Part shown: one piece after another, positions 1 through 64,000 of the stretch
How positions within the stretch are numbered: the first letter of the stretch is position 1
Layout of the letters: the number at the start of each line of letters is the position of its first letter
NCBI GenBank assembly: GCA_016208965.1
Contig: JACQXB010000006.1
Coordinates: 58,262-122,261, forward strand
DNA length: 64,000 nt
DNA from: Nitrospirota bacterium
Lineage (GTDB): Bacteria; Nitrospirota; Thermodesulfovibrionia; UBA6902; DSMQ01
Reading direction: 5' to 3'
Notes under the pieces: model-generated
What the model was told of the DNA's origin: nothing
The model's database searches: none
What the model saw: only the letters and a program-made list of their open reading frames with translations
Translations under genes and position numbers: made by a program

Positions 1-655
1 CAGCCAAAAGTGTCGCTCCTCCTTCTCCAGAATAAATCCTTTTGTTATTAGAATTAAACTCATGTTTGACATCTACCAAAAGGTTCTCAATGGATAAAAT
101 TTTCCAGTGACGGCACCTATAGATATTTTTTATACCTTTTCCCCCATCAATAAAAATCTCAAGGGAAAGAATAAAGTGGTGCGCGTCATGAATAACTTTA
201 AAATCTTCAGAAGGCGAAAAAAAGAAACTTCTTTGGGTAGAATCAATGTTTTTGATATTATATGTCTTGCACTCTAAATATTGATACTCCCCTTTAAATT
301 GAAAAATAATATCTGGATACCCCATGGATTTCTTTTTCTTCTCTTTTCCTGTTGGTGTAGCTGGTTCTAATCCTTGTTCATTCATAGTGTTTTTTACAAA
401 AGGTTCAATATAATTTCCAACCTCATTAGGTCTATCACTTTCTATTCCGTTTGTACTAATCCTTTTAGCACTTTCCACTGCAACAAGTTTTAGTTTTTCG
501 AGTAGCTCTTTATCATACGGAACTGATAAATCAAATGGAATTACCTTGCAACCAGAGAGACTTTCGATAACTAAATTAAAAGGAATGTCCTTCAATGGTG
601 TGAGCATCTGCTTGATAACATTTCCTAATCTAACGACGTAATCTTTATCAGCCAT
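1..655 (-). CDS. Putative type II restriction endonuclease, PD-(D/E)xK-like (partial; gene runs off window start)
   Basis: Minus-strand ATG at 655 directly abuts the stop of the upstream MTase (656-658). Translation MADKDYVVRLGNVIKQ...GYPDIIFQF...EYQYLECKT carries a PD...ExK-like signature. No stop before position 1. Confidence 0.5.
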   Translation of the reverse strand, partial: MADKDYVVRLGNVIKQMLTPLKDIPFNLVIESLSGCKVIPFDLSVPYDKELLEKLKLVAVESAKRISTNGIESDRPNEVGNYIEPFVKNTMNEQGLEPATPTGKEKKKKSMGYPDIIFQFKGEYQYLECKTYNIKNIDSTQRSFFFSPSEDFKVIHDAHHFILSLEIFIDGGKGIKNIYRCRHWKILSIENLLVDVKHEFNSNNKRIYSGEGGATLLA

Positions 656-1945
656 TTATTTTACCTTTCTGAAGATAAGGATATTCTCTTTTTTCATTAC
701 ATTATAAAGCCCAAAAATAAGTTTCAAAATATTTCTCTCCAACTTAAAACCAAGCCCTGTCATATAATCAACAGTAAATTCTACCGTCTTTACTTCTTGC
801 CCCTGATAAGTGGCATTACCTATAACAATAACAGCATATTTATTAGGTTTTAAAATCCTATACATTTCGCTATAAGACTTCTTCATGTCGTTGTTATATA
901 ATTCAACTCGTTCTCTTCCTTTTCCACGCACACCGATAAAATCTTCTCTAATTTCATTCAATTTATAACCCATGTCCTCTAATGAGTGAGCATCATTTTC
1001 TATATAATCAAGGGCAATAGAATATGGCGGAGAGGTTATAATTCCATCAATAGAATTATCAGGTAGTTCAGTATTTCTTGAGTCTCCTTCTTTAAGGTTA
1101 ACATTCCCTAATTTTAAATGTAATGTTTCAGTGATTTCTTTATAGTCTTTTACCGAATCTATCATCAGATTCAAATTCTTGATAAATGACTGTTCAAAAG
1201 AACGTCCACGTCTTGATTCATCACTAACTGCCAATAGTCTTGTAAGAGCATAAAAATCTCGTGTATTATTATCTTTAATACCTTCCAAAACTTTGTAAAA
1301 ATCCTGTTCTTGATTGAAGAGAGATGGTTTGATTTTAGATATTAGAACATTTTTTGATTTTGTAATTTCATCTATTGCATAGACAGAGTTTGTTTTTACT
1401 TTACCTTGCAATACACATAAAGGAGAAATATCAATTCCTATAAAATTTATCCCTAATAGCTGTGCTTCCAACGCAGTTGTTCCACTTCCAGAAAATGGTT
1501 CAAATACGGTATCGCCTTCTTTTAGCCCGATGATATTTAGTAATGCTCTAATCATCTGAGGATGGAATTTGCCCTTATACGGATAAACCCAGTGAGTTAA
1601 ATATTGATTTACAGACCGTGTTCTGTTTTTTTGGATGATTTGAAAATAGTCAGTAAAATTTTTCCCAACAGACTTAAGGTAAGATGATTTTTTTATTATT
1701 TTTTCATTTAGCTCATTTGATTTATTATTTAATTTAAATTCTCTCAGTCCATTGGTAACTTCATAATCAGCCCCGAAAGCCCTCAATTCCAATTCTGCCA
1801 ATGACAGCTCATAAATAAACTGAACATTGTCTAACAAAGTTAAGTCAGCGTCTTTTGAATAACTAAAATCATAAGCCCAAAACTGACTTGCATCTTCAGC
1901 TCTTTCTAACATTATTTCACCCTTACGATTTGCAATAGTTGTCAA
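656..1945 (-). CDS. DNA amino-methyltransferase (N6A/N4C class) of an R-M pair
   Basis: 429 aa. Motif I FEPFSGSGTT precedes motif IV ITSPPYS. Tightly coupled to the downstream nuclease ORF. Confidence 0.85.
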   Translation of the reverse strand: MTTIANRKGEIMLERAEDASQFWAYDFSYSKDADLTLLDNVQFIYELSLAELELRAFGADYEVTNGLREFKLNNKSNELNEKIIKKSSYLKSVGKNFTDYFQIIQKNRTRSVNQYLTHWVYPYKGKFHPQMIRALLNIIGLKEGDTVFEPFSGSGTTALEAQLLGINFIGIDISPLCVLQGKVKTNSVYAIDEITKSKNVLISKIKPSLFNQEQDFYKVLEGIKDNNTRDFYALTRLLAVSDESRRGRSFEQSFIKNLNLMIDSVKDYKEITETLHLKLGNVNLKEGDSRNTELPDNSIDGIITSPPYSIALDYIENDAHSLEDMGYKLNEIREDFIGVRGKGRERVELYNNDMKKSYSEMYRILKPNKYAVIVIGNATYQGQEVKTVEFTVDYMTGLGFKLERNILKLIFGLYNVMKKENILIFRKVK

Positions 1946-1948
1946 TTA

Positions 1949-2200
1949 TTACCTCCCTCTTGCAAGCCCCTCAATTAGATAAGGCGGCAGTCCTGCCTCC
2001 CGCATCTTCTTTTGTATAGATACTATATCATAAGGTACCCTCTTTATTTCTATGGAATTTTGGGTGAGTATTGCGTATGAAGCATCAGGGTTATGGTCGC
2101 GGGGCTGTCCAACACTACCTACATTTGCTATATACCTGCATCTATCTTTAATATCGGCATAATCTTTGTAAACCGTTATCTTACCATCTGAACTCAGCAA
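1949..2200 (-). pseudogene. Orphan duplicated 3' fragment of the metallophosphoesterase gene
   Basis: The 83-aa ORF is ~85% identical to the C-terminus of ORF 6221..7039. DNA 1950-2076 is near-identical to 6221-6347, then diverges. Confidence 0.7.
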
Positions 2201-2261
2201 GCGTCTCCAGATAGCGTTTATCCTGTTCTAATGTCTTTTTCTGATATTCTTTTAGTTCCAT
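2181..2261 (-). pseudogene. Truncated helicase-like gene start (MELKEYQKKTLEQDKRY...), 26-aa remnant
   Basis: Minus-strand ATG at 2261. The same 5' sequence recurs at 3481-3582. The ORF runs into the phosphoesterase fragment and stops. Confidence 0.3.
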
Positions 2262-2293
2262 TTTTTATCTCAGCCAATTTCTGTGAACTGTGT

Positions 2294-3328
2294 TCAATTC
2301 TTTGCTTCCAGCATTAACTGCGCTCTTTGAATTGCTTTGTGTAATTTTTCAGCAAATAGTTCCTTTGGTGGTAATTTGGTTAAATATCCTGCTACTTTTA
2401 TTCTGTCTTCTGGCAAAAATAGTAACTCAATATGCTCCTTGCCTTTTTCTGCACAGAGGATTAGCCCTACAGGCGGGTTTTCACCTGCAAGCATTTCGTA
2501 TTTTTCTATGTATCTTAAATAAAGCTCCATCTGTCCTTTGTATTCTGCTTTGAATTTACCAAGTTTCAGGTCAATTACAACAAAACACTTCAATCTCCTA
2601 TGATAAAAAAGCAAATCAATGTAGTAGTCCTCGTTATCAATGGTAATTCTTTTCTGTCTTGCTACAAAGTAGAAATCTTTGCCTAACTCAATAATAAATT
2701 TTTCCAAAGCATTTAATATTGCCTTTTCCAAATCCTTCTCACTATAAGTATCACTGAGTTCTAAAAAGTCAAGGACATAAGGATCCCTAAAGACTAATTC
2801 AGGAGTTATCTTATCTTCTTCTTTCAATTCTTTTAATTGCTTTTCAATTGTCTTTTCCGGTAATTTTGAGAGGGCTGTTCTTTCATAGAGCATGCTATTT
2901 ATCCTATCTTGTAAAGTGCGGACGCTCTAGCGTTCCTTCTGGCAGAGAGTGGAGTAAAACCGGTGTTTCAAATCATCTTTGATAGGTAAAAGTATCCTTA
3001 TGTGTGTCCAACTCAACCCTTTGAATTCTCCACGCAGTGCGTGGAGAATTGGATAAGTTTCATAAAACTGGATCATAAACCATAAGTTTCGTGCAGAGAA
3101 AGATTTGCCATATTGGGCGATTAATAGTGAACTCAGTGAGTTCACTATCTTTTCACCATATTCAGCCCTGTCTGATTTTATTATTTCCTCTTTTATAGTT
3201 TTTCCAATATTCCAGTAAAGGATTACCATCTCCTGATTGATAGTAGCAGCAACCTTTTTTCTTGCCTGTTCAATTAAAACGGAGATTTTATCAAAAAGAC
3301 CTTTACTTTTCACAATTTTGCTCATCAA
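2294..3328 (-). pseudogene. DUF1016/YhcG-family PD-(D/E)xK nuclease with a single in-frame TAG (2927-2929)
   Basis: ORFs 2927..3328 (YhcG N-domain: ILYWNIGK, LSWTHIRILL, FYSTL) and 2294..2893 (nuclease core: IDLLFYH...VVIDLK) are in the same frame. The intervening codons read SVRTLQDRINS, so the stop sits where the family normally has Trp. Confidence 0.7.
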
Positions 3329-3444
3329 TCAATCCTTTGCCGATAAATCGGCACATTAGCAAAAGCACAAATAGCCTTGAGATATTCACCCCGCCAGTTG
3401 GATTTGAATTCAACATTTTGCGATTCAACTGATTTTAAAGCCAT
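3325..3444 (-). pseudogene. AlbA_2/Schlafen-like N-terminal fragment (39 aa)
   Basis: Minus-strand translation MALKSVESQNVEFKSNWRGEYLKAICAFANVPIYRQRID carries an EFK...ICAFAN signature. It ends in ATGA overlapping the DUF1016 start. Confidence 0.3.
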
Positions 3445-3480
3445 ATTTCCTTTCTCTCCCCTCGTCATGTAATCTTTGCC

Positions 3481-3582
3481 TCAATATCCAAACCGTGAGT
3501 TCAGGATTTGATCAACGGCAAGACAATCGAGATAAACCTTGACCTGTTCCAATGTCTTTTTCTGATATTCTTTAAGTTCCAT
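3481..3582 (-). pseudogene. Second truncated helicase-like gene start (MELKEYQKKTLEQVKVYLDCL...)
   Basis: 33-aa remnant. First ~40 nt duplicate those at 2225-2261. Confidence 0.3.
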
Positions 3583-3642
3583 TATTGTTCCTTAATGAAT
3601 TTCAATCCCTGTTCTTTAAAAAACTCAAAAAGGTCAATGTAT

Positions 3643-4071
3643 TTAATCTGGTATTTTAGTTTTATTGGGGTCGTCTTTTTCCTGAGTAATAATAGTAGTT
3701 CCTTTTGCTTGAGCCAAAGCAATTAAAAATGGGTCGGCGTCAGGTTCACCCGTTTGTAATTTCTTCTTATCGGGCAAATCAGGAAAATCCTTTATAATGT
3801 CTTTTGCAAATTGAAATATTTCAGGATTAGTTGAAATAAAAAAGCGTTTTTTATGCGCCACAGCCCATTTTTTTAACCTGTCATCTTTACCCAAGTATCT
3901 CATTATTTCCTCATACACAACATTTGTTGAGAACATATTTTTCTGCTTAATAAGAACTCCTATTTCATCCCAGATAGCCTTAAAGGTAGGATTATTCTGA
4001 GGATAAAAATTTATCAAGGTTATCAAAACATTTGTGTCAACGACGTATTTATCCCCAAAAGGCAATTCCAT
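3643..4071 (-). CDS. DUF4411-family (PIN-like) protein
   Basis: 142 aa, begins YVVDTNVLI. Sits 3 bp downstream of the HTH-ImmA gene, giving a two-gene module. Confidence 0.6.
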   Translation of the reverse strand: MELPFGDKYVVDTNVLITLINFYPQNNPTFKAIWDEIGVLIKQKNMFSTNVVYEEIMRYLGKDDRLKKWAVAHKKRFFISTNPEIFQFAKDIIKDFPDLPDKKKLQTGEPDADPFLIALAQAKGTTIITQEKDDPNKTKIPD

Positions 4072-4074
4072 AAC

Positions 4075-5217
4075 TTATATCGCTTCTTTAACTTTTGATA
4101 TTTTATCTAACGTTACCCCGAGATAATCAGCGGCACTTATATTATCAATCTTATTCTGTTCATAAGCTCCGAAGACCATAGAAACATATTTTTTACCTCT
4201 TTCCTGTATGCAAATCTTGATTTCATTTTTTTTGCCTCTTCCGCCGAAAGGCTCTTTATATTTACTCTTCCATTCTTCATGTTTACTGTGATAATATTCC
4301 TTCGTAGTTAAACCCAAAATTAATAATCTTCTTAATATGACCTCGGGGCTAACCTTGAAATCTTGTGCAATATCTTTTAGAATGTGGTCAGGCCATTCTT
4401 TCAGTTTCTCATTTGCTTTAACAATAGGATGATTTAATAATTTATCTTTCGGGGCTAAAAATGCTCCTGCAAAACGGTTACAAAATCTTTCTATATTTTG
4501 TGTCTCGTCTTCTTTCAAATCACAGATACCACCTTCTCTTAAAAGCAAATGAGCAAATTCATGGAAAAGTGTAAAAATCTTTGCAGATGGCTCATCAGAC
4601 CTTTTTAGAATAACAACCGGAACATCTTCATCAACTAAAGAAAGCCCTCTTATTTCCTTGTTTTGTGTAATGCTAATCTGAAAAACTAATATCCCGTTTT
4701 TTTCTAATATTTTTATCCACTCCTCTAAAGCGGTGTCTGTAGTAAATGAAACAGGGAACCCCTTAACACCTAATTGTCCTCTAATCTTTTCTGCAAGTTC
4801 TTCCGGATTATCCGATAAACTTGCCCTTAATGATAGTTTCTGAATTGGCTCGTCCAATTCTTTCATTAACTCAATAGTAGAATATTGAAAACGCCTTGCC
4901 TTTCTGATAGCCAAATGTGTTTTAGGATGAAGTGGCTTCTTTTTTTCGGAAGGAAGTGTCCGGTAATCAGTAGGAAAAGACGGTTCTTTTGGTGGGGTGG
5001 GTAATAAGAATGCTGTTATGGGTCTCTTGTAAATAAAGGCTAACCTTTCAAGTTGTGAAAAGGTGGGGTTTGCTTTACCTTTCTCCCAATTCTCTATAGT
5101 AGTTGTTGTTATTTTCTTTATTTCCTTAACAACATCCTTTGGCTCCATTCCAATACTTTCCCGTGCCCATATAAGAACTTCTGGTTCTATTGAAACGGCA
5201 AATGATTTATCAGGCAT
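4075..5217 (-). CDS. XRE-type HTH fused to ImmA/IrrE-family zinc metallopeptidase
   Basis: 380 aa. N-terminal HTH region, then HEFAHLLL HExxH motif followed by GICD. Confidence 0.75.
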   Translation of the reverse strand: MPDKSFAVSIEPEVLIWARESIGMEPKDVVKEIKKITTTTIENWEKGKANPTFSQLERLAFIYKRPITAFLLPTPPKEPSFPTDYRTLPSEKKKPLHPKTHLAIRKARRFQYSTIELMKELDEPIQKLSLRASLSDNPEELAEKIRGQLGVKGFPVSFTTDTALEEWIKILEKNGILVFQISITQNKEIRGLSLVDEDVPVVILKRSDEPSAKIFTLFHEFAHLLLREGGICDLKEDETQNIERFCNRFAGAFLAPKDKLLNHPIVKANEKLKEWPDHILKDIAQDFKVSPEVILRRLLILGLTTKEYYHSKHEEWKSKYKEPFGGRGKKNEIKICIQERGKKYVSMVFGAYEQNKIDNISAADYLGVTLDKISKVKEAI

Positions 5218-5234
5218 TTTATTCCTCCCATTTA

Positions 5235-6101
5235 TTATTCCTTCAGCCTATATATCTCAAACGGCAATTGGCAATAATCAATTCGGTATTCTAAAAGATA
5301 ATCGGTATCGAGATATTTGCTCGGGGCAAAGACAAGGCGCTTTTTGCCTTTGTACGGACCTAAGCTTTTTGCTACGTCAAGTGTGAGTGCGGTTGATTTT
5401 AGATAGTCAATATCAGGCTTGTAGAAAAGATATACTTCATATTCCTTTGATTCGCCAATGAAGTTTTTCTTTTCATTAACTTTTTTAGGATTAAATTCCT
5501 CTCCGGTTGCAGTATAAAAAATATAGCGCGCAAGCTCCATGTAATCACGAAGCTTTTTCCCTTCCAAAATGCTTTCCATCTCAATCGGCTCGCCAAGTTC
5601 AAAATAACTGAAAGTGCCGCCTAATCCTTCAAATCCCCCCTTGCCCCCCTTTTCTAAAGGGGGGATATTTTTAAGTCCCCCTTTGACAAAGGGGGATTGA
5701 GGGGGATTTTTCTTAATCCCCTTTATAACCCGCCTTACCCTTTCAGCAGTAATCTTATCCGCATAATCTTCGCATTCAACAAGAATAAACTTACGATTTC
5801 CGCTGTCTTCTTTATTTAAATCCAAAACTGCATGGGCAGTTGTGCCTGAACCGGCGAAGGAGTAGAGAACAATGGAGTCATTATCCGCAGATAACTTAAG
5901 TATTCTTTTTATCAGAGATGTAGGCTTTGGATTTTCAAATGGTAAATCAACTTCTGAAAAAATCTCTTTCAATCCTCTTCTTGCTTCACTATTACTACCA
6001 ACTTCATTAGCAAACCAAATAGTTAATGGTGTAATTCCTTGTTTAACCTCCAGATGATGATTCTGGACAAAACTTTTACCTTTAAAACTTAAAGTCGCCA
6101 T
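5235..6101 (-). pseudogene. C-terminal portion of a type III (Mod-like) DNA methyltransferase, 5' part missing
   Basis: NPKPTSLIKRIL...VLYSFAGSGTTAHAV gives motif X/I of a beta-class MTase. No DPPY or TRD part upstream. Two C6/G6 palindromic repeats are inserted in-frame. Confidence 0.55.
5631..5710. repeat. C6/G6 palindromic element, two tandem/overlapping copies, inside CDS
   Basis: aaatcccccc ttgcccccct tttctaaagg ggggatattt ... ctttgacaaagggggattgagggggatttt. Confidence 0.8.
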
Positions 6102-6220
6102 TTTAAATCAACCCTCCTTTTTCAAACACCTTTCGATGTTTGCTTGCAGGTATGGGAGTTATTTTGGGCATATTACGATACAGTTACCAATTCAATTGCA
6201 ACAAGCTTTTCATTAAACCC

Positions 6221-7039
6221 TTACCTCCCTCTTGCAAGCCTCTCAATTAGATAAGGCGGCAGTCCTGCCTCCCGCATCTTCTTTTGTATAGATACTATAT
6301 CATAAGGTACCCTCTTTACTTCTATGGAATTTTGGGTTAGCAGGGCGTAGGCTGCCTCTGAATTGCCGTCCCTTGGCTGGCCAACGCTGCCAACATTGAC
6401 TATATATCTGCAACCCTCTTTAATATCAGCGTAATCCTTATAAACAGAAATATCACCTTCAGGATTCATTTCTGCTATAAAGGGATAGTGACTATGCCCT
6501 ACAAAGCATATTCTTTCAGTAAAGAATTGAAAGTTTATATATGCATCCCATGTGTTCAGGATATAGTGCCATTGCTCAGGCTCTTTTGGTGTTGAATGGA
6601 CAAGATAGACATCCCCAAATCCCCCCTGCCCCCCTTTGCTAAAGGGGGGTAAGGGGGGATTTTCTTTATTGCCCTTTGTATCTCCTTGTGACACAAATGT
6701 TTCATCTGTAATTTTCAAGCTCTTGAAAATTGGAAGGCTCCTAAGAAACTCCTTATTTCTATCACTCAGAATCTCTGTTGTCCACTCTATTACCTCTTTG
6801 GCATAGGGATTAAAATACTCAATATCGGTTATGCCAATAACTGCATGGTCATGATTGCCAGCGAGGAATATTTGTGTTTCTTTTCTTAGGATTTTTATAC
6901 ATTCGTTTGGGTTAGGACCATACCCGACGATATCCCCTAAAAACCATACTGCATCAGGATTTTCTTTTTTTATTGTAATAAGGACAGACTGTAAGGCTTC
7001 AAGGTTGGCATGGACATCAGAGATAATGGCATAACGCAT
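6221..7039 (-). CDS. Calcineurin-like metallophosphoesterase (YfcE-like)
   Basis: DVHAN, GDIVGYGP and GNHD motifs. Carries an in-frame C6/G6 palindrome translated NPPLPPFSKGGQGGFG. Confidence 0.8.
   Translation of the reverse strand: MRYAIISDVHANLEALQSVLITIKKENPDAVWFLGDIVGYGPNPNECIKILRKETQIFLAGNHDHAVIGITDIEYFNPYAKEVIEWTTEILSDRNKEFLRSLPIFKSLKITDETFVSQGDTKGNKENPPLPPFSKGGQGGFGDVYLVHSTPKEPEQWHYILNTWDAYINFQFFTERICFVGHSHYPFIAEMNPEGDISVYKDYADIKEGCRYIVNVGSVGQPRDGNSEAAYALLTQNSIEVKRVPYDIVSIQKKMREAGLPPYLIERLARGR
6617..6663. repeat. C6/G6 palindromic element inside the phosphoesterase CDS
   Basis: aaatcccccctgcccccctttgctaaaggggggtaaggggggattt. Confidence 0.85.
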
Positions 7040-7078
7040 TCGCTAAATTAAAAAATTAAAATGCAAAATGTATCCCGA

Positions 7079-7504
7079 CTATTCGGGATGATTTTTGGTT
7101 TTTGGTTTTTGAATTTTATCAAGGATACCGTTTATAAATGTGTATGAATCTTCTGTTCCGTATTTCTTTGCTATCTCAATTGCCTCATTAATTGTGACTG
7201 ATGAAGGTATCGTGTCCTGATAAAGCAGTTCATAGGTAGCGGCTCTAAGGATATTTCTATCAATGACAGCCATCCTGTCTATACTCCAGCGCTCTGCTAC
7301 CTGTTTTATAACACTGTCTATTTTTTCTATATGCTCAACAGTCCCTTCAACAATGGTGCTTGCAAATTTTCTTACATCATCATCTTCTTTAATCCCATTC
7401 CAGAAATCTTTATATAAAGAGGCAGGAATTACTTTCATGGAGTTTGTAAGGTCAAGCTGAAACAGCATCTGAAGGGCATATTCTCTGGCTCTACGGCGCT
7501 TCAT
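7079..7504 (-). CDS. nusB: Transcription antitermination factor NusB
   Basis: MKRRRAREYALQMLFQLD... The longer ORF N-terminus is read-through of the 7-mer tandem repeat at 7503-7552, so the start is set at the internal Met. Confidence 0.85.
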   Translation of the reverse strand: MKRRRAREYALQMLFQLDLTNSMKVIPASLYKDFWNGIKEDDDVRKFASTIVEGTVEHIEKIDSVIKQVAERWSIDRMAVIDRNILRAATYELLYQDTIPSSVTINEAIEIAKKYGTEDSYTFINGILDKIQKPKTKNHPE

Positions 7505-7552
7505 AGGGCAGTGACGAGTGACGAGCAACAAGTGACAAGTAACAAGTAACAG
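7503..7552. repeat. Heptanucleotide tandem repeat (gtgacga/gtgacaa/gtaacaa)
   Basis: Seven consecutive 7-mers read directly. Confidence 0.8.
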
Positions 7553-7634
7553 CAAAATGCAAAATTCGGGATGCGCATCGCAGAATTAAAATCCGGGATC
7601 TGAAATCTGAAATCAGAAATTGAGAACTCGTTAC

Positions 7635-8096
7635 TCATAACTTCTTTAAGAGTTGCGCCATTTCTATGGCTACCATTGCAGCATCAGCCCCTTTATTACC
7701 GCTTTTTGTTCCTGCCCTTTCTATTGCCTGCTCAATGGTATCAGCGGTAATTACACCAAATGCCATTGGTATGCCTGTCTCCATTGAGGCAGACGCAATC
7801 CCTTTGGCTGTTTCTGAGGCAACATATTCAAAATGAGGTGTGGCTCCTCTGATTATAGTTCCAAGACATATAATGGCATCGTAGGTATTTTTTGAGGTGA
7901 TTTTCTTTGCAATAAGTGGTATTTCAAATGACCCGGGTACCTTTATCACATCTATATTTTTTTCATCTGCCCCATGCCTCAAGAGCACATCCATTGCCCC
8001 GTCCAGTAATTTGCTTGTAATAAAATCATTAAACCTGCTTACTATTATCCCGAATCTTAAGCCCTTTGCCTGAAGCTCTCCTTCATATGTTTTCAT
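7635..8096 (-). CDS. ribH: 6,7-dimethyl-8-ribityllumazine synthase
   Basis: Typical RibH sequence [14 protein letters not shown]. Confidence 0.9.
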
Positions 8097-8151
8097 AATC
8101 CCTCCCTCTTTTTAAGCTGATAGCTGATAGCTCATGGCTCATAGCTCATGA

Positions 8152-9366
8152 TTACACTTCTTCAAGCATATGTCCAAGTTTTTCCTTTTTCGTCTTAAGA
8201 TATTTAAGATTTTTTTCATGGGGCATTATCTCTATGGGCACTCTTTCCACAACGCTCAGCCCGTATCCTTCAAGGCCAATAATTTTTTTTGGGTTATTTG
8301 TCATCAAACGCATCTTTTTTACCCCGAGATTTACGAGTATCTGCGCGCCTATGCCGTAATCCCTTAAGTCTGGCTTGAACCCGAGCTTTAGATTTGCCTC
8401 AACTGTATCAAATCCACTATCCTGAAGCTCGTATGCCTTTAGCTTATTTGTAAGGCCTATGCCCCTGCCTTCCTGCCTCATATACAAAAGCACTCCCTTG
8501 CCTTTTTTTCTAATGATATCCATTGCCTTATGAAGCTGTTCTCCACAGTCGCATCTCTTAGAGCCAAATACATCTCCTGTAAGGCACTCAGAATGAACCC
8601 TTACAAGCACCCTGTCATCAGGTTTAATATCACCTTTAACAAATGCTATATGCACAGTGCTGTCAAGAAGATTACCAAAGGCAATCGCGGTAAAATCACC
8701 GCCATACGCGGTGAATATTTTTGTGGTAGCAAGTCGTGTTACAAAAGATTCATTGCGCATCCTGTATTTAATAAGGTCTTTAATGGTAATGATTTTTAGA
8801 TTATGTTTTTTGCAGAATTTCATAAGCTGGGGCACCCTTGCCATTGTGCCATCGTCATTCATTATCTCGCATATAACACCTGCAGGCTCAAGCCCTGCGA
8901 GTCTTGCGAGGTCAACAGAGCCCTCTGTCTGCCCAGCGCGTTTAAGAATCCCTCCTGGTTGTGACCTCAGAGGAAATACATGCCCAGGTCTTACCAGATC
9001 ATCCGGCTTTGTTTTGAGATTTATGGCAGTTAGTATTGTTTTTGCCCTGTCATGGGCAGAGATGCCTGTTGTTACACCCTTTTTTGCCTCAATTGAAACT
9101 GTGAAGGCTGTCCCAAAACGAGAAGTGTTGTTTTCTGCCATCATTGGGAGTTTGAGTGCTTCAACACGTTTAGGGGTGAGGGATAAGCATATAAGACCCC
9201 TACCATGTTTCGCCATAAAATTTATAGCCTCAGGAGTTACTTTCTCGGCAGACATTGTAAGGTCGCCCTCGTTTTCCCTGTCCTCATCATCAACAAGGAC
9301 TACCATCTTGCCATTTTTGATATCCTTTATGACTTCTTCAATTGTATTGAATTTGTATTTATCCAT
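8152..9366 (-). CDS. ribBA: Bifunctional 3,4-dihydroxy-2-butanone-4-phosphate synthase / GTP cyclohydrolase II
   Basis: 404 aa. RibB N-half (RENEGDL) and RibA C-half (CxCGEQL). Confidence 0.9.
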
Positions 9367-9369
9367 AAT

Positions 9370-9515
9370 TAAATTAAATCCAAAATCCTAAATTCTAATT
9401 TCTAAACAATATCAAAATTCTAATCTTAAAATGACTAAAACTTGTTTTGAATTTTGGATTTTTGCAATTTGATATTGTTTGGGATTTAGAATTTTGAGTT
9501 TAGGATTTTATGTAG
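9370..9515. repeat. AT-rich long imperfect inverted repeat in the ribE-ribBA spacer
   Basis: aaatccaaaatcctaaattctaatttctaaacaatatcaaa pairs with ttgatattgtttgggatttagaattttgagtttaggattt. Confidence 0.6.
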
Positions 9516-10182
9516 TGAATCCTCCTTCTCTTAGTTTTTCCATAAGCCCTGTATTATTGTCCCTGTTAGATAAAAATTTCTCCACGTATTTGCCTAATAT
9601 ATCAGCCTCAAGGTTTACCTTATCTCCAACTCCTTTAAATCCAAACGTTGTGGCGCTAAACGTATGCGGAATAATGGCGACCTTAAAGAATTTGTCCGAG
9701 ACATCTATTACTGTTAAACTTATGCCGTCAACTGTTATAGAGCCCTTCGGAACAATATATTTTAGAACTTTCCCTGGGGCATCAAATGTATAAAATGTAT
9801 ATTCTCCTTCCTGCCTCTTGTATTTTATTGTCCCCACACCATCAACATGGCCTGTTACTATATGACCGCCAAGTCTATCAGTTGGTCTTAACGCCCTCTC
9901 AAGATTTACTTTATCATTAACCTTAAGTTCTCCGAGGTTTGTATTTTTCAGTGTCTCAGGGGATACATCAAAAAAAAGTTCAGGGGTTTGAGTTTTGCCC
10001 GCCCCGCTTCGCGGAGCGAGGCCGGGGAGCTCAGAAACAGTAAGGCAGACACCATTTACTGATATGCTTTCACCTGTCTGTAACTCCACTTTGTAATCGG
10101 GTATAATGCACAACTTAATGCCAACCCCTGTATTTCTGATAGATGTAATCGTCCCTAAAACCTCAATCAGTCCTGTAAACAT
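9508..10182 (-). CDS. ribE: Riboflavin synthase alpha chain
   Basis: MFTGLIE..., SVNGVCLTV. Carries a ~12-aa GC-rich in-frame insertion (PGLAPRSGAGKTQTP) from the DNA at 9990-10030. Confidence 0.85.
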   Translation of the reverse strand: MFTGLIEVLGTITSIRNTGVGIKLCIIPDYKVELQTGESISVNGVCLTVSELPGLAPRSGAGKTQTPELFFDVSPETLKNTNLGELKVNDKVNLERALRPTDRLGGHIVTGHVDGVGTIKYKRQEGEYTFYTFDAPGKVLKYIVPKGSITVDGISLTVIDVSDKFFKVAIIPHTFSATTFGFKGVGDKVNLEADILGKYVEKFLSNRDNNTGLMEKLREGGFTT

Positions 10183-10189
10183 TAGTACC

Positions 10190-10510
10190 CTACCATTCTT
10201 CTATGTTAATGAAGAACTCGTAATTTTTCTCATATAGATTAACGGTCTCTTTCCAAGACGCCCTAAAGACATACTTACCGTTTTTTTTCAAAGTTATATT
10301 TTTCTCTTTTAAAGGAATCTTGTATTGATTCGCAAGAGACATAATTCTTTCCTTCACCTCTTCAGGTCTTGTTTCTACACTTACACTTGTCTCAAGTGTC
10401 TCTTTTACATCGCTGCGGAAGGCGTAGTAACGATAGTAGGGAATTGCGAACTGAAACGCCGAATAAATTAGTAAGCCAAGAATTAATAGATAAAAGGTGT
10501 TTTTTATCAT
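10190..10510 (-). CDS. Small membrane/secreted hypothetical protein
   Basis: 106 aa with a hydrophobic N-terminus. Lies between lepB and ribE. Confidence 0.4.
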   Translation of the reverse strand: MIKNTFYLLILGLLIYSAFQFAIPYYRYYAFRSDVKETLETSVSVETRPEEVKERIMSLANQYKIPLKEKNITLKKNGKYVFRASWKETVNLYEKNYEFFINIEEW

Positions 10511-10548
10511 AGTCTTACTCCTTAATATTTAAGGTTCATAAGTTATTA

Positions 10549-11235
10549 TTAATGAACAAGACTGCCTATCCTACTCCACCTTACTTTTTTCAGTAAATCT
10601 CCGTTTTTATCCCATGACCAGTAAATTATCAATGCCTTTCCTTTTACTTCATCCATATCTACATATCCCCAGAATCTACTGTCAAAGCTCTGGTCCCTGT
10701 TGTCACCCATCACAAAAAATTTCCCGTAAGGGACAGTATAAGGTCCCATATTAGGACATGGTTCAGGTAAATGAACTGTATATGGCTCGGACATGGCAAC
10801 CCCGTTTACATACACAGTCTTATTCTTTATCACAATCTCATCGCCCCCAACACCAATAACTCTCTTTATAAAATCCCTGCAGTCCGTTTTAAAAAAAGAA
10901 GCAATACTTTTACTCTCAATGACATTTTCAAACCTCTTTATAATGTTTTTGGAGAAGCCCTTACATTCCTCATTATTTTTAGGAAAAGAGAATACCATGA
11001 TATCTCCTCTTTTTGGCTGTTGTATAACCAGAAATCTCTTCTCTGTAAAGGGGATTTTAACACCATAAATAAATTTATTTACAAGTATATGGTCCCCTAT
11101 TTGAAGCGTGGGTATCATAGAGCCTGACGGTATCTTAAATGCCTGTATAACAAATGCCCTTATCAAAAGCGCAAGGATAAGGGCTGTTAAAATAGCCTCT
11201 ATATATTCTCTTAATTTTGATTTCCCTTTAGCCAA
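10549..11235 (-). CDS. lepB: Signal peptidase I
   Basis: SGSMIPTL and GDNRDQSFDSR boxes. Confidence 0.9.
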   Translation of the reverse strand: MAKGKSKLREYIEAILTALILALLIRAFVIQAFKIPSGSMIPTLQIGDHILVNKFIYGVKIPFTEKRFLVIQQPKRGDIMVFSFPKNNEECKGFSKNIIKRFENVIESKSIASFFKTDCRDFIKRVIGVGGDEIVIKNKTVYVNGVAMSEPYTVHLPEPCPNMGPYTVPYGKFFVMGDNRDQSFDSRFWGYVDMDEVKGKALIIYWSWDKNGDLLKKVRWSRIGSLVH

Positions 11236-11315
11236 TTTCTGTTTAACTCCATGTTTTTTAGTGTCAGTGTCAGTTTTCAGTGTCAGTAACTGACACCAAC
11301 ACTATTCACTGACAC

Positions 11316-13106
11316 TTATTTTACCTTAAGCACTGTAAGAAAAGCCTCCTGAGGAATCTCAATCCTTCCTACCTGTTTCATCTTCTTCTTGCCTTCCTTT
11401 TGTTTTTCAAGGAGTTTTCTCTTTCTTGTTATATCACCACCATAACATTTGGCGATAACATCTTTCCGCAAAGGTCTTATAGTTTCCCTTGCTATTATTT
11501 TATTCCCAATAGCCGCCTGAATAACTACCTCAAAAAGCTGTCTCGGGATAACCTCTCGTAATTTTTCAGCGAGCTGTCTTCCCTTATGATATGCCTTTTC
11601 CCTGTGGACAATAAGGGAAAGGGCATCAACAGATTCTCCATTTAACAGTATATCAAGCCTGATGAGGTCAGATTCTTTATATCCTATAAATTCATAATCC
11701 ATTGAGGCATAACCACTTGAAAGCGATTTTAGTTTATCATAAAAATCCCATAAAATCTCGTTTAAAGGAATTTCATAAGTTAAAATAATCCTGTCTTTTC
11801 CCAAATAAGTGAATTCTTTCTGCACCCCTCTTTTCTCTTGGCATAACGCAAGAATCTGTCCAACATATTTTTCAGGCACAAATATAGTTGCCTTTACATG
11901 GGGTTCTTCAATCTTCTCACACTTGTCAGGAAGTTTTGAAGGGCTGTCAATAAATAATGCCTCTCCAACTGTCTTTGTAACCCTGTAATTTACAGTGGGT
12001 GCTGTATTCACAAGCGAAAGCTCAAATTCCCTCTCAAGTCTCTCCTTCACAATCTCCATGTGTAGCAGTCCGAGAAAACCACTCCTGAAGCCAAACCCTA
12101 ATGCCACGGATGTCTCAGGCTCAAAGGTAAAAGAGGAGTCATTAAGCCTCAGCTTTCCAAGCGCATCCTTCAGGTCTTCATAGCGGGCTGTCTCTGTTGG
12201 ATAAAGCCCGCAGAAGACCATGGGTTTTACCTCTTTATACCCTTGGCACGGTTCAGGGGTAGGATTTTCAGCATTGGTAACTGTATCACCTATCTTTGTA
12301 TCTGATACACTTTTTATCCCTGCAGTAATATAACCAACCTCTCCGGCACTAAGGCTCGGGACAGGCTTTCTATCAGGTGTGAATATGCCAACCTCACCAA
12401 CCTCATATGTCTTCCCTGCTGCTATAAGTGTAATCTTTATCCCCTGTTTCACCTCTCCGTCAAAGACCCTGACGAGAATAATTACCCCTTTATAGGTATC
12501 AAACCATGAATCAAAGATGAGCGCCTTTAAAGGTTTGTCTTTATCCCCCTTAGGTAAGGGCACCTTTTTTACCACTGCCTCAAGAACCTCCTTGATCCCT
12601 ATACCTTTTTTTGCAGAGGTATAGATCGCCTCGGAGCAGTCAATTCCCATTAAGTCTTCTATCTGAGCCTTTACCTTTTGTGGCTCCGCATTTGGCAGGT
12701 CAATTTTATTTATAACAGGGATTATCTCAAGGTTATGCGCGCTCGCAAGGTAGGCATTGGCAAGTGTCTGTGCCTCTACCCCTTGTGTTGCATCAACTAT
12801 AAGGAGTGCACCCTCGCAGGAGGCAAGACTGCGTGATACCTCATAAGAGAAGTCAACATGCCCTGGCGTATCAATCAGGTTTAGTATATAGTTTTTTCCA
12901 TCTAATGCAGTGTAAGTTAATCTTACTGCATGTGCCTTTATTGTTATACCCCTTTCCCTTTCAATGTCCATAGAGTCAAGCACCTGTTCTGTCATATCTC
13001 GCTTGGATACAGCGCCTGTTAGCTCAAGGATTCTGTCAGCGAGAGTAGACTTGCCGTGGTCTATATGGGCAATGATAGAAAAGTTCCTTATGTTGTTTTG
13101 AGCCAT
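11316..13106 (-). CDS. lepA: Translation elongation factor 4 (LepA)
   Basis: 596 aa. [11 protein letters not shown]-domain and LepA C-terminus. Confidence 0.95.
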
Positions 13107-13164
13107 AATTTTCAGCTCATGGCTGATAGCTGATAGCTGATAAGCTGATAGTAGTTACTATGAG

Positions 13165-14088
13165 CTATGAACCACGAACTTTTTTAAACACCAGCCCTGC
13201 AGCGCCTATTGCACCGCCTTCCTCCAGTATAGTTTTTAATATCTCCACATGAGAGGAGAGGGATTTAATTGTCCTTTTATAAACCTCTGCTTTTAATTCC
13301 TCAATAAACAGGTCCCACGCACCAACAAGTCCACCCCCAAGGATTATAGCCTCAGGGCTAAAGATGTTAATTATGTTAGCTATACCGATGCCTAAATATT
13401 TCCCCAACTCCCTGAAGATATTCCTGCTAAGGGTATCTCCTTCAAAGGCTGCCTTATACACGATTTCCGGGGTTATTTTATAAAAATTGCCATTATGGTA
13501 TTCCCTTAATATGCTTTTTTCACCTTTCTCTAACAAGGAAATCACCTGTTCAACAACAGCCCTGCCAGATGCATACGATTCAAGACAACCAAAACCACCG
13601 CATGTGCAGTAGCGGCCATCTGTTTCAATAACCATATGTCCTATCTCAAATGCCCCCTCAAAGAGTTCACCCTTATAGATTGCCCCGCTACCCAATCCTG
13701 TCCCTAATGTCAGTGCAACAAAATTATTAAATTCCTTTCCTGTGCCTGCTAACTTCTCTCCATATGCATAGGCATTAGCATCGTTTTCAATCACGACAGG
13801 CAAAGAAAACTTTTTCTCAAAGATTTCCTTAACATGGCTGTTATTAATATCAGGTATATTTGGGGACTCAAGGACTACCCCATTTTTCCTATCTATTATT
13901 CCAGCGATTCCGAAACCGATACCAATCACATCAGACATTAGAAGGCTTTTTACGATTGTAAAAAGTTTGTCAGTAATATTATCTAAAGGCGTTGGCTCGG
14001 CAACCTTCTCAAGTATTTCCCCATTTTCATATATGCGTACAATCTTTATGTTTGTACCGCCAATATCAACACCAATTGCGCTTCTCAA
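13165..14088 (-). CDS. ROK-family sugar kinase (glucokinase-like)
   Basis: GVDIGGTNIK and CTCGGFGCLE zinc motif. Confidence 0.8.
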   Translation of the reverse strand: MRSAIGVDIGGTNIKIVRIYENGEILEKVAEPTPLDNITDKLFTIVKSLLMSDVIGIGFGIAGIIDRKNGVVLESPNIPDINNSHVKEIFEKKFSLPVVIENDANAYAYGEKLAGTGKEFNNFVALTLGTGLGSGAIYKGELFEGAFEIGHMVIETDGRYCTCGGFGCLESYASGRAVVEQVISLLEKGEKSILREYHNGNFYKITPEIVYKAAFEGDTLSRNIFRELGKYLGIGIANIINIFSPEAIILGGGLVGAWDLFIEELKAEVYKRTIKSLSSHVEILKTILEEGGAIGAAGLVFKKVRGS

Positions 14089-14292
14089 GATTAATCCTCC
14101 TAATAAAGTGTCAGATTGCCTGAGACTTTGCCTTTACTTCAACACTTATATCAAAACATAAATCAGGGTTAAGAATACATCCAAGATAGGGATATGCCTA
14201 TACTAAAAAAGGTATTTAGCAACAAGGAGTTTCAAATAATATCATAAATCTTATACTGCTGTAAACCCCGCACCAAATTGGTGCGGGGTTTA

Positions 14293-14457
14293 CCTTGTCA
14301 GCCTGTTGAAAAACTCTAAAATAACCATAAGTGTCATTCCCGCATGCTTTTAGCGGGAATCCAGTTTTTGTAAATTCAATAAGTTCTGGATTCCTGCTTT
14401 CGCAGGAATGACAATCTGGAGAACAAATTAGGACTTTTTCAACAGCCTGTTGTATCT
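14293..14457. mobile_element. MITE-like element with TIRs cagcctgttgaaaaa and an internal GTCATTCC..GGAATGAC palindrome
   Basis: Left TIR is gtcagcctgttgaaaaactc at 14293. Right TIR is ctttttcaacagcctgttg at 14435. Core is gtcattcccgcatgcttttagcgggaatccag...ctggattcctgctttcgcaggaatgaca. Confidence 0.6.
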
Positions 14458-14485
14458 TATGTTGAAAATCCTGTATTCTTTCATA

Positions 14486-15703
14486 ATGCAGATGCTAAAA
14501 CCCTTAGAACAGTTAGAGGTAATTAAAAGGGGAGTTGTTGAAATCATACTTGAAGATGAGCTTCTGAGGAAACTTGAGCGGTCATATAAGACCAGCACAC
14601 CTTTGAGGATAAAGGTCGGGTTTGACCCTACTGCCCCTGATATTCATCTGGGACATACTGTTTTACTCAGAAAGATGCGGCAGTTTCAGGACCTTGGACA
14701 CGAGGTCATATTTCTGATAGGTGATTTTACAGGCATGATTGGTGACCCGAGCGGGAGGGATGAGACGAGGAAGCCTGTCACGAGTGAAGAAGTAATAAAA
14801 AATGCCGAGACATATAAAGAGCAGGTATTTAAAATCCTTGACCCCAAGAATATACAGATAAGGTTTAACAGTGAATGGTTTGAGAAAATGTCTGCAATGG
14901 ATATTGTTAAGCTCGGCGCAATACGGACAGTAGCAAGAATGCTTGAGAGAGAAGACTTTAAAAAGAGGTTTGAGAATCATCAGGACATTACCATATTAGA
15001 ATTTTATTATCCGCTATTTCAGGCTTATGATTCAGTGCATCTTAGGACAGATATTGAACTTGGGGGTACTGACCAGCGATTCAATCTCCTCATGGGAAGG
15101 TCAATGCAGAAGACAATGGGCATGGAAGAACAGGTAGTTATCATGGTGCCGCTTCTTGAAGGGCTTGACGGCATAAACAAGATGAGCAAAAGTCTTGGGA
15201 ACTATATAGGCATTACTGATTCACCAAAAGATATGTTTGGAAAAATAATGTCCATAAACGATAAATTGATGCTCAGATATTATGAGCTTCTTAGCCGAAT
15301 ATCCATAGAAGGGCTTAATTCATTAAAAAAAAGCATTGAGTCTGAAGAGATACACCCCAAAAAGGCAAAAGAAGACCTTGCAGTTGAAATTGTTGAGCAA
15401 TATTATGGCAAGGAGCAGGCTTTAAGGGCAAAAGAAGAATTTGAACATATTTTTAAAGAAAAGGGCTTACCTGATGAGTTACCTGTTTTTAAACCCGAAT
15501 GGGAAGGCGGTGAAATTTGGCTTCCAAAGCTGATGAAACTTTCAGGCGTCGTCAACAGCACAGGTGAAGCCATAAGGCTGATTAAACAGGGCGGTGTAAG
15601 CATCAACGGTAAACGATGGGACGACCCCGATGAAAAATTATCGCAGGGAGAATATCTGCTTAAAGTTGGGAAAAGGAAGTTTTTGAAGGTTATGAGGGGG
15701 TAA
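14486..15703 (+). CDS. tyrS: Tyrosine--tRNA ligase
   Basis: HLGH and KMSKS motifs plus the C-terminal S4-like domain. The start was moved to the first ATG after the MITE TIR (ORF track starts 14450). Confidence 0.9.
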
Positions 15704-16157
15704 GTGTAAGGAATAAATACAGGAGAATAAATACATACTGTATTTATTTAAGAAATATGGGATGTGTGTGTGTATTTTTATTAAGTTTTCGTACCAAAAG
15801 GAATTTTTGAAATTCCGGCAGTAACTCCAGCCTGTCTTTGGACACTTTCCCCATATTTTACCAACTTGCCTTTTTACCTATATTACCACAAAATACAAAG
15901 TATAGGGCTTATTTTAAAATGATTTTTTCTTTATCTAAAACGTTAAATATGATATATTGTCTTTAATGAGTTCTTGAAATAGGAAGTTGGTATATTAATC
16001 GTTATGCCCATATTGAAAGAAGGCAGTGAAAGAAGGCAGTGACCCAAGGCCTTCAGAACAAGTATGAACTTTACTGCAAGAAAATAACTAAAATTATAAT
16101 TACTAAAATTAACTAAACCTTGATATTATTAATTATGATAAGTTATTATATTTAATA

Positions 16158-16430
16158 ATGTGGCACATCAAAGAACATCGAGATATCAAAAAGACATGTT
16201 CTAAGTTGCCGTTAAACATAGTAAAGAAATACGAACTTTGGAAAAATATCATTTTTCGTCATGGTCCTGAAAAATTAAAAGAATTTCCCGGTTTTCATGA
16301 TGAAAAATTAAAGGGTGTGCGCAGGGGACAACGCTCGTCGCGTTTGAGTGACCAGTATAGGGTCATATATACTGTGGGAAGAGATATTGTTACAGTTTTT
16401 GTTATAGAGATAACGCCACATAAATATTAG
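16158..16430 (+). CDS. higB: HigB-like (RelE-superfamily) toxin
   Basis: 90 aa ending LKGVRRGQRSSRLSDQYRVIYTV...VIEITPHKY. Sits directly upstream of the HTH antitoxin. Confidence 0.7.
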   Translation: MWHIKEHRDIKKTCSKLPLNIVKKYELWKNIIFRHGPEKLKEFPGFHDEKLKGVRRGQRSSRLSDQYRVIYTVGRDIVTVFVIEITPHKY

Positions 16431-16437
16431 GAGGACA

Positions 16438-16716
16438 ATGATGAAATCTCAGCAAAGTGCATTCAGAGCAGCAAAATCTCACGCTGTCTTATCAACAGGT
16501 GAAACTATTAGATTGCTTCGCGAATTGAAAGGCTGGACTCAGGAGGAACTCGCACGTAAATCTGGCATCAGTGCAACTAATATCAGTCTCTTGGAAAATG
16601 ATAGAGTTGAAATTGGCAAAAAGCGTGCTGAGCAGTTTGCAAAAACATTTAATGTTCATCCTGCAATAATTATGTTCCCTGAATACGAAACAAAGGAAAT
16701 TGAAAAGGCGGCATAA
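16438..16716 (+). CDS. higA: HigA-like XRE-family antitoxin
   Basis: 92 aa with HTH TQEELARKSGISATNISLLEN. 7 bp after the toxin. Confidence 0.75.
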   Translation: MMKSQQSAFRAAKSHAVLSTGETIRLLRELKGWTQEELARKSGISATNISLLENDRVEIGKKRAEQFAKTFNVHPAIIMFPEYETKEIEKAA

Positions 16717-16816
16717 CATTTCACTCCACAGGATGCGGCATAACGACCGCCGCACCTGTGAGTTTTAGCGTTAGACAAAGATATTATAAAAAAATATCAA
16801 AGAAAGGATTATTAAA

Positions 16817-17613
16817 ATGCCAAAAAAAGATGTAATTGCTGAAATATTTAAGATATGTAACAAAAAAATAATTTTACGTTCGATAATAATTTAGTAAAAG
16901 ATATTTCAAAAAAATGTAACTTTGGGAATCCGTTTGATGTAACAAAAATTGATAATAAAAATAAATTACCTGATATTTTACTGAAAAATGATTATGCGAT
17001 AATACATTTAGGCAGTGGAAAACATAAGTTTATTAAAGGTATAAAAAAAGTATTTCATAATTTCGAGCCTGTTCAAAAAGAAATTGAATGGACATATAAA
17101 AAAAGTTTATTAAACGAATATAATACAAGCGAATCAAATATATTGTCGGTAGCAAACAATCAGAGAATTTTGCATCATTTCTTATTTGGGAAAGATAAAG
17201 AATTTGATGATATAGAAATTCCACATCGTCCGAAAACCTATTTCCCCCACCGAACAAAAACAAGTCTTGAATATCGTTTTGGTAACGACTCGAAATTGAT
17301 TTTAAAAAATATTCAAATTGAAATAGATTTAACAATTGAATTTGAAGGCACCATCGGCGTATTTGAAGCAAAAAACGGCACACCTGATAGTTTTTCAATT
17401 TATCAAGTTTATCATCCTTTCTTATATTATCATAATATTAAACAAAAGCCTGAGATGAGTCGAAAAGTTAAAGAAATAATCTGTACTTATGTTGTAAAAA
17501 ATATCGAAGAAGAAATAACAAAGTTAAGATTATGGGCTTATACTTTTGAAAACCCAACTGATATTACATCTATTAAATTTATCAAATCGGCATGTTATAT
17601 TTTAAAAAAGTAA
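16817..17613 (+). pseudogene. Putative type II restriction endonuclease, reading frame broken at an A7 tract (16862-16868)
   Basis: ATG at 16817 gives a 25-aa product. The -1 frame is open from 16861 to 17613 and contains a PD...(D/E)xK-like IDLTIEFEG...FEAKNG. Adding one A fuses them into ~265 aa. The MTase follows 12 bp later. Confidence 0.45.
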
Positions 17614-17625
17614 AGAGGTGTTGTA

Positions 17626-18480
17626 ATGCAAGAAATTTTCCAAAATAAAATTTTCAATGAAGATGTAATGAGTGTCTTAAAACGAATGCCAGATAACTAT
17701 GTAGATATGATTTATAGTGATCCCGATTATAATGTCGGTATAAAATATAATGATAAGTCATATACAAAAGATTTTAAAGAATATATTGACTGGTATATCG
17801 AATTAGCCAAAGAATCATTAAGAGTTTTGAAAGATGAAGGTAATTTATTTTTTATTAATTACCCCAAACAAAACGCATATTTACAGGTTAAATTTCTAGA
17901 AGATGTTTGTTATGAAGTTTCTGAATATGTATGGATATATAACACAAATGTCGGTCATTCCCCCAAAAAATTTACAAGGGCACATCGCAGTATTTTGCAT
18001 TGCAGAAAAATAGAAAATAATAAATGGTTTAAAAAAAATGTTGCCGAGCCTTATAAAAATCCAACAGACAAGCGAATATTAGGAAATATTGCAAATGGTT
18101 CAACTGGCAGAATGCCTTATTCATGGTTATATTATAATTTAGTTAAAAATGTCTCACGAGATAAAACCATTCATTCTTGTCAAATACCATTAGGTTTAGT
18201 AGAAAAGTTGATTTTAGCTTCAACGGAAGAAAATGATTTAGTTTTTATACATTTTGGTGGTTCTGGCAGTGAAATAATACTGACAAAGCATTTAAAGAGA
18301 AAATTTGTATCCGCTGAAATAGATAAAATATATCATGATATGATACTTGAACGATTAAAAAGAAATGGCGACATTCCACATAAATATAAATTACAGATAG
18401 AAAGAAAGCAATCCGATAGAATTATTAATAACCAGATGGTTTTTTTTGACGCAAAAGCACAGAAACAAGACAATCTATAA
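17626..18480 (+). CDS. DNA amino-methyltransferase, beta class
   Basis: SDPDYN (motif IV) near the N-terminus and FIHFGGSGSE (motif I) near the C-terminus. Confidence 0.85.
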   Translation: MQEIFQNKIFNEDVMSVLKRMPDNYVDMIYSDPDYNVGIKYNDKSYTKDFKEYIDWYIELAKESLRVLKDEGNLFFINYPKQNAYLQVKFLEDVCYEVSEYVWIYNTNVGHSPKKFTRAHRSILHCRKIENNKWFKKNVAEPYKNPTDKRILGNIANGSTGRMPYSWLYYNLVKNVSRDKTIHSCQIPLGLVEKLILASTEENDLVFIHFGGSGSEIILTKHLKRKFVSAEIDKIYHDMILERLKRNGDIPHKYKLQIERKQSDRIINNQMVFFDAKAQKQDNL

Positions 18481-18646
18481 AGAGAAGTAGACAAACAACG
18501 TCACTTAAAGCAATAAAATCGTCTAACAATTCGCTCCAGCGGACAAAAAAGCTGCGCTTTTTTGCCGCTGAGCTCAAGTGTTAGGCCCTTTCAGAGGGAT
18601 AGAGGATTAGAAAGAAATCAAGCGAAACACATGAAAAGGAGCCAAT

Positions 18647-19645
18647 ATGATATCGAATATTTGGCACCAGATTCCGTTCCCCTTATTGTTGATCTGCCTA
18701 TTTTTCTTTATAGCATCAGGGGTAAGGCGAATTGGTTTAAAAAACAAAGGGACTATGCTATCTACTTTCCTGCTTGCAATTCTTTTATTGTGGATGGTAT
18801 TTCCAATACTTCCTTTTTCTATATTATCAGCACTAATTATCGTAGGCGCATCGTTCGGTTTGGCATTTGCGCATCGTGAACCTGTTCTGAAAATCATTAC
18901 CTTTTTCTTAGTCGCAGACGTCTTATTGATTTCCATTAATCAGCTCATTGAAGTTTCAGGGATCGCACGACGGCTTCCTCCTCTAGAATTTCTCATCAGG
19001 CGTGAACTTGTGTACTTTTATTTCACTGAAATAGTTATAGGTTCACTTTTGGTTGCGGTTGTATTTCTTATAACATTTTTGGTGATAAACTATGTTCTTA
19101 AAGTTGGCGAAAATAAGATACATCACGGTAGCCCATGCTTTTTAGTGACCACTATATTGACTTATGTTATCCAGCAGTTTCTACACCTCGAACATCCAGA
19201 AATGGGTTACAGGGTATTCCCCAATGGGAACATAGTAAAATATACAAACCTCAACACGGGTGATCCAGTAAGTGTAAATGCGCTAGACTCAATATTTAAG
19301 TCGGATGGCAGCATTATAATACCGCAATATGTAAGCATACTATCATATGGCGGCATTTTTTGGACGGTTGTGTTGATACTTGTCGTAGGCCTGAGTATTG
19401 TTTTCGGTGTTGCATTATCGCACAAAGGCGTGTTATCGGAATGGTACCAACGCACTTCACGACTAATCGTATTTGGTGTATTCTATTTTTCCTTTTATCA
19501 CATAATATTGATGAGCTTTCTTTATTCTGATTATGATTTACTTAATGGCCTGATGATGATACTGCTTTCTGCGATTACTATACCTTTTGGTGCTTTAATT
19601 GGATACTCTCTTAATGAAATGGCTATTCACAAAGAAAACGCCTAA
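18647..19645 (+). CDS. Polytopic membrane protein, unknown function, inside the R-M island
   Basis: 332 aa with at least 8 hydrophobic segments. No recognised motif. Confidence 0.5.
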   Translation: MISNIWHQIPFPLLLICLFFFIASGVRRIGLKNKGTMLSTFLLAILLLWMVFPILPFSILSALIIVGASFGLAFAHREPVLKIITFFLVADVLLISINQLIEVSGIARRLPPLEFLIRRELVYFYFTEIVIGSLLVAVVFLITFLVINYVLKVGENKIHHGSPCFLVTTILTYVIQQFLHLEHPEMGYRVFPNGNIVKYTNLNTGDPVSVNALDSIFKSDGSIIIPQYVSILSYGGIFWTVVLILVVGLSIVFGVALSHKGVLSEWYQRTSRLIVFGVFYFSFYHIILMSFLYSDYDLLNGLMMILLSAITIPFGALIGYSLNEMAIHKENA

Positions 19646-19784
19646 CAAAGCAAATGCACTCGGACGGCAAAAAGCGCCGCTCGTTCCTCGCTCTGCCTTT
19701 TGCCGCCAGTGATTTGCAACGTTATGTAAATAAGAATATTCAAAAACAATATTCAAAAACACATCGTTTTCAGTATAATAGTGC

Positions 19785-20429
19785 ATGCCCAACTATTTAA
19801 TAGAAATCTTTGAAGATGAAAAATTAATAGAGCGAATTAAAAAGCGATTACCGCACCTATTTCAACTCGCAGAATTTGAAAGCTCAAGGGCAGGAAAAAT
19901 TGGAATGGAAATTGGCTCTGTTCGTGAGAGAATAATTGTTGCCTTACTCATCTATAAATTCGGTGAAGCTAATGTAGAGTCAGAAATTCCTATCACAGAA
20001 TCAGAAGTGGATGTAAAACTATTTGGTGAGCCTATATCTGTAAAAACAATAACAGGAAATAGCTTCGCTGGTGTTAAACTGATATGGACAGTAGATGCTG
20101 AAAAGGCAAGACAATTTAGTGAAACATATCAGCCCATGTGTGATATGCTATTCGTTCAAATAAACTGGGGGAAAGAAGGAGGATTTTTCTACATTCCTAT
20201 AAGAGTTCAGAAAAGGCTTTTTGATAAAATAGGAAGAAAGAGCTATATAAAGCTTCCCAAAGCAGGAACAAATCCCAGAGGTGTTGAGATTACAAAAGAG
20301 GCATTGATAGCTTTAGTTGAAGACAGCGAGACAAAAGTTATTAAAATAAATTGGCAACGCAGCAAAATAGAATTCAATCCTTACAAGAGATGGGTTGACC
20401 TTTGGAAAGAGGACAAAGATGAAGTCTAA
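19785..20429 (+). CDS. Putative type II restriction endonuclease
   Basis: 214 aa with ESEVDVKLFGEPISVKT, a possible (D/E)xK core. 3' end overlaps the MTase start. Confidence 0.4.
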   Translation: MPNYLIEIFEDEKLIERIKKRLPHLFQLAEFESSRAGKIGMEIGSVRERIIVALLIYKFGEANVESEIPITESEVDVKLFGEPISVKTITGNSFAGVKLIWTVDAEKARQFSETYQPMCDMLFVQINWGKEGGFFYIPIRVQKRLFDKIGRKSYIKLPKAGTNPRGVEITKEALIALVEDSETKVIKINWQRSKIEFNPYKRWVDLWKEDKDEV

Positions 20430-21369
20430 TAGAAATAGAAGAAATGGGACAAAGACAAGTTCTTTTGGTTCTCCAGGGCGAATTGGCCATGATTCAAGTT
20501 CTTTCTATGCGAGCAGATTATATGAAGGACTACCGAAGGAAAATAAAGTTAAGTATCTGGAGAACCCTGTACCAGCAGATTGTTTAGATAAAATCTTTTG
20601 CAAGACAAGTGAAAACATAGAGGAACTGCCTGACAACAGCATACATCTTATGGTTACATCACCGCCCTACAATGTAGGGAAGGTATATGATGAAAATTTA
20701 ACTATGGACGAATACAGAGCATTTTTAAAGCGTGTATGGGCAGAGACAAAAAGGGTACTGGTTCCTGGAGGTAGAGCTTGTATTAATATCGCAAATCTTG
20801 GTAGAAAACCTTATATCCCCCTTCACACCTTTATTATTAAAGATATGCTTGATTTAGAGTTCTTGATGAGGGGAGAAGTGATTTGGAATAAAGCTTCAAG
20901 CGGCAGTCCTTCAACCGCATGGGGTAGTTGGCTTTCAGCACAAAATCCAACACTCAGAGATATTCACGAATACATCTTAATCTTCTCAAAAGATAACTTT
21001 TCAAGAGGTAGCCAGCATCATAAAAAAAGCACAATCACCAGAGATGAATTTCTTGAGTTCACAAAAAGTGTATGGACATTTCCGGCAGAACCAGCCACAA
21101 AAGTTGGACACCCTGCTCCTTTCCCTGTAGAGCTACCGTACAGACTGATTCAACTTTATACATTCAAGGAAGACATTGTTTTAGATCCTTTTGCTGGAAG
21201 CGGTCAGGCAGCGATAGCGGCAATAAAAACAGGAAGACATTATGTTGGATACGATATAAATGAAGAATACGTAAATTTGGCAGAGAGACGAATTAAAGAA
21301 TTCTCCGAAGCCTTTAAATCCCCTAAATTGTTTAAACCAGAAAAACAGGTCTTAATAAGCAATAAATAG
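20419..21369 (+). CDS. DNA amino-methyltransferase, beta class
   Basis: VTSPPYNVG (motif IV) then DPFAGSGQAA (motif I). ATG at 20419; ORF track gives TTG at 20395. Confidence 0.85.
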   Translation: MKSNRNRRNGTKTSSFGSPGRIGHDSSSFYASRLYEGLPKENKVKYLENPVPADCLDKIFCKTSENIEELPDNSIHLMVTSPPYNVGKVYDENLTMDEYRAFLKRVWAETKRVLVPGGRACINIANLGRKPYIPLHTFIIKDMLDLEFLMRGEVIWNKASSGSPSTAWGSWLSAQNPTLRDIHEYILIFSKDNFSRGSQHHKKSTITRDEFLEFTKSVWTFPAEPATKVGHPAPFPVELPYRLIQLYTFKEDIVLDPFAGSGQAAIAAIKTGRHYVGYDINEEYVNLAERRIKEFSEAFKSPKLFKPEKQVLISNK

Positions 21370-21542
21370 AAATAATTACATAACAAAAAAATCCAGCGGA
21401 TGCGATAAACTGCCCCGCTGATTTAGGCCGTTAGACGAAAAAATAAAGAGAATAATTTATGAAGTTAAAATTGGATATAAACAGTTCAAAGTTCAGGATC
21501 AAGTCTTGAAAAATCAGTTTTTATCTTTTCTGCCTCAACTTT

Positions 21543-21719
21543 TTATTCTCCCCCTATTTTCGTTGCCTCGTCAATAAGCATCACAGGAATGCCGTCTTTT
21601 ATATGGTAAAGGAGCTTACACTTATCACAGATAAGACCATTCTGGGATTCAGTTAACCTTATATCTCCCTTGCACTTAGGACATGCTAATATCTCAAGTA
21701 ATTCTTTACTGACAGCCAT
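21543..21719 (-). CDS. Trm112/YcaR-family small zinc-ribbon protein
   Basis: 58 aa MAVSKELLEILACPKCKGDIRL...LICDKCKLLYHIKDGIPVML. Below the ORF-track size cutoff. Confidence 0.6.
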   Translation of the reverse strand: MAVSKELLEILACPKCKGDIRLTESQNGLICDKCKLLYHIKDGIPVMLIDEATKIGGE

Positions 21720-21938
21720 TTTTAGCTCCTTGTTGGATAAGATTCTTTTGAGAGAAGTTTATCTTAAAAATAATGCCCCTGTCAAATTTCAAAGCGGGTC
21801 AATTAACATTTTATTTTTCAATTTGCAATTTTTATAAAATACTGTTAGATTTTACTTGTCTGTATGATTGTTTTTAAAAATCAACCTGCCCTTAAGTTAG
21901 AAAAGTTTTATTTCACAGGGCAAATAAGGAGGTGGAAT

Positions 21939-22502
21939 ATGCTTTTTAGAAAAGAAGAGCCAAAAACTGAGAATACAAAGACGAATGGTTATGAAGAGAA
22001 TTCTGCGAAGGACATCGGTAACCAAAAGATAAATACCATTCTGAAAGGAAGTAAGTTAACAGGCGATATAAATATATCCTGTGATTTAGAATTAAGCGGA
22101 GAGGTTGAGGGCAATATAAATTCTGAAGAAAGTTCCAACATTGTTATTAAAGGAACTTGCAAGGGGAATATAAGGACGCGGGGAGGTAATGTTGACATAG
22201 AAGGAGAATTGATTAACGGAGATATTATTGCAGGCGGTGATGTAAAAGTTTCAGGCAAGTTTAATGGCGGGATGGTAAAGGCAAAAGGCAAGATTTATGT
22301 AAATGGTGAATTCAAAGGCAGATTGGAAGGCAATGAAATTGAGGTAGGATCCAATGCCAGAGGAAAAGGAGAACTTTTTTATAACGAATATATTTCTGTT
22401 TCCAGAGGGGCTCAAATTGAGGCGCAGATAAGTCAAATTAAGGAAGAACCCAAAACAGTAAAAAAACTTCCTGATATAAGAGTAGTAAACATTGAGCATT
22501 GA
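21939..22502 (+). CDS. Bactofilin-family cytoskeletal protein
   Basis: Repetitive G-x-V/I-x-G beta-helix repeats. RBS aaggaggtgg lies before the ATG at 21939. Confidence 0.7.
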   Translation: MLFRKEEPKTENTKTNGYEENSAKDIGNQKINTILKGSKLTGDINISCDLELSGEVEGNINSEESSNIVIKGTCKGNIRTRGGNVDIEGELINGDIIAGGDVKVSGKFNGGMVKAKGKIYVNGEFKGRLEGNEIEVGSNARGKGELFYNEYISVSRGAQIEAQISQIKEEPKTVKKLPDIRVVNIEH

Positions 22503-22542
22503 GAAGCCTTACTTAAAATTTCACAGAGGAGGATATTAATTT

Positions 22543-22869
22543 ATGTCTAATGGTATTACAAATGTTACTCTTGATTCATGGGATGAGGAGGTTCTTCAGT
22601 CGACAGGCATTGTAATGGCTGATTTCTGGGCAACATGGTGCGGACCATGCAAGATGATGTCCCCGGTAGTTGAGGAATTAGCAAAGGAATATGAGGGCAA
22701 GGCAAAATTTGTAAAGGTAAATACAGATGAAAATCCCGAGCTCGCAAGTCGTTATAAAATTACAGGTATACCAACCCTTATATTTTTTAAAGGTGGTAAG
22801 ATGGTAGACCAGGTGGTAGGGGCAGTTCCTAAGGGACACCTTAAGACAAAACTTGACTCCCTTCTTTAA
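22543..22869 (+). CDS. trxA: Thioredoxin
   Basis: WCGPCK active site. Confidence 0.9.
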   Translation: MSNGITNVTLDSWDEEVLQSTGIVMADFWATWCGPCKMMSPVVEELAKEYEGKAKFVKVNTDENPELASRYKITGIPTLIFFKGGKMVDQVVGAVPKGHLKTKLDSLL

Positions 22870-22875
22870 TAAGAA

Positions 22876-23796
22876 ATGCTTTTTGATGTCATAATCATCG
22901 GTGGAGGTCCTGCAGGGCTTACTGCAGGCATTTATACCTCACGGGCACGACTCAAAAGTCTCCTTATTGAGAGGGCATTCCCTGGTGGTCAGGTAATGAC
23001 CACTGAATGGATAGAAAATTATCCTGGTTTTGATGAGGGTATCTCAGGGGTTGAACTCTCCCAGAAGATGGAAAGACAGGCAAAGAAATTTGGGCTTGAG
23101 ATAATACAGGGTTCTGTAGCGCGGCTCTCCTTATACGATAAAATAAAAAAAATAGAACTTGACGAAGGTCAGATATACGAGTCAAAGACATTGATAGTAG
23201 CCACAGGGGCAAACCCAATGCATCTTAAGGTAGAAGGTGAAGACAGATACAGGGGCAGAGGGGTTTCATACTGCGCTACCTGTGATGGAGCGTTCTTCAA
23301 AGATAAAAAGATTGCAGTCATTGGAGGTGGAAATTCCGCTCTGCAGGAGGCAATATTTCTTACAAAATTTGCAGAGATGGTTTATATAGTGCACAGGAGA
23401 GGTGAATTCAGGGCAACAAAGATACTGCAGGAAAGGGCATTTGCAAATCCTCATATAAAAGTTATATGGAATTCTGTTGCGGAAAAGATAGAAGGTGAGG
23501 ATACAGTGAATACATTGTTTTTAAGAAATGTAAAGACAAAAGAATCCACGAGACTCGAGGTTCAGGGAGTATTTATCTATGTAGGTTACAATCCCAACAC
23601 AGAGTTTCTTAAAGGGCTTGTTTATCTCAATGAGGAGAATTACATAGTTACTGACGAGAAGATGTCTGCTTCTTTGCCCGGGGTTTTCGCAGCAGGCGAT
23701 GCAAGAGTAAAGTTTCTAAAACAGATTGCCACTGCTGTTGGAGATGGAGCTATGGCAGCCATGGCAGCAGAAAAATATATAGAGGAGAATTTCTAA
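22876..23796 (+). CDS. trxB: Thioredoxin-disulfide reductase
   Basis: GGGPAG and CATCDG motifs. Confidence 0.9.
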   Translation: MLFDVIIIGGGPAGLTAGIYTSRARLKSLLIERAFPGGQVMTTEWIENYPGFDEGISGVELSQKMERQAKKFGLEIIQGSVARLSLYDKIKKIELDEGQIYESKTLIVATGANPMHLKVEGEDRYRGRGVSYCATCDGAFFKDKKIAVIGGGNSALQEAIFLTKFAEMVYIVHRRGEFRATKILQERAFANPHIKVIWNSVAEKIEGEDTVNTLFLRNVKTKESTRLEVQGVFIYVGYNPNTEFLKGLVYLNEENYIVTDEKMSASLPGVFAAGDARVKFLKQIATAVGDGAMAAMAAEKYIEENF

Positions 23797-23798
23797 GA

Positions 23799-23973
23799 TA
23801 ATATCTGAACGTATCTGCCTTCAAAAACCTTAAAAGGCAACATAAATTATATCGATGCCATATTGCAAAGAAGTTAGAAGTTTTTTCTTATAAGGTTAAG
23901 GGAATGCCAATTGCAATATGGCATGTTTAAAGGAGTTGCCCTAAGGCTTTCTCAGGTAGATACGTTCAGATAG
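23799..23973. repeat. Nested inverted-repeat structure between trxB and ffh
   Basis: Outer IR tatctgaacgtatctgc / gtagatacgttcagata. Inner IR tgccatattgcaa / ttgcaatatggca. Confidence 0.6.
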
Positions 23974-23986
23974 TTTAAGGAAGATT

Positions 23987-25360
23987 ATGTTTGAAGCATT
24001 ATCGGAAAAATTAGGAAGCATATTTAAAAAATTAAAAGGGCGAGGATTATTAAGGGAAGAAGACCTTACCGCTGCCCTTAAAGAGATCAAAATAGCCCTT
24101 CTTGAGGCTGATGTGAACTTCAAGGTTGTAAAAGACTTTATAGAGAGGGTAAAGGCAAGGGCTATTGGTAAAGAAGTAATTGAAAGCATTACACCCGGGC
24201 ATCAGGTTGTAAAGATTGTCCATGACGAACTCTGCAGCCTCATGGGCGGCGAAGACAATTTATCTTTAAGCCAGAGAAAGATCCATCTCTCCCCTAATCC
24301 ACCTACTGTTATTATGCTCGTTGGTCTTCACGGCTCAGGCAAGACAACTACCGCTGCAAAGCTTGCAAAAGGCTTTAAAAAGGATGGACGCAGACCTCTG
24401 CTCGTTGCCATAGACACAGCAAGGCCTGCTGCTATAGAGCAGCTTATCTCTTTAGGGTCGCAAATAAATGTGCCTGTTTACGGAACAAAGGCTGGAGACA
24501 GCCCAGTGAGGGTTTGCTCGGATGCTATTAAAAAGGCTCATTCCGAAGGCTGGGATGTTGTTATCCTTGATACAGCAGGCAGACTTCATATAGATGAGGA
24601 GTTAATGAAGGAACTGGATGACGTAAAGGCAGCGGCAAATCCAAAGGAAATCCTGCTTGTAGCAGATGCTATGACAGGGCAGGATGCTGTAAATATTGCA
24701 AAGTCTTTTAATGATAGGCTTAACATAGGAGGTGTTATCCTTACCAAGATGGATGGTGATGCACGTGGTGGGGCAGCGCTTTCAATTGTTGCTGCTACAG
24801 GAAAGCCCATAAAGTTTATAGGTGTTGGGGAGAAGATTGATTTACTTGAGCCATTTCATCCTGAGAGGATGGCGTCCAGAATACTGGAGATGGGTGATAT
24901 TGTAAGCCTTGTGGAAAAGGCACAAGAGGCAATAGGCATGGAAGATGCCATTAAATTGCAGAAAAAACTAAAAGAAGACAGGTTTACATTTGAAGACCTG
25001 AAAGATCAGATAAAGCAGATTAAGAAAATGGGATCTCTTGAAAATCTCTTTGGTATGATCCCCGGATTAGGTAAGCACATATCCCGAAGTGTCGGGACGG
25101 TAGATGAGAAGGAATTTATTAAGATTGAGGCGATAATCAATTCCATGACTAAAAAGGAAAGGGAAAGTTATGCTATAATTAATGGCAGTCGCAAGAGGAG
25201 AATAGCCCTTGGAAGCGGGACTACTGTAGCTGATGTGAATAGACTTATTAAACAGTATCTTGAAATGAAAAAGATGCTCAGGATGTTTAAGGGTGGTAAA
25301 GGTCCCGGGCTTAATAAGTTTAAGTTTCCTGATTTAAATTTTTTCCGGGGGCGTAGTTGA
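23987..25360 (+). CDS. ffh: Signal recognition particle protein Ffh
   Basis: GLHGSGKTT, DTAGR and the M-domain. Confidence 0.95.
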   Translation: MFEALSEKLGSIFKKLKGRGLLREEDLTAALKEIKIALLEADVNFKVVKDFIERVKARAIGKEVIESITPGHQVVKIVHDELCSLMGGEDNLSLSQRKIHLSPNPPTVIMLVGLHGSGKTTTAAKLAKGFKKDGRRPLLVAIDTARPAAIEQLISLGSQINVPVYGTKAGDSPVRVCSDAIKKAHSEGWDVVILDTAGRLHIDEELMKELDDVKAAANPKEILLVADAMTGQDAVNIAKSFNDRLNIGGVILTKMDGDARGGAALSIVAATGKPIKFIGVGEKIDLLEPFHPERMASRILEMGDIVSLVEKAQEAIGMEDAIKLQKKLKEDRFTFEDLKDQIKQIKKMGSLENLFGMIPGLGKHISRSVGTVDEKEFIKIEAIINSMTKKERESYAIINGSRKRRIALGSGTTVADVNRLIKQYLEMKKMLRMFKGGKGPGLNKFKFPDLNFFRGRS

Positions 25361-25451
25361 CAAAAATACTTACTATCTTAATTATAGTTATACTTCTACT
25401 TGCTGTTTATCGTATAATAATGAAAAAATAGAATCTTAAGGGGGTAATAAT

Positions 25452-25688
25452 TTGGTTAAGATTAGACTTGCGCGTAGGGGAGCAAAGAAAAAGCCATTTT
25501 ACAGGGTAATTGTATGTGACTCAAGGGAAAGAAGAGATGGCCCATTTCTGGAAATCATAGGGACCTACAATCCATTGACAGAGCCTTCTGATATAAAGGT
25601 AAACACAGAAAGAGCTAAATATTGGCTTAGTTGTGGAGCACAACCAACTTCTCAGGTGAGAAAACTTTTGAAGCTGGCTGGCTTATAA
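25452..25688 (+). CDS. rpsP: 30S ribosomal protein S16
   Basis: [21 protein letters not shown]. Confidence 0.9.
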
Positions 25689-25720
25689 AAGGTCAGCAAA
25701 ATTCTTACGGAGGTGGATAT

Positions 25721-25951
25721 ATGAAAGGGTTAATCGAGCAAATGGCAAAGGCTTTAGTTGATAAGCCAGAGGAGGTTTCTGTTGCTGAGGTGGCAGGGGA
25801 GAGGACAACTGTTTACGAGTTGAAGGTTGCAATGAGTGATCTCGGTAAAGTTATTGGGAAGCAGGGGAAAACTGCAAGGGCAATGAGGTCAATTCTGGGT
25901 GCTGCAGGGGCTAAACTCGGTAAGCACTGTGTTCTCGAGATATTAGAATAG
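25721..25951 (+). CDS. KH-domain RNA-binding protein (YlqC-like)
   Basis: [19 protein letters not shown] ggaggtgg lies before the ATG at 25721. Confidence 0.7.
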
Positions 25952-26685
25952 TGAAATGTGACATCCTGACGCTTTTTCCTGATATAGTTAATGCCTATCT
26001 TAAAGAAAGTATATTAAAGAGGGCACAGGAGGGAAAGCTTCTTGAGGTAAAGATTTATAATCTTAGGGACTTTGCCGCAGGAAGACATAAAGTACTTGAT
26101 GATTATCCTTTTGGCGGTGGCCCTGGCATGGTGATTAAGCCCGAGCCTCTTTTTAAAGCAATTGAGCATATTAAAAAAGACGGCTTGCCAAGGAGGGTAA
26201 TCCTCCTAAGTCCACAGGGGAAAACATTTACTCAATCAATGGCTGAGGAGTTCTCCCGAGAAAAACAGAGAGTGGTATTTATATGCGGAAGATATGAGGG
26301 TATTGATGAAAGAGTAAGGCTAAGGCTTGTGAATGAGGAGGTCTCAATTGGGGATTATGTACTGACAGGTGGAGAGTTAGGCGCCCTTGTTATAATTGAT
26401 TCAGCAGTAAGGCTTATCCCTGGCGCCTTAGGAGACGAGAGGTCAGCAGATGAGGAATCTTTCTCGTGGGGACTACTTGATTATCCCCAGTATACAAGAC
26501 CAAGGGAGTTTCAGGGGATGAGGGTTCCGGATGTGCTTATATCCGGGAATCACAAAGAGATATGGCTCTGGCGAAGGAAAGAGGCTTTAAGGAAGACAAT
26601 AAAGATGAGGCCAGACCTTATTAAGAAGATCAAGCTTGCAGACATCGATAAAAAATTAATCTCAGAGATTGAGGGGGAAGAATAA
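25951..26685 (+). CDS. trmD: tRNA (guanine37-N1)-methyltransferase
   Basis: GTG start. DILTLFP and [10 protein letters not shown] motifs. Confidence 0.9.
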
Positions 26686-26686
26686 A

Positions 26687-27040
26687 ATGGATTCCATAAG
26701 GATTATAGAAGATAGTTTTAAAAAAGAAGGCCCTTCCTTCCGTGTAGGAGATGCAGTGAGGGTAAATGTCAAGATTATTGAGGGGGATAAGGAGAGGCTT
26801 CAAACATTTGAAGGCATTGTTATATCCCGTAGAGGCAGTGGAACGCGGGAGACCTTCACCTTAAGAAAGATATCTTATGGTGTTGGGGTTGAAAGAATAT
26901 TCCCACTTTATTCACCAATGATAGAGGGTTTAGAGGTTATTAAACAGGGTGATGTAAGGAGGGCTAAGCTATATTACCTGCGCGGGAAGAAGGGGAAGGC
27001 AGCAAAGGTAAAGGAAAAATCTTTAACAACAACTGCATAA
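26687..27040 (+). CDS. rplS: 50S ribosomal protein L19
   Basis: FRVGDAV and typical L19 sequence. Confidence 0.9.
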
Positions 27041-27061
27041 CCCCGTTATTATTTCTCTACG

Positions 27062-27696
27062 ATGAAAAAATCCGCAGAGATTACCCTGTAATCACAGGCA
27101 TTGATGAAGCAGGCAGGGGCTCTTTAGCAGGTCCTGTTGTTGCAGGAGCAGTTATCCTTCCTTCAGGGCTTATCATTAACGGGCTCAAGGACTCAAAACA
27201 AGTTCCTGAGAATAAGCGCAGAGGACTCTTCTGGAAAATTGTATCTAACGCTGTTAGCATAGGTATTGGCATTATAGATGCTGGTATTGTAGATAGGATA
27301 AATATACTTAGAGCCACAAGGCTTGCCATGGAAGAGGCTGTTAGAGATCTGAAACAAGACCCTGATATTCTATTAATTGACGCCCTTAATCTTTATGATA
27401 TTAAAATCCCGCAGAAATCCATTATCAAAGGGGAATCTGTAAGCGCCTCAATAGCAGCAGCCTCTATTATCGCAAAGGTTGTCAGGGATGACATAATGCT
27501 CAGGTATCATGAAAAATACCCGATTTATAATTTTAAAGTGCATAAAGGATATTGTACAGAAGAGCATGTAAGATTAATAAGCATACATGGCCCATGCCCT
27601 ATTCACAGAAAGAGTTTTAGAAAGGTAATGGATCTACCACTACCATTTGAAATATGTGAAACACACATGGTGACAAGTCCGCACAAAGGAGAATGA
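27062..27696 (+). CDS. rnhB: Ribonuclease HII, apparent frameshift in the A6 tract at 27065-27070
   Basis: ATG at 27062 reads MKKSAEITL*. The adjacent frame reads (D)EKIRRDYPVITGIDEAGRGSLAGPVV through to 27696. One extra A restores a single ORF. Confidence 0.7.
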
Positions 27697-27714
27697 AAAC
27701 AGTCAGCGAAACAT

Positions 27715-27800
27715 CTGTCCTAATCGTCATTCCCCGACTCGATCGGGGAATCCAGAGTTTTATCCTTCCTGGATTCTCTGGTCAAGCCAGAGAATGACAG
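27715..27800. repeat. GTCATTCC...GGAATGAC palindromic element
   Basis: cgtcattccccgactcgatcggggaatccag...ctggattctctggtcaagccagagaatgacagc. Confidence 0.7.
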
Positions 27801-27890
27801 CTTGAAGGTTAAATGTATTTTCGGAGCAAAGTAGAAGTAGAGGGTAGCAAATAGCGAGATTTTTCTCTCTACCCTCTACTTTAGAAAAAA

Positions 27891-28301
27891 GTGTTTTACA
27901 AAATAGCCGCTGATATTATTGTCTTGATTCATTTTCTATGGATAGTATTTCTCATAGTTGGTGCGTTCCCGGGAAGGAAAAATAAATGGGTAAAAATTTT
28001 CCATATAGGAGGAATTGGTTTTGCTATTGTTATACAAGTCTTCGGCTGGTATTGCCCACTCACACATCTTGAAATCTGGTTAAGGCAGATGCATAACCCT
28101 TCATTATCTTTCGAGGGCTCATTCATAATACATTATGTAGAAAAATTCGTCTATTTTAACCTCTCACCAGAGATAATCTTTAGCATGACCATTGGGCTTT
28201 TACTCCTCTCTGCATGGCTTTATATTTTTAAATCCAAGAGCTCGTTGAAAAACTCAACAAGCTCTGATTACACAGATAAAAGATTAGATTACAGAGATTA
28301 A
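27891..28301 (+). CDS. DUF2784-like small membrane protein
   Basis: 136 aa, hydrophobic. Confidence 0.45.
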   Translation: MFYKIAADIIVLIHFLWIVFLIVGAFPGRKNKWVKIFHIGGIGFAIVIQVFGWYCPLTHLEIWLRQMHNPSLSFEGSFIIHYVEKFVYFNLSPEIIFSMTIGLLLLSAWLYIFKSKSSLKNSTSSDYTDKRLDYRD

Positions 28302-28419
28302 AACTCCTTGGAATATCTGTGTAATCATTTTTCCTAATCGGTGTAATCAAGGCTGTTGAGGGCTTTTCAACAGCCTGTCAAGAATTGACTTAATCGCCAA
28401 ATCCCTTTATATTTCAAAT

Positions 28420-29994
28420 ATGAGGTCTTCTATAAAAACCGTAGATTTTCTAATAATTGGTGGAGGTGTTGCAGGGCTAAGGGCAGCAATAGAGGTTGCA
28501 CCAGTTGGGAGTGTCATTGTCCTTACAAAGGACATGCCTGCAGAGAGCAGCACTGGATATGCACAGGGAGGGATTGCAGTTGCACTTAGTGATGAAGACG
28601 AGGTAGGCATTCATTATGAAGACACTATAAATGCAGGAGATGGATTGTGTAATAAGGATGCTGTCAAGGTATTAGTTGAAGAGGGGCCAGAACTAATACT
28701 TGAGCTTATCTCATGGGGTGCTGAGTTTGATAAAGAGGGTAGTAAACTCGCATTTACCCAAGAGGCAGCGCATTCCCGCAGAAGAATCCTACATGCCCAG
28801 GGAGACTCCACAGGAAGGGAACTTGAACGTGTACTTATTAATAAAGTTCGCACTTTTAAAAGTGTTTCAAGGTATGATTTTGCATTTACTGTTGATTTAA
28901 TTATAAAAGACGATAGATGCGCAGGAGCCATTATTTTAAGAGATAGAGAAGCCATCCATATTTATGCAAAGGCTACTATACTTGCCACAGGAGGCGCTGG
29001 ACAGCTTTATTCAAGGACAACAAACCCTGCTGTCACAACAGGTGATGGAATGGCAATTGCTTACAGAGCAGGTGCGGTGCTTCAGGATATGGAGTTTATA
29101 CAATTCCATCCAACAACGCTTTATTCTCCTTCTGCTCCTCAGTTTCTCATTAGTGAGGCAATGAGGGGAGAGGGTGCAATATTAAAAAATATCCATGGAG
29201 AGAGGTTTATGCCAGGGTATCATACCCTTGCTGAACTTGCACCGAGGGATATAGTATCAAGGGCGATTATCTCTGAGATGGTAAGAACAAATGCAAAACA
29301 TGTTTACTTAGACCTTACGCATCTTGATAAGAATTTTGTTAAAGGACGATTTCCGAGGATCTATTCAACATGCCTTCAGTTTGACATAGATATAACAGAA
29401 GACCTTATCCCTGTCTCTCCTGCAGCGCATTATGTAATGGGAGGAGTTAAAACCAATCTAAACGGTGAGACAGACATAAAAGGTCTTTTTGCAACAGGCG
29501 AAGTTGCATGCACAGGGGTTCATGGTGCAAACCGTCTTGCCTCAAACAGCCTCCTTGAAGGACTTGTATATGGGGCAAGGGCAGGGAGGTCAGCAGGGGA
29601 GTATGTAAATAAAAGTCAGAAGTCAGAAGTCAGAAGTCAGAGGTTAAAAACTGCTTCTTCCATTTTGCCTTCATTTGATACAGTGAAGATAAAAAGTACC
29701 TTGAGACGTTTGATGTGGGAGAAGGTTGGCATTATAAGATGCAAGGAGTCTTTAAATGCAGCAAGGGAATGGTTAAGAAAATGGGATTCTATCCTTAAGG
29801 CGGATTTCACAAGCAGAGAAAGGCTTGAGCTAAAAAATATGCTAACAGTTGCTAATTTAATTGTGGACTCAGCCCTCCTTAGAGAAGGAAGCATTGGAGC
29901 CCATTATCGTTCTGACTTTAAAGAAAGAGGAGAAAACTGGCAGAGGCATGTTATATCTCAGAAAGAAAAAGGCTTACAGCGGGCTGATGCGTAG
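28420..29994 (+). CDS. nadB: L-aspartate oxidase
   Basis: FAD-binding LIIGGGVAGL and HYxMGG. Contains an in-frame (aagtcag)x4 repeat at 29619-29648. Confidence 0.9.
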   Translation: MRSSIKTVDFLIIGGGVAGLRAAIEVAPVGSVIVLTKDMPAESSTGYAQGGIAVALSDEDEVGIHYEDTINAGDGLCNKDAVKVLVEEGPELILELISWGAEFDKEGSKLAFTQEAAHSRRRILHAQGDSTGRELERVLINKVRTFKSVSRYDFAFTVDLIIKDDRCAGAIILRDREAIHIYAKATILATGGAGQLYSRTTNPAVTTGDGMAIAYRAGAVLQDMEFIQFHPTTLYSPSAPQFLISEAMRGEGAILKNIHGERFMPGYHTLAELAPRDIVSRAIISEMVRTNAKHVYLDLTHLDKNFVKGRFPRIYSTCLQFDIDITEDLIPVSPAAHYVMGGVKTNLNGETDIKGLFATGEVACTGVHGANRLASNSLLEGLVYGARAGRSAGEYVNKSQKSEVRSQRLKTASSILPSFDTVKIKSTLRRLMWEKVGIIRCKESLNAAREWLRKWDSILKADFTSRERLELKNMLTVANLIVDSALLREGSIGAHYRSDFKERGENWQRHVISQKEKGLQRADA

Positions 29995-31411
29995 GGTAAA
30001 GATAATCTGCACAATAGGTCCTTCAAGCAACTCAAAGAGGGTAATTCATGAGTTGATAAAAGCAGGCATGGATTCTGCGCGGTTAAACTTTTCACATGGA
30101 ACTCGCGAAGAACATCAAAGGGTAATTAAAACAATAAGAGAAGGCTCTAAAAGATACAACTCACCTGTAAGTATAATTCAGGATTTGGCTGGGCCTAAAA
30201 TCAGGGTTGGTTCAATTAAAGACGGACATGTAATGCTCTCAAAAGGCTCGGTATTATCCCTTACTACGAAAGATATTGAGGGCAGTAGTGAACAACTATC
30301 AATATCATATCCTTATCTTATTAAAGATACAAAAGTTGGAGACAGAATCCTTTTAGACGATGGTTTGATCCAGCTAAAGATTATAGAAAAGCGAAAGGCT
30401 CGGTTAATTACAAAAATTATTGAAGGTGGACTTTTAAGGGAGAAAAAGGGAGTAAATCTCCCGGGTGTAAAAATCTCTGCCCCTGCATTTACTGAAAAAG
30501 ACAAAAAAGATGCTGAATTTGGAATAAAAATGGGGGTTGATTATATAGCAATGTCTTTTGTTCGCTCAAAAGAAGATATACTTAATCTTAAAAGCTGGTT
30601 AAAAAGACACGGGGCTGATACTCCTGTGATTGCAAAGATTGAGAAACCTGAGGCAGTAAAAAACATCAACGGGATACTTGAGCTTTCAGATGGGATTATG
30701 GTTGCAAGGGGTGACCTGGGCGTTGAAATTCCCCCTGAAGAGGTTCCTTTAATCCAGAAGAGACTTATATATGAGGCAAACAGGTCAATGAAACCTGTAA
30801 TAACCGCAACCCAGATGCTTGAATCCATGACAGAACACCTTAGACCAACAAGGGCAGAGGCAACAGATGTTGCCAATGCAGTCATTGATGGAACAGATGC
30901 CCTTATGCTTTCAGGGGAGACAGCAGTGGGTAAGTATCCAGTTGAGACATTGAAAATGATGGATAGGATTATTAATTTTACAGAGACAGGGTATTCAATA
31001 ACTACGGAAAGTTCACAGCCCACGGCTCGCCATTCACGGTTTACAAATTTTGCGCAGGCAATTGCGGAGTCTGCATGTATATCAGCCCATGACATAAAGG
31101 CAAAAGTAATTGTGGCTTTCACAAGAACAGGTTTTACAGCGCTCCTTGCATCAAAACAGAGACCTCAGGTTCCAATTATTGCTTTTACAACTACTAAGGA
31201 TGTTCAGAGAAGGATGAATCTTTACTGGGGGATAAAGCCGTTGATTATGGGGTTTCCTCACAGCACAGATGAGATGATATATAAATCAGAAAAGGCATTA
31301 CTCAGGAATGGTATTGTTAAAAAAGGAGATTCAATTGTAATAATAGCAACCTCTCATTTTGCATTAGGAGAGAAGACCAATATTATGAAACTTCACAGGA
31401 TTGGATGTTAG
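29987..31411 (+). CDS. pyk: Pyruvate kinase
   Basis: MRRVKIICTIGPSS. ATG overlaps the nadB stop by 8 bp. Confidence 0.9.
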   Translation: MRRVKIICTIGPSSNSKRVIHELIKAGMDSARLNFSHGTREEHQRVIKTIREGSKRYNSPVSIIQDLAGPKIRVGSIKDGHVMLSKGSVLSLTTKDIEGSSEQLSISYPYLIKDTKVGDRILLDDGLIQLKIIEKRKARLITKIIEGGLLREKKGVNLPGVKISAPAFTEKDKKDAEFGIKMGVDYIAMSFVRSKEDILNLKSWLKRHGADTPVIAKIEKPEAVKNINGILELSDGIMVARGDLGVEIPPEEVPLIQKRLIYEANRSMKPVITATQMLESMTEHLRPTRAEATDVANAVIDGTDALMLSGETAVGKYPVETLKMMDRIINFTETGYSITTESSQPTARHSRFTNFAQAIAESACISAHDIKAKVIVAFTRTGFTALLASKQRPQVPIIAFTTTKDVQRRMNLYWGIKPLIMGFPHSTDEMIYKSEKALLRNGIVKKGDSIVIIATSHFALGEKTNIMKLHRIGC

Positions 31412-31438
31412 GTTTATGAAATACAAAAACCAGATAAC
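31332..31438. repeat. Direct repeat copy 1 (3' end of pyk, ~105 bp)
   Basis: caattgtaataatagcaacctctcattttgcattaggag...ggtttatgaaatacaaaaaccagataac recurs at 32012-32118 with 2 mismatches. Confidence 0.9.
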
Positions 31439-31560
31439 GTTTTCACAAGCGATGTTTGCAATCTGGTGGGTGTGTTGACTCTTGCAAGACACATGACAGA
31501 TTGCAAATGTTTCATAAAACGCTTGTGTTGTGTTATCTGCCCGTGCGGGCAGAAAATACA

Positions 31561-31824
31561 CTATTGTTTATAAACATCTCCTCTGCCTCCGATTGATTTT
31601 ATTTCAACAGTCTTATCTTTGACATTAACCTCATAGACTATCCTGAAAGCGCCCATTTCATAACGGTATTTACCTTCAAGTTCACCATGTAATCTTTTGA
31701 TATGCGGACCAGAAAGCGGTTCTCTGCTGAGATTATCAATGCAGTTATTTAGTCTTCGTTTGGTGTCTTTATCTTGTTTTTTGTAATACTTTTCTGCTTC
31801 GTGAGAGATAAGGACTTCATACAT
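31561..31824 (-). CDS. RelE/ParE-family toxin
   Basis: MYEVLISHEAEKYYKK...GKYRYEMGAFRIVYEV...VEIKSIGGRGDVYKQ. No intact antitoxin identified upstream. Confidence 0.65.
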   Translation of the reverse strand: MYEVLISHEAEKYYKKQDKDTKRRLNNCIDNLSREPLSGPHIKRLHGELEGKYRYEMGAFRIVYEVNVKDKTVEIKSIGGRGDVYKQ

Positions 31825-32011
31825 CTTCTCTAACCTCTGCCCACCTTTTAACCCTTCCAGCCTTAAAGTCCTCATCTCCTCTCATTATACTATTCAGAAA
31901 ATCTTTGTCTTTGAGAATTTCCTTTGTCGCCCGCTGAGGCGGACAAGCACTCTGTTATCTGCCGTTGCGGGCATTTTTATTTAAATGGTCGCTGTCCCTA
32001 TTTATTTTATA

Positions 32012-32118
32012 CAATTGTAATAATAGCAACCTCTCATTTTGCATTAGGAGGGAAGACCAATATTATGAAACTTCACAGGATTGGATGTTAGGTTTATGAA
32101 ATACAAAAACCAGATAAC
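32012..32118. repeat. Direct repeat copy 2 (duplicate of the pyk 3' end)
   Basis: See copy 1. Together they flank a 573-bp insert. Confidence 0.9.
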
Positions 32119-32430
32119 TTGTTCATAATAGCACCGAGTGCCATTTTGCTCCAGAATATTGGGATGCTATCAGCACTTGGTGCGGATATTTTCATTCTGG
32201 CAGAATTGCCAGATTCCCTTTTCCTGTCAAAATATCTCACTCACCACCTCCTTTCGCTAACTCAATGGTATGCTCCTGTATGTATCTCTGTTTGCCTTAA
32301 CGATATAATTAATTATTGCTTAAACCCCTTATGGTGTCAAGTTTTTCCTTGTACAGAACAATATAGTTTCTATCACATCTGTCCAAAATAAATTTTCAAA
32401 AAATAAAAAAATGATACTGTTACTAATACT

Positions 32431-32540
32431 TCCCCCCTTTGTAAAAGGGGGGTGAGGGGGGATTTTATGGATAAATGCTTCTGCTTAGAGTTTTTTATTT
32501 ATAAAAATCTCCCCTCCCCCTCTTTGCTAAAGAGGGGAAC
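32431..32540. repeat. Two degenerate C6/G6 palindromic elements, intergenic
   Basis: cttccccccttt gtaaaa ggggggtgaggggggatttt and aaaatctcccctccccctctttgctaaagaggggaac. Confidence 0.7.
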
Positions 32541-32703
32541 ATAAAAAAAAGGTGCAACCTGATTTTAAAAATATTGATTTACCCGTCTAAAACCCTTATG
32601 TTATAAGGGTAAGTTTTGTGGTTTTAAATTATCTTGGACAGCAGTGAGTTTCTATTAATTAAAAAAATGTTAAAATAGACTTCTGAAAAGGAGGTAGCTC
32701 GCC

Positions 32704-33921
32704 ATGAATATGCAGGAATTAATCAAGCCTCTTATACAAAAAAACAACACAAAGATTGTGCTTATTGTTCTTGATGGCGTTGGGGGGCTCCCTAATGCCT
32801 CGGGGAAAACAGAGCTTGAGTCAGCAAATATACCGAATCTTAATGCACTGGCAAGAGGGTCTGCATGCGGATTGCATGTCCCAATTGCCTATGGTATTAC
32901 ACCGGGCAGTGGTCCCGGACACCTTGGAGTTTTTGGATATGACCCAATAGAGAATCAAATAGGAAGGGGAATTTTGGAAGTCCTTGGTCTTGGACTTGAG
33001 GTTAAAAGGACAGATGTTGCTGTACGGTGCAATTATGCCACTATCAAGGGCGGAATTATCATAGACAGAAGGGCAGGAAGGATACCAACCGAGCAGAATA
33101 AAATATTGACAGATAGACTGCAAAAAGAGATGAGAAGAATTGATGAAGCAGAACTCATATTTGCCCCTGGAATGGAGCACAGGTTCGCTGTCTTAATGAA
33201 ATTCCCTAAGCCGCTTGAACCTGATACCGCGATGATAACCGATACAGACCTGCAAAAAGAAGGGGTCACTCCCATTTATCCAGCACCACTTTCAAAAAAT
33301 GCAGAGAAAGTATCGAAGATTGTTGAAAAAGTGATAAATAAGTCTCAGGAGCTCCTAAAAAATGAGGAAAAGGCAAACTATATTTTAATGAGGGGATTTT
33401 CAATCATGCCGCATCTAACACCATTTCAAGAGGCATTTGGATTAAATGCCCTTGCTATTGCCGCATATCCTATGTATAGAGGGTTTGCGAGGCTTGTAGA
33501 AATGGATACACCTTCTCTAAAAAAAGATGTTAAGGAAAAGATTGAGTTTTTAAAACAGAAATACAATGACTATGACTTTTTCTTTTTGCATGTGAAAAAA
33601 ATTGATTCCTATGGTGAAGACGGTAATTTTGAGGGTAAGGTTGCAAGAATAGAGGAGTTTGATAAACTGTTGCCAGAGATACTTAAACTAAAACCTGATG
33701 TGCTTATTATAACTGGCGACCATTCAACGCCATCGTTAATGCGAAGCCATAGCTGGCATCCTGTGCCTGTGCTTCTTAAGTCTCCTTATGTCCTTGGTGG
33801 TCTTTGTAATGGGTTCTCAGAAAGGGAGTGTATAAAAGGGGAACTCGGGATTTTTCCTACAATAAATCTTATACCTTTAGCCCTCGCAAATGCTGGAAGA
33901 CTCAAAAAGTTCGGAGCATGA
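32704..33921 (+). CDS. apgM: 2,3-bisphosphoglycerate-independent phosphoglycerate mutase, archaeal type
   Basis: 405 aa, metalloenzyme-superfamily ApgM-like sequence. Confidence 0.8.
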   Translation: MNMQELIKPLIQKNNTKIVLIVLDGVGGLPNASGKTELESANIPNLNALARGSACGLHVPIAYGITPGSGPGHLGVFGYDPIENQIGRGILEVLGLGLEVKRTDVAVRCNYATIKGGIIIDRRAGRIPTEQNKILTDRLQKEMRRIDEAELIFAPGMEHRFAVLMKFPKPLEPDTAMITDTDLQKEGVTPIYPAPLSKNAEKVSKIVEKVINKSQELLKNEEKANYILMRGFSIMPHLTPFQEAFGLNALAIAAYPMYRGFARLVEMDTPSLKKDVKEKIEFLKQKYNDYDFFFLHVKKIDSYGEDGNFEGKVARIEEFDKLLPEILKLKPDVLIITGDHSTPSLMRSHSWHPVPVLLKSPYVLGGLCNGFSERECIKGELGIFPTINLIPLALANAGRLKKFGA

Positions 33922-33936
33922 AAAACACCGCGTAAT

Positions 33937-34668
33937 ATGATTGGAAAATTACTGAGAATCCTCTTTCCAGAGCCCTGCCCTATTTGCAACAACCCACCCA
34001 AGAACCATAGGATTGCACCTATATGTCCTGTCTGCTGGGAAGGGATTTCTCCATATACTGGCCCTATATGTCAGGTATGCGGTAAACCCCTTGTTTCTCA
34101 AGAGTCTATAATCTGTGAAGAATGTATTATTGATAAACCATATTTTAAGATAGCGCGGGGTTTTGGGCTATACGATGGAGCTCTAAAAAAAGCTATTAAT
34201 CTCCTAAAGTATCAAGGGATAAAAAGACTTTCAAAACCTTTATGTGATATAATTTTCAGGATAAACCCCGCACCAGAGAAATCTTTGTGCGGGGTAAAAA
34301 TCCCCGATGTGGACTTAATACTGCCCGTTCCTCTTCACAAAAAGAGACTCATGCAGAGGGAGTTTAATCAATCAGCCCTCTTAGCTAATGGTATAGGGAA
34401 AAGGCTTGGAGTTAAGGTAGCTATTGACTGTCTTGCAAGAACAAAAAATACAATACCGCAAGTAGGTCTTAGTGGAAAGGAAAGAAGACAAAATCTGAAA
34501 GGTGCATTTGAGGTAAGGAACAAAAATCTAATTCATGGTAAAACCATTATGCTCATAGATGATGTATTCACCACAGGCGCAACAGTGAGGGAATGTTCTA
34601 AGGTCTTAAAAAAGTCAGGCGCAGGAGATATCTATGTTATTACCCTTGCAGATAGCGGGGGAGATTAG
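33937..34668 (+). CDS. comF: ComF-family protein (zinc-finger + phosphoribosyltransferase domain)
   Basis: N-terminal CPICNN...CPVCW and PRTase motif MLIDDVFTTGAT. Confidence 0.75.
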   Translation: MIGKLLRILFPEPCPICNNPPKNHRIAPICPVCWEGISPYTGPICQVCGKPLVSQESIICEECIIDKPYFKIARGFGLYDGALKKAINLLKYQGIKRLSKPLCDIIFRINPAPEKSLCGVKIPDVDLILPVPLHKKRLMQREFNQSALLANGIGKRLGVKVAIDCLARTKNTIPQVGLSGKERRQNLKGAFEVRNKNLIHGKTIMLIDDVFTTGATVRECSKVLKKSGAGDIYVITLADSGGD

Positions 34669-34765
34669 TGAATAAATGCAAAATTCAATCCCGACGCTTC
34701 GGGACAAAATGCAAAATTAATGAGGCACTATACAACAATAGTGCTTCATTAAGGGAATAGAGGTT

Positions 34766-35605
34766 ATGTTTAAAATCTTATATAAACAAACGCTCGCTCC
34801 AAAGATTGACATGATGGTGATAAGTGCCCCCTACATTGCAAGACATGCAAAGGCTGGAAACTTTGTTGTAATAAGGCTTAATAAAAAAGGAGAAAGGATT
34901 CCGCTCACCATTGCTGATGCTGATGTGGGAAATGGAACTATTACATTACTCTTTCAGAAAGTAGGTAAGACTACAGAAGCACTGGGGATGTTAAAACGAG
35001 GTGGTTTTATCAGGGATATTGCAGGACCACTTGGACATCCTACGCCAATAACGAAGTATGGGGATTGCGTCCTTGTAGCAGGAGGTGTCGGGGGCGCTAC
35101 ACTCTATCCTATTATCAAGGCTTTGAAGGAAACAGGTAATAATATAACATTCATTATGGGAGCTCGTTCAAAGGAATATTTGATTTGGGAGGAGAAATTT
35201 AAAAAAATTGCAGACGAGTGTATTGTTACCACAGATGATGGAAGTTATGGCAGGAAAGGATTGGTTACTGATGTACTGAAAGAGGTCATCCAGAATAAAC
35301 CTATTGCAATTGTAGTTGCTGTTGGACCTGTAAGGATGATGAAAGCAGTTTCTGAGCTTACAAAACCTTATGGGATAAAAACTATTGTGAGCCTAAATCC
35401 ATTAATGGTAGAAGGAACAGGCATGTGTGGCGCTTGCAGGGTAAATATCGCTGGGAAGACAATGTTTGCTTGTATTGATGGTCCTGAATTTGATGGGCAT
35501 GAGGTGGATTTTCAGGTGCTTGAAAATCGTCTTGGGTTTTATAAAGAAGAAGAAGAGAAGGCTTATAAGTTGTTTTTGAATAAACCACGTAAAGGCAAGC
35601 CTTAA
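34766..35605 (+). CDS. NfnA/SudB-like FAD/NAD-binding electron-transfer subunit (PyrK-like)
   Basis: 279 aa with C-terminal [2Fe-2S] motif CGACRV...C. Confidence 0.75.
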   Translation: MFKILYKQTLAPKIDMMVISAPYIARHAKAGNFVVIRLNKKGERIPLTIADADVGNGTITLLFQKVGKTTEALGMLKRGGFIRDIAGPLGHPTPITKYGDCVLVAGGVGGATLYPIIKALKETGNNITFIMGARSKEYLIWEEKFKKIADECIVTTDDGSYGRKGLVTDVLKEVIQNKPIAIVVAVGPVRMMKAVSELTKPYGIKTIVSLNPLMVEGTGMCGACRVNIAGKTMFACIDGPEFDGHEVDFQVLENRLGFYKEEEEKAYKLFLNKPRKGKP

Positions 35606-35691
35606 AAAGGATTATTAAGATAAGCCATGAAAGATTTGATCCCGCAGCAAGCTATTGCACAAAGGATTTTTTGATAAGACATCAAAAGGTC

Positions 35692-35922
35692 ATGATAGAC
35701 AGGGACCTTGCTGAACTATACGGAGTGGAAACCAAGCACCTTAACAGACAGGTAAGGCGCAATATCCAGAGATTTCCTGAAGAATTCATGTTTCAGCTTA
35801 CCATTGAAGAACGGAATAAACTGGTGACAATTTGTCACCGGTTCAAAACAATGAAACACTCAATGACTCCACCTGAACCAAAACGCAAAAGAATTGGATT
35901 TCTTAGGGAAAAAGAGAAATAA
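35692..35922 (+). CDS. ORF6N-domain (KilA-N-like) protein, probably truncated
   Basis: MIDRDLAELYGVETKHLNRQVRRNIQRFPEEFMFQLT. Confidence 0.55.
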   Translation: MIDRDLAELYGVETKHLNRQVRRNIQRFPEEFMFQLTIEERNKLVTICHRFKTMKHSMTPPEPKRKRIGFLREKEK

Positions 35923-36328
35923 TAGCGAAGTTTAAATAGAAATATGCCAGCAAAGAAAAAAGATAATTTAGAAAAAGAGAAACTCCTTGCTGAGATTGAG
36001 CGGTTAAAGAAGGAATTAAAGAAAAGAAAGAACGAATGATAGAAATGGAGCTAAAACTGTTAAAATTAAAAGGCAGAAAATAAGAGGACAAAAACTGCAA
36101 CTTGAGGGAGATGTAATACAATGATGTCTAAAGAAGATTTGATAAGTAATATCCTCTCTATCCCTTCTGATGAAAGAAGTTATTTATTTACCACAGATAA
36201 AAGTAAATAAAATGGAAATCCTTATTTTACAAGCAGTTTGGCTGAGTTTATTTTCCTGCAGGAAGAATAAGAGGCTGAACAGTAAGGCAATATGAACAAC
36301 AAAAACCAAAAACTCAAACTCACGTGGA

Positions 36329-36553
36329 TTGGCAGGGAGAATTAGACGAGGTGAAAAAATAGCACAGCGTGCACTTCTCTTTGGCGCAGATGATTTAAAC
36401 GGCACAGTCATAGAGGAAAAAATTACCCATTCTGCAGGCGCGCTTTCAGACAATACAATGACAAGGGCTGAACTGGTGAATTTAATAAAAAAGGCAGGCA
36501 AGGTGCCGGTGGAGAGGGATTCGTTTTATAGACCGGTAAAAAGATTTCCTTAA
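36329..36553 (+). pseudogene. C-terminal fragment of a radical-SAM MqnC/MqnE/CofH-like gene
   Basis: 74 aa reading GADDLNGTVIEEKITHSAGA...RAELVNLIKKAGKVPVERDSFY, a typical C-terminus of this family. No N-terminal part upstream. Confidence 0.5.
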
Positions 36554-36686
36554 TTGACATCTTTTGCCGTAAATTGGTATAAAATCATTGGATGGGAAAT
36601 GGCTTTTAGTTCAATAATAATCCTCTATGGTATAATTAAAGTATAAATATCTTGTCACCGATATACTATGTAACGGTATATTCAAC

Positions 36687-37259
36687 ATGATAGAGACCTC
36701 CACCATAATCGAAGCATTGTGCTATATCCTCAAGAAATTAAAAAAAGCAGATAAAATCAAACTCGTCAAGCTGATATACCTTGCCGACAAGTACCATCTC
36801 ATCCGCTATGGAAGAACTATAACAAATGATGATTACTACGCAATGGAACATGGGCCAGTAGGTGCAACCGTTAAGGATGTCCTCAGCTTTGACCATTTTA
36901 ATATTCCCCCAAAAACATTCAAATATCTCTCAACCTTAATAGTCAAGGTTGATGAGAATCATTTTAGAGTAAATCCTGATGCGAAAATTACCTTCGATAT
37001 GCTGTCAGATACCGATAAGGAAGCCCTTGATTTTATTATTGAAAAATTTGGCGGTATGAATTCATGGCAATTAAGAAATTATACGCAGCAGTATCCTGAA
37101 TGGTATCAATATGAAGATATGCTCAAAAGCAGGCTTACAAAAAGAGAGCGGATTGATACAAAGGAATTATTATATACAACAAGAAAAAATGACATTCTAC
37201 GTATGCCCCGCAAACACGTCAAAGAGTCAGAAAAAATTCTGACAGGTAAATTTGACTGA
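36687..37259 (+). CDS. Panacea-domain (DUF4065, SocA-like) antitoxin candidate
   Basis: LVKLIYLADKYHLIRYGRTITNDDYYAMEHGPV... matches the DUF4065 N-terminal pattern. Confidence 0.65.
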   Translation: MIETSTIIEALCYILKKLKKADKIKLVKLIYLADKYHLIRYGRTITNDDYYAMEHGPVGATVKDVLSFDHFNIPPKTFKYLSTLIVKVDENHFRVNPDAKITFDMLSDTDKEALDFIIEKFGGMNSWQLRNYTQQYPEWYQYEDMLKSRLTKRERIDTKELLYTTRKNDILRMPRKHVKESEKILTGKFD

Positions 37260-37261
37260 TT

Positions 37262-37708
37262 GTGGACTTCCCGCCGAATTATATTGCTAAAACTTTATCA
37301 GGCTTCTGTGTATGCTACTTCAAAAATACAACTCATGACCCCGAAGCGCCGCCACATTATCATATAACTGTCCCTATTAGTGACGATTCAAGCCTTTTAT
37401 TGTGTATTATTACTTCCCAAGTTGAAAACAAAGCATGGTATTACCATAAAACCAATGAGGAAGCAGAATCATGTCTTGTAAGTGTAGATAAACACGATTT
37501 ACCTTTCTTAAAAAGAAAGAGTTTAATTGATTGCAATCAACCGGTACTCATACACAAAAACAAGTTTAGCAAAATAATTGACCCTGACCATAAATTTGAA
37601 GTTGTAACTCGAAATATTCCAAAAGAAATCAAAAAGAAAATCGTTAAAGCAATAAAAGACAGCCCGATTGTGAAACCTTTTATTAAGAAGCTTATAAAGT
37701 TTCCTTAG
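37262..37708 (+). CDS. Hypothetical protein, candidate toxin partner of the Panacea antitoxin
   Basis: 148 aa, starts 3 bp after the DUF4065 stop. No recognisable motifs. Lys-rich C-terminus. Confidence 0.4.
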   Translation: MDFPPNYIAKTLSGFCVCYFKNTTHDPEAPPHYHITVPISDDSSLLLCIITSQVENKAWYYHKTNEEAESCLVSVDKHDLPFLKRKSLIDCNQPVLIHKNKFSKIIDPDHKFEVVTRNIPKEIKKKIVKAIKDSPIVKPFIKKLIKFP

Positions 37709-37813
37709 GAAGAATTAATCACTAAACAGAGTAGTCATATATTTGTTATAATCTTTGAAAATTAGAAAAGTTCTCTATCCGAGAATTATCATGCTCATCA
37801 ATGAGAGGATAAA

Positions 37814-39808
37814 TTGAATAAATCTGACTACAAAACTCCAGAAGAAAGAATCGGCACTGATGAAATCTTTGACATGGTCTTTAGGGATTCATCGGTGAAA
37901 TATGGCTTGCAGGAGTTTTCTAAGGATATCTTAAAAAGAATAAGTGCTTTTGAAAAAGAAGATGGTAGGTTTTATATACGTTGCTTAAAAAGAGATAAAG
38001 ACATTTTTGTTTATGACAGAAATAAAAAAATGGGTAAGCCGGAAGAAGTTATTCGCCAGCTCTGGCTTATAAAGCTAACCAAAGAATATAAATATCCTCT
38101 TGACAGAATAGAAGTTGAGAAATCAGTTCACTTTGGCAGAGAAATTAGAGAAAAATCAGCAGATATTGTTTTATATAAAGAAGACAAAATCACGCCGTAC
38201 ATCGTTTTTGAACTGAAGCAGCCTAATGCCAAGAAAGCAGAAGAACAACTGAAATCATATCTAAGCGCTGAAGGTGCAGAAGGCGGAGTCTGGTCTAATG
38301 GTATTGAGAAATTCATACTTTACCGCCCTTATCCAAAAGAATATATTACTGTCCTGTCAGACATTCCTAATGTTAATCAGACATGGGATGACCTTTTTGA
38401 AGAAAAGTGGACTTATGGTGACCTGAAGGACAAGTTTGATCTTTCTTTTATTATTTCCCGACTTGAGGAAATGGTTTTAGCACAGGCAGGCGTAAATGTA
38501 TTTGAGGAAGTTTTCAAGTTAATCTATGCCAAGCTATATGATGAAGACCAGGCAAAAGATGTACGGACAAAAGAAGAAGTTCATTTCAGACAGTATAAAG
38601 ACCCAAAGAAAACCTATGTAATTATAAATGATGAGCTTTTCAAAGGAGCAATTGATGAATGGCAAGGGATTTTTAATCCATTATCAAAAATTGATTTAAC
38701 TCCTGAACAGTTACAGATATGTGTTCCTTTTCTGGAAAAAGTTAAATTTTTTGACTCTGGAAGAGAGGAATTGGAGATAATTGACCGTGCCTTTGAGCAT
38801 TTGATTGCTGAGGTTTCAAAGGGTCAAAAAGGACAATACTTTACACCCCGCAACGTTATTAAGATGTGTGTCAAAATGCTTAATCCTAAGAAAGATGAAT
38901 ATATCATTGACCCTGCCTGTGGTTCGGGAGGATTCTTGCTTCACACTATGTATTGGGTTTGGGATAATGATTTAAAATCTGTCTCCTTTTCAGCAAAACA
39001 AAAATATGCTAATCGCTATCTCTATGGAATTGATTTTGATGATAATATGCGCCGGATTTCTCAGGCATTGATGCTAATTGCCGGTGATGGCAGGCATAAT
39101 ATCTTTAAACGCAATGCATTAGATGGAAGGGACTGGATAGGGGAACAGGCAGAGGAAGCACGGACACAGTTGAAACCATTATTAGCCAGACAATACGAGG
39201 AAAACCGCAAGACTTATCGTTATCTTAATTTTGACTTATTGATGACTAATCCTCCATTTGCAGGCGAGATTACTGATTCAGGCTTACTGCGTCAATATGA
39301 GTTTGCAAAGAAGAATGGAAAACTCAAACAGAAAGTAGAACGACACCTACTTTTCATAGAACGTTCCTTAGATGCACTCTGTCCAGGCGGAAGAATGGCG
39401 ATAGTCTTACCCCAGGGAATTTATAATAATACAAATATGGAATGGCTGAGGCTCTGGCTTTTTGAAAAGGCACGAATCCTTGCAGTGGTCGGTTTGGAAG
39501 GAAATACCTTTAAGCTCCCAGCTCCTGCAAAAGGCACAGGGACAAAGACATCTGTTTTATTTCTGCGTAAATGGGATGAAGATGAAAAGCCTTTAGAAGA
39601 TTATCCTATTTTTATGGCAGTGTCTAAAAAATCAGGTAAGGACAATTCAGGAGAGTATGTATATCTTAACGAGAAAGGGCACAGGATAAAATCAGAGGGT
39701 GGCATCTTTGAATCACATGAGAATTTAAGGCTTGATGACGATTTAGATGAAATTGCAGACGAATTTGTAAAGTTTGCAAAAAAAGAGAAATTTATGTGGT
39801 GGAGATAG
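37814..39808 (+). CDS. R-M enzyme A subunit: N-terminal HsdR_N-like PD-(D/E)xK nuclease fused to gamma-class N6-adenine MTase (BcgI-A-like)
   Basis: 664 aa. N-terminal KSADIVLYKEDKITPYIVFELKQP (D...ELK), then motif I IIDPACGSGGFLL and motif IV LLMTNPPFAG. No helicase motifs. Confidence 0.7.
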   Translation: MNKSDYKTPEERIGTDEIFDMVFRDSSVKYGLQEFSKDILKRISAFEKEDGRFYIRCLKRDKDIFVYDRNKKMGKPEEVIRQLWLIKLTKEYKYPLDRIEVEKSVHFGREIREKSADIVLYKEDKITPYIVFELKQPNAKKAEEQLKSYLSAEGAEGGVWSNGIEKFILYRPYPKEYITVLSDIPNVNQTWDDLFEEKWTYGDLKDKFDLSFIISRLEEMVLAQAGVNVFEEVFKLIYAKLYDEDQAKDVRTKEEVHFRQYKDPKKTYVIINDELFKGAIDEWQGIFNPLSKIDLTPEQLQICVPFLEKVKFFDSGREELEIIDRAFEHLIAEVSKGQKGQYFTPRNVIKMCVKMLNPKKDEYIIDPACGSGGFLLHTMYWVWDNDLKSVSFSAKQKYANRYLYGIDFDDNMRRISQALMLIAGDGRHNIFKRNALDGRDWIGEQAEEARTQLKPLLARQYEENRKTYRYLNFDLLMTNPPFAGEITDSGLLRQYEFAKKNGKLKQKVERHLLFIERSLDALCPGGRMAIVLPQGIYNNTNMEWLRLWLFEKARILAVVGLEGNTFKLPAPAKGTGTKTSVLFLRKWDEDEKPLEDYPIFMAVSKKSGKDNSGEYVYLNEKGHRIKSEGGIFESHENLRLDDDLDEIADEFVKFAKKEKFMWWR

Positions 39809-39811
39809 AAC

Positions 39812-40591
39812 ATGTTATTTTTTATAGATGAAAGTTGGCAATCAACTCAGGATGGCAAATACAAAGTCGGAGTGTTATCGGCGATTCAAATAAAAAGTCA
39901 TGATTTTAATGAGTGCTCCAAGCAGATATATGAACTTAAAATTAAAAATTTAGGATACCGTGCTGGAGATTTAGAAATTAAGGGAAGAGAAATTTTAAGA
40001 AACTATCTTTTTGAACTTGAGTCAAAAGGCATAAAATCAAAAGAACTAAATCTCGTTAGAGATATTCTTACCTATATGCAGACTTTAGGTATAAAACTTT
40101 TTGCTTCTATTGTATTCTCAAAAAAGGAAATTGATTTGGCTTGTGCTAATGTAAATCAACTTGAAAGACCATTTTTCTTTTTATTTGAACGCATAGATTT
40201 ATTTATGAAGGAAAATTATCCAGGACTTATGGCTAAGTTAATCTTTGATGATAGAGGGATACAATTCAATAAAAAAATATCAAAAAGTGTGAGTAATTTC
40301 TTCCATAAAAGTAGCATTGGCCAGGAGTTTGATACTATTATTAAAGTTCCTTTCTTTGCAATCTCCACAGAGAATGTAGGAATACAAATGGCAGATATAG
40401 TTGCTCATATTTTGGGTAGCAGATTTACAGGAGATAAAAAACAAATAGAATTTTTCAAGAAAGTTAAAAGTCTTGAGTTTATAAGCAGAACTCTTGTTGA
40501 TATAAGAGGAAAAATGTTACAACTCCTTGGATTTAAAGTAGTAAAAGAGAAAGAGGCTGGCGATTTATTCAGTCCGGGAAGAACTGTATAA
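39812..40591 (+). CDS. DUF3800-family protein embedded in the R-M operon
   Basis: 259 aa starting MLFFIDESWQ, the DUF3800 N-terminal signature. 3 bp after the A subunit stop and 100 bp before the S subunit. Confidence 0.6.
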   Translation: MLFFIDESWQSTQDGKYKVGVLSAIQIKSHDFNECSKQIYELKIKNLGYRAGDLEIKGREILRNYLFELESKGIKSKELNLVRDILTYMQTLGIKLFASIVFSKKEIDLACANVNQLERPFFFLFERIDLFMKENYPGLMAKLIFDDRGIQFNKKISKSVSNFFHKSSIGQEFDTIIKVPFFAISTENVGIQMADIVAHILGSRFTGDKKQIEFFKKVKSLEFISRTLVDIRGKMLQLLGFKVVKEKEAGDLFSPGRTV

Positions 40592-40691
40592 AACTATAAG
40601 AAAGCTTGAAAGCTCCCTACCAGCCTCAAACTTATTATAGCTTATGTTAGGGTAAAAATCAATAAATTTTAGCGGGTGAAATTTTAAAGAA

Positions 40692-42038
40692 ATGGTCACT
40701 TATTCAATCATTAAGAAATCTCAAATTGAGGGCATATATCGGCTGGATGCTGAGTATTATCAGCCAGAATATTTATCTTTAATGAAATCTTTAAAAATAA
40801 TACCAAATGTTGAATTAAACTCCCTTGCTTTTGTGACTGACGGAATTCACTCCTCAATCGATTATGATAATAAAAGTAACATCAGGTGTTTATCTGCACA
40901 ATCTGTACAAGATAACTATTTTGATTTATCAGCAAATACTTTTATTTCAGAAGATCAACATAAAGTTAATTTAAGGACAAGTCTAAAAGTAGGAGATGCT
41001 ATACTTTCATCTGTAGGAACAATCGGTAATTGTGCCGTTATAACAGATAGTATTCTACCAGCAAATGCAGACCGCCATGTAGCAATAATAAGGTTATCTG
41101 CCAATAAACTATCACCGTATTTCTTATCGGTATTTTTAAATTCTAAATACGGAAGATTTCAAACCTTAAGAGAATCTACAGGGAATGTTCAACCTAATTT
41201 ATTTATCGATAAAATCAAAAAACTGATAATTCCAACGATAAAAAACCACAGAGAGATTAGCGAATTGGCTGAAAAATCTAACGATATGATACTTGCTGCT
41301 AATTTGCTTTACTCCCAAGCCGAAAATCTGTTTTTAGAAGAATTAGGATTGAAGAATTTTAAACCACAAGAGAACTTGTCCTATGTTGTTAATCTCTCTG
41401 ATGTAAAATCCGCTCGCCGTGCCGATGCCGAATATTTCCAGCCGAAGTATAAAAGGATGGTTGAGAAAATCAAAAAACACAATTTGAGTCTACTTGGCGA
41501 TCCGGTTACAATGAAGAAAGGATTCGAGCCGGGAAGCAACGAATATCAAGATAAAGGAAAACTATTTATTCGCGTGAGCAGCATTTCAAAACATGGAATA
41601 ATTGATAAAGACCAGAAATATTTAAGTGGAGAATTGTATCAAAAATTAAGAAAAGATTTTGAGCCAAAAATTGGTGAGATATTACTGACTAAAGACGCAA
41701 CGCCCGGCATTGCCTATGTATTGAAAGAGGCTATTGAAGGAGTTGTGGCAAGCGGCATTATGCGTTTAAAACTTAAAGAGAATATTGAAGCGGAGTATTT
41801 GACTCTCTGCATCAATTCTATTGTCGGTCAAATGCAGATTGAACGTGATGCAGGCGGTTCAATAATTGCGCATTGGAAGCCAGAACAAATTAAGAACTTA
41901 CAACTCCCTATATTCCCTAAACCAACTCAGCAAAAAATCGCTGACTTAGTCCGTCAGTCCCATGAGGCAAGAAAAAAGGCAAAAGAACTCTTGGAAGAAG
42001 CAAAAAGAAAAGTTGAGGAGGAAATTGAAAATAATTAA
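40692..42038 (+). CDS. R-M specificity subunit (HsdS-like, two TRDs)
   Basis: 448 aa with conserved HsdS repeats LPIPPL...KIADLV / QQKIADLVRQ. Confidence 0.8.
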   Translation: MVTYSIIKKSQIEGIYRLDAEYYQPEYLSLMKSLKIIPNVELNSLAFVTDGIHSSIDYDNKSNIRCLSAQSVQDNYFDLSANTFISEDQHKVNLRTSLKVGDAILSSVGTIGNCAVITDSILPANADRHVAIIRLSANKLSPYFLSVFLNSKYGRFQTLRESTGNVQPNLFIDKIKKLIIPTIKNHREISELAEKSNDMILAANLLYSQAENLFLEELGLKNFKPQENLSYVVNLSDVKSARRADAEYFQPKYKRMVEKIKKHNLSLLGDPVTMKKGFEPGSNEYQDKGKLFIRVSSISKHGIIDKDQKYLSGELYQKLRKDFEPKIGEILLTKDATPGIAYVLKEAIEGVVASGIMRLKLKENIEAEYLTLCINSIVGQMQIERDAGGSIIAHWKPEQIKNLQLPIFPKPTQQKIADLVRQSHEARKKAKELLEEAKRKVEEEIENN

Positions 42039-42044
42039 TTAACC

Positions 42045-42612
42045 ACGACATCAAATACAGTTTTATAAAAATTGTCCTTGAATACCCAGTAGCTTTGCTA
42101 CTGGGATGAAAAGGACATCCTGACGAATAGTCAGGATAGTTTTTTGTTAAAATACGGGCATGAGCCCATTGAGGAGAAGCAAGCACTGTGTATATGACCT
42201 GAAGTACCATTTTGTATGGATACCAAAGTATCGGAAGGAAGTATTGAAGAGTAGGGTAGCAAGTAGGATGAGGGAGATATTTGGGGAGATAGCGGAGCAA
42301 TATGAGATTGAGATAGATACGATGGAAGTAATGGATGATCATGTGCATTTGTTTTTGTCTGTGCCACCGAAGTATTCTCCTGCAGTAGTAGTACAACGAA
42401 TAAAGAGTATATCTGCGAAGATAATATTCCGAGAATTTCCAGAGATAAAGAAGAGCCTTTGGGGTGGTGAGCTTTGGAATGACGGATACTTTGTACGTTC
42501 TGTTGGCGATAAAGTAACAGCCGAAGTAATCCGTAAATACATTAAATATCAGCATAATGAACAAATTGGTTTTGAGTTTTAATGCCCCGCAGTTCTACTG
42601 CGGGGTTCTTTA
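42045..42612 (+). mobile_element. IS200/IS605-family insertion sequence (tnpA only)
   Basis: TnpA at 42160..42582 has HuH motif HVHLFL and a Y1 transposase fold. Subterminal hairpins cccagtagctttgctactggg, cctgacgaatagtcagg and ccccgcagttctactgcgggg. Confidence 0.8.
42160..42582 (+). CDS. tnpA: IS200/IS605 transposase TnpA
   Basis: 140 aa reading MSPLRRSKHCVYDLKYHFVWIPKYR...HVHLFL. Confidence 0.9.
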   Translation: MSPLRRSKHCVYDLKYHFVWIPKYRKEVLKSRVASRMREIFGEIAEQYEIEIDTMEVMDDHVHLFLSVPPKYSPAVVVQRIKSISAKIIFREFPEIKKSLWGGELWNDGYFVRSVGDKVTAEVIRKYIKYQHNEQIGFEF

Positions 42613-42692
42613 CTTAATTGTTTAATTACATCAAGAGCGAAAATAAGAAGGGCAAAAAACTTTTTGGTGGAATAGTCGCAAACTCTGACCCA

Positions 42693-42789
42693 AGAAATTA
42701 TTGCGGAAGATGGGTTTGCTTTGATAAGACAAGCAAAGAATTAAAAGATAATGATTTTAGTAATTGGAAGAATTTGGAGCTTTAATTTG
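42693..42789. repeat. Direct repeat copy 1 flanking the ParE-type TA cassette
   Basis: gaaattattgcggaagatgggtttgctttgataagacaagcaaagaattaaaagataatgattttagtaattggaagaatttggagctttaat is ~85% identical to 43491-43586. Confidence 0.8.
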
Positions 42790-42889
42790 TTTACAACATC
42801 ACCTACCGCCTGCCTGTCGGCAGACATGGCATGGGGCGGGATAGCGAGGATGAGAAATTTAGTATAATATATAAAAAGGAGGTAGCGTT

Positions 42890-43111
42890 ATGGGAACTAT
42901 TAGCAATGAACTTGTAGCAAAAATTAAATCTTTGCCGGACAACGAAAAGATAGAGCTGGTAGATTCTATCTTAATTCAGCTTGACAAGCCTGACCCTGAA
43001 ATTGACCGTGTTTGGGTAGAGGAGGCTCGCAAACGCTGGCAAGCATACAAAATGGGCAAAGTTGAGACTGTGTCTTATGAGCAGGTAATGGACAAGTATC
43101 GCACCAGATGA
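42890..43111 (+). CDS. Putative addiction-module antitoxin
   Basis: 73 aa. Overlaps the downstream ParE-like gene by 4 bp. Confidence 0.55.
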   Translation: MGTISNELVAKIKSLPDNEKIELVDSILIQLDKPDPEIDRVWVEEARKRWQAYKMGKVETVSYEQVMDKYRTR

Positions 43112-43419
43112 AAGTTCGTTTTTTAAAACCTGCGCAGTCGGAAGTTAACGATACCTTTGCATGGTATGATGCCCATTCACACAGCCTCGGCGTACAATTC
43201 TTGGATGATCTTGACCGTGCAGTCAGAAGAATTGTGGCATATCCCCTTGCAAACACAATAATTGAAGATGGTTTTCGGCGTTGTCTTTTATCAAGATTCC
43301 CTTATGGAATAATTTATGGCCTTGATGCTGAAACTGTTATTGTCATCGCAGTAGCCCATCTGCACAGAGAGCCGCGATATTGGATTGACAGACTGCTTGA
43401 ACAGAAAATCAATCTGTAA
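43108..43419 (+). CDS. RelE/ParE-family toxin
   Basis: 103 aa reading ...FPYGIIYGLDAETVIVIAVAHLHREPRYW. Confidence 0.6.
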   Translation: MKVRFLKPAQSEVNDTFAWYDAHSHSLGVQFLDDLDRAVRRIVAYPLANTIIEDGFRRCLLSRFPYGIIYGLDAETVIVIAVAHLHREPRYWIDRLLEQKINL

Positions 43420-43490
43420 CGACAACATGATTCGACCATGTGCTGGCAAAGCACTGTGGCTTCACAGCCGAGGATCTAGACTTCATCCCA

Positions 43491-43586
43491 GAGAAATTAT
43501 CGTGGCAGATGGATTTATTTTGATAAGCCGAAAAAAGATTTAAAAGATAATGATTTTGGTAATTGGAAGAATTTGGAGATTTAACC
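43491..43586. repeat. Direct repeat copy 2
   Basis: gaaattatcgtggcagatggatttattttgataagccgaaaaaagatttaaaagataatgattttggtaattggaagaatttggagatttaacc. Confidence 0.8.
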
Positions 43587-43633
43587 CGCTTGACTATCTA
43601 TCAAGTAACGAGGTTAAGAGGATTTGTTAAAAA

Positions 43634-45046
43634 ATGAGATATAGAACACCCCAAAAAAGAATAAAGGACTTTAAAGAAGTCGCCCTTGGGCTGACTGAAA
43701 GACAGGCAGTTAAAGAGGCAAATCGTTGTCTTCAATGCAGAAAACCAAAATGTGTTGAGGGCTGTCCTGTTGAGATTGATATTCCAAAGTTTATAGCGAT
43801 TGTAAAAGAGGGAGATTATCTAAGCGGGCTCAAAAAGATAAAAGAGTCAAATAACCTTCCTGCAATCTGCGGCAGGGTGTGCCCACAAGAGACACAGTGT
43901 GAAGGTAAGTGCATATTGAGGAAAAAAAGCAGGCCTGTCTCAATAGGGGCACTTGAGAGATTTGTGGCTGATTATGGGGTATCGTTAGGTCCTATGGAAT
44001 CGCCTAAGGTAAATCCTCCAAATGGGCATAAGGTTGCAGTTATTGGCTCAGGGCCAGCAGGGCTTACAGTAGCCTCAGACCTTGCAAGGCTTGGATATAA
44101 TACTACAGTCTTTGAGGCGCTTCACGAACCAGGTGGTGTGCTCCTCTATGGTATTCCTGAATTCAGGCTTCCAAAGAAAATCCTTCAAAGAGAGATTGAT
44201 TATGTCCGCAGCCTCGGGGTAAAGATTGTAGTTAATTGGTTAATAGGAAGAACACAGACAGCAGAGGAGCTTTTAGAGGATGGTTTTGAGGCAATTTTTA
44301 TTGGAGTTGGCGCTGGTTCCCCGAAGTACATGGGCATATTAGGTGAAAACCTGAACAATGTTTATTTTGCATCAGAGTTTCTAACAAGAGTTAATCTTAT
44401 GAAGGCTTATGACTTTCCTAAATATGATACCCCTGTTAAAAAGGCACAGAAAGTTGCTGTCATCGGGGGGGGCAATGTTGCAATGGATTCAGCAAGGACG
44501 GCATTAAGGCTCGGTGCAGAGAAGGTGTATGTGATTTATAGAAGAACCGAAAAAGAGATGCCCTCAAGACATGAGGAGGTTGAAAATGCAAAGGAAGAAG
44601 GCATAGAGTTCCATTTTCTCTCGGACCCGAGGACGGTGCTTGGAGATGAAAGGGGCTGGGTGCGCAGCGTTGAATGTGAACGGATGAGATTGGGTGAGTC
44701 TGATACATCAGGAAGAAGAACCCCTGAACCTACAGGTGAGAGATTCTGTATTGAAGTTGACCAGGTGATAGTTGCAATCGGTCAAAGTGCAAACCCAATA
44801 CTTGTCAACTCAATTAAAGGGCTGAATCTTTGGGGCAATGGTTATATCGTAGTAGATAAAGAAGGTAGGACGAATCTTGAGAGGATATTTGCAGGTGGCG
44901 ATATTACAACAGGCGCTGCTACTGTGATAAGTGCCATGGGTGCAGGGAAAAGGGCTGCGAGGGCAATTGATAATTTTATTATGAGGAGGAGAGAATCTCT
45001 CCAACAATCTCCTGAACCTGCTTTGAGTCAGAATAAGCCTCAATAA
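43634..45046 (+). CDS. NfnB/SudA/GltD-like NAD(P)H-dependent FAD/Fe-S oxidoreductase subunit
   Basis: 470 aa with Cys clusters CLQCRKPKCVEGCPV and VAVIGSGPAGL. Confidence 0.85.
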   Translation: MRYRTPQKRIKDFKEVALGLTERQAVKEANRCLQCRKPKCVEGCPVEIDIPKFIAIVKEGDYLSGLKKIKESNNLPAICGRVCPQETQCEGKCILRKKSRPVSIGALERFVADYGVSLGPMESPKVNPPNGHKVAVIGSGPAGLTVASDLARLGYNTTVFEALHEPGGVLLYGIPEFRLPKKILQREIDYVRSLGVKIVVNWLIGRTQTAEELLEDGFEAIFIGVGAGSPKYMGILGENLNNVYFASEFLTRVNLMKAYDFPKYDTPVKKAQKVAVIGGGNVAMDSARTALRLGAEKVYVIYRRTEKEMPSRHEEVENAKEEGIEFHFLSDPRTVLGDERGWVRSVECERMRLGESDTSGRRTPEPTGERFCIEVDQVIVAIGQSANPILVNSIKGLNLWGNGYIVVDKEGRTNLERIFAGGDITTGAATVISAMGAGKRAARAIDNFIMRRRESLQQSPEPALSQNKPQ

Positions 45047-46565
45047 TGGCACCTGCCTTGAATTCCTTTAGCAAATAAGGGGAACAAAAACCCACAATTA
45101 CAGTATGTCTTGATGCCTTTACTGTTTTTTTAAGTATAGTTTTTAATTTCCTGCTTAATCCACTCCTTCCTTTCCATGCAGAGATTTTTGAAAAGATGGC
45201 GATGATTAAAAATCCCCCTTTGCCCCCCTTTGTCAAAGGGGGGATGGGGGGATTTTTAGATGAAATGGTTTTATTGTCAACATAATAGGTCTCTATGTTT
45301 TTGTATCTCGCTTTAAGTGTATTAATAAATGGCTTGCCTGATTTGTTGTTGTCGTCATCAATGATGAGGACAGCTATTTGGTCTGAAAATGCTTCCTTTT
45401 TGTCATTGCGAGCCCCGAAGTTTCGGGGCGTGGCAATCTTTTTGTTTTTAATACCCTTTTGAGATTGCTTCGTCACTTCGTTCCTCGCAATGACATTTTT
45501 TACGATGCTTATTGATTTTTTTGTCAGCTTATAAGCAAAATCCCAGTTTGCCTTTGTTCCGATATCTTGCATCCTGTATCGTGCATCTTGTATCACTAAT
45601 TCTTTTTTCCCTTTTATAATTTTTTCGTAAGACTCATCAACCCTCTTTTCTATCTCATTCCATCTTGAGGAAAAATAATCTATTATTCTTTCAGGTTCGC
45701 TTGGATGAAGGATTATGTCTGCGCCTGCATTTAAAGCCATTAAACATGCCTTCTCCTCAGGATATCTAATTGCCTGCATATTCATTGCATCTGTGACTAC
45801 AAGTCCTTTAAATTTCATTTCAGTTTTTAGTAATCCTTTAATGGTCTTCTCCGAGAGGCTTGATGGAAATCTTGAATCAATAGCAGGCACTTTGAGGTGA
45901 CCTACCATTACCATCTTGACTCCTGACTTTATTGCCTCTTTAAAGGGATGTAGTTCAACTTTTTCAAGCCTTTTCATATCTGCCTTTACTATTGGTAGCC
46001 TTATATGAGAGTCCACGCTCGTATCTCCATGCCCTGGAAAATGTTTTGCACAAGCAATAATCCTGTGTTTCTGAAAACCTTTTATAAATTCATTCCCAAA
46101 CCATGAGACCTTTTCAGGATTCTCACCAAATGCCCTTACAGAGATTATAGGATTTTGGGGGTTTGTGTTTATATCAAGTACAGGTGCAAATATTACATTT
46201 ATTCCACATGCCTTTGCCTCTTGAGCGATAATGTTTATGGAGTTCCTTAACAGATTAATATCATCTTTATTTTTTGGGTTAATCGCCTGTCCAATAGCCA
46301 TAGCTGGAGGGAACAATGTGCCGCCTTCTATCTGCTGTCCAAGTCCTCGTTCAAGGTCAGAGGTTATAAAAAGAGGGATTTCACTTAGTTTCTGCAATTT
46401 CTTAATTGCCTCGCTTACATCTTTTAGCTTCCCGCCAAAAACAATAAAACCACCAATGCCTTTCTTAACAAGCGATTGGTAATATTGAAACTTTTTATGG
46501 ACATCTTTCCCATCAAGCCTTGCAATTATAAGCTGTGCAATTTTTTTATTTTTATCCATGGGCAT
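44979..46565 (-). CDS. Glycoside hydrolase family 3, NagZ-like beta-N-acetylhexosaminidase with a C-terminal extension
   Basis: KHFPGHGDTSVDSH motif. The C-terminal ~150 aa contains two in-frame repeat elements at 45208-45256 and 45395-45492. Start Met chosen at MPMDK. Confidence 0.7.
   Translation of the reverse strand: MPMDKNKKIAQLIIARLDGKDVHKKFQYYQSLVKKGIGGFIVFGGKLKDVSEAIKKLQKLSEIPLFITSDLERGLGQQIEGGTLFPPAMAIGQAINPKNKDDINLLRNSINIIAQEAKACGINVIFAPVLDINTNPQNPIISVRAFGENPEKVSWFGNEFIKGFQKHRIIACAKHFPGHGDTSVDSHIRLPIVKADMKRLEKVELHPFKEAIKSGVKMVMVGHLKVPAIDSRFPSSLSEKTIKGLLKTEMKFKGLVVTDAMNMQAIRYPEEKACLMALNAGADIILHPSEPERIIDYFSSRWNEIEKRVDESYEKIIKGKKELVIQDARYRMQDIGTKANWDFAYKLTKKSISIVKNVIARNEVTKQSQKGIKNKKIATPRNFGARNDKKEAFSDQIAVLIIDDDNNKSGKPFINTLKARYKNIETYYVDNKTISSKNPPIPPLTKGGKGGFLIIAIFSKISAWKGRSGLSRKLKTILKKTVKASRHTVIVGFCSPYLLKEFKAGAIIEAYSDSKQVQEIVGEILSSS
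45208..45256. repeat. C6/G6 palindromic element inside the GH3 CDS
   Basis: aaaaatccccctttgcccccctttgtcaaaggggggatggggggatttt translates NPPIPPLTKGGKGGF. Confidence 0.85.
45395..45492. repeat. GTCATTGC...GCAATGAC palindromic element inside the GH3 CDS
   Basis: gtcattgcgagccccgaagtttcggggcgtggcaatc...gattgcttcgtcacttcgttcctcgcaatgaca. Confidence 0.7.
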
Positions 46566-46629
46566 AAAGTAGCATTGAGGGTTAAAAATTGTCAAAAGAT
46601 AGTATTGAAAATTACCTCAGCAGAGTAAT

Positions 46630-47613
46630 TTATACTATCAGGAGGAGTGCTTTATAGATACCCCATGCAAGCAGGGCACAGACTGGTAGTGTAAATACCC
46701 ATGCCAGAACAATTTTACCTGCAATCCCCCATCTTACAGCAGACAGTCTTTTAGTTGCACCAACGCCCATGATTGCGGTTGCTATGACATGTGTTGTACT
46801 GACAGGAAGCCCGAATTGACTCGCACCCAAAATAACAGCAGTTGCTGATGTCTCTGCAGCAAAACCATGAACAGGTTCCAACTTCAACATATGAACACCC
46901 ATTGTTTTGATTACCTTCCATCCCCCAATGGCTGTACCCAAGCCCATGGCGAGAGCGCATATAAGTATAACCCAGAACGGGACATCTACAGAATGAAGAA
47001 CGCCAGCACTTACAAGTGAAAGGGTGATAATTCCCATTACCTTCTGTGCATCATTTGAGCCATGGCTGAACGCCATAAATCCTGACGAGAGAAGCTGAAG
47101 TTTTCCGAAATATTTATTTATAGTTCCTGCAGGAAGCGTTCCAAAGATTTTTAATATAACTTTCATAAGGGAGAATCCCAGCATTATTCCAAGTATAGGT
47201 GAAATAAGCAAGGCTGAGAATATTGTCATTAATCCTGTAATGTTAAGAATCTCTATGCCCCCATATGACACAGATGCGCCTATAAGACCACCTATAAGGG
47301 CATGAGATGCGCTTACAGGCATACCCAATTTTGTCATTGCAGTATTCCATGTAAATCCAGCAGAAAGCGCAGCAGCAACAACAACTGCCGTAACAGCCTT
47401 AGGATCTACAATCCCTGTTCCTATTGTCTTTGCTACCGCGGTTGTAGAAAATGCCCCTAAGACATTCATCCCTGCCGCAAGCAGGACTGCCTTGGTAGGT
47501 GTCAATACCCTTGTTGAGACAACAGTCGCAATTGCATTAGCGGAGTCATTCCAACCATTGCTGATGTCAAAGAGTATAGCAAGTACGATGATAAGAATGA
47601 TTATTTCAGGCAT
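46630..47613 (-). CDS. pit: Inorganic phosphate transporter, PiT family
   Basis: 327 aa with GWNDSANAIAT and GSNDAQK motifs. Confidence 0.85.
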   Translation of the reverse strand: MPEIIILIIVLAILFDISNGWNDSANAIATVVSTRVLTPTKAVLLAAGMNVLGAFSTTAVAKTIGTGIVDPKAVTAVVVAAALSAGFTWNTAMTKLGMPVSASHALIGGLIGASVSYGGIEILNITGLMTIFSALLISPILGIMLGFSLMKVILKIFGTLPAGTINKYFGKLQLLSSGFMAFSHGSNDAQKVMGIITLSLVSAGVLHSVDVPFWVILICALAMGLGTAIGGWKVIKTMGVHMLKLEPVHGFAAETSATAVILGASQFGLPVSTTHVIATAIMGVGATKRLSAVRWGIAGKIVLAWVFTLPVCALLAWGIYKALLLIV

Positions 47614-48223
47614 GCTTGAGCACTATAGCCTCAAGAGTATTCGCAACATCCTCACATCTGTCGGATGCATCCTCAAGATGTTCATATATCTCTTTCCACT
47701 TAATTATAAGGATAGGATCTTTAACATCATCGAACAATCTCCCCAGCGCATCTCTAAACTCTCTGTCAATCCTGTTTTCAAGTCTATTTATCTCAATGCA
47801 GTAATCCTGCATATGAGAATAATTTTTTTCTTTAAGCTTCTTTATTGCTTTATGTATAACTTCAGTAGTTGTGAAGAGGTCTTTAGACATTGAGGTTGCT
47901 TCTTTTGTTGGCTCTTTTATCTTAAAAACAGAAAGCCTGTCAACCGCCGCCCATATCAGGTCAAGGACATCATCCAGCCTTGATGCAAGGGTGTACAAAT
48001 CCTCTCTGTCTATGGGTGTGATAAAAGTTTTGTTGAGTTTTTTCATTATTTCATGTGTTAATATGTCCCCTTCCTGCTCCACCTCATATATTTCTTTAGC
48101 CCTTGCCTCAATATTGTCAAAGTTTTCCATAAGAGAGACAAGAAGAGAAGCTGCTTTTGTGAGGTTTAATGAAGCCCTGTCAAATATCTCAAAGAAGTCT
48201 ATTTCTTTTGGAAAAAGTTTCAT
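47606..48223 (-). CDS. DUF47/PhoU-like Pit accessory protein
   Basis: 205 aa. Overlaps the pit start by 8 bp. Confidence 0.75.
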   Translation of the reverse strand: MKLFPKEIDFFEIFDRASLNLTKAASLLVSLMENFDNIEARAKEIYEVEQEGDILTHEIMKKLNKTFITPIDREDLYTLASRLDDVLDLIWAAVDRLSVFKIKEPTKEATSMSKDLFTTTEVIHKAIKKLKEKNYSHMQDYCIEINRLENRIDREFRDALGRLFDDVKDPILIIKWKEIYEHLEDASDRCEDVANTLEAIVLKHA

Positions 48224-48266
48224 GATTTTTATTCACGGATAGGATATAGGAAATGAAAGCATGATG

Positions 48267-50909
48267 TCAAATAAAATGCTCCCTTACTGCCTTCCTGAAG
48301 ACAACCCTGCCATTCTCCATGTCTACCTCTATGACATCTCCTTCTTTGAATGTCCCGTCAAGGAGTTTTGTTGAGAGGGGATTTAAAATCTCTTTTTGAA
48401 TTGCCCTCTTAAGCGGTCTTGCTCCATAAAGTGGGTCATAACCAATCTCTGCAAGATAATCCTTTGCTTCGTCTCCTAACACAATATCAATGTGCTTGTC
48501 TTTTATATACAGCTTCATACGATTAAGCTGTATATCAACTATTCTCAAGAGTAATGCTTTGTTAAGTGCATGAAATACTATTATCTCATCTACCCTGTTT
48601 AAGAACTCAGGTCTGAAAAAGGTCTTTAGCTGTTCCATCACACCTTTACGTATCTGATCTTCATTGCTCCATTCAGTAAGCATCTCCTGAATGTGCTGAC
48701 TTCCGATATTTGAAGTCATTATAACAACCGTGTTTCGGAAATCCACTGTCCTTCCATGTCCGTCTGTAAGCCTTCCGTCATCAAGCAGTTGCAAAAGCAG
48801 ATTGAAGACCTCTTGATGTGCCTTCTCCACCTCATCAAAGAGGATTGCAGCATAGGGTCTCCTCCTTATTGCCTCTGTAAGTTGCCCCCCTTCTTCATAG
48901 CCCACATAGCCCGGCGGTGCCCCGATAAGCCTTGATACAGTGTGTCTCTCCTGATATTCAGACATATCAATCCTTACCATTGCGTTTTCATCATCAAACA
49001 GGAACTCTGCAAGCGCCCTCGCAAGCTCTGTTTTTCCAACTCCTGTCGGTCCAAGAAAAATAAAGGAGCCAATTGGTCTGTTAGGATCCTGTATACCCGC
49101 CCTTGCCCTTCTAACAGCGTTAGCAACTGCATTAATTGCCTCATCCTGCCCAACAACACGCAACTTTAGTCTGTCCTCCATCTTCAATAGTTTCTGCACC
49201 TCTCCCTCAAGCATCCTGCTTACAGGTATGCCTGTCCATTTTGAGACAATCTCTGCAACATCTTCTTCGTCAACCTCCTCTTTGAGCAACCTGCTTTTGC
49301 CATTCTGTTCTAAGAGTTTTTTATTTTCAGCATCAAGTCTTTTTTGAAGTTCAATAAGTTTTCCATATCTTAATTCTGCGGCTTTGTTAAGGTCGCCTTC
49401 TCTTTCAGCTTTTTCAGACTCAATCCTTGTCTTTTCAATCTCCTCTTTGATAGAACTTATCTTCTGTATCGCTTCTTTTTCCTTCAGCCATTGTGCCCTT
49501 AAGAGATTCCTCTTTTCTGTGAGTCCGGCAATCTCATCCTCAAGATGTTTAAGTCTCTCTCTTGATGCCTCATCTGCCGAACTTGCCGAAGCATCCTTCA
49601 GCACAGCCTGTCTTTCAATCTCATACTGCCTCAGTTTCCTCTCAAGCTCATCAAGCTCAGATGGCATGCTATCTATCTCCATCTTAAGTTTGGACGCTGA
49701 CTCATCAATGAGGTCAATAGCCTTATCAGGTAGAAATCTGTCTGAGATATATCTGTTACTTAAAACCGCAGCAGACACAATCGCAGAGTCCTTTATCCTT
49801 ACGCCGTGATGAACTTCGTATCTTTCTTTTAATCCCCTCAAGATTGATATAGTCTCTTCAACAGTTGGTTCCTTTATATAAACAGGCTGAAACCTTCTCT
49901 CAAGTGCAGGGTCTTTTTCAATGTGCTTTCTATATTCAGAAAGCGTTGTTGCCCCTACACATCTTAGCTCTCCTCTTGCAAGTGCGGGCTTTAACATATT
50001 GGATGCATCTATTGCACCTTCTGCAGCGCCTGCGCCAACAACAGTGTGAAGTTCATCAATAAATAAGATTATCTTTCCTTCTGCCTCTTCTATTTCCTTA
50101 AGCACAGCCTTAAGTCTGTCTTCAAACTCTCCCCTGTATTTTGCCCCTGCAATAAGCGCACCCATATCAAGGGCAACAACCCTTTTATCCTTCAGGCTCT
50201 GCGGGACATCACCTGATGTTATCCTCTGTGCAAGACCTTCTGCAATAGCGGTTTTTCCAACCCCTGGCTCTCCTATTACAACAGGGTTGTTTTTTGTCCT
50301 CCGAGAGAGCACCTGTATAACCCTTCTAATCTCCTCGTCTCTTCCAATAACAGGGTCAAGTTTACCCCTTCTTGCAAGGTCTGTTAAATCCCTGGCATAT
50401 CTTTGAAGTGCCTGATACTTAGCCTCAGGGTTTTGGTCTGTAACACGATGGATTCCCCTTATCTCACGCATTGCAGAGAGAACCTTATCTTCAGTAACAC
50501 CAAACTTTTCAAGAATCCTTCCTGCATTTCCCTCTGTGCCAATAATCCCTAAAAGCAGATGTTCAACACTTACAAAGTCATCTTTAAGATGCTCTGCATG
50601 TTGAAATGCTTTTTCAAAAACATCCTTAAGTGTCTGTGTGATGTAGATCTGCCCTATTGGTGTGGGACCAATGACCTTAGGAAATTTTTCTATCTCTGTC
50701 TCTATTTGGGACCTCAGTGATTTTACATCTACTCCTAATTTTTTGATAACCTCCAGTGCAATTCCTTCATCTCGAAGAGTCGAGTCTCCGACAAGGAGGA
50801 CATAAAGCAGGTGTTCTGCATCTACCTGCTGATTACCCTTTTTCTGGGCAAGCTGTTGAGCCTTTTCCATAGCCTCCTGACTTTTTATTGTCAATTTATC
50901 AAGTCTCAT
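48267..50909 (-). CDS. clpB: Chaperone ClpB
   Basis: 880 aa with two AAA+ modules (GEPGVGKT and GPTGVGKT) and a middle coiled-coil. Confidence 0.95.
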
Positions 50910-50934
50910 CTATTCCCCCACTTCTAAATGATTT

Positions 50935-51035
50935 GTCATTCCGTGCTTGACACGGAATCCAGATGTAGTTCCTGTGTAAACAGGAGGTCATACAAAAGGA
51001 ACTGGATTCCCGCCTTCGCGGGAATGACAGCTTAT
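50935..51035. repeat. GTCATTCC...GGAATGAC palindromic element
   Basis: tgtcattccgtgcttgacacggaatccag...ctggattcccgccttcgcgggaatgacagc. Confidence 0.7.
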
Positions 51036-51056
51036 AGGTATTTTCAGAGCAAATTT

Positions 51057-51401
51057 TCATTCCTCTTCCTCAAATGCTTCTTTTATTCTCTTTTCAAATT
51101 TCCTTTTTATATCCTTTTCAAGGTAGTCCATCATTTCCTCCATCTCCCTGTGCATTGTCTCAAGCCTCCGCCTCATCCTTAAGATTATATCCACACCTGC
51201 CCTGTTTACTCCCATGTCTTTTGTAAGTCCCAGGATCATCCTTATGCGCTCTAAATCTTCTTGAGAATATAACCTTGAGCGTCCGACCCTTTGTGGATGA
51301 AGCAGTCCCTCTCTTTCATAGAGTCTAAGGGTCTGTGGATGAATATGAAACATCCTGCAAACGACGCTTATCATGAATAATGGACGTTTTTTATCTTCCA
51401 T
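51057..51401 (-). CDS. hspR: MerR-family heat-shock repressor HspR
   Basis: FMISVVCRMFHIHPQTLRLYEREGLL. Sits between dnaJ and clpB. Confidence 0.8.
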   Translation of the reverse strand: MEDKKRPLFMISVVCRMFHIHPQTLRLYEREGLLHPQRVGRSRLYSQEDLERIRMILGLTKDMGVNRAGVDIILRMRRRLETMHREMEEMMDYLEKDIKRKFEKRIKEAFEEEE

Positions 51402-51543
51402 AACTTATTCCTTCAAACCCTAAATTCTAATATCTAAATTCTAAACAAATTCTAATGTTCAAATAACCAAATTCAAAACAGTTTTGAATATTTGAATTTA
51501 GAATTTTGATATTGTTTAGTATTTAGGATTTCGGATTTAGAGT

Positions 51544-52599
51544 TTAAGCCTTATACGCTTTTTCCACCTCTTTTAACGCTTCCCTCATTTTATCTGTAAC
51601 TTTCTTTGGCACTACTATTTTTATGGTTACATATTCATCGCCCCTTATGCCTATTTTTGTATTAGGGATTCCCTTGCCTTTAAGTTTGAATTTTTTCCCG
51701 CTGTCTGTTCCGGGAGGAAGGGTCATTGTAACCTGGCCATCAAGCGTTGGAACCTCAATCTTTCCTCCAAGTACTGCTTCGCCAATACTCACAGACATAT
51801 CAACATAGATATCATCTCCATCGCGCTTAAACACAGCGTGCGGTTTAACAGTCAGTTCTATGTAAAGATTTCCGAGATGCCCCTTTTTTATACCTGCACC
51901 TCCCATGCCTTTTAATTTTAGTCTGCTTCCCGTATGTGCGCCTGGGGGGATTTTTACTTTTATGGTTTCAGTAACAAGCACAGTTCCACTCCCTCTGCAC
52001 GACTTACATGCCTTTGTAATTATCTTTCCTGCGCCCTTACAGGAAGGACATGTCTGACTTACTCTGAAATATCCTTTGCCCTGCTGTATCACCCCTGCGC
52101 CTTTGCAATTAGAGCATGTCTGAGAGGTCTCAGCCCCCGTCCCTTTACACGCACTACATGAAATCTCTCGTGTTAATGTAATAGGTTTGCTTACACCCTT
52201 ATATGCCTCCTCAAGAGAAATTTCAATGGATGTTGCAAGGTCAGCACCACGCAGCGGTATCTCTTCGCCCCTGCGGCTGCCGAAAAGGTTTGCAAAAATA
52301 TCTTCAGCACCGCCAAAATCAAAACCAAAGTCAAAGGGTCTAAACCCTTCAAACCCTCTTGCTCCAGCCTCAAAAGGAGTCTTTCCAAACTGGTCATAAT
52401 CTGCCCGTTTCTTTGGGTCGCCAAGAACCTCATAAGCCTCGTTTATCTCTTTAAATTTCTGCTCTGATGACTTATCGCCTAGATTTAAATCAGGATGGTA
52501 TTTGCGCGCTAATTTCCTGAATGCCCTCTTTATTTCATCCTGAGAGGCATCTCTTTTTACACCGAGCATTTCGTAATAGTCTTTAGTTGCGGTCGTCAT
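51544..52599 (-). CDS. dnaJ: Chaperone DnaJ
   Basis: J-domain (HPD), G/F region and four CxxCxGxG zinc repeats. Confidence 0.9.
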
Positions 52600-52926
52600 T
52601 TTGCTTCCTCAATAGGGTTTTAAGGATTCAAGGATGAAAGTGAAAATTAAAAATCAAAGATAAAAAATTAAAATGACAGATTAAAATGTAAAAATATCTT
52701 CCTGACATTATCTTTGAATTTTGATTTGTCATTTTGCATTTTGATTTTTAATCTTTTATTTAGTTCCTTGATCCTTACGCCCCTTGAATCCTTTTTATAT
52801 CATATCAATTGATATGGTTCATGTCAAGTAAGTTTATTAAAGAAAGCAAAAATAGCCATAGTTTTTTTAAGAATTCGCGAGAATCATTATGTCAATCCCG
52901 AAGTGCCGGGAACACAAAGAATTATG

Positions 52927-53073
52927 AAAATCCCCCTCCATCCCCCTTTTTCAAAGGTATGAACCAGAGCGGTTCATACCAAAGGGGGAAATTTTCCCCC
53001 CTATTAAGAGGGGATAAAGGGGTGTATTCCCCTCTTTAGCAAAGAGGGGTGAGGGGAGATTTTATAAATAGAG
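52927..53073. repeat. Composite cluster of 2-3 C6/G6 palindromic elements with an inner hairpin
   Basis: aaaatccccctccatcccccttttt...aaagggggaaattttcccccc...ctttagcaaagaggggtgaggggagatttt. Confidence 0.7.
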
Positions 53074-53154
53074 TATTTTCGGGTCAATGGTTAATAAAAG
53101 GAATTGATTAGGAAAGGATGTAAAAAGATAAATATAGGAGTGAATTTTGGATAA

Positions 53155-54375
53155 TTAATTCAAAAGCCTTACACGCACCTTTGCGCCTTTTTTTATAAAT
53201 TCTTCATCTTCAGGTAAAATCATCAGGCTATTGGCAAGCATCATTGATTTTAATATTGCAGAACCCTGAGGACCTGTAGCCTTTGTTATATAACCACTGT
53301 TTTCCCATCGGGTCTGTGCCCTGAGGAAAAACCTCAGTCCTTTTTTCTTCTTTATATCCTCATCTAATATAGCCTCTACCTCTTTTATGCTATCATCCTT
53401 CTGTCCTAACATCTTAAGGATAGCAGGCATTACAAACATCTCAAAACTCACCATGCTTGAGACAGGATTTCCCGGCAATCCAAACACAGGCTTCCCATCC
53501 ATTATACCGAATAATACAGGTTTCCCTGGCCGCATTGCGATTTTCCAGAACTTTATCTCTGCCCCTAATCTCACTAAAACATCTTTAATTAAATCATAGT
53601 CCCCCATGGAGACCCCGCCGGATGTAACTATTGCATCATGCCCTCTGCACAGATTTATCTTCTTCTCTAAATCCCCTATATCATCTCTTGCAATGCCTAT
53701 GTTTGCCGGCTCCCCACCGCAACTCAGTATCTGGTTATATAATGTGTAGGTATTAGAGGTTCTGAGCTTCCCGTGTGTTAATTGTTCTTCTACATCTATT
53801 AGTTCATCGCCTGTTGCCAGGATAGCAACATGGGGTTTTCTTGTAACCTTTGCCCTTGAGATACCTAAGGCTGCAAGCATACCTATATGGGCCGGCTTCA
53901 GTAATGTTCCCTTTTGAATCACAAGCTCGCTGCTTTTTATATCTTCTCCTGCCTTTCTTATGTTATCACCGTATTCTACCTCTTTAAAAATCTTTACTTT
54001 TGACTTTTGACTTTTGACTTTTGACTTCTCAGTCTCTTCAACCATTATCACAGAATCAGCACCTTTAGGTATTGGCGCTCCTGTCATAATCTTTATTGCC
54101 TGACCGTGTTTTGTCTCCATAGAGGCAGCAATACCTGCTTTAATTTCTCCAATAACATCCAAAATTTTTGGCGTCTCATTTGAAGCGCCGACAGTATCAG
54201 ATGATTTAATCGCATACCCATCCATTCCAGAGTTATCAAAGGCAGGGATATCGCCACTGCTAAATGCATCTTCATACAGCACTCTTCCTAATGAATCTGA
54301 AAGAGAGATAGTTTCTGAATCTAATGGTGCGATAGAGTTAAGTATAATTGTTAATGCATCTTCAACTTTTATCAT
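53155..54375 (-). CDS. moeA: Molybdopterin molybdenumtransferase MoeA
   Basis: 406 aa reading GGVSMGDYD. Contains in-frame (ttttgac)x4 at 53996-54027, translated KSKVKSQKSKVK. Confidence 0.85.
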   Translation of the reverse strand: MIKVEDALTIILNSIAPLDSETISLSDSLGRVLYEDAFSSGDIPAFDNSGMDGYAIKSSDTVGASNETPKILDVIGEIKAGIAASMETKHGQAIKIMTGAPIPKGADSVIMVEETEKSKVKSQKSKVKIFKEVEYGDNIRKAGEDIKSSELVIQKGTLLKPAHIGMLAALGISRAKVTRKPHVAILATGDELIDVEEQLTHGKLRTSNTYTLYNQILSCGGEPANIGIARDDIGDLEKKINLCRGHDAIVTSGGVSMGDYDLIKDVLVRLGAEIKFWKIAMRPGKPVLFGIMDGKPVFGLPGNPVSSMVSFEMFVMPAILKMLGQKDDSIKEVEAILDEDIKKKKGLRFFLRAQTRWENSGYITKATGPQGSAILKSMMLANSLMILPEDEEFIKKGAKVRVRLLN

Positions 54376-54520
54376 TTGATTACAGGGTTGCTTTAGACAT
54401 GGAATTATTTATCCAGCACTCTGAGAATTGGTACTTGGATTTATTTAAGACCATGTTACAAAAGTATAGCCTATATTACTAAGAGCATATGGACATGTCA
54501 ATAAAATAACAGAAGCAAAT

Positions 54521-54575
54521 AAGCTAATAAGCTATAAGCTAAGAGCTAAAAGCTAATAGCTAATAGCTAAATAGA
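54521..54575. repeat. Heptanucleotide tandem repeat (a[at]aagct)x8
   Basis: taagcta ataagct ataagct aagagct aaaagct aatagct aatagct. Confidence 0.8.
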
Positions 54576-54629
54576 GAATTTCCTATCTGTTTTTATTATA
54601 ATTGGGAAGATTAGTTTAGATTAATAACT

Positions 54630-55784
54630 ATGAAGAGAAAAATTACAATAGGCACACGAAGTAGCAAGCTTGCCTTATGGCAGGCTGAATGGGTTAAATC
54701 TGAACTCAAAAAGCTTAACTCTGATTTAGAGATTGAACTTAAAAAGATTAAGACTACAGGTGATAAAATTCTTGATGTCCCTCTTGCAAAAATTGGCGGC
54801 AAAGGGCTTTTTGTAAAGGAGATAGAAGAAGCACTTTTAAGAAGAGAGGCTGACTTAGCAGTCCACAGCATGAAGGATGTGCCAACTGATTTACCTCAAG
54901 GGCTTCATATATCCGCTATATGTAAGAGGGAGAATCCGAGAGATGCCTTAATAGTAAGTCAAAAGTCAAATCCCCCCTTACCCCCCTTTGCTAAAGGGGG
55001 GCGTGGGGGGATTTTAAACTCGTCACTCGTTACTCGTCACTCGTTACTATACGAGCTTCCACATGGTGCAACAATTGGCACGAGCAGTCTTAGAAGAATA
55101 TGCCAGATATTAAGCATACAGCCTAATTTTAAAATTACACAGCTTCGCGGAAATCTTGATACAAGGATAAGAAAACTTGATGAAGGGAAGTTTGACGCCA
55201 TTATTGTTGCAGTTGCGGGTGTAAAAAGGCTGGGTTTATCTCATAGAATTACTGAAACTCTTGAACCTGATATATGTCTGCCCGCTATAGGTCAAGGGGC
55301 TGTTGGTATAGAATGCAGAACCGATGATAAATTTATAAATAGCATCCTTTCACCTTTAAATCACGTTGAAACATCTGTATGTGTGAAGGCAGAAAGGGCA
55401 TTCCTTAAGAGGTTAGAGGGCGGCTGTCAGGTGCCAATTGCAGCGTATGCGAGAATTGAGAAGATGCAAGATTCAGGATACAGGATTCAGGATACAGGAT
55501 TCAAGATACAGGATAATCATGCATCGTGCATCATGCATCATGCATCCGACATCGTCACTCGTCAATCATTACTATATATTGATATTGACGGTCTTATCGG
55601 CAGCGTCTCCGGAGACAGACTCATAAAAGGTCACATAGAGGGAAATCCTCAGGATGCAGAAAAACTTGGGGTCAACCTCGCGGAGGATTTACTCTCAAGA
55701 GGTGGAGAAAAAATACTTGCAGAGATTTATCCAGTTAGATCACTATCATCCGCTAACCATCTGAAACCCATTGATAATACATGA
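54630..55784 (+). CDS. hemC: Porphobilinogen deaminase with three in-frame repeat-derived insertions
   Basis: IGTRSSKLALWQA and the cofactor region are present. Insertions: a C6/G6 palindrome at 54968-55015, an (actcgtc/actcgtt)x4 run at 55015-55050, and 7-mer runs (caggata/caggatt)x6 plus (catgcat)x4 at 55462-55550. Confidence 0.85.
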   Translation: MKRKITIGTRSSKLALWQAEWVKSELKKLNSDLEIELKKIKTTGDKILDVPLAKIGGKGLFVKEIEEALLRREADLAVHSMKDVPTDLPQGLHISAICKRENPRDALIVSQKSNPPLPPFAKGGRGGILNSSLVTRHSLLYELPHGATIGTSSLRRICQILSIQPNFKITQLRGNLDTRIRKLDEGKFDAIIVAVAGVKRLGLSHRITETLEPDICLPAIGQGAVGIECRTDDKFINSILSPLNHVETSVCVKAERAFLKRLEGGCQVPIAAYARIEKMQDSGYRIQDTGFKIQDNHASCIMHHASDIVTRQSLLYIDIDGLIGSVSGDRLIKGHIEGNPQDAEKLGVNLAEDLLSRGGEKILAEIYPVRSLSSANHLKPIDNT

Positions 55785-55877
55785 TTTCAAATGATAATGT
55801 TCAAAACAGAGTGTATTTAACGTACACAGTTGCATGAATTAACTGGGCTAAAAGTTTCTGTTGTTAGATTTTTATAT

Positions 55878-56267
55878 TTACTTTTGAGGAATTAATGCCC
55901 TGTGTCTTTTTAGAAAATAGTCCCAGTCATGATGCCGCCGCAGCATGGATGACTCAAACAGGATTCGTGCCTCGGTGTCTTTGTCAGCAATGACCATCCC
56001 GTCGTTGATTATCTCAAAGGCAAATACAGGCTCCTCAACAGTATTAAGCACTGTAACCTGCACTTCTTCTTTTATTTCCCTTTCTATCTCTGCTTCAAGA
56101 TAGAACCGTGACCAGTCCTTAAGGCATTTCACATCAAAATAAACAGCAACATCCCAATCACTCTTTATGCCAGCAAAACCTTTTACCCTTGACCCAAAAA
56201 GATAACCAAATACAACACACTTGTTTTTCACCAATATATGCCTTATCTTCTCTAAAGTATCCTTCAT
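55878..56267 (-). CDS. Minimal nucleotidyltransferase (MNT)
   Basis: GSRVKGFAGIKSDWDVAVYFD. Confidence 0.75.
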   Translation of the reverse strand: MKDTLEKIRHILVKNKCVVFGYLFGSRVKGFAGIKSDWDVAVYFDVKCLKDWSRFYLEAEIEREIKEEVQVTVLNTVEEPVFAFEIINDGMVIADKDTEARILFESSMLRRHHDWDYFLKRHRALIPQK

Positions 56268-56674
56268 AGTCTCTCTATATATTTTATAAACTGTTCTATA
56301 TCTTTAATACCAGATTTAAGAAATTTCTCGAGCTCTGGCACTGTGTTTTTCTGATAATCGTGAGCAAGGAAATTCCTGAGTCCCGCAATATAGACAAATT
56401 TATGAGCAAAACCCTTAGGAATAATAGCGTAATCTCCAAGTTTATAAATAGAATCACTATATGTGGAGGCCTTGGGATAACCTTTTTTTATTATAATTAA
56501 GTCTGAAATGTCAAGGACTATTTCTGAACAAAGATAGATGGAACGTTCCGCAATTTTTTTTGCCTCAATAGATGTCTTAAGTTTTTTTAGTAATTCAGGC
56601 TTGCTTTTTTTAAGATAGAATAATTCCTCTTTCAGACGTTCAAGTTTTTGAAAAAGAACTCTATCCATGACCAA
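56264..56674 (-). CDS. HepT/DUF86-family (HEPN) protein
   Basis: RNFLAHDYQ fits the Rx4HxY motif. Overlaps the MNT gene by 4 bp. Confidence 0.7.
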   Translation of the reverse strand: MVMDRVLFQKLERLKEELFYLKKSKPELLKKLKTSIEAKKIAERSIYLCSEIVLDISDLIIIKKGYPKASTYSDSIYKLGDYAIIPKGFAHKFVYIAGLRNFLAHDYQKNTVPELEKFLKSGIKDIEQFIKYIERL

Positions 56675-57000
56675 AGTATAGCATAATCAAGAGAAGGTCG
56701 GTAAGTAGAAAATATTTAAGCCCCGAAGGGTTGTTGAAGGTAGTTCAGAACCCTGAACAATACTGCACCGCATGTTTTGATAATACCCAAGTTGAGCGTT
56801 TTTCTTGTTATGATATGAGGCATGTTCATTCAAAAACCCGTGTAACGCAACAGGATTCATTGAGAGGCAATTATTTTTTGGTTTCACCACATAAGTTATT
56901 CAAAAGATTTTCTATAAAAATAATTGCCTGTTATAAGGTCCCTAAAGATCCCTGATAATCTTTACTTTTTAACCTATTTTTAATAACATACTGACATGGA

Positions 57001-57123
57001 ACAAACGATTATTGAAAAGATCAAGAGTTATCTATATTCAAGGGATGAAGTAGTTACTGCCTATATCTTCGGATCTTATACTACTGAAAAGGTCAGTAGT
57101 ATGAGCGATATTGACATTTGAAA
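57001..57123 (+). pseudogene. N-terminal fragment of a second nucleotidyltransferase
   Basis: MEQTIIEKIKSYLYSRDEVVTAYIFGSYTTEKVSSMSDIDI followed by a stop. Confidence 0.4.
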
Positions 57124-57336
57124 AGGTTAGAAAAGGCGCTCCAGATACTTCAGCAGTCAAGTAAAGTTTCCTAAATTTTTTTTATCTCTCTGGAAAATTT
57201 TTTCCACGTTTTCTCAAATATCTTCTCAACAAATGTCATAATAAACGATAATAGCCCTGCCTCTTTCTTATCTTCCTGCTATTATCAAAGCCTTTAAATA
57301 CAGAAATGCTACCTGCCTAAGAGAAATACAGCATTT

Positions 57337-58560
57337 TTATAGCATATCCCATGGGATGGCAAATATGTTATGGGCAAGCTGCTTTACCTCTCTGCCGGTA
57401 TATATTAAGAGTCCAGCAGTAAATTTATTGTTCACACCTTTAAAAAACAGCAAGTTCTTTATATCACCCGCAGAAACAGTTTCTGAAAGTTTTATCTCAA
57501 CTGCTACTACTCCGTTTTCCTTTTCAATTACAAGGTCAACTTCCTTCTCCTTACCACCCTGCGTCCTGAAATAAAACACCTCTCCACCCAAAATGGATGT
57601 CATCACAATAAAGGTCAAAAGCACATAGGACTCAAGCAATGCTCCCATAAATGTTATCGGTATATCGCTTGACGAGAGATAGCCTGCAAGAGAGACTGTC
57701 AGCCCTGTGTCAATACAAAAAATCTTAGGAGATTTAATAAGCCTTACACTCATGTTCTTTGAGTACGGCTTTAACTTCATAAACAAATTTGTAGTCTCAA
57801 GTATATTAATATATCTGCCAAGCGTTGCCTGAGATAAGCCAGCGTCCCTCGCAACCTCGCTCTGTTTTAAAATTGAAGCATTTCTAATAGCAAGCAACTC
57901 CATTACCTTTTTAAAGTCAGATAGATATGAGACCTCTGAAATCTCTCTTAGATCCCTTTCAAGATAAGTCTTCTCATAAGCCTTCAGCCACATAGCAATG
58001 TGGTCTTCTTTTTTTAGAGATACAACGGGCGGAAGAAAACCCCTGAATAGGGTAAACTTCAAATCTATATCCGATGGTGTATAGCTGTCTTGAGTCTCTG
58101 AAGCCTTTCCCTTAGTTAAAAGCTTTTCAATCCATCTGTTTGGGACTCTTTCCATGAACTCCCCAAAGGAAAAAGGCAGGAGATTAAAATATATTGCCCT
58201 TCCTGCCAGACTCTCGGATACTCTCTTCATCAAGAGCATATTGGCCGAACCTGAAAGGACGATCCTCCTTGATTTGTCTTTATCTACTGCACTTTTTACA
58301 GCGTGCATAAAGGCAGGGGAGCGTTGGGCTTCATCAATGATTATATTTTTTGATATGTTAAGTATATCATTGGGCCTTTTTTCTGCGATTGAAAGAATAT
58401 CAAGATCGTCAAATGTAATGTAATGCCAGTCTCTGAATGGCTCTTCATTCTGAAGGAGAGTGCTTTTCCCTGTCTGCCTCGCCCCTGAAAGAACAATAAC
58501 AGGAGAAAATTCAACAGCATCCCTCATTTTCTCAGCAATCCACCTCTGTTTGTATATCAT
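57337..58560 (-). CDS. AAA-family ATPase with DUF4143
   Basis: Walker A GARQTGKSTLL. 407 aa. Confidence 0.8.
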   Translation of the reverse strand: MIYKQRWIAEKMRDAVEFSPVIVLSGARQTGKSTLLQNEEPFRDWHYITFDDLDILSIAEKRPNDILNISKNIIIDEAQRSPAFMHAVKSAVDKDKSRRIVLSGSANMLLMKRVSESLAGRAIYFNLLPFSFGEFMERVPNRWIEKLLTKGKASETQDSYTPSDIDLKFTLFRGFLPPVVSLKKEDHIAMWLKAYEKTYLERDLREISEVSYLSDFKKVMELLAIRNASILKQSEVARDAGLSQATLGRYINILETTNLFMKLKPYSKNMSVRLIKSPKIFCIDTGLTVSLAGYLSSSDIPITFMGALLESYVLLTFIVMTSILGGEVFYFRTQGGKEKEVDLVIEKENGVVAVEIKLSETVSAGDIKNLLFFKGVNNKFTAGLLIYTGREVKQLAHNIFAIPWDML

Positions 58561-59753
58561 GATATAAATTATATCATATCATGATAGAAAATATATCAAG
58601 TAACCAAGTTTTTTGGAAGGAATCAAAGAATATTTAACCCAGAAAATGCATTTCAAAATGATATGGATGACTGAAAAAGCTCTATTCGCAACACCTTAGC
58701 ATGTCGTTACATAATCAGTAAGTGCATAAATTTATGCAAAAACATTTATAAAGATTATGTAATGACACATATCAAATCTTGTTGCTTCATAGAGGTTTTG
58801 AAGGCATCCATATCTTCTTATTCCTTTTCTTAACTGCATTTTCTGGGTTAAAGGAATGCGAGTTTGAGATACTTAAATATAAGACAAAATACGGGTATTC
58901 TTTTAAAGTGGTTCAGAACCCTGAACAATACTGCACAGCTTGCTTTAACAATAACTACCCTATCTTTACTCCAGAGGAAAAAGTAGAGCAGATAGCGCTC
59001 TTTTAAGGTGTTCCTGAATTACTGCCAAGAAGTTCATAAGTATGACCACATGGACGTCATTCCTCCCGATGCTTCGGGATCGGGAATCTTTCTTTTCTGG
59101 AAGGATTGCGGACAAGCCGCAATGACAGTAATAGAGGGAGATGTGGCTTTACTTTTGACCGCATTAGTATTTACCTTCTTCTGTCTATATATTGAATTAA
59201 TTCTTTCTGGAAGTTCGGTATTACATCAATAAGTTTCTTGAAGTTTTTATATACTTCTTTATAATCTAACTCTAAATATTCATGGATGAGAATATTTCTA
59301 TATCCGCCTAATCCCTAATCCCTGATTTATTTTAGTCAAGTATTTTATGGCATAATTACAAAAATCGGTGTCCAGAAATTGCAAATTATTTTTTAAAATC
59401 AGGCATATTTATCTCTATATCTCCACTGCCAATCTTTATTGTCCGAGGCTTCGAGCCGCTTCTGCTTCCCTCTTGATCAGTACGCCTCTCATAATAGTCC
59501 CTTCTCCCGAAGAAGTCGGGACTGTAAGCTCATCCTCCACAGCCACCTCAAGCATCATCCTCGGTACGAACCGTCTGGTTCATACCTCGCCCCTATCCTT
59601 GTTAGCTCTGCCAGTGAACTCCTTTGCTTCAATTCTCCTAACCCTTTCTCAATGACTTTTTTTGACTTCTTTGATAAACTCTTTCTCATGGGTATAGTTC
59701 TCCTTTCTCCCTTTTAGGGATTGTTTTAATCCATTGAGAATTATACCCTTTTT

Positions 59754-60095
59754 TTGAATTTGCATAATTCATGTTACACTGTCACCAATCATCAGTACAA
59801 TCTTCCCGCATTTCACAAAAGCATCTGCTACAAGGGCAACAGGAAAGGCGTCGCTGAACGTTTCGGCGATGAATGTGTCCGCAAGAGCATTGACGTGAAT
59901 CTTTCCCTTATTGACCATTATGATCAGCTTTTAAGGAAGCTTGAATATTACATCTGTAAAAAAGCAAAGGCACACGACCCTGAGGCGCTGTTCCGTCTGT
60001 TGTCAGTGCCAGGAATAGGACAGACCCTTTCGTTGATTATCCTATATGAGATACATGACATCAGCAGATTTCCAAGCGTACATATAAAGCGATAA
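59754..60095 (+). pseudogene. C-terminal fragment of an IS110-family transposase
   Basis: LLSVPGIGQTLSLIILYEIHDISRFPS. Confidence 0.5.
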
Positions 60096-60143
60096 AGGGG
60101 ACAGCCTGCCGTCCCCTTTATTCTCCCTTTTTTCTTTTTTCCT

Positions 60144-62630
60144 TTAGAACTGTCCCCCTTTTTTCATTTTTTGTGTCTTGTGGATTCCCTCTGCCCTGAC
60201 TGCAAGATCAACCTTGCTGATCCAGTGCGTCCCAGGGAGAGGAGGATTGTCAATCCAGTTTGTTCCACCGCCGTGGCACTGTCCGCATGCGTAGTCAACG
60301 TCGACCCAGGCTGCGTTTGCATAGGTAGTAGTGGTATAGGTAGTGCCGCCAACTTCAATACTATGCGCATCATCAGACACCATATTGGCGATCTTCTTGG
60401 TAGCAGTACCACCGATACCGAACTCCAAAGCAGTCGGGAAGGTGCTGTAGCTGTCATCAGTATTGATCCTCCACAGGTGCATCGGGAAGCCGCCTGATGT
60501 TGCTTTAGGCATATGGCAAATCTTACAAGACTCAGCTTTTGCTTCAGCAGACATGTCTTCCTGAGGCGTTCCTGTTCCCATCTTGTGGGATATAGGTGTG
60601 GTTGCCTCAGTAGTGTGGCAAGTTACGCACTCCCTTCTTAAAGGCTCTGTTGCAGCAGGGTCGAAGAGACTCTGGTGAACATCGTGGCATGTTGTGCAGT
60701 TTCCCTGTGACTGATTAGCCCACCATGTGCCACCGGCATCAGCACATTGTGTGCTGGTCGTAATTTTTGTACCGTTTGCGTTGGTGGAAAGTATCGAACC
60801 CGTAGCTCCCGTGCCTGACCTGCAGAAAGAGTCTTTAAAGTTGCTGGCATACGTACCGCCGGAAACAATATCATACTTTCCGAGTGAGTTAGGCACAATT
60901 GTTCCTGTAAACTGTCCATGCGGGCTGTTCAGGAACGAGCCGCCCAGTACATGGCCGCTGAACTCCGGAATGTATGCCGGTGCGGTGGCGGTATTCTTGA
61001 CAGGAAGATACTCGGGATGAGTAAGGTCGTTATTTACGCCAGTACCATTAGTCTCCTTGGCAACGCTCTGGTGGCAACTGTAGCAAAGATTGTTTATATC
61101 GGATCCCGATGGTGTAAGATTATGAGTCGAAGTAACCGCAGTCGTTCCGCTATATACAGCCGGGACTGTTGAGGCATGGCACCTTGAGCATATAATACCG
61201 TCCTGGTCCCATTGTCCGGTTATACCGGCAATAGAGTTTTTGTCGGGATTAGACCCACCCTTTGCATACGAAGGGAAAGATGTCCCGGGTTCCAGTCCGC
61301 CTATGCCGTATCCCTGCACGCCTGTGGATGGATACCAGGTGCCTAATGCTGCTTCACACGTTGCCTGTGTGGTCTTTGAGGATATACTGCAAAGACCTAC
61401 CGTGGTGGTTTCGTTCCTCCAGCCTGTTGCATGGCATGATGCGCAACTGTAGCCAGAGCCGACGCCGTTATACCTGGCGTACGTACCCATCCAGACTACG
61501 GTGTAAAGACCGTCCGGCGCAGGCGCCATCCAGTCTCCGAAGAGGTACATCAGAGGCTTGGTGCCCCAAAGAGTGGTTGTAGCTGTTCCGGCGCCAAAGT
61601 CAAGTGTCTGGTAGTCGCCGGCCGTTGCTCCACTTGGTACCGCAGCCTGTGTATAGACAACGCTGTCAGGACCTGCCCAGTTCATGCCGGGGGTTACCTT
61701 CCTGAGCATGTTCTTGTGGCCTGTCATTGTGTAGTCCTGCTTCCATCTTTCAGCATACGAGTTATATTGTGATGTGTTGTTATGACATCTGAGGCACATA
61801 GTGGTGCTGGCGCTACCAGATGTTAGAGTAGCTACTGTTGCAGAACCGATTGTTGTTGTGCCGCTCTGGATGATTGTATTGTTCCATGAAAAGCCGTCGG
61901 TTATGCACGTGCCCATATTGGTATATGTTGTCAAGTCGGCCGGAAGTGCTGCATGGGCCGCAACAGTCGTTCCGCCGGCGAGGTTCTTAATTGGGTCCCA
62001 GTTACCGGTAGACCTCGATTTAGCACCATTTAAGCCTCCCCCAATACCATAAGCATAGATACATGAATTGGCCGAAGTACCCGAAGTACTCCATGAAAAG
62101 CCGATGCCTGCTGCGATACAGGAAGCCTGATCACCGTATGTAGAAGTTACATCTACCGAAGCATAGCAGAAGCCTTCTGTACCTGCTCCACTCGGTCCCA
62201 TTAAATACCAGGCAGAGGTACATTTTGATGCCCAGATTCCGCCATTTGCAGTGCACATGGCCGAAGTTCTATCCAGGCCGCTCAGGGATATACCGGTTGT
62301 CCCGCTGGAACAGGTGCTTGCCCAGAAATGGGCGCCGTCAGGATTTGTTGTAACTCCGCAGAGTGCCTGAGTTGTATAAGTAGAGGGCGACTGTAAATTC
62401 GCTATACAGTCAGCACGTGATGTTTTGGTTGCATCAATCGTCATGGTGCCGTCTGCTGCAATACCTGTAACGCATTTACCTCTGTCAGCAGGTAAATCCC
62501 ATAAGCCGGTCGTTCCGTTCTGTTCAGCGCCGTCAGGAAGGTAAATTGCCTGGGTGCTGCCGGCAAAGACAAACGGAATTGCCAGAACAAAAAACGCTGC
62601 CATAAAAAGCAGTTTAGGTTTAAATTTCAT
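60144..62630 (-). CDS. Secreted multiheme cytochrome c (8 CxxCH)
   Basis: Signal peptide MKFKPKLLFMAAFFVLAIPFVFAGSTQA. Haem-binding sites CLRCH, CASCH, CSRCH, CYSCH, CTTCH, CVTCH, CKICH, CGQCH. Confidence 0.85.
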   Translation of the reverse strand: MKFKPKLLFMAAFFVLAIPFVFAGSTQAIYLPDGAEQNGTTGLWDLPADRGKCVTGIAADGTMTIDATKTSRADCIANLQSPSTYTTQALCGVTTNPDGAHFWASTCSSGTTGISLSGLDRTSAMCTANGGIWASKCTSAWYLMGPSGAGTEGFCYASVDVTSTYGDQASCIAAGIGFSWSTSGTSANSCIYAYGIGGGLNGAKSRSTGNWDPIKNLAGGTTVAAHAALPADLTTYTNMGTCITDGFSWNNTIIQSGTTTIGSATVATLTSGSASTTMCLRCHNNTSQYNSYAERWKQDYTMTGHKNMLRKVTPGMNWAGPDSVVYTQAAVPSGATAGDYQTLDFGAGTATTTLWGTKPLMYLFGDWMAPAPDGLYTVVWMGTYARYNGVGSGYSCASCHATGWRNETTTVGLCSISSKTTQATCEAALGTWYPSTGVQGYGIGGLEPGTSFPSYAKGGSNPDKNSIAGITGQWDQDGIICSRCHASTVPAVYSGTTAVTSTHNLTPSGSDINNLCYSCHQSVAKETNGTGVNNDLTHPEYLPVKNTATAPAYIPEFSGHVLGGSFLNSPHGQFTGTIVPNSLGKYDIVSGGTYASNFKDSFCRSGTGATGSILSTNANGTKITTSTQCADAGGTWWANQSQGNCTTCHDVHQSLFDPAATEPLRRECVTCHTTEATTPISHKMGTGTPQEDMSAEAKAESCKICHMPKATSGGFPMHLWRINTDDSYSTFPTALEFGIGGTATKKIANMVSDDAHSIEVGGTTYTTTTYANAAWVDVDYACGQCHGGGTNWIDNPPLPGTHWISKVDLAVRAEGIHKTQKMKKGGQF

Positions 62631-63042
62631 TTCACTCTCCTTTCATTACATTATTCTCCCGAAGCGAAGCGAGAACCCGCGGATCATGAGGGGTATCTGA
62701 CACACCTGTTTCACCCACACCTACCCAAAAGAGCATCAGGCCGAGTCCAAGTCCTATCGCCAGAACTAAATAATGTCTTCTTCATCATTTTCACCTCCTT
62801 TCTAAATAAAGGAAGCACTTTTAAAAAGTGCTTTCCTAAATTATAGTTTGTTTAAAAATCTACTCACCCATAGATAGTCAAAGCTATCTATGGTCTTTTA
62901 TCCGGCACTTTCGAAAGTGCCGGATTTATAAGACAATTAATTTAATAATGATGACAAGCAAAATATATGCCAGTAGTAAATATTGCGGAAAACCCTTTTT
63001 AAAAATGAAAAAATGAACATCAGGATATTGGTAATTTCTGCT

Positions 63043-63094
63043 ATATTGGTGAAATCAGCATACCCACTTGCTGATTTCACCAATATAGCCTTCA
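63043..63094. repeat. Perfect 22-bp inverted repeat hairpin
   Basis: tgctatattggtgaaatcagca...tgctgatttcaccaatatagca. Confidence 0.8.
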
Positions 63095-63629
63095 TTTAAC
63101 CACCTAAAAATATCTTTGTGCCTTCTGAAAATGTCATTCCCCGACCCCCTTTTCGTCATTCCCCGACTTGCAGACTGTGTCGCAATTAATTATTTATAAA
63201 TGAGGCAAAAGAAATTCTTGTTAAGAATGAAATAGTGTAATATTATAGTGTTGCAAGGATATATTTAAAAGGGAAAATGGAGGGAAGGGGAATGGCATAC
63301 AGATATGGGGATAGGAATCAAGTAAACATGTTTCCACCGACGATATTGGGCGCTCTTGATGCTCAGAGCCTTCATTACTTCCAGGAATTCAGGAAAAACA
63401 AGAAAAACCAGATCATAAAGTTGATTCAAAAGTATACTGCGCCTTTGTATGCTACGTTCTCTGGCTTGAGTCAGTCTGCGAAGCTCTGCTACAGTGCCTT
63501 CAGGAATAATTACAGTAAGGGCATGCCCAAGCTCTATGATATCAGCGATAACTTTAGGGTCCTTCTGATCAGTTTTAGCAGGAGAATTCCCTTGAAGCTC
63601 TTTCAGTATATTTAGTTAGTGTCAAAGAT

Positions 63630-63960
63630 TCATAGTGTCACAGTGTCAAAGCTTTGCTCCTTTGATACTCTGATACTTTGATACTCCTCATAAGACCCTG
63701 TGGATTCAAAGCCTACAACTACTTCTTCAAGATTATGCGTTTTCTTCATCTGACAGACCTTTACCCAAAACTCCTGAAATCCTCTACTAGTGTTGAAAAA
63801 CTCAAATGGCTTTATGTCAGTTCCGTCAGGACATCTGCAATATCCGGTATGTTTCATTTTGCTCGCGTCCACTGTTGCAAGAAGTGTTTTCCCATTGACT
63901 CTCTTAAGCTTCTTTGTGTTAACATCTTTTCCCGACCCTTCGGGACTCCTTTCTTTGGTT
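63630..63960 (-). pseudogene. N-terminal fragment of an IS110-family transposase
   Basis: ...TLLATVDASKMKHTGY...FNTSRGFQEFWVKV...EEVVVGFESTGSYEEY then a stop. Confidence 0.45.
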
Positions 63961-64000
63961 TGAATTTAAACCAACTCGCTGATTGGTTCATTCCAAGAAA

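Follow-up and report, generated by a model that had tools for sequence, protein, structure and literature searches.

Downstream of a housekeeping phosphoesterase gene in an uncultured Nitrospirota bacterium, horizontally acquired anti-phage modules, most of them dead, are stacked on one another. The window, a stretch of 64,000 nucleotides, comes from a metagenome-assembled contig, and the left part of the island lies beyond its edge. All features described here are encoded on the reverse strand. Read from the phosphoesterase stop codon, the modules follow in the order hicBA remnant, dead type III restriction-modification (R-M) operon, a unit of an AlbA_2 stub and a DUF1016 gene with a second res 5' end, an orphan phosphoesterase 3' end, and a type II R-M system. 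The DNA bracketed by the phosphoesterase gene and the orphan end consists of three decayed layers: the hicB/hicA remnant, the type III R-M operon, and the AlbA_2-stub/DUF1016 unit with the second res stub. An earlier, sequence-only reading had regarded the bracketed genes as decayed defence genes, and this description holds, with ImmA alone being intact.

The anchor of the locus is a conserved, full-length metallophosphoesterase gene (6221..7039, 272 aa; Pfam Metallophos/Metallophos_2) that is 100% identical to P0001 of a Nitrospirae MAG, and the gene order ribE-ribBA-ribH-nusB-phosphoesterase is common to the relatives. In at least 10 relatives the phosphoesterase gene directly precedes purB, which identifies the phosphoesterase-purB gap as the insertion site. 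The comparison with empty sites proposed earlier thus bore out an insertion between the gene and its usual neighbour, as purB follows within 205 nt in L001, L003, L006, L019, L033, L081, L084/85, L087, and L089. The same site carries other cargo elsewhere, namely hicBA in L082 and a type I R-M system with CBASS in L088. A scan of the genome collection with conserved peptide patterns, which served the analysis of synteny and not close comparison, yielded only distant relatives (at most 49% identity) among the matches listed.

At the left edge of the window, positions 1-1912 are occupied by a further R-M system of type II, and purB is absent from the whole window, which lends no support to the earlier view that the phosphoesterase repeat bounds the island. 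The system consists of an uninterrupted DNA methyltransferase ORF (656..1912; Pfam N6_N4_Mtase, PADLOC MTase_II, E=1.5e-34), starting 37 nt past the stop codon of the orphan fragment, and of a restriction endonuclease ORF open to the window edge (1..655; PADLOC REase_II, E=3.6e-36, profile positions 1-219 of 230), which is cut by that edge about 10 residues short of the profile end. With both genes adjacent and in open frames, the type II system is apparently intact; apart from it, the ImmA-like regulator is the only component that looks functional.

Directly after the stop codon of the phosphoesterase gene lies a hicB/hicA remnant (6110-6208), a feature absent from the sequence-only reading. 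It comprises the last 11 codons and the stop of a hicB-like antitoxin gene (6173..6208, translated KLVAIELVTVS*) and a 20-codon 5' stub of a hicA toxin gene (6112..6171), reading MPKITPIPASKHRKVFEKGG compared to MPKISPIPAGKLRKVFEKAG in the HicA of L082. From 6208 to 6110, the remnant is 91% identical over 99 nt to positions 1247-1345 of L082, where the pair is of the hicBA type and lies between phosphoesterase and purB. The junction between the hicA stub and the region upstream of mod sits on the 10-nt string GTGTTTGAAA (6120-6129), a microhomology that is also found upstream of mod in L108.

The type III R-M operon begins with a mod gene (5235..6101; PADLOC MTase_III, profile positions 336-654) that has suffered an in-frame internal deletion with its junction at 6042|6041. 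Residues 1-20 match residues 1-20 of the Mod of locus L102, residues 55-288 match its residues 331-557, and homologue residues 21-330 are missing, among them the DPPY motif; the target-recognition region has been lost as well. The gene had previously been taken for a truncated mod; the damage is real, but the 5' end is present, its first 20 codons being fused in frame to the later part. An in-frame, GC-rich palindromic element is found within mod at 5631-5727. The following gene encodes an RmrA-like HTH and ImmA/IrrE (M78) protein of 380 aa (4075..5217; Pfam Peptidase_M78 and HTH_3; PADLOC RmrA, E=6e-25), the only intact gene of the bracketed segment, and aligns over its full length with homologues in 13 loci, with identities as high as 98% across the portion of the gene contained in L098. 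The PIN-like DUF4411 gene next to it (3643..4071; Pfam DUF4411, profile positions 1-136 of 159) was formerly considered the intact partner of ImmA, but is frameshifted by a 20-nt deletion at 3647|3648 relative to L098 (96% nucleotide identity) and has lost its last 28 residues; its relatives are 168-170 aa long and end at the res ATG. When the pair was checked as a RosmerTA system, ImmA matched the RmrA models with the E-value given above, and the frameshifted DUF4411 matched no PADLOC model.

Of res, only 5' ends are present. The two helicase gene-start stubs recognized earlier can be assigned to type III res genes, intact homologues of which are about 838 aa long and contain a ResIII domain. 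Stub 2 (3516..3593; ATG at 3582, about 22 codons and about 10 nt of upstream sequence) was delimited by blastn alignments to 29 res loci, ending at 3516-3518, and stub 1 (2189..2283; ATG at 2261, 24-25 codons and about 20 nt of upstream sequence) by alignments to res loci running from 2283 to 2188/2191. The frame of stub 1 reads MELKEYQKKTLEQDKRYLETLAEFR and then switches to phosphoesterase homology. The first 44 nt are near-identical in both stubs; a special event was ruled out as their cause by the family-wide conservation of the N-terminus. With a Mod devoid of the DPPY motif and res reduced to 22 and 25 codons, this is not a functional type III R-M system, and intact members of the family are found elsewhere.

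Across 29 metagenome loci, the slot between mod and res in this type III family has at least four alternative contents, represented here by ImmA and DUF4411. No integrases were found among 10 immediate neighbours of the family, and no flanking repeats around eight of its operons. An unrelated metagenome locus, L102, which likewise contains no integrase, shows the order mod, ImmA, DUF4411, a res 5' stub of 59 codons, a remnant, a DUF1828 gene, and an intact res. The two res 5' ends of L102 are diverged, indicating that two slot alleles have been concatenated there, and the architecture of a stub followed by the next module is shared by L102 and the interior of the island studied here.

Between the two res stubs lies a unit (2294..3508) composed of a leader of about 60 nt, an AlbA_2 5' stub (ATG at 3444, about 31 codons), and a DUF1016/YhcG gene (ATG at 3325; Pfam DUF1016_N and YhcG_C; PADLOC PDC-S02). 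Both the AlbA_2 stub and the amber codon in DUF1016 (TGG to TAG at 2927-2929) had been pointed out before and are real. The unit is mobile and promiscuous; its nucleotide identity is 93% to L119 and 81% to L120/L121, and the AlbA_2 stub is contained in these alignments.

The bracketing repeat consists of the last 240 nt of the phosphoesterase gene (copy B, 6221-6460) and the orphan phosphoesterase 3' end (copy A, 1949..2188; 80 codons including the stop), which GenBank lists as a hypothetical protein of 83 aa (P0121). Positions 1949-2196 and 6221-6468 align without gaps over 248 nt at 83% identity and form the sole long repeat within the first 10 kb. The duplicated gene end described in the sequence-only reading is therefore real, but its near-identical span has to be corrected to 1949-2065 versus 6221-6337, a block on the stop-codon side with 2 differences in 117 nt (98% identity). 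The similarity of about 75% formerly claimed up to position 2200 was measured as 67% over 2066-2200, and homology to the phosphoesterase gene extends no further than about 2188, the adjoining sequence (2189-2261) being homologous to res genes instead. Over the upstream part of the repeat (123 nt, 2066-2188) the copies share about 67%-70% identity, and the identity step at 2065|2066 has a maximum chi-square of 35.5, a value reached in none of 2000 permutations. Each stop codon is directly followed by a different module, the hic remnant after copy B and the type II methyltransferase after copy A.

The differences in the upstream half of the fragment are distributed over the codon positions as 13:4:29, with synonymous sites saturated and the frame open, so that this part originates from the functional gene of another lineage. 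It thus diverged as a working gene under purifying selection, and in-situ duplication with subsequent neutral decay is ruled out by the same codon-position bias and open frame. At 0.67 to the resident gene, compared to 0.58-0.77 for other genera, the upstream half is at genus-level distance; in a search for its source lineage, no homologue closer than about 72% was found. Among the relatives, none with better than 78% amino-acid identity is available to show the parental alleles, a point against the recombination favoured below. The 117-nt block is only 72%-81% identical in relatives, ruling out a general nucleotide conservation of the gene end, for example by an overlapping purB start. The 5' edge of the fragment is not the end of an element but a fusion to the 24-25-codon res stub (junction at about 2186-2191), in which two truncated ORFs are joined with zero spare DNA between them. 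The recurrent "84-aa fragments" P0122 and P0124 were considered as displaced ends with a shared breakpoint, and proved to be ordinary genes cut by contig ends for which an internal start had been called.

Neither Pfam nor PADLOC revealed an integrase or recombinase gene in positions 1-6220 of the window, which also lack an integrase-sized ORF; less than 300 nt of this region is unassigned, and all of its ORFs were placed in non-integrase families. The earlier statement that no integrase remains thus holds for the visible part of the island. A tRNA scan found no tRNA, no att-like feature was seen at the locus, and a promoter and terminator scan gave nothing beyond chance level.

Defence islands are known from core-gene hotspots, and accessory genes can be embedded in R-M operons, as is PrrC in type I loci. 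The locus is an ordinary defence-island hotspot with a structure of this known kind, combining varied defence cargo at one intergenic site with TA-like or nuclease genes between mod and res, although, unlike for PrrC, the embedding concerns a type III operon family with the variable slot described above. It was more likely built by recombination than by an integrase that has since been lost. The view that the phosphoesterase-purB gap acts as a recombination hotspot in which defence modules arrive, accumulate, and disappear, and that the orphan end is a relic of concatenated locus alleles, has in our judgement slightly better than an even chance of being correct.

Integrative elements such as e14 and phage 21 in icd target the 3' end of a protein-coding gene and supply a replacement end. 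Here too, foreign DNA lies between two copies of a gene 3' end and the gene itself is intact, and an integrase-bearing island could have inserted site-specifically into the phosphoesterase gene, as the sequence-only reading proposed, with the repeats as attL and attR, a later deletion of the integrase, and a fusion of the res stub to attR. Such an origin would agree with direct repeats on both sides of the foreign DNA, its position at a conserved gene's 3' end, a repeat that stops exactly at the stop codon, the empty sites, and a 240-nt sequence that is single-copy in 89 related loci; the heavy deletion within the island also makes the loss of an integrase conceivable. We nevertheless consider it unlikely. 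The little unassigned DNA contains no integrase remnant, and the cargo genes are all parts of R-M or defence units that occur elsewhere without integrases. The identity pattern is the reverse of that predicted by an e14/icd-type crossover, divergence being found towards the island and identity by the stop codon, and a single att crossover gives no step from 98% to 67%. In addition, the far copy adjoins another defence module, the type II methyltransferase and endonuclease, and not the native neighbour purB. The gene end is duplicated in none of the 89 related loci (the outcome named earlier as a refutation, the same duplicated fragment without an island, was thus not observed either), no viral contig matched when scanned with the res start and the phosphoesterase fragment, and no repeats flank the hicBA insert of L082. 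With its xenologous upstream half, its match to the resident gene in the stop-proximal 117 nt only, and its res fusion at the 5' edge, the orphan gives no support to a displaced native end.

R-M units with long target duplication are characterized by homologues of R and M in the insert, an insert size below 20 kb, a repeat longer than 30 bp, and no other mobile element (Nobusato 2000; Furuta, Abe & Kobayashi 2010, PMC2853133). A 4.0-kb insert with mod and res homologues but no mobility genes, flanked by direct repeats of more than 30 bp that overlap a gene 3' end and are single-copy at empty sites, agrees with this description. If such a unit had duplicated about 240 nt, and the functional copy upstream of 6338 had later been replaced by a diverged allele, the fragment would be old native sequence and the identity step would be explained without gene conversion. 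This scenario seems less likely still than an integrase. The published repeats are near-identical over their full length, whereas only 117 of 240 nt are so here, the rest having diverged under purifying selection, and the inner edge of the repeat is formed by a res-phosphoesterase fusion, not by the terminus of an R-M unit. In the donor allele, a near-identical 117-nt block would have to lie next to a divergence of about 33% just upstream, which moves the problem elsewhere. The lack of flanking repeats at the eight other operons of the family also speaks against it, as does, weakly, the fact that L086 is the closest relative for ribH, ribBA, and the phosphoesterase alike. An assembly artefact, in which two strain variants, or the chromosome and a small circle, were threaded through the shared 117-nt block, is highly improbable. 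The source contig is metagenome-assembled and the contig of the closest relative breaks 37 nt after the gene, showing that the site is hard to assemble; however, the 2 differences split the block into exact shared runs shorter than typical reads or k-mers, the res-phosphoesterase junction lies outside any repeat, and a chimera at the repeat would yield one copy, not two.

Under the favoured concatenation of locus alleles, the orphan end would be what is left of another version of the junction between phosphoesterase gene and island, one that arose in a different lineage. How the recombination proceeded, in which order the events took place, and that gene conversion occurred are all inferred from the end products. 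Two alternative alleles may have been concatenated by homology-facilitated illegitimate recombination or "sequential displacement", in which one side recombines homologously and the other illegitimately, joining about codon 25 of res to about codon 193 of the phosphoesterase gene. Gene conversion or homologous exchange would afterwards have made the last 117 nt identical in both copies. The internal succession of res stub, DUF1016 unit, and res stub as well as the hicA-mod junction could be explained by the same one-sided or illegitimate process, after which deletions and point mutations would have disabled all bracketed genes except ImmA. The 117-nt identity block needs this separate homogenizing event, which counts against the concatenation of alleles. 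In its classical form, homology-facilitated illegitimate recombination mostly deletes DNA of the recipient, and the duplication of part of the anchor gene is a further point against it. In addition, an integrase or a further repeat copy may lie in the part of the island beyond the window. Orphan arrays formed by sequential displacement or homology-facilitated illegitimate recombination have been described for Vibrio T6SS effector-immunity arrays and Rhs/CDI orphan modules (PMC5361080, which cites de Vries & Wackernagel 2002 and Prudhomme 2002). As in those arrays, a conserved upstream gene serves as the anchor, no integrase is involved, new modules lie beside the anchor with older ones pushed downstream together with a leftover piece of the anchor gene, and the orphan pieces stem from different lineages and not from duplication, which also applies to the two res 5' ends of L102. 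In contrast to them, the cargo here is defensive and lies behind a housekeeping phosphoesterase gene, the orphan piece is partly homogenized, and the locus is known from sequence alone.

The stubs of the island have similar lengths (hicA 20 codons, mod 20, res 22 and 25, and AlbA_2 about 31), and a similar pattern is seen in L102, L117, and L120/L121. This strong bias towards 5' stubs of 20-60 codons is only loosely explained by the concatenation of alleles, which may regularly leave a stub of this size from the last gene of the donor and, now and then, an orphaned end of the anchor gene. It is possible, though rather doubtful at present, that defence loci of these uncultured Nitrospirota grow mainly by one-sided homologous recombination that leaves 5' stubs, with the type III family as a carrier with a swappable slot. 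The contents of this slot, ImmA with DUF4411, DUF1016, a DUF1828 pair, or nothing, would then be exchanged through conserved sequence at the 3' end of mod and the 5' end of res. If true, the stub lengths, which are not random, would record the concatenation mechanism as a legible scar.

For genome annotation, the locus is a warning that a duplicated gene end alone does not indicate integrase-mediated integration, and codon-position analysis combined with a breakpoint test can show whether such an end is a xenologous orphan or a native end that has been displaced. Three by-products of the analysis can be used more widely: a family of type III R-M operons whose accessory slot is swappable, a DUF1016 unit accompanied on its travels by an AlbA_2 stub, and the phosphoesterase-purB site as a defence hotspot in Thermodesulfovibrionia-like genomes. 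The dead DNA between the 117-nt repeats could be deleted by recombination between them. The locus provides a worked example, from a lineage known only from metagenomes, of a defence island assembled and eroded without dedicated mobility genes.

The direct repeat described in the sequence-only reading is real: 1949-2196 and 6221-6468 align over 248 nt without gaps at 83% identity, and no other long repeat lies within the first 10 kb of the window. The second copy consists of the last codons of a resident metallophosphoesterase gene (6221-7039, minus strand, 272 aa, Pfam Metallophos). The first belongs to an orphan fragment (1949-2200) whose frame is open in gene orientation and whose differences from the full gene fall on codon positions 1, 2, and 3 in the ratio 13:4:29. 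Over the first 42 codons of the fragment, dN against the resident gene is 0.21 and dS is saturated, and over the last 39 codons just two bases differ. The breakpoint between the diverged and the near-identical part, located by maximum chi-square, is 2066|2065: 123 nt with 37 differences lie on one side and 117 nt with 2 on the other, a statistic matched in 0 of 2000 permutations. Because the upstream part stands at the distance of other genera (0.67 nt identity to the resident gene; 0.58-0.77 among the genes of other genera), and the two window copies share 0.98 identity over their final 117 nt, where any other pair reaches only 0.72-0.81, the fragment is a chimera joining a piece of a working gene from a foreign lineage to a stop-proximal block of very recent common ancestry with the resident gene. 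It had been taken for the displaced native end of the gene at the far boundary of an integrated element, a reading that its xenologous and chimeric composition does not support. No close source of the foreign part was found among the sampled homologues (best approximately 72% amino-acid identity). In GenBank it is entered as a hypothetical protein of 83 aa (HY752_01200), for which pseudogene fragment is the better description. At its extreme end, just upstream of the type II methyltransferase start, lies a weak sigma-70-like match (TTGAGG-18-AATAAT, 1945-1974); across the region, promoter-like sites are no more frequent than expected by chance.

A protein encoded on a 167-kb contig of a Nitrospirae MAG matches the resident phosphoesterase at 100% identity, and the next nearest homologue shares 78%. 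The common gene order among relatives is ROK-lepA-lepB-ribE-ribBA-ribH-nusB-phosphoesterase-purB, and purB follows within 205 nt of the phosphoesterase in L001, L003, L006, L019, L033, L081, L084/85, L087, and L089. In L082 and L083, a hicB-like/hicA pair lies between the two genes (L082:950-1532), and L088 carries type I hsdS/hsdM, DUF1016, and a patatin-cyclase CBASS after the phosphoesterase (L088:338-8074). The contig of the closest relative stops 37 nt past the phosphoesterase stop codon (L086:2281-2318). In our genome, purB is absent from the whole window, and an uninterrupted type II methyltransferase and restriction endonuclease occupy 1-1912 and extend past the window edge. Since relatives hold other cargo at this site and the window holds a type II R-M system without purB, the position downstream of the phosphoesterase is a genuine defence hotspot, and the earlier description of the region as a decayed defence island holds. 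The repeat copies do not delimit it, as had been proposed; the island is longer than the bracketed interval, with the fragment inside it and not demonstrably at its end. The full-length phosphoesterase ranks relatives as do the upstream ribH and ribBA, a weak indication that the resident gene was inherited vertically and the fragment imported, perhaps together with the type II R-M system.

A degenerate DNA pattern for the peptide MELKEYQKKTLEQ, common to both res stubs of the window, recovered 29 metagenome loci (L090-L118), all belonging to one type III R-M operon family of the form mod-[slot]-res, with a Res of 838 aa carrying a ResIII domain. The slot is empty in six loci and otherwise holds an ImmA + DUF4411 pair like that of the window (seven loci), a second type of ImmA + DUF4411 (six), DUF1016 (five), or a 157-aa gene with a DUF1828 gene (three). 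The last slot gene overlaps the res ATG or ends there. One locus (L102:4644-5794) reads DUF4411, a 59-codon res stub, a remnant, a DUF1828 gene, and an intact res; because its two res ends have diverged from each other, it is an independent case in which two slot alleles stand one behind the other.

The DNA between the repeats holds a damaged member of this family, 85% identical to L102 over 5863->3516, 96% to L098 over 4444->3539, and 95% to L103, in which res is intact, over 3647->3539. Compared with relatives, the first 20 codons of mod are joined in frame to residues 331-557, with loss of the DPPY motif and the target-recognition domain, and res ends after approximately 22 codons, at 3516. 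Of the DUF4411 + ImmA pair, previously regarded as intact, ImmA is so; DUF4411 is frameshifted by a 20-nt deletion and has lost 28 residues. The DUF1016 unit (2294-3508) begins with a short leader, followed by the truncated 5' end of an AlbA_2 gene and then a DUF1016 gene with a TGG->TAG change. It recurs beside type I hsdR (L119:5363-6614, 93% nt identity to the window copy) and appended to a Zorya type I operon (L120:7925-9041 and L121:5270-6386, 81%). The AlbA_2 stub (20-31 codons) and DUF1016 thus occur together in three unrelated contexts (type III slot, type I hsdR, and Zorya), and DUF1016 homologues share 75-92% identity across many phyla, including archaea. A 27-nt near-perfect palindrome in the DUF1016 N-terminal coding region (3024-3050) is conserved in L119-L121, with a second of 25 nt nearby (3124-3148). 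Beyond the unit, a second res 5' end of 24-25 codons (2283->2189) runs straight into the phosphoesterase fragment, with the fusion at approximately 2186-2191. At the other side, within the 119-nt 'spacer' 3' of the resident stop codon, 6208->6110 is 91% identical to the hicB end and first 20 hicA codons of L082, and where this hicA remnant meets the mod leader, the junction falls on 10 nt that both parents have in common.

A GC-rich palindromic element (AATCCCCCC..CCCCCCTTTGnnAAAGGGGGG..GGGGGGATT) is present in six copies in the 64-kb window, where shuffled sequence gives 0.12 (5631-5727, 6617-6680, 32432, 45223, 54981, and a shorter match at ~52930). Two copies lie in frame within ORFs, those of mod and the phosphoesterase ('...NPPLPPFSKGGQGGF...' in the latter), and several relatives' phosphoesterases have insertions at this point, others (241 aa) having none. 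The element resembles in-frame palindromic MITE-like elements.

Immediately past the stop codon, the two repeat copies lead into different modules, which identifies them as two putative versions of the phosphoesterase-island junction, one behind the other. This arrangement recurs one level down, where the DUF1016 unit lies between two res stubs. Such a structure would arise if alternative junction alleles were strung together by recombination with homology at one end and an illegitimate junction at the other, the pathway described for orphan arrays (PMC5361080), whose pattern both the serial junctions of the window and L102 share. The 117-nt block would need an extra step, gene conversion or a homologous exchange stopping where homology stops, at the stop codon; a step of this kind is needed by every model that we constructed. 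We consider this origin by serial recombination, followed by conversion and decay, somewhat probable. There is also formal overlap with 'R-M insertion with long target duplication' (PMC2853133), but half of the window repeat cannot be a target duplication.

The integration proposed earlier, into the phosphoesterase 3' end with later loss of the integrase, would account for a repeat at this position. Integration of the e14/icd type predicts that identity should lie at the 5' edge of the repeat, that the displaced end should be the native one and be followed by the native neighbour, and that an integrase should be present. All four are unseen here; no integrase-like ORF was found in 1-6220, where less than 300 nt is without assignment, and a scan found no tRNA. 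A decayed integrase island therefore finds no support and is unlikely. Duplication in situ followed by allele replacement we judge quite improbable; that the arrangement is an artefact of assembly is very improbable.

At every junction in the window, the upstream gene survives as a short 5' stub (20, 20, 22, ~31, and 25 codons), and the same holds for junctions elsewhere (59 codons in L102, ~42 in L117, and 20 in L120). With uniform end-points, we estimate from gene lengths a chance of ~1e-5 for this pattern. Donor ends too short for a legitimate crossover may be the reason, because longer ones would yield clean, invisible replacements; selection for retaining the expression signals of the next gene may be another. 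Overall, the island is of a kind known to biology; what adds somewhat to its interest is the regularity of the stubs, together with the slot family of type III operons.

Follow-up and report, generated by a model that had tools for sequence, protein, structure and literature searches.

What kind of sequence is a 46- to 48-bp palindrome of C-runs and G-runs that lies in frame within conserved genes, and how does it move? The question is raised by the window studied here, a 64,000-nucleotide stretch of a Nitrospirota contig (JACQXB010000006.1), in which a first-pass annotation had listed such palindromes at six places. Copies or fragments of the described sequence are present at every one of them. 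The core pattern CCCCCYTTNNYWAAGGGGG, searched with at most 2 mismatches, matched 8 places in 22 strand/register combinations, whereas shuffled sequence predicts 0.05 matches, and 18 of the 22 runs of at least six C or G in the window fall in the six element places. A census of the window with a covariance model trained on 40 copies from other genomes recovered 3 full copies (63 to 70 bits, E <= 1e-16) and partial or composite copies at 5630-5699, 32423-32466, 32514-32539, and 52938-53063. It found no further copies, and the next match (14261-14293) is an unrelated hairpin. The copies are listed below without strand.

5631..5710: composite copy in the Mod remnant, residues 132-157 (folding and covariance model)
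6617..6663 (model match 6615-6663): full element with bulges TG/TAA, in the metallophosphoesterase, residues 127-141, NPPLPPFSKGGQGGF; 64.6 bits
32431..32465: partial intergenic copy, inner hairpin and right outer arm
32506..32540: partial copy, compensated variant AAAATCTCCCC-TC-CCCCTC TTTGCTAAA GAGGGG (folding and covariance model)
45208..45256 (model match 45209-45257): full element with a C5 outer arm and bulges TTTG/AT, in GH3, residues 448-462, NPPIPPLTKGGKGGF
52927..53073: intergenic cluster of degenerate C5/G5 units (folding and covariance model)
54968..55015 (model match 54967-55015): full element, AAATC6-TTA-C6TTTGCTAAAG6-CGT-G6ATTT, in hemC, residues 114-128, NPPLPPFAKGGRGGI; 69.6 bits

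The composite copy in Mod runs from an outer left arm through inner hairpin 1, a 12-nt spacer, and inner hairpin 2 to an outer right arm, and the left arm of the copy at 32506..32540 could pair with the right outer arm of the 32431..32465 copy. One loop of the cluster at 52927..53073 holds a nested, unrelated hairpin (GGTATGAACC..GGTTCATACC, 52957-52981).

The element has the consensus A-AATC6-N(2-4)-C6TTT-NNN-AAAG6-N(2-4)-G6ATT-T. Its conserved core measures 43 to 47 nt, most commonly 44 nt, and is therefore usually not a multiple of three; no open reading frame (ORF) fits within it. The structure is a nested hairpin, in which an A/T-ended outer C6:G6 stem is separated by an internal loop of 2 to 4 nt from an inner C6TTT:AAAG6 stem closed by a 3-nt loop. 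Folding of the full copies as single-stranded DNA returned this predicted structure at -20.4 to -21.6 kcal/mol, whereas shuffled sequence gave about -10 (z, -4.7 to -5.6); this bears out the palindromic family that had been proposed. Of the inner stems, 153 are perfect, 23 carry one Watson-Crick-compensated change, and about 7 carry an uncompensated change; G:T wobble is nearly missing from the variants. Subfamilies defined by bulge and loop (AT/CGA, AT/TGA, ACG/TAA, and others) are common to several genomes. Outside AAT..ATT only position -1 (A/T) is conserved, and the flanks further out have background composition. No Rfam family matched the element at gathering thresholds.

Pfam confirmed the identities of all four genes in which the first-pass annotation had placed a copy.

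5235..6101, minus strand: type III Mod methyltransferase, C-terminal remnant
6221..7039, minus strand: calcineurin-like metallophosphoesterase, 272 aa
44979..46595, minus strand: GH3 (NagZ-like) hydrolase, 538 aa
54630..55784, plus strand: hemC (porphobilinogen deaminase), 384 aa

Element copies interrupt the conserved HemC, metallophosphoesterase, and GH3 proteins in frame. HemC aligns with Escherichia coli HemC (PDB 1ah5) before and after a stretch in which 28 residues stand in place of 3, and the phosphoesterase does so with PDB 3rqz around a stretch in which 38 stand in place of 5. Both inserts sit at short loops of these reference proteins. HemC has two loops full of repeats (aa 110 to 137 and 277 to 319), and its AlphaFold model renders the inserts as low-confidence coil (pLDDT <50 at residues 119 to 135 and 282 to 313). 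The GH3 C terminus beyond the insert is kept in orthologues, and orthologues without the insert occur, as had been anticipated, in L004, in L131, and, at the window's GH3 site, in L054. The window's phosphoesterase has weak tblastn matches in L041 and L064, whose orthology is tentative and was therefore set aside. The Mod ORF, called a fragment in the first-pass annotation, is indeed Mod, and more exactly an N-terminally truncated remnant, with homology found upstream of the element and none demonstrable downstream. The peptide said to be shared by all four inserts reads NPPLPPF(A/S)KGG(R/Q)GG(I/F) in hemC and the phosphoesterase; GH3 has NPPIPPLTKGGKGGF and Mod the composite NPPQSPFVKGGLKNIPPLEKGGKGGF, so that it is not uniform. 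The intact reading frames suggest that the inserts are translated.

Might the copies be chimeric joins at G/C homopolymers, other artefacts of assembly or sequencing, or pseudogenes? The data are metagenome-assembled genomes and homopolymer runs are error-prone, but the element turns up in over 100 independent assemblies, and assemblies made separately in many studies have it at corresponding sites, contigs of 304 to 823 kb among them; the reading frames are intact, with homology on both sides. We give this explanation a negligible probability.

Stretches carrying the element number at least 117; they come from species-representative genomes of some eight phyla and have local GC contents of 0.30 to 0.69. 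The hosts belong to the Nitrospirota, Nitrospinota, Methylomirabilota, Desulfobacterota, Gamma- and Betaproteobacteria, and Dehalococcoidia and include an anammox planctomycete; 5 viral contigs also carry it. In a metagenome scan with hemC, the matches listed came mostly from distant phyla, and about 10 loci were of use. A blastn search of plasmids with a 47-mer gave no match, possibly through masking by the low-complexity filter. In low-GC relatives, 54 of 72 copies (75%) lie within long ORFs, compared with 71% of random positions. Two of the three frames are stop-free, as had been claimed; the third has a stop in 201 of 266 strand-copies. Intragenic copies in these relatives divide 28:26 between the two open frames, with 0 in the stop-prone frame, a distribution that speaks against pseudogenes and is partly circular, since any copy with a stop would have split the very ORF by which copies were classed as intragenic. 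The statement that the element "inserts in-frame" holds for surviving copies and describes survivors rather than a demonstrated property of the insertion step. Relative to the coding strand, orientation is unbiased (19 versus 19 copies).

Comparison of orthologues and alleles shows that turnover of the element is fast. The hemC alleles of L207 and L131 are 97.3% identical except for a 54-nt element indel flanked by TGAAA repeats, which is more parsimoniously read as a loss than as a gain. Between L208 and L209, whose hemC flanks are about 97% identical, the whole loop cassette has been replaced. In purL, L002 has two copies and L001 is without them. Among GH3 orthologues, three have their copy in three separate places, and in hemC the copy is at site 1 in some lineages and at site 2 in others; judged from the sequences, these would be independent insertions. 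The inferred inserts are 54 and 51 nt long, and each includes 5 to 7 nonconserved bases on one side. Tests for a target-site duplication (TSD), in free and in fixed register, found none that was consistent and, one amplified composite apart, no enriched register. On average the longest flank repeat measures 3.52, compared with 3.27 in shuffles. Beyond the copies that brought the loci in, about 40 further sites trace a continuous decay from 65 to 20 bits.

This turnover bears on the view that the hairpins are signals of benefit to the host (REP-like sites in DNA or RNA to which a protein binds, or elements of mRNA stability or pausing) held by purifying selection instead of selfish mobility. 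The arms are invariant over phyla and GC contents, and stem changes are compensated. The hemC copies of four species seem orthologous and are 0.91 to 0.97 identical where 4-fold sites are saturated (0.27 to 0.42 identity), and their 4-fold Pro and Gly sites are all CCC or GGG (6/6 and 7/7) in genomes where these make up just 14 to 26% of Pro and Gly codons. Such nucleotide-level constraint could mean function through deep conservation, a main reading that we dropped in view of the loss and replacement between 97%-identical alleles and of a 45-nt variant of the window's hemC site-1 copy that is identical (45/45) to a site-2 copy in another species. This identical variant at a different site argues that the nucleotide identity in hemC reflects recency. 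The element's site also varies among orthologues, copies not chosen by the search pattern are mostly decayed, and there is neither orientation bias with respect to transcription nor positional regularity. As for terminators, a consensus scan found 10 against 9.8 expected, and only one of the three full copies was flagged as even resembling an intrinsic terminator. Intrinsic terminators and SPRITE-like repeats have a GC hairpin followed by a free U-tract and lie at the 3' ends of genes, whereas the element is mostly intragenic and has its T-run paired with its A-run. We regard a host signal as quite improbable.

Another possibility is spread by recombination rather than transposition, with template switching or ectopic gene conversion, primed by period-7 arrays or microhomology, moving cassettes of heptamer plus hairpin. 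Two such arrays adjoin the copy in hemC.

54956..54970, plus strand: heptamer repeat AAGTCAA x2 at the left end of the copy; peptide SQKS
55018..55048, plus strand: heptamer array ACTCGTY x4.4 at the right end of the copy; peptide NSSLVTRHSLL

Period-7 arrays lie within 40 nt of 8 of 128 copies, compared with 34 of 3,652 random positions (odds ratio, 7.1; p = 6e-5), and at both hemC sites SQKS/SEKS-type heptamer peptides come before nearly every copy. Exchange of an entire cassette between near-identical alleles, a hemC indel bounded by a 5-bp direct repeat, and the absence of a fixed TSD fit the same view. More than 90% of copies, however, have no adjacent array, and the flanks are at background composition past position -1; recombination alone would explain neither entry into unrelated phyla nor heptamer-free sites such as the GH3 N terminus. 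It appears an unlikely account, if a shade less so than a host signal.

A partner enzyme was sought in the window. Pfam searches of about 45 window ORFs returned no partner gene, no RAYT occurs in the 64 kb, and no parent insertion sequence (IS) with matching terminal inverted repeats was found within them. The sole Y1 transposase of the window is an IS200 tnpA (42160-42582), whose end hairpins differ from the element. One RAYT-like gene was seen, in L090, flanked by a different REP of GTAG type and not by the element; tblastn searches were made with IS200 and RAYT sequences as queries. Both candidates were rejected as partners, each having an unrelated cognate hairpin. REPs carry a GTAG-type 5' tetranucleotide, and nothing like it stands next to the palindrome of the element.

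The element is thus probably, though far from certainly, a very small noncoding, nonautonomous, hairpin-dependent mobile repeat family whose active form is the nested DNA hairpin. An enzyme supplied in trans, perhaps a hairpin-recognising one of HUH/Y1 type or similar, would copy the element, and probably insert it too, by way of a single-stranded hairpin intermediate. Copies would enter A/T-rich sites, facing either way and with no fixed duplication of the target, and would be lost by deletion between short direct repeats in the flanks. The C- and G-runs encode Pro or Gly in every frame on both strands, and two of three frames are stop-free; an in-frame insertion into a surface loop would therefore do no more than lengthen the loop by a flexible PPxPP..KGGxGG peptide, and purifying selection would not remove it; copies would for that reason be as common in genes as elsewhere. 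The survival of the element in genes would thus rest on the Pro/Gly loops that each of its open frames encodes. A bolder version, possible but doubtful, would make it an undescribed, horizontally spreading class of ultra-small hairpin replicators whose 2 x (C6:G6) arms stay the same across eight or more phyla. The composition would have evolved so that any open frame on either strand gives Pro/Gly linkers, which would let it colonise coding DNA no less freely than noncoding DNA, and its machinery would be no known IS or RAYT partner and may be tied to the generator of period-7 arrays in Nitrospirota, cyanobacteria, and Beggiatoaceae.

Cyanobacterial SDRs, reportedly 21 to 27 nt long and found only in Nostocaceae, and heptameric STRR arrays are said to have been described by Elhai et al. 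in 2008. TAACTGA heptamer repeats occur in Beggiatoaceae (PMC4679880). The element shares with these a very small, hairpin-containing form, precise insertion with no obvious enzyme, nesting, co-occurring period-7 repeats, and a patchy multiphylum spread suggestive of horizontal transfer; compared by description, the heptamer units differ, and lying in frame within genes is not what defines these repeats. With REPs and REPINs it has in common a short GC-rich imperfect palindrome with an internal mismatch, hundreds of copies per genome, hairpin-dependent conservation without TSD, and clusters and nested arrangements (PMC3116915). REPs, however, flank their RAYT gene and are overwhelmingly extragenic, with 14 of 1,067 16-mers overlapping genes in SBW25 (PMC3116915), whereas 75% of the element's copies are intragenic and GTAG is missing. 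MITEs (Correia, ERIC, and Nezha) are likewise nonautonomous, with terminal inverted repeats and high copy number, and occasionally form in-frame fusions, but are usually >100 bp, with a fixed-length TSD and a recognisable parent IS (PMC10969869, PMC3184786); the element is <100 bp, with no fixed TSD and no parent IS in 64 kb.

The parallel drawn in the first-pass annotation with Rickettsia palindromic elements (RPEs) is apt as a likeness of working, not as membership. As summarised in PMC10969869 from Ogata et al. (2000, 2002), RPEs measure about 100 to 150 bp, encode a conserved peptide of 30 to 50 aa, and are reported from Rickettsia species. On that summary, both are palindromic, lie in frame in unrelated housekeeping genes at fold-compatible positions where they add a peptide, and encode no transposase, with mobilisation unexplained in either (PMC10969869). 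By description, the element differs in its 46 to 48 bp of C6/G6 runs, its peptide of about 15 aa, and its hosts, which are Nitrospirota and other environmental phyla, about eight in all. It thus seems to resemble RPEs in kind, yet is smaller and phylum spanning. Full-text literature searches with DNA and peptide strings and for Nitrospirota repeats returned no description of it.

Protein-coding palindromes, so far essentially a Rickettsia curiosity, would thereby be known from abundant environmental phyla and in a form three times smaller, whose mode of movement becomes testable in many genomes and metagenome populations. The link to heptamer arrays touches the old problem of the origin of STRR-type repeats. 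Shared PPxPP..KGGxGG peptides can make unrelated proteins look spuriously similar in metagenomic clustering and inflate protein lengths, and the C6/G6 hairpins are likely to trouble sequencing and assembly. Hundreds of natural loop insertions of 15 to 18 residues in essential enzymes (HemC, TopA, PurL, BirA, and GH3) amount to a map of permissive sites. The GH3 gene of the window also holds other in-frame repeats.

The C6/G6 element (A-AATC6-N(2-4)-C6TTT-NNN-AAAG6-N(2-4)-G6ATT-T) is present at every position reported in the first-pass annotation, six places between 5631 and 55015. That list is also complete, because a covariance model trained on 40 copies from other genomes, searched against the window without filters, found no further copies; its next-ranked match (14261-14293) is an unrelated hairpin. 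The copies recovered by the model were as follows.

54967-55015, full copy (63-70 bits, as for the next two)
6615-6663, full copy
45209-45257, full copy
5630-5699, partial or composite copy
32423-32466, partial or composite copy
32514-32539, partial or composite copy
52938-53063, partial or composite copy

The core pattern gave 22 matches (counting strands and registers) at 8 places in the window versus 0.05 expected from shuffles, and in this window (39% GC), 18 of the 22 runs of at least six C or G fall within the six places. Full copies are predicted to fold as single-stranded DNA into a nested hairpin (−20.4 to −21.6 kcal/mol, versus approximately −10 for shuffles) in which AAATC6 and G6ATTT form the outer stem and C6TTT and AAAG6 the inner stem, the two being separated by an internal loop with 2 to 4 nt on each side and the inner one closed by a 3-nt loop, while the predicted fold of composite copies has a single outer stem around two inner hairpins. 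A solitary GGGGGGATTTTT within the dnaJ ORF (51944-51955) matches one outer arm and may reflect chance or a remnant.

Pfam confirmed the identities of the four host ORFs (hemC, metallophosphoesterase, GH3 hydrolase, and Mod remnant) in which copies had been reported, and the insert is internal to the protein in the first three. HemC aligns with Escherichia coli HemC (PDB 1ah5) at residues 5-109, 138-276, and 320-367, with 28 residues including NPPLPPFAKGGRGGI in place of 3 and 43 repeat-filled residues in place of 7; its AlphaFold model has a confident core, and both insert regions are coil with pLDDT <50 (residues 119-135 and 282-313). In the phosphoesterase, the alignment to PDB 3rqz flanks both sides of a 38-residue segment replacing 5. 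The GH3 insert is considered internal because the 75 residues C-terminal to it are well conserved in two orthologues (66% identity in L054 and 57% in L009, loci from other genomes). The Mod copy can be described only as inside an ORF, since its host is a remnant truncated at the N terminus, with homology to solved Mod proteins that ends just upstream of the element. The 384-amino-acid HemC is 100% identical to a protein annotated on a 167-kb contig of a public Nitrospirae MAG. We regard an artefactual origin of the copies as extremely improbable.

The hemC proteins of the window and of loci L001, L002, and L003 are 64 to 81% identical, with saturation at four-fold sites outside the element (identity, 0.27-0.42). 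The element itself is 0.91-0.97 identical among the copies that lack a nested insert (those of the window, L001, and L003), where all Pro/Gly codons are kept as CCC/GGG, which represent only 14 to 26% of Pro and Gly codons in the genomes concerned. This first suggested an ancient insert, shared by orthology and constrained at the nucleotide level; the turnover data favour mobility instead. Among 120 HemC homologues, the motif at site 1 (the first repeat-filled loop) is intact in 14, degenerate in 26, and absent in 76, and site 2 (the second loop) carries the element in approximately 19 others. The comparison with orthologues lacking the insert, proposed in the first-pass annotation, yielded a clean empty site: L207 (filled) and L131 (empty) are 97.3% identical over 987 nt apart from one 54-nt indel of the element, with junctions AAAAG[TGAAA]GGTGT-element-[TGAAA]AAAGG and AAAAG[TGAAA]AAAGG, respectively. 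The indel is most simply a loss, because more distant relatives are filled, and has the classic form of a deletion between short direct repeats that flank a hairpin. L208 and L209 have flanks that are approximately 97% identical and entirely different site-2 cassettes (the repeat content of the loop), and the site-2 element of L208 matches the site-1 copy of the window at 45/45 positions, including bulges and loop. Elsewhere, the element occupies three different sites in three GH3 orthologues (the N-terminal copy in L054 is a 51-nt insert in GATAAAAAY|AAAAAAATT), and purL of L002 has two copies that are missing from L001. A model search of 59 low-GC loci (489 kb) found approximately 100 sites, of which about 40, beyond those that brought the loci in, form a continuous spread from near-perfect to badly decayed. 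This pattern is the birth-and-death of a mobile repeat, and recency together with hot, permissive loops best accounts for the identity between copies.

The second HemC loop of the window (55461-55580, residues 278-317) holds two heptamer arrays read as KMQDSGYRIQDTGFKIQDNHASCIMHHAS; at the same position, homologues have quite different cassettes, including the C6/G6 element. Residues 368-400 of GH3 (45396-45494) derive from a different, 99-bp palindromic element, also in frame, with inverted ends GTCATTGCGAG...CTCGCAATGAC and peptide VIARNEVTKQSQ...IATPRNFGARNDKK, and a shorter version lies at the same position in L054.

Coding sequence is not avoided by the element, in contrast to REPs. Of 72 copies in loci with <50% GC, 54 are intragenic (ORF of ≥150 aa, with ≥30 aa to either side of the copy), compared with 71% of random 45-nt windows from the same loci. 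Their inner hairpins are read in frame a (CCC CCC TTT, PPFxKGG) in 28 cases, in frame b (PPLxKGG) in 26, and in the stop-prone frame c in none, as the first-pass annotation predicted, in a test that is partly circular because a stop codon would split the ORF. Whichever open frame is used, the C-run/G-run composition would encode Pro/Gly linkers, and this probably lets in-frame copies survive in surface loops. Asymmetric copies are oriented equally relative to the coding strand (19 each way), which argues against a strand-specific RNA role.

An exact scan of GTDB species-representative genomes (AATC6-N(2-4)-C6TTTNNNAAAG6-N(2-4)-G6ATT) found the element in at least 117 stretches. Among the matches listed, the majority are Nitrospirota/Thermodesulfovibrionia, and the others include Nitrospinota, Methylomirabilota, several Desulfobacterota families, Betaproteobacteria, Dehalococcoidia, Methylococcales, Chromatiales, one Beggiatoaceae MAG, an anammox planctomycete, and one Asgard MAG, on contigs of up to 823 kb. 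The element also occurs on five viral contigs. Single contigs may be misbinned; nonetheless, the local GC range among the matches listed (0.30-0.69) alone shows that the host genomes are very different. In 130 copies, conservation stops 1 base beyond AAT..ATT (A, or T in low-GC genomes), the core measures 44 nt in 70 and 45 nt in another 45, and the two bulges, complementary in only 8, mark recurrent subfamilies common to different genomes. A sister subfamily has C7/G7 arms, ends TAC7...G7TA, and peptide TPPKPPLAKGGSGGV, with T:A-compensated arms in some variants (L034:1885 and L022:1863).

L002:16562-16611, C7/G7 copy
L022:2913-2962, C7/G7 copy
L036:1392-1440, C7/G7 copy
L001:19084-19132, C7/G7 copy
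L030:1115-1165, C7/G7 copy

In deltaproteobacterial MAGs (L014, L021, L048, L061, L063, L073, L074, L101, and L112), the element lies within a longer dispersed repeat (...CCTCTGA|element|TCTGGAAGG..., TCTG flanking both sides), which suggests a single insertion into another repeat that was amplified afterwards.

We lean towards a non-autonomous, hairpin-dependent mobile repeat. An enzyme acting in trans would move it via a single-stranded intermediate, it would enter A/T-rich sites in either orientation, and its loss would occur through hairpin-stimulated slippage. There is no fixed target site duplication (TSD): the longest direct repeat in the flanks averages 3.52 nt, versus 3.27 ± 0.07 for mismatched flanks, and the only register to stand out traces to a single composite amplified in a deltaproteobacterial MAG. 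Inner stems anchored on C-TTTnnnAAA-G are all C:G in 153 cases, carry one Watson-Crick-compensated change in 23 (CCCCTC/GAGGGG and CCTCCC/GGGAGG, in the window at 32517 and 53029), a count possibly inflated by amplification of a few compensated master copies, and are uncompensated in approximately 7, with G:T wobble almost absent. Because pairing is preserved without strand bias, the functional form appears to be a DNA-level hairpin readable on either strand. A structural signal selected by the host would also preserve pairing; we consider it quite improbable given the turnover described for hemC. The two empty/filled comparisons give inserts of 54 and 51 nt. These lengths comprise the 44-nt core, 5 to 7 non-conserved bases on one side, and possibly a short repeat, so that either the moving unit is not simply the conserved core or selection retains only frame-preserving length variants.

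Period-7 arrays abut 8 of 128 copies versus 34 of 3,652 random positions (odds ratio, 7.1; p = 6e-5), and arrays of other periods showed no enrichment in the same test; in hemC, SQKS/SEKS-type heptamer peptides come before the element in nearly every case. This association is relevant to an alternative in which copies spread through recombination primed by heptamers or microhomology, which we consider unlikely; we retain movement in trans as the preferred reading. Other small hairpins are nested in copies, including an unrelated 25-nt hairpin GGTATGAACCAGAGCGGTTCATACC inside the loop of a degenerate C5/G5 copy (52957-52981) and inserts in the hemC copies of L002, L127, and L135 (ARLPSVGQ in these three) and in that of P0079.

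No partner gene was found in the window, which encodes housekeeping, restriction-modification, and toxin-antitoxin genes and one IS200 tnpA. Two candidates were rejected: the end hairpins of the IS200 element, left and right, are unrelated to the C6/G6 element, and the RAYT-like ORF found in L090 lies between inverted REPs of a different, GTAG-type family, a classical REP-RAYT arrangement adjoining a birA gene with two C6/G6 copies.

42073-42620, IS200-type element; tnpA at 42160-42582 (Y1_Tnp, E = 1.8e-45)
L090:3042-3596, REP-RAYT arrangement; ORF at 3073-3567 (weak Y1_Tnp match), inverted GTAGCCACAGGCTTTAGCCTG flanks

The first-pass interpretation as palindromic elements of coding genes is supported, and we place the element, as a kind, among protein-coding palindromic repeats; its multi-phylum distribution, lack of coding avoidance, demonstrated turnover, and heptamer association extend that account. 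The parallel drawn with Rickettsia palindromic elements is apt in how the element works, although its size falls outside their criterion and its hosts differ. It resembles REP/REPIN sequences in size, in its GC-rich imperfect palindrome, and in having compensated stems but differs from them in lacking their extragenic location and GTAG motif, and no RAYT association was found in the stretches examined (PMC3116915). It differs from MITEs in having no fixed TSD, and no parent IS was found in the window. By description only, the systems closest in spirit are the small dispersed repeats of cyanobacteria, which are accompanied by heptameric STRR repeats, and the horizontally patchy TAACTGA repeats of Beggiatoaceae (PMC4679880). 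A full-text search of incomplete coverage (DNA strings, peptides, and Nitrospirota repeats) found no published description of the element, which is absence of evidence only.

The window is rich in period-7 arrays with differing units (AGTGACA, AGCTCAT, AGCTGAT, AAGTCAG, ACTTTTG, AAGCTAA, ACTCGTY, GATACAG, and ATCATGC) that resemble cyanobacterial STRR repeats, several of them in frame within genes (a FAD_binding_2 ORF, moeA, hemC, and the nusB N-terminus).

7510-7551, period-7 array
8115-8149, period-7 array
13114-13151, period-7 array
29613-29641, period-7 array
53996-54027, period-7 array
54521-54571, period-7 array
55018-55048, period-7 array
55470-55546, period-7 array
Others elsewhere in the window

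Inverted pairs of heptamer/hexamer arrays form long imperfect intergenic palindromes at 51415-51545, 11260-11316, and 63618-63685, and in a further palindromic family (27726-27798 and 63133-63170) GTCATTCCCCGA..TCGGGGAATCCAG pairs with CTGGATTCTCTGG..CCAGAGAATGAC. Restriction-modification genes are unusually dense (656-1945, 5235-6101, 17626-21369, and 37814-42038), comprising a Mod-like ORF, the Mod remnant, two N6/N4 methyltransferases, a ThaI endonuclease, and type I hsdM/hsdS, and toxin-antitoxin pairs are also present.

Follow-up and report, generated by a model that had tools for sequence, protein, structure and literature searches.

The locus raises the question of what its numerous short tandem arrays of 7-bp units are: tracts whose copy number tunes neighbouring genes, mobile elements, protein-binding sites, or repeat DNA of the kind known from cyanobacteria. 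The window, i.e., the whole 64-kb stretch of DNA that was analysed, derives from an uncultured, Thermodesulfovibrionia-like Nitrospirota MAG. Its HemC and LepA are 100% identical to proteins of 'MAG: Nitrospirae/Nitrospirota bacterium', and the nearest relatives are Nitrospirota and Thermodesulfovibrionia MAGs. The identities of nadB, moeA, hemC, nusB, ribH, ribBA, ribE, lepB, and hspR were confirmed with NCBIfam.

Arrays were detected with Tandem Repeats Finder and lag-7 self-match scans. Both recovered the 7-bp arrays that a sequence-only reading of the window had reported, with coordinates shifted by a few bases, including those inside nadB, moeA, and hemC. Most of the sites listed in that reading are heptameric, but 11258-11315 (period 6-7) and 63616-63700 (period 8) are only loosely so. 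Four arrays were additional to its list (7088-7117, 9375-9509, 51420-51546, and 59306-59327). Regions with at least 85% self-match at lag 7 over 14 nt numbered 14 in the 64 kb, as compared to 0.37 expected from 30 second-order Markov simulations; when the match was scored over 21 nt, 11 regions were seen and 0 expected. The same test of the 64 kb gave no enrichment at periods 4-6 and 9-12 and two regions (0.03 expected) at period 8; strong enrichment was confined to period 7. Array density in the window was 2.19 per 10 kb, about 25 times the 0.087 per 10 kb found in 80 control hemC loci from diverse bacteria (1.26 Mb, HemC identity to the window at most 61%). Thirteen of 19 arrays or array halves are non-coding, while non-coding DNA makes up 22% of the window (binomial p = 2e-5). 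At least 25 different heptamer units occur in ~220 kb. Most arrays are imperfect, and three are perfect over 3-4.6 copies. The window arrays thus have the properties of long heptanucleotide simple sequence repeats (SSRs) in the general sense, i.e., a unit of 5-11 nt and occurrence above chance. The arrays between genes are:

7510..7552, minus strand: direct array AGTGACG/AGTAACA, 5 nt upstream of the nusB start
7597..7621, minus strand: direct array ATCTGAA (as read on the plus strand), 13 nt past the ribH stop codon
8114..8150, minus strand: AGCTGAT/AGCTCAT direct repeats occupying the 55-nt spacer between ribBA and ribH
9370..9514, minus strand: first of two copies of a ~140-nt hairpin element, in the ribE-ribBA spacer (fold z -4.43)
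11258..11315, minus strand: inverted pair of period 6-7, AGTGTC(A) against its complement, forming a hairpin (z -4.18)
13114..13151, minus strand: AGCTGAT direct repeats occupying the spacer between the ROK kinase gene and lepA, ending 7 nt before the lepA start
51415..51547, minus strand: second copy of the ~140-nt hairpin element, made of heptamer arrays, in the dnaJ-hspR spacer (z -4.31)
54521..54572, no strand assigned: (AAGCTAA)7 array of 7.1 copies between the divergent moeA and hemC
59306..59327, no strand assigned: short (CCCTAAT)3 array in non-coding DNA
63618..63686, no strand assigned: inverted pair of period-8 arrays, AGTGTCAA / TGATACTC, forming a hairpin (z -4.03 on the plus strand)

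Two structural types are evident in this list. Direct arrays are unstructured as RNA, as seen upstream of nusB (z -0.13) and in the ribBA-ribH spacer (z +0.58). The array upstream of nusB reads (ACTTGTT/ACTCGTC)n on the transcript strand, falls into one family with the hemC array at 55017-55048, and is 87% complementary to 55018-55048. Hairpin-type arrays, on the other hand, are multicopy imperfect palindromes with stable hairpins (four elements, z -4.0 to -4.4). The arms of the element at 9370-9514 are imperfect heptamer arrays (TAAATCC / TTTTGGA), the two ~140-nt elements match each other at 72-82% from arm to arm, and the hairpin at 11258-11315 begins at the first base past the lepA stop codon. 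It is conceivable, though conjectural, that hairpin pairs directly after a stop codon contribute to the stability or processing of the mRNA upstream. Selection at the RNA level on the hairpin-type arrays was considered and rejected; the transcribed strand does not consistently fold better and has no more G-U pairs. Rfam and tRNA scans of the window found nothing, and therefore no array belongs to a described RNA family.

The position of the arrays relative to genes bears on the view that they are contingency loci, in which frequent copy-number change switches or tunes the neighbouring genes through promoter or ribosome-binding-site (RBS) spacing, leader peptides, or frameshifting. That many arrays lie immediately 5' of gene starts is literally correct, with distances of 5-22 nt to six start codons, but misleading, as the same arrays begin 0-13 nt past the preceding stop codon and do no more than occupy the short gaps between cistrons. 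The array at 8114-8150, for example, lies 1 nt past the ribBA stop and upstream of the Shine-Dalgarno sequence GGAGGGA, and the array precedes the Shine-Dalgarno sequence wherever one can be recognised, an argument against contingency loci. In favour of this view, the array at 54521-54572 is flanked by one promoter-like site on either side, one per strand, so that it lies between two divergent promoter-like sites. A check of the distribution relative to promoters found 0 arrays between the -35 and -10 elements of promoter-like sites. In the rib/lepA region such sites were no commoner than in shuffled sequence; at 51-56 kb they were somewhat commoner than in shuffles, and none was inside an array. 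Terminator-like sites in the rib/lepA region exceeded the shuffle mean, and none coincided with an array. There is a precedent in Nostoc, in which reporter expression is influenced by the heptamer repeats that precede recF and recO (bioRxiv 10.1101/2022.06.06.494920), and the three perfect arrays also count in favour of this view, but most arrays are imperfect and the genes are core housekeeping genes (rib operon, lepA, lepB, nusB, hemC, nadB, moeA) rather than surface or restriction genes. Copy number was unchanged in six contig comparisons across samples, a comparison of almost no power given contigs that are 99.97-100% identical at the arrays; the contigs, all with identical marker proteins, were of one genotype. 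Two hallmarks of phase-variable tracts were not found, namely location within a promoter spacer or in the 5' part of the coding sequence of a dispensable gene, and unit changes that switch the frame on and off. The proposal that copy-number change alters spacing or leader peptides thus gained no support from the housekeeping function of the genes, the empty promoter spacers, and the imperfect units, and we regard contingency loci as a very improbable explanation.

Five sites of the window carry arrays inside genes:

7088..7117, minus strand: (CCAAAAA)n-type array in the C-terminal tail of NusB, about residues 130-139 (IQKPKTKNHP)
29610..29646, plus strand: perfect, in-frame (AAGTCAG)4.1 in nadB, encoding KSQKSEVRSQ
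53991..54031, minus strand: perfect, in-frame (ACTTTTG)4.6 in moeA, encoding KSKVKSQKSKVK
54956..55048, plus strand: insertion hot-spot 1 of hemC, composed of (AAGTCAA)2, a 45-nt palindromic element (NPPLPPFAKGGRGGI), and (ACTCGTY)4.4
55470..55548, plus strand: insertion hot-spot 2 of hemC, a (GATWCAG)6.6 + (ATCRTGC)4.4 cassette encoding MQDSGYRIQDTGFKIQDNHASCIMHHAS

The reading frame stays open through each array within a called gene, which suggests that these arrays are translated rather than removed. They occupy variable loops or linkers or, in NusB, the C-terminal tail. The NCBIfam nusB match stops at residue 133 of 141, the nadB array lies in a variable, poorly conserved linker before the C-terminal domain, and the moeA array, which reads (CAAAAGT)4.6 on the coding strand and belongs to the AAGTCAA family, lies in a variable, poorly conserved loop. 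HemC residues 110-137 align to three and residues 277-318 to six residues of E. coli HemC. Hot-spot 1 adds 25 residues relative to the E. coli enzyme, and its (ACTCGTY)4.4 array at 55017-55048 encodes SLVTRHSLL; the two arrays of hot-spot 2 (55470-55515 and 55516-55548) lie within a 36-residue insertion relative to E. coli HemC. The placement of the HemC loops is based on sequence alignment to solved structures (E. coli HemC); an AlphaFold2 prediction for HemC, based on 25 sequences, had a mean pLDDT of 52, which is too low to place the insertions. In-frame arrays are also present in TopA, PurL, and CobN of relatives. The AAGTCAR family has the same coding-strand orientation in six of six in-frame occurrences (nadB, moeA, and hemC site 1 of the window; two hemC sites and an ABC ATPase of locus L088), and the antisense orientation would give TGA. 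The 45-nt palindromic element has at least nine copies in the window, co-locates with arrays, and is likewise tolerated in-frame. In hemC, the palindrome lies between an AAGTCAR and an ACTCGTC array, which as judged by eye are not complementary to each other.

HemC orthologues reveal how in-gene arrays differ in length. Both loops are hypervariable across 120 orthologues, with lengths that range from 9 to 53 residues in one and from 17 to 67 in the other; the lengths peak at 36/43/50/57 residues for site 1 and at 22/29/36/43 residues for site 2. Loop length modulo 7 deviates from uniformity at both sites (chi-square p about 1e-5, 120 homologues, phylogenetic non-independence ignored), and residue identity is 0.162 at lag 7 as compared to 0.05-0.10 at other lags. 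The hemC DNA of the window and locus L082 differs by exactly three GATWCAG units, and that of loci L086 and L087 by exactly 21 nt. HemC loop lengths are thus quantised in steps of seven residues, i.e., 21 nt or three units. Length changes of three units in coding sequence cannot switch a gene off, and in-gene differences among orthologues in multiples of three units are a further argument against contingency loci.

The array load is restricted to one Nitrospirota sublineage. Loci of relatives with 77-84% LepA identity contain 32 arrays in 155 kb (2.1 per 10 kb), while 246 kb of other Nitrospirota loci contain 0 arrays. Within the sublineage, arrays turn over between species. Between the ROK kinase gene and lepA, the window has a 58-nt spacer with (ATCAGCT)n, L092 a 43-nt spacer with (CCTTGAC)4, and L097 a 16-nt spacer free of arrays; in L094 the two genes overlap. 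The genes ribH and nusB are separated by 130 nt in the window, by 153 nt in L092, and by 3 nt in L094; in some relatives, the spacers that are filled by arrays elsewhere have only 0-28 nt. The cassette (GATWCAR)n(ATCRTGN)n is shared by hemC of the window and L082 and also occupies a non-homologous site, the lepA-lepB spacer of L092.

Based on these data, the arrays are probably STRR-like (short tandemly repeated repetitive) heptanucleotide repeat DNA of a selfish or neutral kind, whose length changes by slippage and which is filtered by selection. Arrays would arise at permissive sites and, in some cases at least, would come in as ready-made blocks, as indicated by the one two-array cassette that different species carry at non-homologous sites. 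Array length would then change by slipped-strand mispairing in a 7-nt register, and homogenisation of the units within each array would leave orthologous arrays with different units in each species. Between genes, arrays would be tolerated in intercistronic spacers and inflate them from ~0-28 nt to 55-150 nt. Inside genes, they would survive only in surface-loop or linker regions, only in the orientation whose three frames are all free of stop codons, and only with a net length that is a multiple of 3 nt; in-gene length changes would therefore be limited to three units (21 nt, 7 residues). Differences between species point to slippage as the mode of length change and one shared cassette suggests block insertion as the mode of arrival, and the arrays would be without function. 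Pure slippage cannot explain the origin of in-gene arrays, since stepwise birth by 7 nt in an essential gene passes through frameshifted intermediates.

This need for at least 21 nt to be inserted at once into an essential gene is one of several observations that fit a different view, in which the arrays are MITE-like or REP-like cassettes copied by a dedicated enzyme, e.g., a Y1/IS200-type transposase acting on hairpin DNA, with slippage being secondary. The shared two-array cassette of hemC and the L092 lepA-lepB spacer, the duplicated ~140-nt hairpin element, the several inverted pairs with strong folds (z about -4), and the co-location of arrays with the multicopy 45-nt palindrome fit this view as well, and the window itself encodes an IS200-like Y1 transposase (Y1_Tnp, 42160-42582). 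That gene, however, is not flanked by arrays or palindromes, many arrays are plain direct repeats without a hairpin (z about 0), and the diversity of heptamer units is hard to fit to one or few elements. Hairpin strength shows no consistent strand preference, and an unsystematic look found neither target-site duplications nor defined termini. No transposase or other copying mechanism for the arrays was identified. We therefore consider mobile cassettes a possible, though clearly less likely, explanation. Also rather unlikely, and speculative, is the broader idea of an undescribed copying system that has the arrays, and the 45-nt palindrome nested with them, as its cassettes. Such a system would place ready-made blocks of at least 21 nt into spacers and in-frame into surface loops of essential enzymes (HemC, NadB, and MoeA; TopA, PurL, and CobN of relatives) and would be shared or exchanged among the distant array-bearing lineages, i.e., heterocystous cyanobacteria, Beggiatoaceae, Geobacter, and this Nitrospirota clade.

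Recurrence of AAGTCAR and ACTCGTC at many sites and in several species could indicate a sequence-specific function or a binding protein. In its general form, this view holds that arrays are multivalent mRNA or DNA sites for a lineage-specific protein, e.g., one of the cold-shock or S1 type that binds one heptamer each, which regulates translation or transcript stability in operons. Such a protein was hypothesised for the TAACTGA repeats of Beggiatoaceae (PMC4679880), the direct arrays in intercistronic spacers are close to start codons, and their lack of RNA structure would leave them accessible to single-strand binding proteins. The units, however, are very diverse and differ between species at one spacer, the close relatives L094 and L097 lack arrays at the same spacers, and a regulatory role is unlikely for arrays in coding loops. 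Binding sites are thus an unlikely general explanation, and selfish or neutral repeat DNA remains our preferred reading.

How far this repeat DNA resembles known systems depends on the feature compared. The likeness to cyanobacterial STRR sequences proposed from the window alone holds for style, i.e., dispersed tandem 7-bp units of several families that are mostly intergenic, but not for membership. The unit consensus sequences are reportedly CCCCART for STRR1, TTKGTCA for STRR2, and CAACAGT for STRR3, and the window contains no tandem of two or more copies of any of them on either strand. STRR sequences were described from heterocystous cyanobacteria, namely Calothrix PCC 7601 (Mazel et al. 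1990, as cited in PMC4692102), and the present host is a member of Nitrospirota. Both have few copies per array and many dispersed arrays, which are mainly intergenic within operons, and occupied spacers vary between close relatives. Unlike STRR, a large share of the window arrays lies in-frame inside housekeeping genes. According to the summaries in PMC4679880 and PMC4692102, the survey of Mrazek, Guo and Shah (2007) found an excess of heptamers in bacteria, for which polymerase slippage was proposed, and units in multiples of three as the likeliest in coding regions. The window arrays share with this heptanucleotide SSR class, as there summarised, the excess of period 7 over all other periods and the proposed cause; they differ from the summarised survey by a lineage outside its coverage and by 7-nt units that are placed in coding loops under a 21-nt constraint.

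TAACTGA direct repeats occur in marine Beggiatoaceae, some cyanobacteria, and some Bacteroidetes (MacGregor 2015, PMC4679880). These resemble the window arrays in comprising 2-6 heptamers a few nucleotides before start codons, including those of essential genes, in occasional copies within ORFs, and in a patchy phylogenetic distribution (PMC4679880). Beggiatoaceae, in contrast, have one dominant unit in fixed orientation, whereas the window has many units and its arrays equally abut upstream stop codons; TAACTGA itself is present as three single copies in the window, none in tandem. In Geobacter metallireducens, 49 genic and intergenic sites carry four GGACCGG repeats, and a further element has five MTYCTGA repeats (Aklujkar et al. 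2009, PMC2700814). The window likewise has dispersed groups of four to five heptamers in tandem, in genes as well as between them, and the reverse complement of the AAGTCAG unit of nadB, CTTCTGA, fits the MTYCTGA consensus. The Geobacter elements differ by forming few fixed families, interpreted as regulatory sites (PMC2700814), as opposed to the many units of the window, from which GGACCGG is absent altogether. Palindromic repeats of the REP/REPIN and MITE types (e.g., Bertels and Rainey 2011, PMC3116915) are comparable to the hairpin-type array pairs and the 45-nt palindrome, which are short, multicopy, hairpin-forming, intergenic, and often located directly past stop codons, with a Y1 transposase gene in the same window. 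They differ in that tandem heptamers make up the arms of the hairpin elements in the window, many arrays lack a palindromic partner, palindrome and arrays are tolerated in-frame in genes, and a RAYT-REP flanking arrangement is lacking.

We found no description of heptamer tandem repeats in Nitrospirae in the literature. The present arrays extend STRR-type heptamer repeats, long regarded as a hallmark of heterocystous cyanobacteria, to an uncultured Nitrospirota sublineage, and provide a clean natural experiment of a repeat unit that is not a multiple of three living inside essential genes. Low-complexity peptides made by the arrays and the palindrome (KSQKSEV, SLVTRHS, NPPLPPFSKGG) can mislead annotation, homology search, and structure prediction, and the arrays are likely break points in short-read assembly. 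Close relatives with sharply different array loads are a place to seek the replication, repair, or mobile-element gene that is responsible for the heptamer excess.

The window contained about 25 period-7 rows as detected by Tandem Repeats Finder. A lag-7 self-match scan (threshold ≥85% over 14 nt) recovered 14 regions, compared to 0.37 in second-order Markov simulations, and 11 regions compared to none when the scan window was extended to 21 nt. Relative to simulations, the self-match scan of the window revealed no excess at periods 4–6 and 9–12, and two regions (0.03 simulated) at period 8. Exact runs of at least three copies, searched at periods of 1 to 15, were exclusively heptamers (13122–13142, 29613–29641, and 53996–54027). 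Dispersed heptamer arrays are thereby confirmed in this window. For the arrays at 7510–7552, 7597–7621, 8114–8150, 13114–13151, and 54521–54572, the positions given by a sequence-only reading are accurate to a few bases. Its heptamer runs at 11258–11315 and 63616–63700 are indeed repeats, but the former is a period 6–7 inverted pair and the latter a period-8 inverted pair. Runs claimed for hemC without coordinates correspond to three arrays (55017–55048, 55470–55515, and 55516–55548), and further arrays at 7088–7117, 9375–9509, 51420–51546, and 59306–59327 had been overlooked.

Non-coding DNA makes up only 22% of the window but holds 13 of the 19 arrays or array halves (binomial p = 2e-5). These non-coding arrays mostly occupy intercistronic spacers of co-oriented housekeeping genes, in the runs ROK-lepA-lepB-orf-ribE-ribBA-ribH-nusB and dnaJ-hspR (NCBIfam confirmed nadB, moeA, hemC, nusB, ribH, ribBA, ribE, lepB, the ROK kinase gene, and hspR). 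Spacer arrays start 0–13 nt past the preceding stop codon and stop 5–22 nt short of the following start codon, upstream of the visible Shine-Dalgarno sequences (e.g., ribH, ...AUCAGCUU AAAAAGAGGGAGGGAUU AUG). Only one array (54521–54572) lies in a divergent promoter region, flanked by promoter-like hexamer pairs and within neither. That the arrays are regulatory sites is unlikely, as the heptamer units are diverse and some relatives lack arrays at corresponding spacers. Direct arrays are unstructured as RNA (fold z +0.8 to −1.6), while inverted array pairs form long hairpins (fold z −4.0 to −4.4). Comparison of strands among hairpin-type arrays showed no consistent bias of hairpin strength towards the transcribed strand. 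One hairpin element of ~140 nt, an inverted array pair, is present in two copies:
9370–9514, first copy
51415–51547, second copy

The following arrays lie inside genes:
nadB, (AAGTCAG)4.1, encoding KSQKSEVRSQ in a poorly conserved linker preceding the C-terminal domain
moeA, (AAGTCAA)4.6, related to the nadB array, encoding KSKVKSQKSKVK in a variable loop
nusB, array providing the C-terminal tail
hemC site 1, residues 110–137, compared to 3 residues in E. coli HemC; DNA order (AAGTCAA)2, a 45-nt palindrome, (ACTCGTY)4.4
hemC site 2, residues 277–318, compared to 6 residues in E. coli HemC; (GATWCAG)6.6, (ATCRTGC)4.4, and an ACTCGTC remnant

Loci of relatives carry in-gene arrays in topA, purL, cobN, cobA-hemD, radical-SAM genes, an ABC ATPase gene, and ribE. 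The reading frame stays open across all in-gene arrays, which are therefore translated rather than removed. The AAGTCAR family occurs in frame six times (nadB, moeA, and hemC site 1 of the window; two hemC sites and an ABC ATPase gene of the relative L088), always in this coding-strand orientation; the antisense orientation would introduce TGA. Within a radical-SAM (CofH-like) gene of another relative, L082, an inverted pair (GAGTTGA)5/(AAACTTT)5 at 7694–7788 folds with −28.5 kcal/mol on the non-coding strand versus −12.5 kcal/mol on the mRNA strand.

Among 120 homologues, the HemC loops are hypervariable (17–67 residues at site 1, 9–53 at site 2) and draw on a small vocabulary of 7-residue periodic peptides (e.g., SQKSKVK, RSQKSEV, KIQDSGY, SLVTRHS, QRAKSKE, SKFKIQN) and the translated palindrome (NPPLPPFSKGGxGGI). 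Lag-7 residue identity at site 2 is 0.162, compared to 0.05–0.10 at the remaining lags. Loop lengths peak at 36/43/50/57 (site 1) and 22/29/36/43 residues (site 2) and are strongly non-uniform modulo 7 (p ~1e-5 at both sites), more so than modulo 5, 6, 8, or 9, a significance that is overstated because the homologues are phylogenetically non-independent. At the DNA level, the length difference between hemC of the window and that of L082 is exactly three GATWCAG units, and between the arrays of the relatives L086 and L087 it is exactly 21 nt. The proposal that copy-number change switches or tunes neighbouring genes, as in phase variation, was not borne out: the genes concerned are housekeeping genes, and in-gene length steps between orthologues are multiples of three units. 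Orthologous spacers of the window and the relative L092 both hold arrays, with unrelated units; those of the relatives L094 and L097 comprise only 3–28 nt, or the genes overlap. The hemC site 2 cassette shared by the window and L082, (GATWCAR)n(ATCRTGN)n, is also present in L092, where it lies in the spacer between lepA and lepB. Contigs from other samples, chosen by identical marker proteins (L001/window; L083, L084/L082; L089/L088; L091/L090; L093/L092; L095, L096/L094), showed no array differences, with little power given that they are 99.97–100% identical where arrays lie.

HemC and LepA of the window are 100% identical to proteins encoded on a 167-kb contig and labelled 'MAG: Nitrospirae/Nitrospirota bacterium', which rules out a cyanobacterial host. 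The closest other LepA relatives have at most 83–84% identity, the named ones being Nitrospirota or Thermodesulfovibrionia MAGs; LepA of 'Candidatus Mariimomonas ferrooxydans' is 77–78% identical.

Density of heptamer arrays
Window: 14 arrays in 64 kb, 2.19 per 10 kb
Nine relatives' loci (L082, L085–L088, L090, L092, L094, L097): 32 arrays in 155 kb, 2.06 per 10 kb (the hemC-centred loci being picked partly for hemC insertions)
17 other Nitrospirota loci (including Ca. Sulfobium, magnetotactic MYbin3, Dissulfurispiraceae, Thermodesulfovibrio, and Nitrospira): 0 arrays in 246 kb, 0 per 10 kb
80 hemC loci of diverse bacteria: 11 arrays in 1.26 Mb, 0.087 per 10 kb

Without hemC arrays, the six hemC-centred loci (L082, L085–L088, L090) still have ~1.3 arrays per 10 kb. 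Among control loci, a Deltaproteobacteria MAG (L070) has (ATTGATC)n arrays on both sides of hemC (9926–9968 and 10935–10994) and a Desulfuromonadales MAG (L009) an inverted heptamer-array pair at 8669–8764; such arrays therefore occur sporadically beyond the Nitrospirota clade.

STRRs are known from Calothrix and Nostoc. The suggested analogy holds in that the window arrays behave like cyanobacterial STRRs (dispersed 7-bp tandem units, mostly intergenic), but under a strict definition they miss two defining features, host and unit sequences. No tandem STRR1–3, TAACTGA, GGGRATC, or GGACCGG units were found in the window. Heptamers are known to be over-represented among the SSRs of bacteria (Mrazek et al. 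2007, summarised in PMC4679880 and PMC4692102). Beggiatoaceae, cyanobacteria, and Bacteroidetes harbour TAACTGA arrays (PMC4679880), and Geobacter metallireducens has heptanucleotide elements of 4–5 copies both in and between genes (PMC2700814); the reverse complement of the nadB unit, CTTCTGA, matches the Geobacter consensus MTYCTGA. We found no literature description of such arrays in Nitrospirota.

The best-supported interpretation is that the arrays are STRR-like heptamer repeats, selfish or neutral DNA of one Nitrospirota sublineage. Their length would change by slippage in 7-nt register, as we infer from the three-unit steps of in-gene arrays and the turnover of spacer arrays. Within-array homogenisation may produce species-specific units at orthologous arrays, and selection would set survival, favouring spacers, loops, stop-free orientation, and 21-nt steps. 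Single 7-nt steps cannot build up an array inside an essential gene; this constraint and the shared cassette suggest that arrival in blocks is possible. A mechanism for block arrival was not found. The in-frame, 21-nt-quantised arrays in essential enzyme loops, the sharp lineage boundary of the arrays in general, and their nesting with a REP-like palindrome merit genome-wide follow-up.

This nested palindrome of ~45 nt (AAATCCCCCCnnnCCCCCCTTTGCTAAAGGGGGGnnnGGGGGGATTT) has at least nine copies in the window:
5630–5710 (two copies)
6615–6663
32424–32466
32503–32551
45209–45257
52927–52957
53021–63
54967–55015
and in relatives:
L086, 2336–2354 and 10377–10395
L087, 990–1008, 16578–16596, and 16782–16800

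At least five window copies are in frame within genes, encoding NPPLPPFxKGGxGGF-like peptides in a DNA methylase fragment (two) and in metallophosphoesterase, GH3 glycosidase, and hemC genes (one each). In hemC orthologues the palindrome is sandwiched between heptamer arrays, and that of L087 has an extra 24-nt insertion in the loop. One gene could encode a REP-associated transposase:
42160–42582, + strand, IS200-like Y1 transposase (Pfam Y1_Tnp, E = 1.8e-45)
Neither palindrome nor arrays were found in its flanks. A direct repeat of 93 nt (86% identical) lies at 42693–42785 and 43492–43584.

Restriction-modification or defence-like clusters at 656–6101, 17143–21369, and 36687–42038 have a lower G+C content (0.33–0.36) and include:
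656–1945, 5235–6101 (fragment), 17626–18480, and 20395–21369, N6/N4 DNA methylases
37814–39808, fused HsdR-N/N6-methylase
40692–42038, type I specificity subunit

Two direct duplications were observed, one of 248 nt (83%; 1949–2196 and 6221–6468) that represents the 3' part of the metallophosphoesterase gene (6221–7039, minus strand), and one of 120 nt (96%; 31329–31448 and 32009–32128) that overlaps the 3' end of the pyruvate kinase ORF. The region of highest G+C content in the window (0.47) encodes a secreted, Thr/Ser/Gly-rich multihaem cytochrome of 828 residues (60144–62630, minus strand) with MtrC/MtrF-like and paired-CXXCH matches.

What the first reader, a model, noticed from the sequence alone, without database searches (positions are those of the whole stretch)
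16158..21369. Second defence island: higBA, two type II R-M pairs and an unknown polytopic membrane protein
The block is AT-rich and lies between tyrS and the bactofilin gene. Its gene order is higB-higA, then REase(frameshifted)-MTase, then a 332-aa multi-TM protein of unknown function, then REase-MTase. The membrane protein at 18647-19645 has no recognisable domain. It sits between two R-M systems, so it could be an Abi-like effector.
Basis: partly seen in the sequence, partly recalled or inferred. Interest (0 to 1): 0.55.

Follow-up and report, generated by a model that had tools for sequence, protein, structure and literature searches.

The report
Integron cassette array, not defence operon
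The block is a row of four independently mobile integron gene cassettes (a toxin-antitoxin pair, two restriction-modification pairs, one unknown membrane protein), so the membrane protein's place between restriction systems comes from cassette stacking and says little about its function.

Summary
Each of the four modules ends in a canonical integron attC recombination site (16711-16776, 18521-18586, 19640-19727, 21378-21436), all on the + strand.

A covariance model built only from these four sites finds nothing else in the 64-kb window. In about 50 kb of four class 1 integron regions, all six of its matches fall at expected attC positions: five strong (aadA1 twice, aadA2, orfD, dfrA14) and one weak (blaOXA-2). 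No integrase gene lies in the window. [quoted passage not shown]

The 332-aa membrane protein is a cassette on its own. Its family is tiny: 7 relatives among 1.84 billion representative proteins. In four other loci the relatives also lie in attC-bearing stretches, and none has a restriction-modification neighbour. One copy is split by IS21 and one is fused to ankyrin repeats. It has no domain, fold or defence-model match.

The first endonuclease is inactivated by an A8-to-A7 deletion, shown against a 92%-identical intact homologue.

This is a new member of a known kind. The membrane protein's function is unresolved, and an anti-phage role is possible only at roughly the base rate for unknown cassettes.

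The parts
15942..16007 (+). Undetermined left junction of the array. It holds two lone GTTRRRY-like motifs (GTTAAAT 15942-15948, GTTATGC 16001-16007) with no attC hairpin upstream.
   Evidence: Motif scan. Neither covariance model finds an attC or attI-like site here. Logan contigs break at 15826 and 15970.
16158..16430 (+). Cassette 1, gene 1: RelE/YoeB-superfamily toxin (90 aa)
   Evidence: PHROG RelE-like toxin E 5e-9. NCBIfam RelE_StbE 22.4 bits, below its cut-off. Promoter-like site at 16120-16149.
16438..16716 (+). Cassette 1, gene 2: HTH_3 (XRE-type) antitoxin. Its stop codon lies inside the R'' box of attC1.
   Evidence: Pfam HTH_3 E 1e-13. Sequence shown.
16711..16776 (+). attC1 (66 bp): R'' GCATAAC, L'' CTC[C]ACAGG, L' CCTGTGAG, R' GTTAGAC
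   Evidence: R1 80.9 bits. Bottom-strand DNA hairpin with a bulged G, z -3.9.
16818..17613 (+). Cassette 2, gene 1: DUF6996+DUF6997 putative type II endonuclease, inactivated by a 1-nt deletion in the A run at 16862-16868 (A7 here, A8 in the intact homologue)
   Evidence: PADLOC REase_II E 2.5e-7.
17626..18480 (+). Cassette 2, gene 2: beta-class N6/N4 DNA methyltransferase (284 aa), intact
   Evidence: Pfam N6_N4_Mtase E 3e-30. PADLOC MTase_II 377 bits.
18521..18586 (+). attC2 (66 bp): R'' GTCTAAC, AATTCGCTC[C]AGCGGAC ... GCCGCTGAGCTCAAGT, R' GTTAGGC. Very close to the aadA1 attC.
   Evidence: R1 80.2 bits. Fold z -5.8. Alignment with aadA1 and aadA2 attC.
18647..19645 (+). Cassette 3 (18581-19721), only gene: 332-aa membrane protein with nine predicted helices and unknown function. 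AAGGAG lies 6-11 nt upstream of the ATG. No promoter-like site lies within the cassette upstream of the gene.
19640..19727 (+). attC3 (88 bp): R'' GCCTAAC overlapping the stop codon of the membrane gene, R' GTTATGT
   Evidence: R1 53 bits and R2 58 bits. Fold z -2.9.
19785..20429 (+). Cassette 4, gene 1: ThaI-family type II restriction endonuclease (214 aa)
   Evidence: PF15514 E 2.6e-99, full length. PADLOC REase_II 307 bits. Promoter-like site at 19752-19779.
20395..21369 (+). Cassette 4, gene 2: N6/N4 DNA methyltransferase with an SPPY motif. The start is probably ATG 20419, overlapping the endonuclease gene.
   Evidence: Pfam N6_N4_Mtase E 2e-46. PADLOC MTase_II 456 bits. Gene call.
21378..21436 (+). 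attC4 (59 bp): R'' ACATAAC, ATC[C]AGCGG / CCGCTGAT, R' GTTAGAC. This is the right end of the array.
   Evidence: R1 66.5 bits. Fold z -1.9.

Best explanation
The block from about 15.95 to 21.44 kb is an integron gene-cassette array with no local integrase (a CALIN). It lies between tyrS and trm112 in a Nitrospirae MAG.

What is shown:
- There are four co-oriented modules: toxin-antitoxin; broken endonuclease plus methyltransferase; membrane protein alone; ThaI-type endonuclease plus methyltransferase.
- Each module ends in an attC site with the canonical layout: R'' (xxxTAAC), L'' with one extra C, a variable loop, L', and R' (GTTRRRY).
- The sites cross-recognise textbook attC sites of class 1 integrons.

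What is inferred from established integron biology:
- Each cassette was captured separately, by integrase-mediated recombination of the folded bottom strand of its attC.
- The order of cassettes therefore reflects insertion history and not operon logic.
- An integrase acting in trans could still excise or shuffle the cassettes.
- The toxin-antitoxin cassette and the R-M cassettes are addictive and may stabilise the array.
- The toxin-antitoxin and ThaI cassettes appear to carry their own promoters. The membrane gene probably depends on read-through from upstream.

Cassette 2 has decayed to a solitary methyltransferase through an A8-to-A7 frameshift in its endonuclease gene.

The membrane protein is a cassette of unknown function from a very small, horizontally scattered, dispensable family. 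My best guess for it, with low confidence (about 0.3), is a membrane-embedded protein with a periplasm-facing His/Glu/Asp site. That site would be formed by E128, H180-x-E182-H183, H285 and D295, all predicted near the outer ends of helices 5, 6 and 8. Such a site suggests a metal-dependent enzyme or a sensor acting at the cell envelope. The cytoplasmic C-terminus would contact a protein partner, since it is fused to ankyrin repeats in one relative.
For: attC sites:
- The four sites align with an invariant TAAC...GG...CC..TGA...GTTA framework.
- Their bottom strands fold into hairpins with a bulged G. The z-scores are -3.9, -5.8, -2.9 and -1.9.
- On an 8-site alignment that includes aadA1, aadA2 and sites from two other loci, 95.7% of cells are paired, against 31-45% when the partners are slid. 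Eleven of 18 pairs show compensatory changes.
- Model R1, built only from the four window sites, finds nothing else at E<1 in the 64-kb window apart from the reverse-strand echo of the palindromic attC2 itself.
- In R100 and pFBAOT6, R1 has exactly one hit each: the attC of aadA1 (E 2e-8) and of aadA2 (E 1e-6), on the correct strand directly after the stop codon.
- In R46 and pHCM1, R1 hits only the aadA1, orfD and dfrA14 attC positions, plus a weak blaOXA-2 hit.

No integrase: tblastn with IntI1 gives nothing better than E 3.5 in the window. That IntI1 query was checked as 100% identical to annotated intI1.

Mixed origin: cassette GC differs (0.37, 0.28, 0.39, 0.37), which fits independent origins. 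The cassette 2 module is 91.6% identical in DNA to a module in an unrelated MAG. That similarity stops short of both attC sites.

Membrane protein as a cassette gene:
- Relatives are followed by attC sites in L086 (E 0.012 with R1) and L088 (E 0.058 with R1).
- A further attC lies in the array in L089, two genes upstream of the relative (E 0.005 with R2).
- By eye, L085 has GTTAGGC before the gene and GCCTAAC... after it. L086 has GCCTAAC...GTTAGGC just upstream of the gene.

The CALIN definition and the known enrichment of toxin-antitoxin and R-M genes in cassettes come from PMC4889954 and bioRxiv 10.1101/2024.07.02.601686.
Against: - The left end of the array has no recognisable attC or attI, so the first cassette's boundary is undefined.
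- Two R'' boxes (GCATAAC, ACATAAC) and one R' box (GTTATGT) depart from the strict consensus by one base each.
- No integrase was found, and recombination activity is untested.
- The same R-M module occurs without attC sites in L099. These genes therefore also move by other routes.
- One relative of the membrane protein (P0002, L083) lies in a mobile-element region with no attC site.
- For the membrane protein's function there is no positive evidence beyond sequence conservation and predicted topology. The structure model is of low confidence (pLDDT 58).
Confidence: 0.88

Rival explanations
1. This is a conventional defence island in which the membrane protein works with the flanking R-M systems as an abortive-infection or effector component.
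For: - It is flanked by two R-M pairs and a toxin-antitoxin pair on the same strand with short gaps.
- No terminator-like site separates the genes.
- Membrane proteins serve as suicide effectors in several defence systems, and some integron cassettes with transmembrane proteins are anti-phage (bioRxiv 10.1101/2024.07.02.601686).
Against: - attC sites bound the gene on both sides, so it is a separate mobile unit.
- None of the five other loci with a relative has an R-M neighbour.
- It has no PADLOC, Pfam Abi/CPBP or PHROG match.
- One of the two flanking endonucleases is already a pseudogene.
Confidence: 0.05
2. The membrane protein is a stand-alone anti-phage or superinfection-exclusion cassette. 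In this reading it is independent of the R-M pairs and would be a new single-gene defence family.
For: - About 18% of tested unknown-function cassettes of the V. cholerae chromosomal integron had anti-phage activity (bioRxiv 10.1101/2024.07.02.601686).
- The other three cassettes in this array all carry defence or addiction cargo.
- The family has a patchy, horizontally transferred and frequently disrupted distribution. That pattern is typical of accessory defence genes.
Against: - There is no homology to any known defence protein.
- It is absent from the phage, plasmid and viral-contig collections searched.
- At 332 aa with nine helices and a conserved His/Glu motif, it looks more like an enzyme or transporter than like a simple pore-forming effector.
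- The base rate is the only quantitative support.
Confidence: 0.13
3. The four palindromic elements are not attC sites. They would be ordinary intergenic hairpins, such as terminators or a REP/MITE-like repeat, that happen to follow the modules.
For: - They are GC-rich imperfect palindromes placed after stop codons, as terminators are.
- attC4 folds weakly (z -1.9, with 10 of 200 shuffles folding as well).
- No integrase is present.
Against: - None is followed by a T run, and none was called by the terminator scan.
- All share the TAAC / GTTA core boxes at the outer ends and a bulged base at the same helix position.
- A model built from them retrieves known attC sites and nothing else in about 50 kb of class 1 integron regions.
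- They occur nowhere else in the 64-kb window.
Confidence: 0.03

Closest known systems
[quoted passage not shown] 2016, PMC4889954; Neron et al. 2022, PMC9024848)
   Same: - Four attC sites lie on one strand, 1.1-1.8 kb apart.
- The ORFs are co-oriented and each module ends at an attC.
- No integrase lies nearby.
- The array is small: published CALINs average about 5-6 attC sites.
- Most of the cargo is unknown or not antibiotic resistance.
   Different: - The host is a Nitrospirae MAG. Only two CALINs were reported for the whole Nitrospira phylum in RefSeq complete genomes.
- The left boundary has no attC or attI.
- Three of the four cassettes are two-gene cassettes of 0.8-1.8 kb, larger than typical cassettes.
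Sedentary chromosomal integrons as stores of defence and toxin-antitoxin cassettes (for example the Vibrio cholerae superintegron; bioRxiv 10.1101/2024.07.02.601686)
   Same: - Toxin-antitoxin cassettes carry their own promoter.
- R-M and other defence cargo is packed into cassettes.
- Many cassettes have unknown function, including transmembrane proteins.
   Different: - There is no intI, attI or Pc platform here.
- There are only four cassettes.
- The attC sites are heterogeneous in length (59-88 bp).
- No anti-phage activity has been tested.
attC sites of class 1 integron cassettes (aadA1, aadA2, dfrA14)
   Same: - attC2 shares the motif GTCTAACAATTCG-TC-AGC-GAC ... CTCAAG-GTTAG with the aadA1 and aadA2 sites.
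- It has the same 60-70 bp size and the same bulged position.
   Different: - The central loop and stem sequences differ.
- The cargo genes are unrelated to antibiotic resistance.
ThaI-family (PF15514) type II restriction-modification systems
   Same: The endonuclease matches the family profile over its full length (E 2.6e-99). An overlapping amino-methyltransferase gene follows it.
   Different: - Here the pair is packaged as an integron cassette.
- The specificity (CGCG for ThaI itself, from my own knowledge) was not tested.
- CGCG is only mildly depleted in the window (observed/expected 0.62).

Membership tests
Integron cassette array / CALIN | At least two attC sites on the same strand, less than 4 kb apart | tested here: met
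   Four sites on the + strand start at 16711, 18521, 19640 and 21378, with spacings of 1810, 1119 and 1738 bp. The definition is from PMC4889954.
Integron cassette array / CALIN | attC architecture: R'' (RYYYAAC), L'', variable loop, L', R' (GTTRRRY); an imperfect palindrome with an extrahelical base on the bottom strand | tested here: met
   - TAAC and GTTA are invariant in all four sites.
- The R'' box is canonical in two of four sites, and the R' box in three of four. Each of the others is one base off.
- A G is bulged at the same helix position in the folds.
- 95.7% of cells are paired, and 11 of 18 pairs show compensatory changes.
Integron cassette array / CALIN | The sites are recognisably the same kind of element as experimentally known attC sites | tested here: met
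   The window-only model R1 hits the aadA1, aadA2, orfD and dfrA14 attC sites, plus a weak blaOXA-2 hit. It hits nothing else in four class 1 integron regions, about 50 kb on both strands.
Integron cassette array / CALIN | ORFs are co-oriented and each cassette ends with its attC just after the stop codon | tested here: met
   Two stop codons lie inside the R'' box (antitoxin, membrane gene). The other two lie 8 and 40 nt upstream of it.
Integron cassette array / CALIN | No integron integrase nearby | tested here: met
   tblastn with IntI1 finds nothing better than E 3.5 anywhere in the 64-kb window. The rest of the 167-kb contig and the rest of the genome were not available.
Integron cassette array / CALIN | The sites are substrates for integrase-mediated recombination | not testable with these tools
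   This needs an attC x attI recombination assay.
Complete integron | An intI gene with an adjacent attI site and Pc promoter upstream of the first cassette | tested here: not met
   tyrS lies directly upstream. There is no tyrosine recombinase in the window. No attC or attI-like hit lies in 15704-16157.
HigBA toxin-antitoxin | A HigB-family RelE-fold toxin encoded upstream of an HTH-XRE antitoxin | tested here: inconclusive
   The gene order and the HTH_3 antitoxin fit. The toxin matches a RelE-like PHROG (E 5e-9). Pfam HigB-like (14.6 bits) and YoeB (15.7 bits) are far below their 27-bit cut-offs. PDB hits are all weak.
Type II restriction-modification (ThaI family) | A ThaI-family endonuclease with an adjacent DNA methyltransferase | tested here: met
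   PF15514 matches positions 1-203 of 203, E 2.6e-99. PADLOC REase_II scores 307 bits and MTase_II 456 bits.
Type II restriction-modification (DUF6996/DUF6997 pair) | An intact endonuclease plus a methyltransferase | tested here: not met
   The endonuclease gene is frameshifted (A7 against A8 in the intact homologue). Its identity as an endonuclease rests only on a weak PADLOC REase_II hit (E 2.5e-7) and on conserved pairing with the methyltransferase.
Abi-like / known defence effector (for the membrane protein) | Homology to a known abortive-infection or defence protein, or conserved linkage to defence genes | tested here: not met
   There is no PADLOC, Pfam (including the CPBP/Abi family), NCBIfam or PHROG hit. 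No R-M or other defence neighbour was seen in the five other loci with relatives; L088 and L083 do carry toxin-type genes (PemK, SymE) nearby. Foldseek finds nothing at E<0.8.

The most novel reading that the evidence does not exclude
The 332-aa protein founds a new family of cassette-borne polytopic membrane proteins. It carries a periplasm-facing H-x-E-H / H / D site that confers phage resistance or envelope modification on its own. If so, it would be a new single-gene defence or surface-remodelling function that moves between phyla as an integron cassette.
Probability: 0.13. Interest if true: 0.6.

Novelty: new member of a known kind. Interest (0 to 1): 0.35.

Why it matters
- It corrects the logic used to annotate the unknown gene. 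In a cassette array, adjacency is not evidence of shared function, so guilt by association with the R-M pairs should not be applied.
- It adds a clear attC array to a phylum where integron elements are barely documented: two CALINs in RefSeq Nitrospira. Its attC sites are strikingly close to those of clinical class 1 cassettes.
- It identifies a very small protein family (8 representatives among 1.84 billion) that recurs in attC-bearing cassette arrays in unrelated bacteria. That makes it a well-defined candidate for the cassette-screening approaches now used to find anti-phage and other adaptive functions.
- It gives a clean example of one R-M module (92% identical) present as an attC-bounded cassette in one genome. 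In another genome the same module is a bare insertion in the fab operon.

Tried and rejected
- **Empty-site test.** I fetched 80 tyrS loci from GTDB genomes. None shares any neighbour with the window, so no empty site could be shown.
- **Remote homology for the membrane protein.**
  - Pfam, NCBIfam, PADLOC and PHROGs on the protein, and Pfam on all family members, gave nothing.
  - A profile search of PDB sequences gave only chance hits.
  - The word-indexed profile search added no members.
- **Structure.** The single-sequence model had pLDDT 54. The model from an 8-sequence alignment had pLDDT 58 and pTM 0.57. Foldseek against PDB and BFVD found no match at E<0.8.
- **More relatives.** Scans of JGI metagenome contigs and IMG/VR found none. 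The first attempts failed because the alignment was too divergent. tblastn against plasmids and phages found nothing.
- **Conserved partner genes.** An all-against-all BLAST of neighbours found none, and Pfam on those neighbours found nothing.
- **Left-end attC or attI.** Neither model finds one. An inverted repeat at 15854-15997 does not fit the attC layout.
- **Other features.** There are no tRNA genes in the window and no Rfam hits in 13-24 kb. No flanking direct repeats suggest a classical integrative element.
- **attC sites around the 92%-identical R-M module in L099.** None was found.
- **Spurious ORF.** I rejected this because relatives in DNA of very different base composition keep the same motifs.

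Full report
**Observation**

- The first gene (16158-16430) encodes a 90-aa RelE/YoeB-superfamily toxin. It matches a RelE-like PHROG at E 5e-9. The RelE_StbE, YoeB and HigB models are all below their cut-offs.
- The second gene (16438-16716) encodes an HTH_3 antitoxin.
- The next gene is truly frameshifted. An ATG at 16818 opens a frame that dies after 25 codons. The rest of the protein continues in another frame to 17613.
  - Adding one A to the A7 run at 16862-16868 restores a 265-aa protein that covers the DUF6996 and DUF6997 profiles end to end.
  - There are 747 intact relatives, the closest 92% identical and exactly 265 aa long. Its DNA has A8 where the window has A7.
  - An independent Logan assembly of the same population is identical to window 15970-27754, so the frameshift is not an artefact of one assembler.
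- The two methyltransferases and the ThaI-family endonuclease (PF15514, E 2.6e-99) are clear.
- The 332-aa protein has no hit in Pfam, NCBIfam, PADLOC or PHROGs.

There are small corrections. A trm112 gene lies between the block and the bactofilin gene. Only the second module (GC 0.28) and the intergenic DNA are markedly AT-rich. The other modules (0.37-0.39) resemble the rest of the window (0.39).

**What organises the block**

A repeat search showed a 20-nt motif directly after the antitoxin, the first methyltransferase and the second methyltransferase (family D2). Reading the four inter-module spacers showed that each contains an imperfect palindrome bounded by xxxTAAC on the left and GTTRRRY on the right. 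The four sites are:

| Site | Coordinates | R'' | R' |
|---|---|---|---|
| attC1 | 16711-16776 | GCATAAC | GTTAGAC |
| attC2 | 18521-18586 | GTCTAAC | GTTAGGC |
| attC3 | 19640-19727 | GCCTAAC | GTTATGT |
| attC4 | 21378-21436 | ACATAAC | GTTAGAC |

This is the architecture of integron attC sites.
- The left inner arm carries one extra C (for example GCTC[C]AGCGG against GCCGCTGAGC). In the folded bottom strand this becomes a bulged G at the same helix position.
- The bottom strands fold better than shuffled controls, with z -3.9, -5.8, -2.9 and -1.9.

**Is this more than chance or circular reasoning?**

I built a covariance model (R1) from the four window sites only.
- In the 64-kb window, with filters off, it finds those four sites at 53-81 bits. 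Apart from the reverse-strand echo of the palindromic attC2 itself, nothing else scores E<1.
- For an independent test I fetched four class 1 integron regions. I located them with an IntI1 protein query, which proved 100% identical to annotated intI1.
  - In R100 and pFBAOT6, R1 gives exactly one hit each. These are the attC sites of aadA1 (48.6 bits, E 2e-8) and aadA2 (40.8 bits, E 1e-6). Both are on the cassette strand and start at the stop codon.
  - In R46 and pHCM1 its only hits are at the attC positions of aadA1, orfD and dfrA14, plus a weak hit after blaOXA-2.
  - In total there are six hits in about 50 kb on both strands. All are at expected attC positions, and there are no false positives.
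- An 8-site alignment combined the window sites, aadA1, aadA2 and two sites from other loci. In it 95.7% of cells are paired, against 31-45% with slid partners. Eleven of 18 pairs carry compensatory changes.

I consider the attC identification secure.

**Integrase and classification**

tblastn with IntI1 finds nothing better than E 3.5 in the window, so the window has no tyrosine recombinase at all. tyrS lies directly upstream and trm112 directly downstream. By the IntegronFinder definition this is a CALIN: at least two attC sites less than 4 kb apart on one strand, with no nearby intI (PMC4889954).

The left boundary is not defined. Only lone GTTRRRY-like motifs occur (15942, 16001), and neither model finds an attC or attI there.

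The cassette limits at G|TT are:

| Cassette | Coordinates | Length |
|---|---|---|
| 2 | 16771-18580 | 1810 bp |
| 3 | 18581-19721 | 1141 bp |
| 4 | 19722-21430 | 1709 bp |

**The membrane protein**

An exhaustive phmmer search of 1.84 billion representative proteins found only seven relatives. They share 24-50% identity with the window protein and the same motifs:
- RIPP-E...DLVYF-FTEI
- TY--QQ-LH-EHPE-GY
- GG-FWT
- YF--YH-IL-SF--D---LN

The gene is therefore real. Their contexts are informative.

| Relative | Locus | Context |
|---|---|---|
| P0008 | L086 | GCCTAAC...GTTAGGC just upstream by eye; an attC directly downstream (R1 E 0.012) |
| P0003 | L088 | Followed by an attC in DNA whose attC segment is 74% GC (R1 E 0.058) |
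| P0005 | L085, same sampling project as the window | Preceded by GTTAGGC; followed by GCCTAACAAATAAATCCAG at the contig end |
| P0007 | L089 | Lies in an array with an attC two genes upstream (R2 E 0.005) |
| P0007 + P0004 | L092, L093 | The two halves of one gene split by an IS21 element (IstB and IstA fragments at the broken ends) |
| P0002 | L083 | Carries C-terminal ankyrin repeats; lies among ArdC, RecT and SymE genes of a mobile element, with no attC |

No neighbour is shared between loci, and none is an R-M gene. In L089 a short ankyrin ORF lies immediately upstream of the relative.

The family is therefore a recurrent, dispensable, horizontally scattered integron cassette. Its position between two R-M pairs in this window is an accident of stacking.

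**What the membrane protein might do**

Structure prediction with the 8-sequence alignment gave nine helices. Confidence was moderate only for residues 130-180 and 236-332 (pLDDT 58, pTM 0.57). Foldseek found nothing in PDB or BFVD.

Counting Lys and Arg in the loops favours an N-out, C-in topology. This agrees with the ankyrin fusion sitting at the C-terminus. Under that topology the conserved polar residues E128, H180, E182, H183, H285 and D295 all sit near the outer ends of helices 5, 6 and 8 or in outer loops.

I therefore guess, with low confidence, at a periplasm-facing metal-binding or catalytic site. That would mean an envelope-acting enzyme or a sensor. An anti-phage role cannot be excluded. 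The only quantitative guide is that about 18% of tested unknown cassettes of the V. cholerae integron were anti-phage (bioRxiv 10.1101/2024.07.02.601686).

**Other points on mechanism**

- Promoter-like sites precede the toxin gene (16120-16149) and the ThaI gene (19752-19779). None lies between attC2 and the membrane gene. That gene has a good AAGGAG ribosome-binding site, so its expression probably depends on read-through. The promoter scan is not statistically enriched (29 sites against 25.7 expected), so this is only a suggestion.
- The cassette 2 R-M module is 91.6% identical in DNA over window 16803-18447 to a module in an unrelated MAG (L099). There it sits with a PemK toxin-antitoxin pair between fabD and fabG, and has no attC sites. 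The similarity stops short of both attC sites in the window. The same module therefore exists both as a cassette and as a bare insertion.

**Comparison and novelty**

CALINs, toxin-antitoxin cassettes and defence cargo in integrons are well described (PMC4889954; PMC9024848; bioRxiv 10.1101/2024.07.02.601686). This is a new member of that kind, in a phylum with very few reported elements: two CALINs in RefSeq Nitrospira.

The membrane-protein family is uncharacterised and very rare. That is the only part with real discovery potential. My evidence does not raise it above the base rate for unknown cassettes.

**Verdict**

The cargo is defence-type, but the inference about the membrane protein is undermined.
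- Best explanation: a four-cassette integron array without an integrase, confidence 0.88.
- Interest: 0.35.

Noticed in passing
window 15827-15969: The Logan contig with tyrS ends at 15826 and is seen identically in 5 samples. The Logan contig with the island starts at 15970 and is seen in 2 samples. Neither covers the 143 bp between them. This suggests population variation or a graph branch at the left edge of the array.
   Followed up: partly
L099 3548-5906 (GCA_030018795.1, JASEHA010000044.1): A PemK toxin-antitoxin pair and the same DUF6996/6997 endonuclease-methyltransferase module lie between fabD and fabG of the conserved fatty-acid synthesis operon. The module is 91.6% identical in DNA to window 16803-18447. 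The endonuclease is intact here (A8), and there are no attC sites.
   Followed up: yes
L092 83-1128 and L093 2-855 (JGI 3300056620 / 3300056967): Relatives P0007 (N-terminal half) and P0004 (C-terminal half) appear to be one gene split by an IS21-family element. An IstB fragment abuts one half and an IstA fragment abuts the other.
   Followed up: partly
L083 10001-11353 and L089 2993-3169: The family is linked to ankyrin repeats twice. They are fused to the C-terminus in P0002, and a 58-aa ankyrin ORF lies directly upstream of P0007.
   Followed up: partly
whole window: The 4-bp palindromes CTAG (observed/expected 0.08), GATC (0.27) and GGCC (0.28) are strongly avoided. CGCG, the site of ThaI itself, is only mildly depleted (0.62). 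Only two CGCG sites lie in the island, both in the toxin-antitoxin cassette.
   Followed up: partly
window 16015-16042: A tandem duplication GAAAGAAGGCAGT GAAAGAAGGCAGT lies in the spacer upstream of the toxin gene. Its significance is unknown.
   Followed up: no
L088 1411-2330: Relative P0003 lacks the N-terminal ~65 residues. A 76-aa ORF ends exactly where it starts, which may indicate a second disrupted copy of the family.
   Followed up: no
L086 1-4217 and L089 1-3880: Both contigs look like cassette arrays made of small co-oriented ORFs with no Pfam match. They are further unknown-function cassettes from groundwater and other metagenomes.
   Followed up: partly
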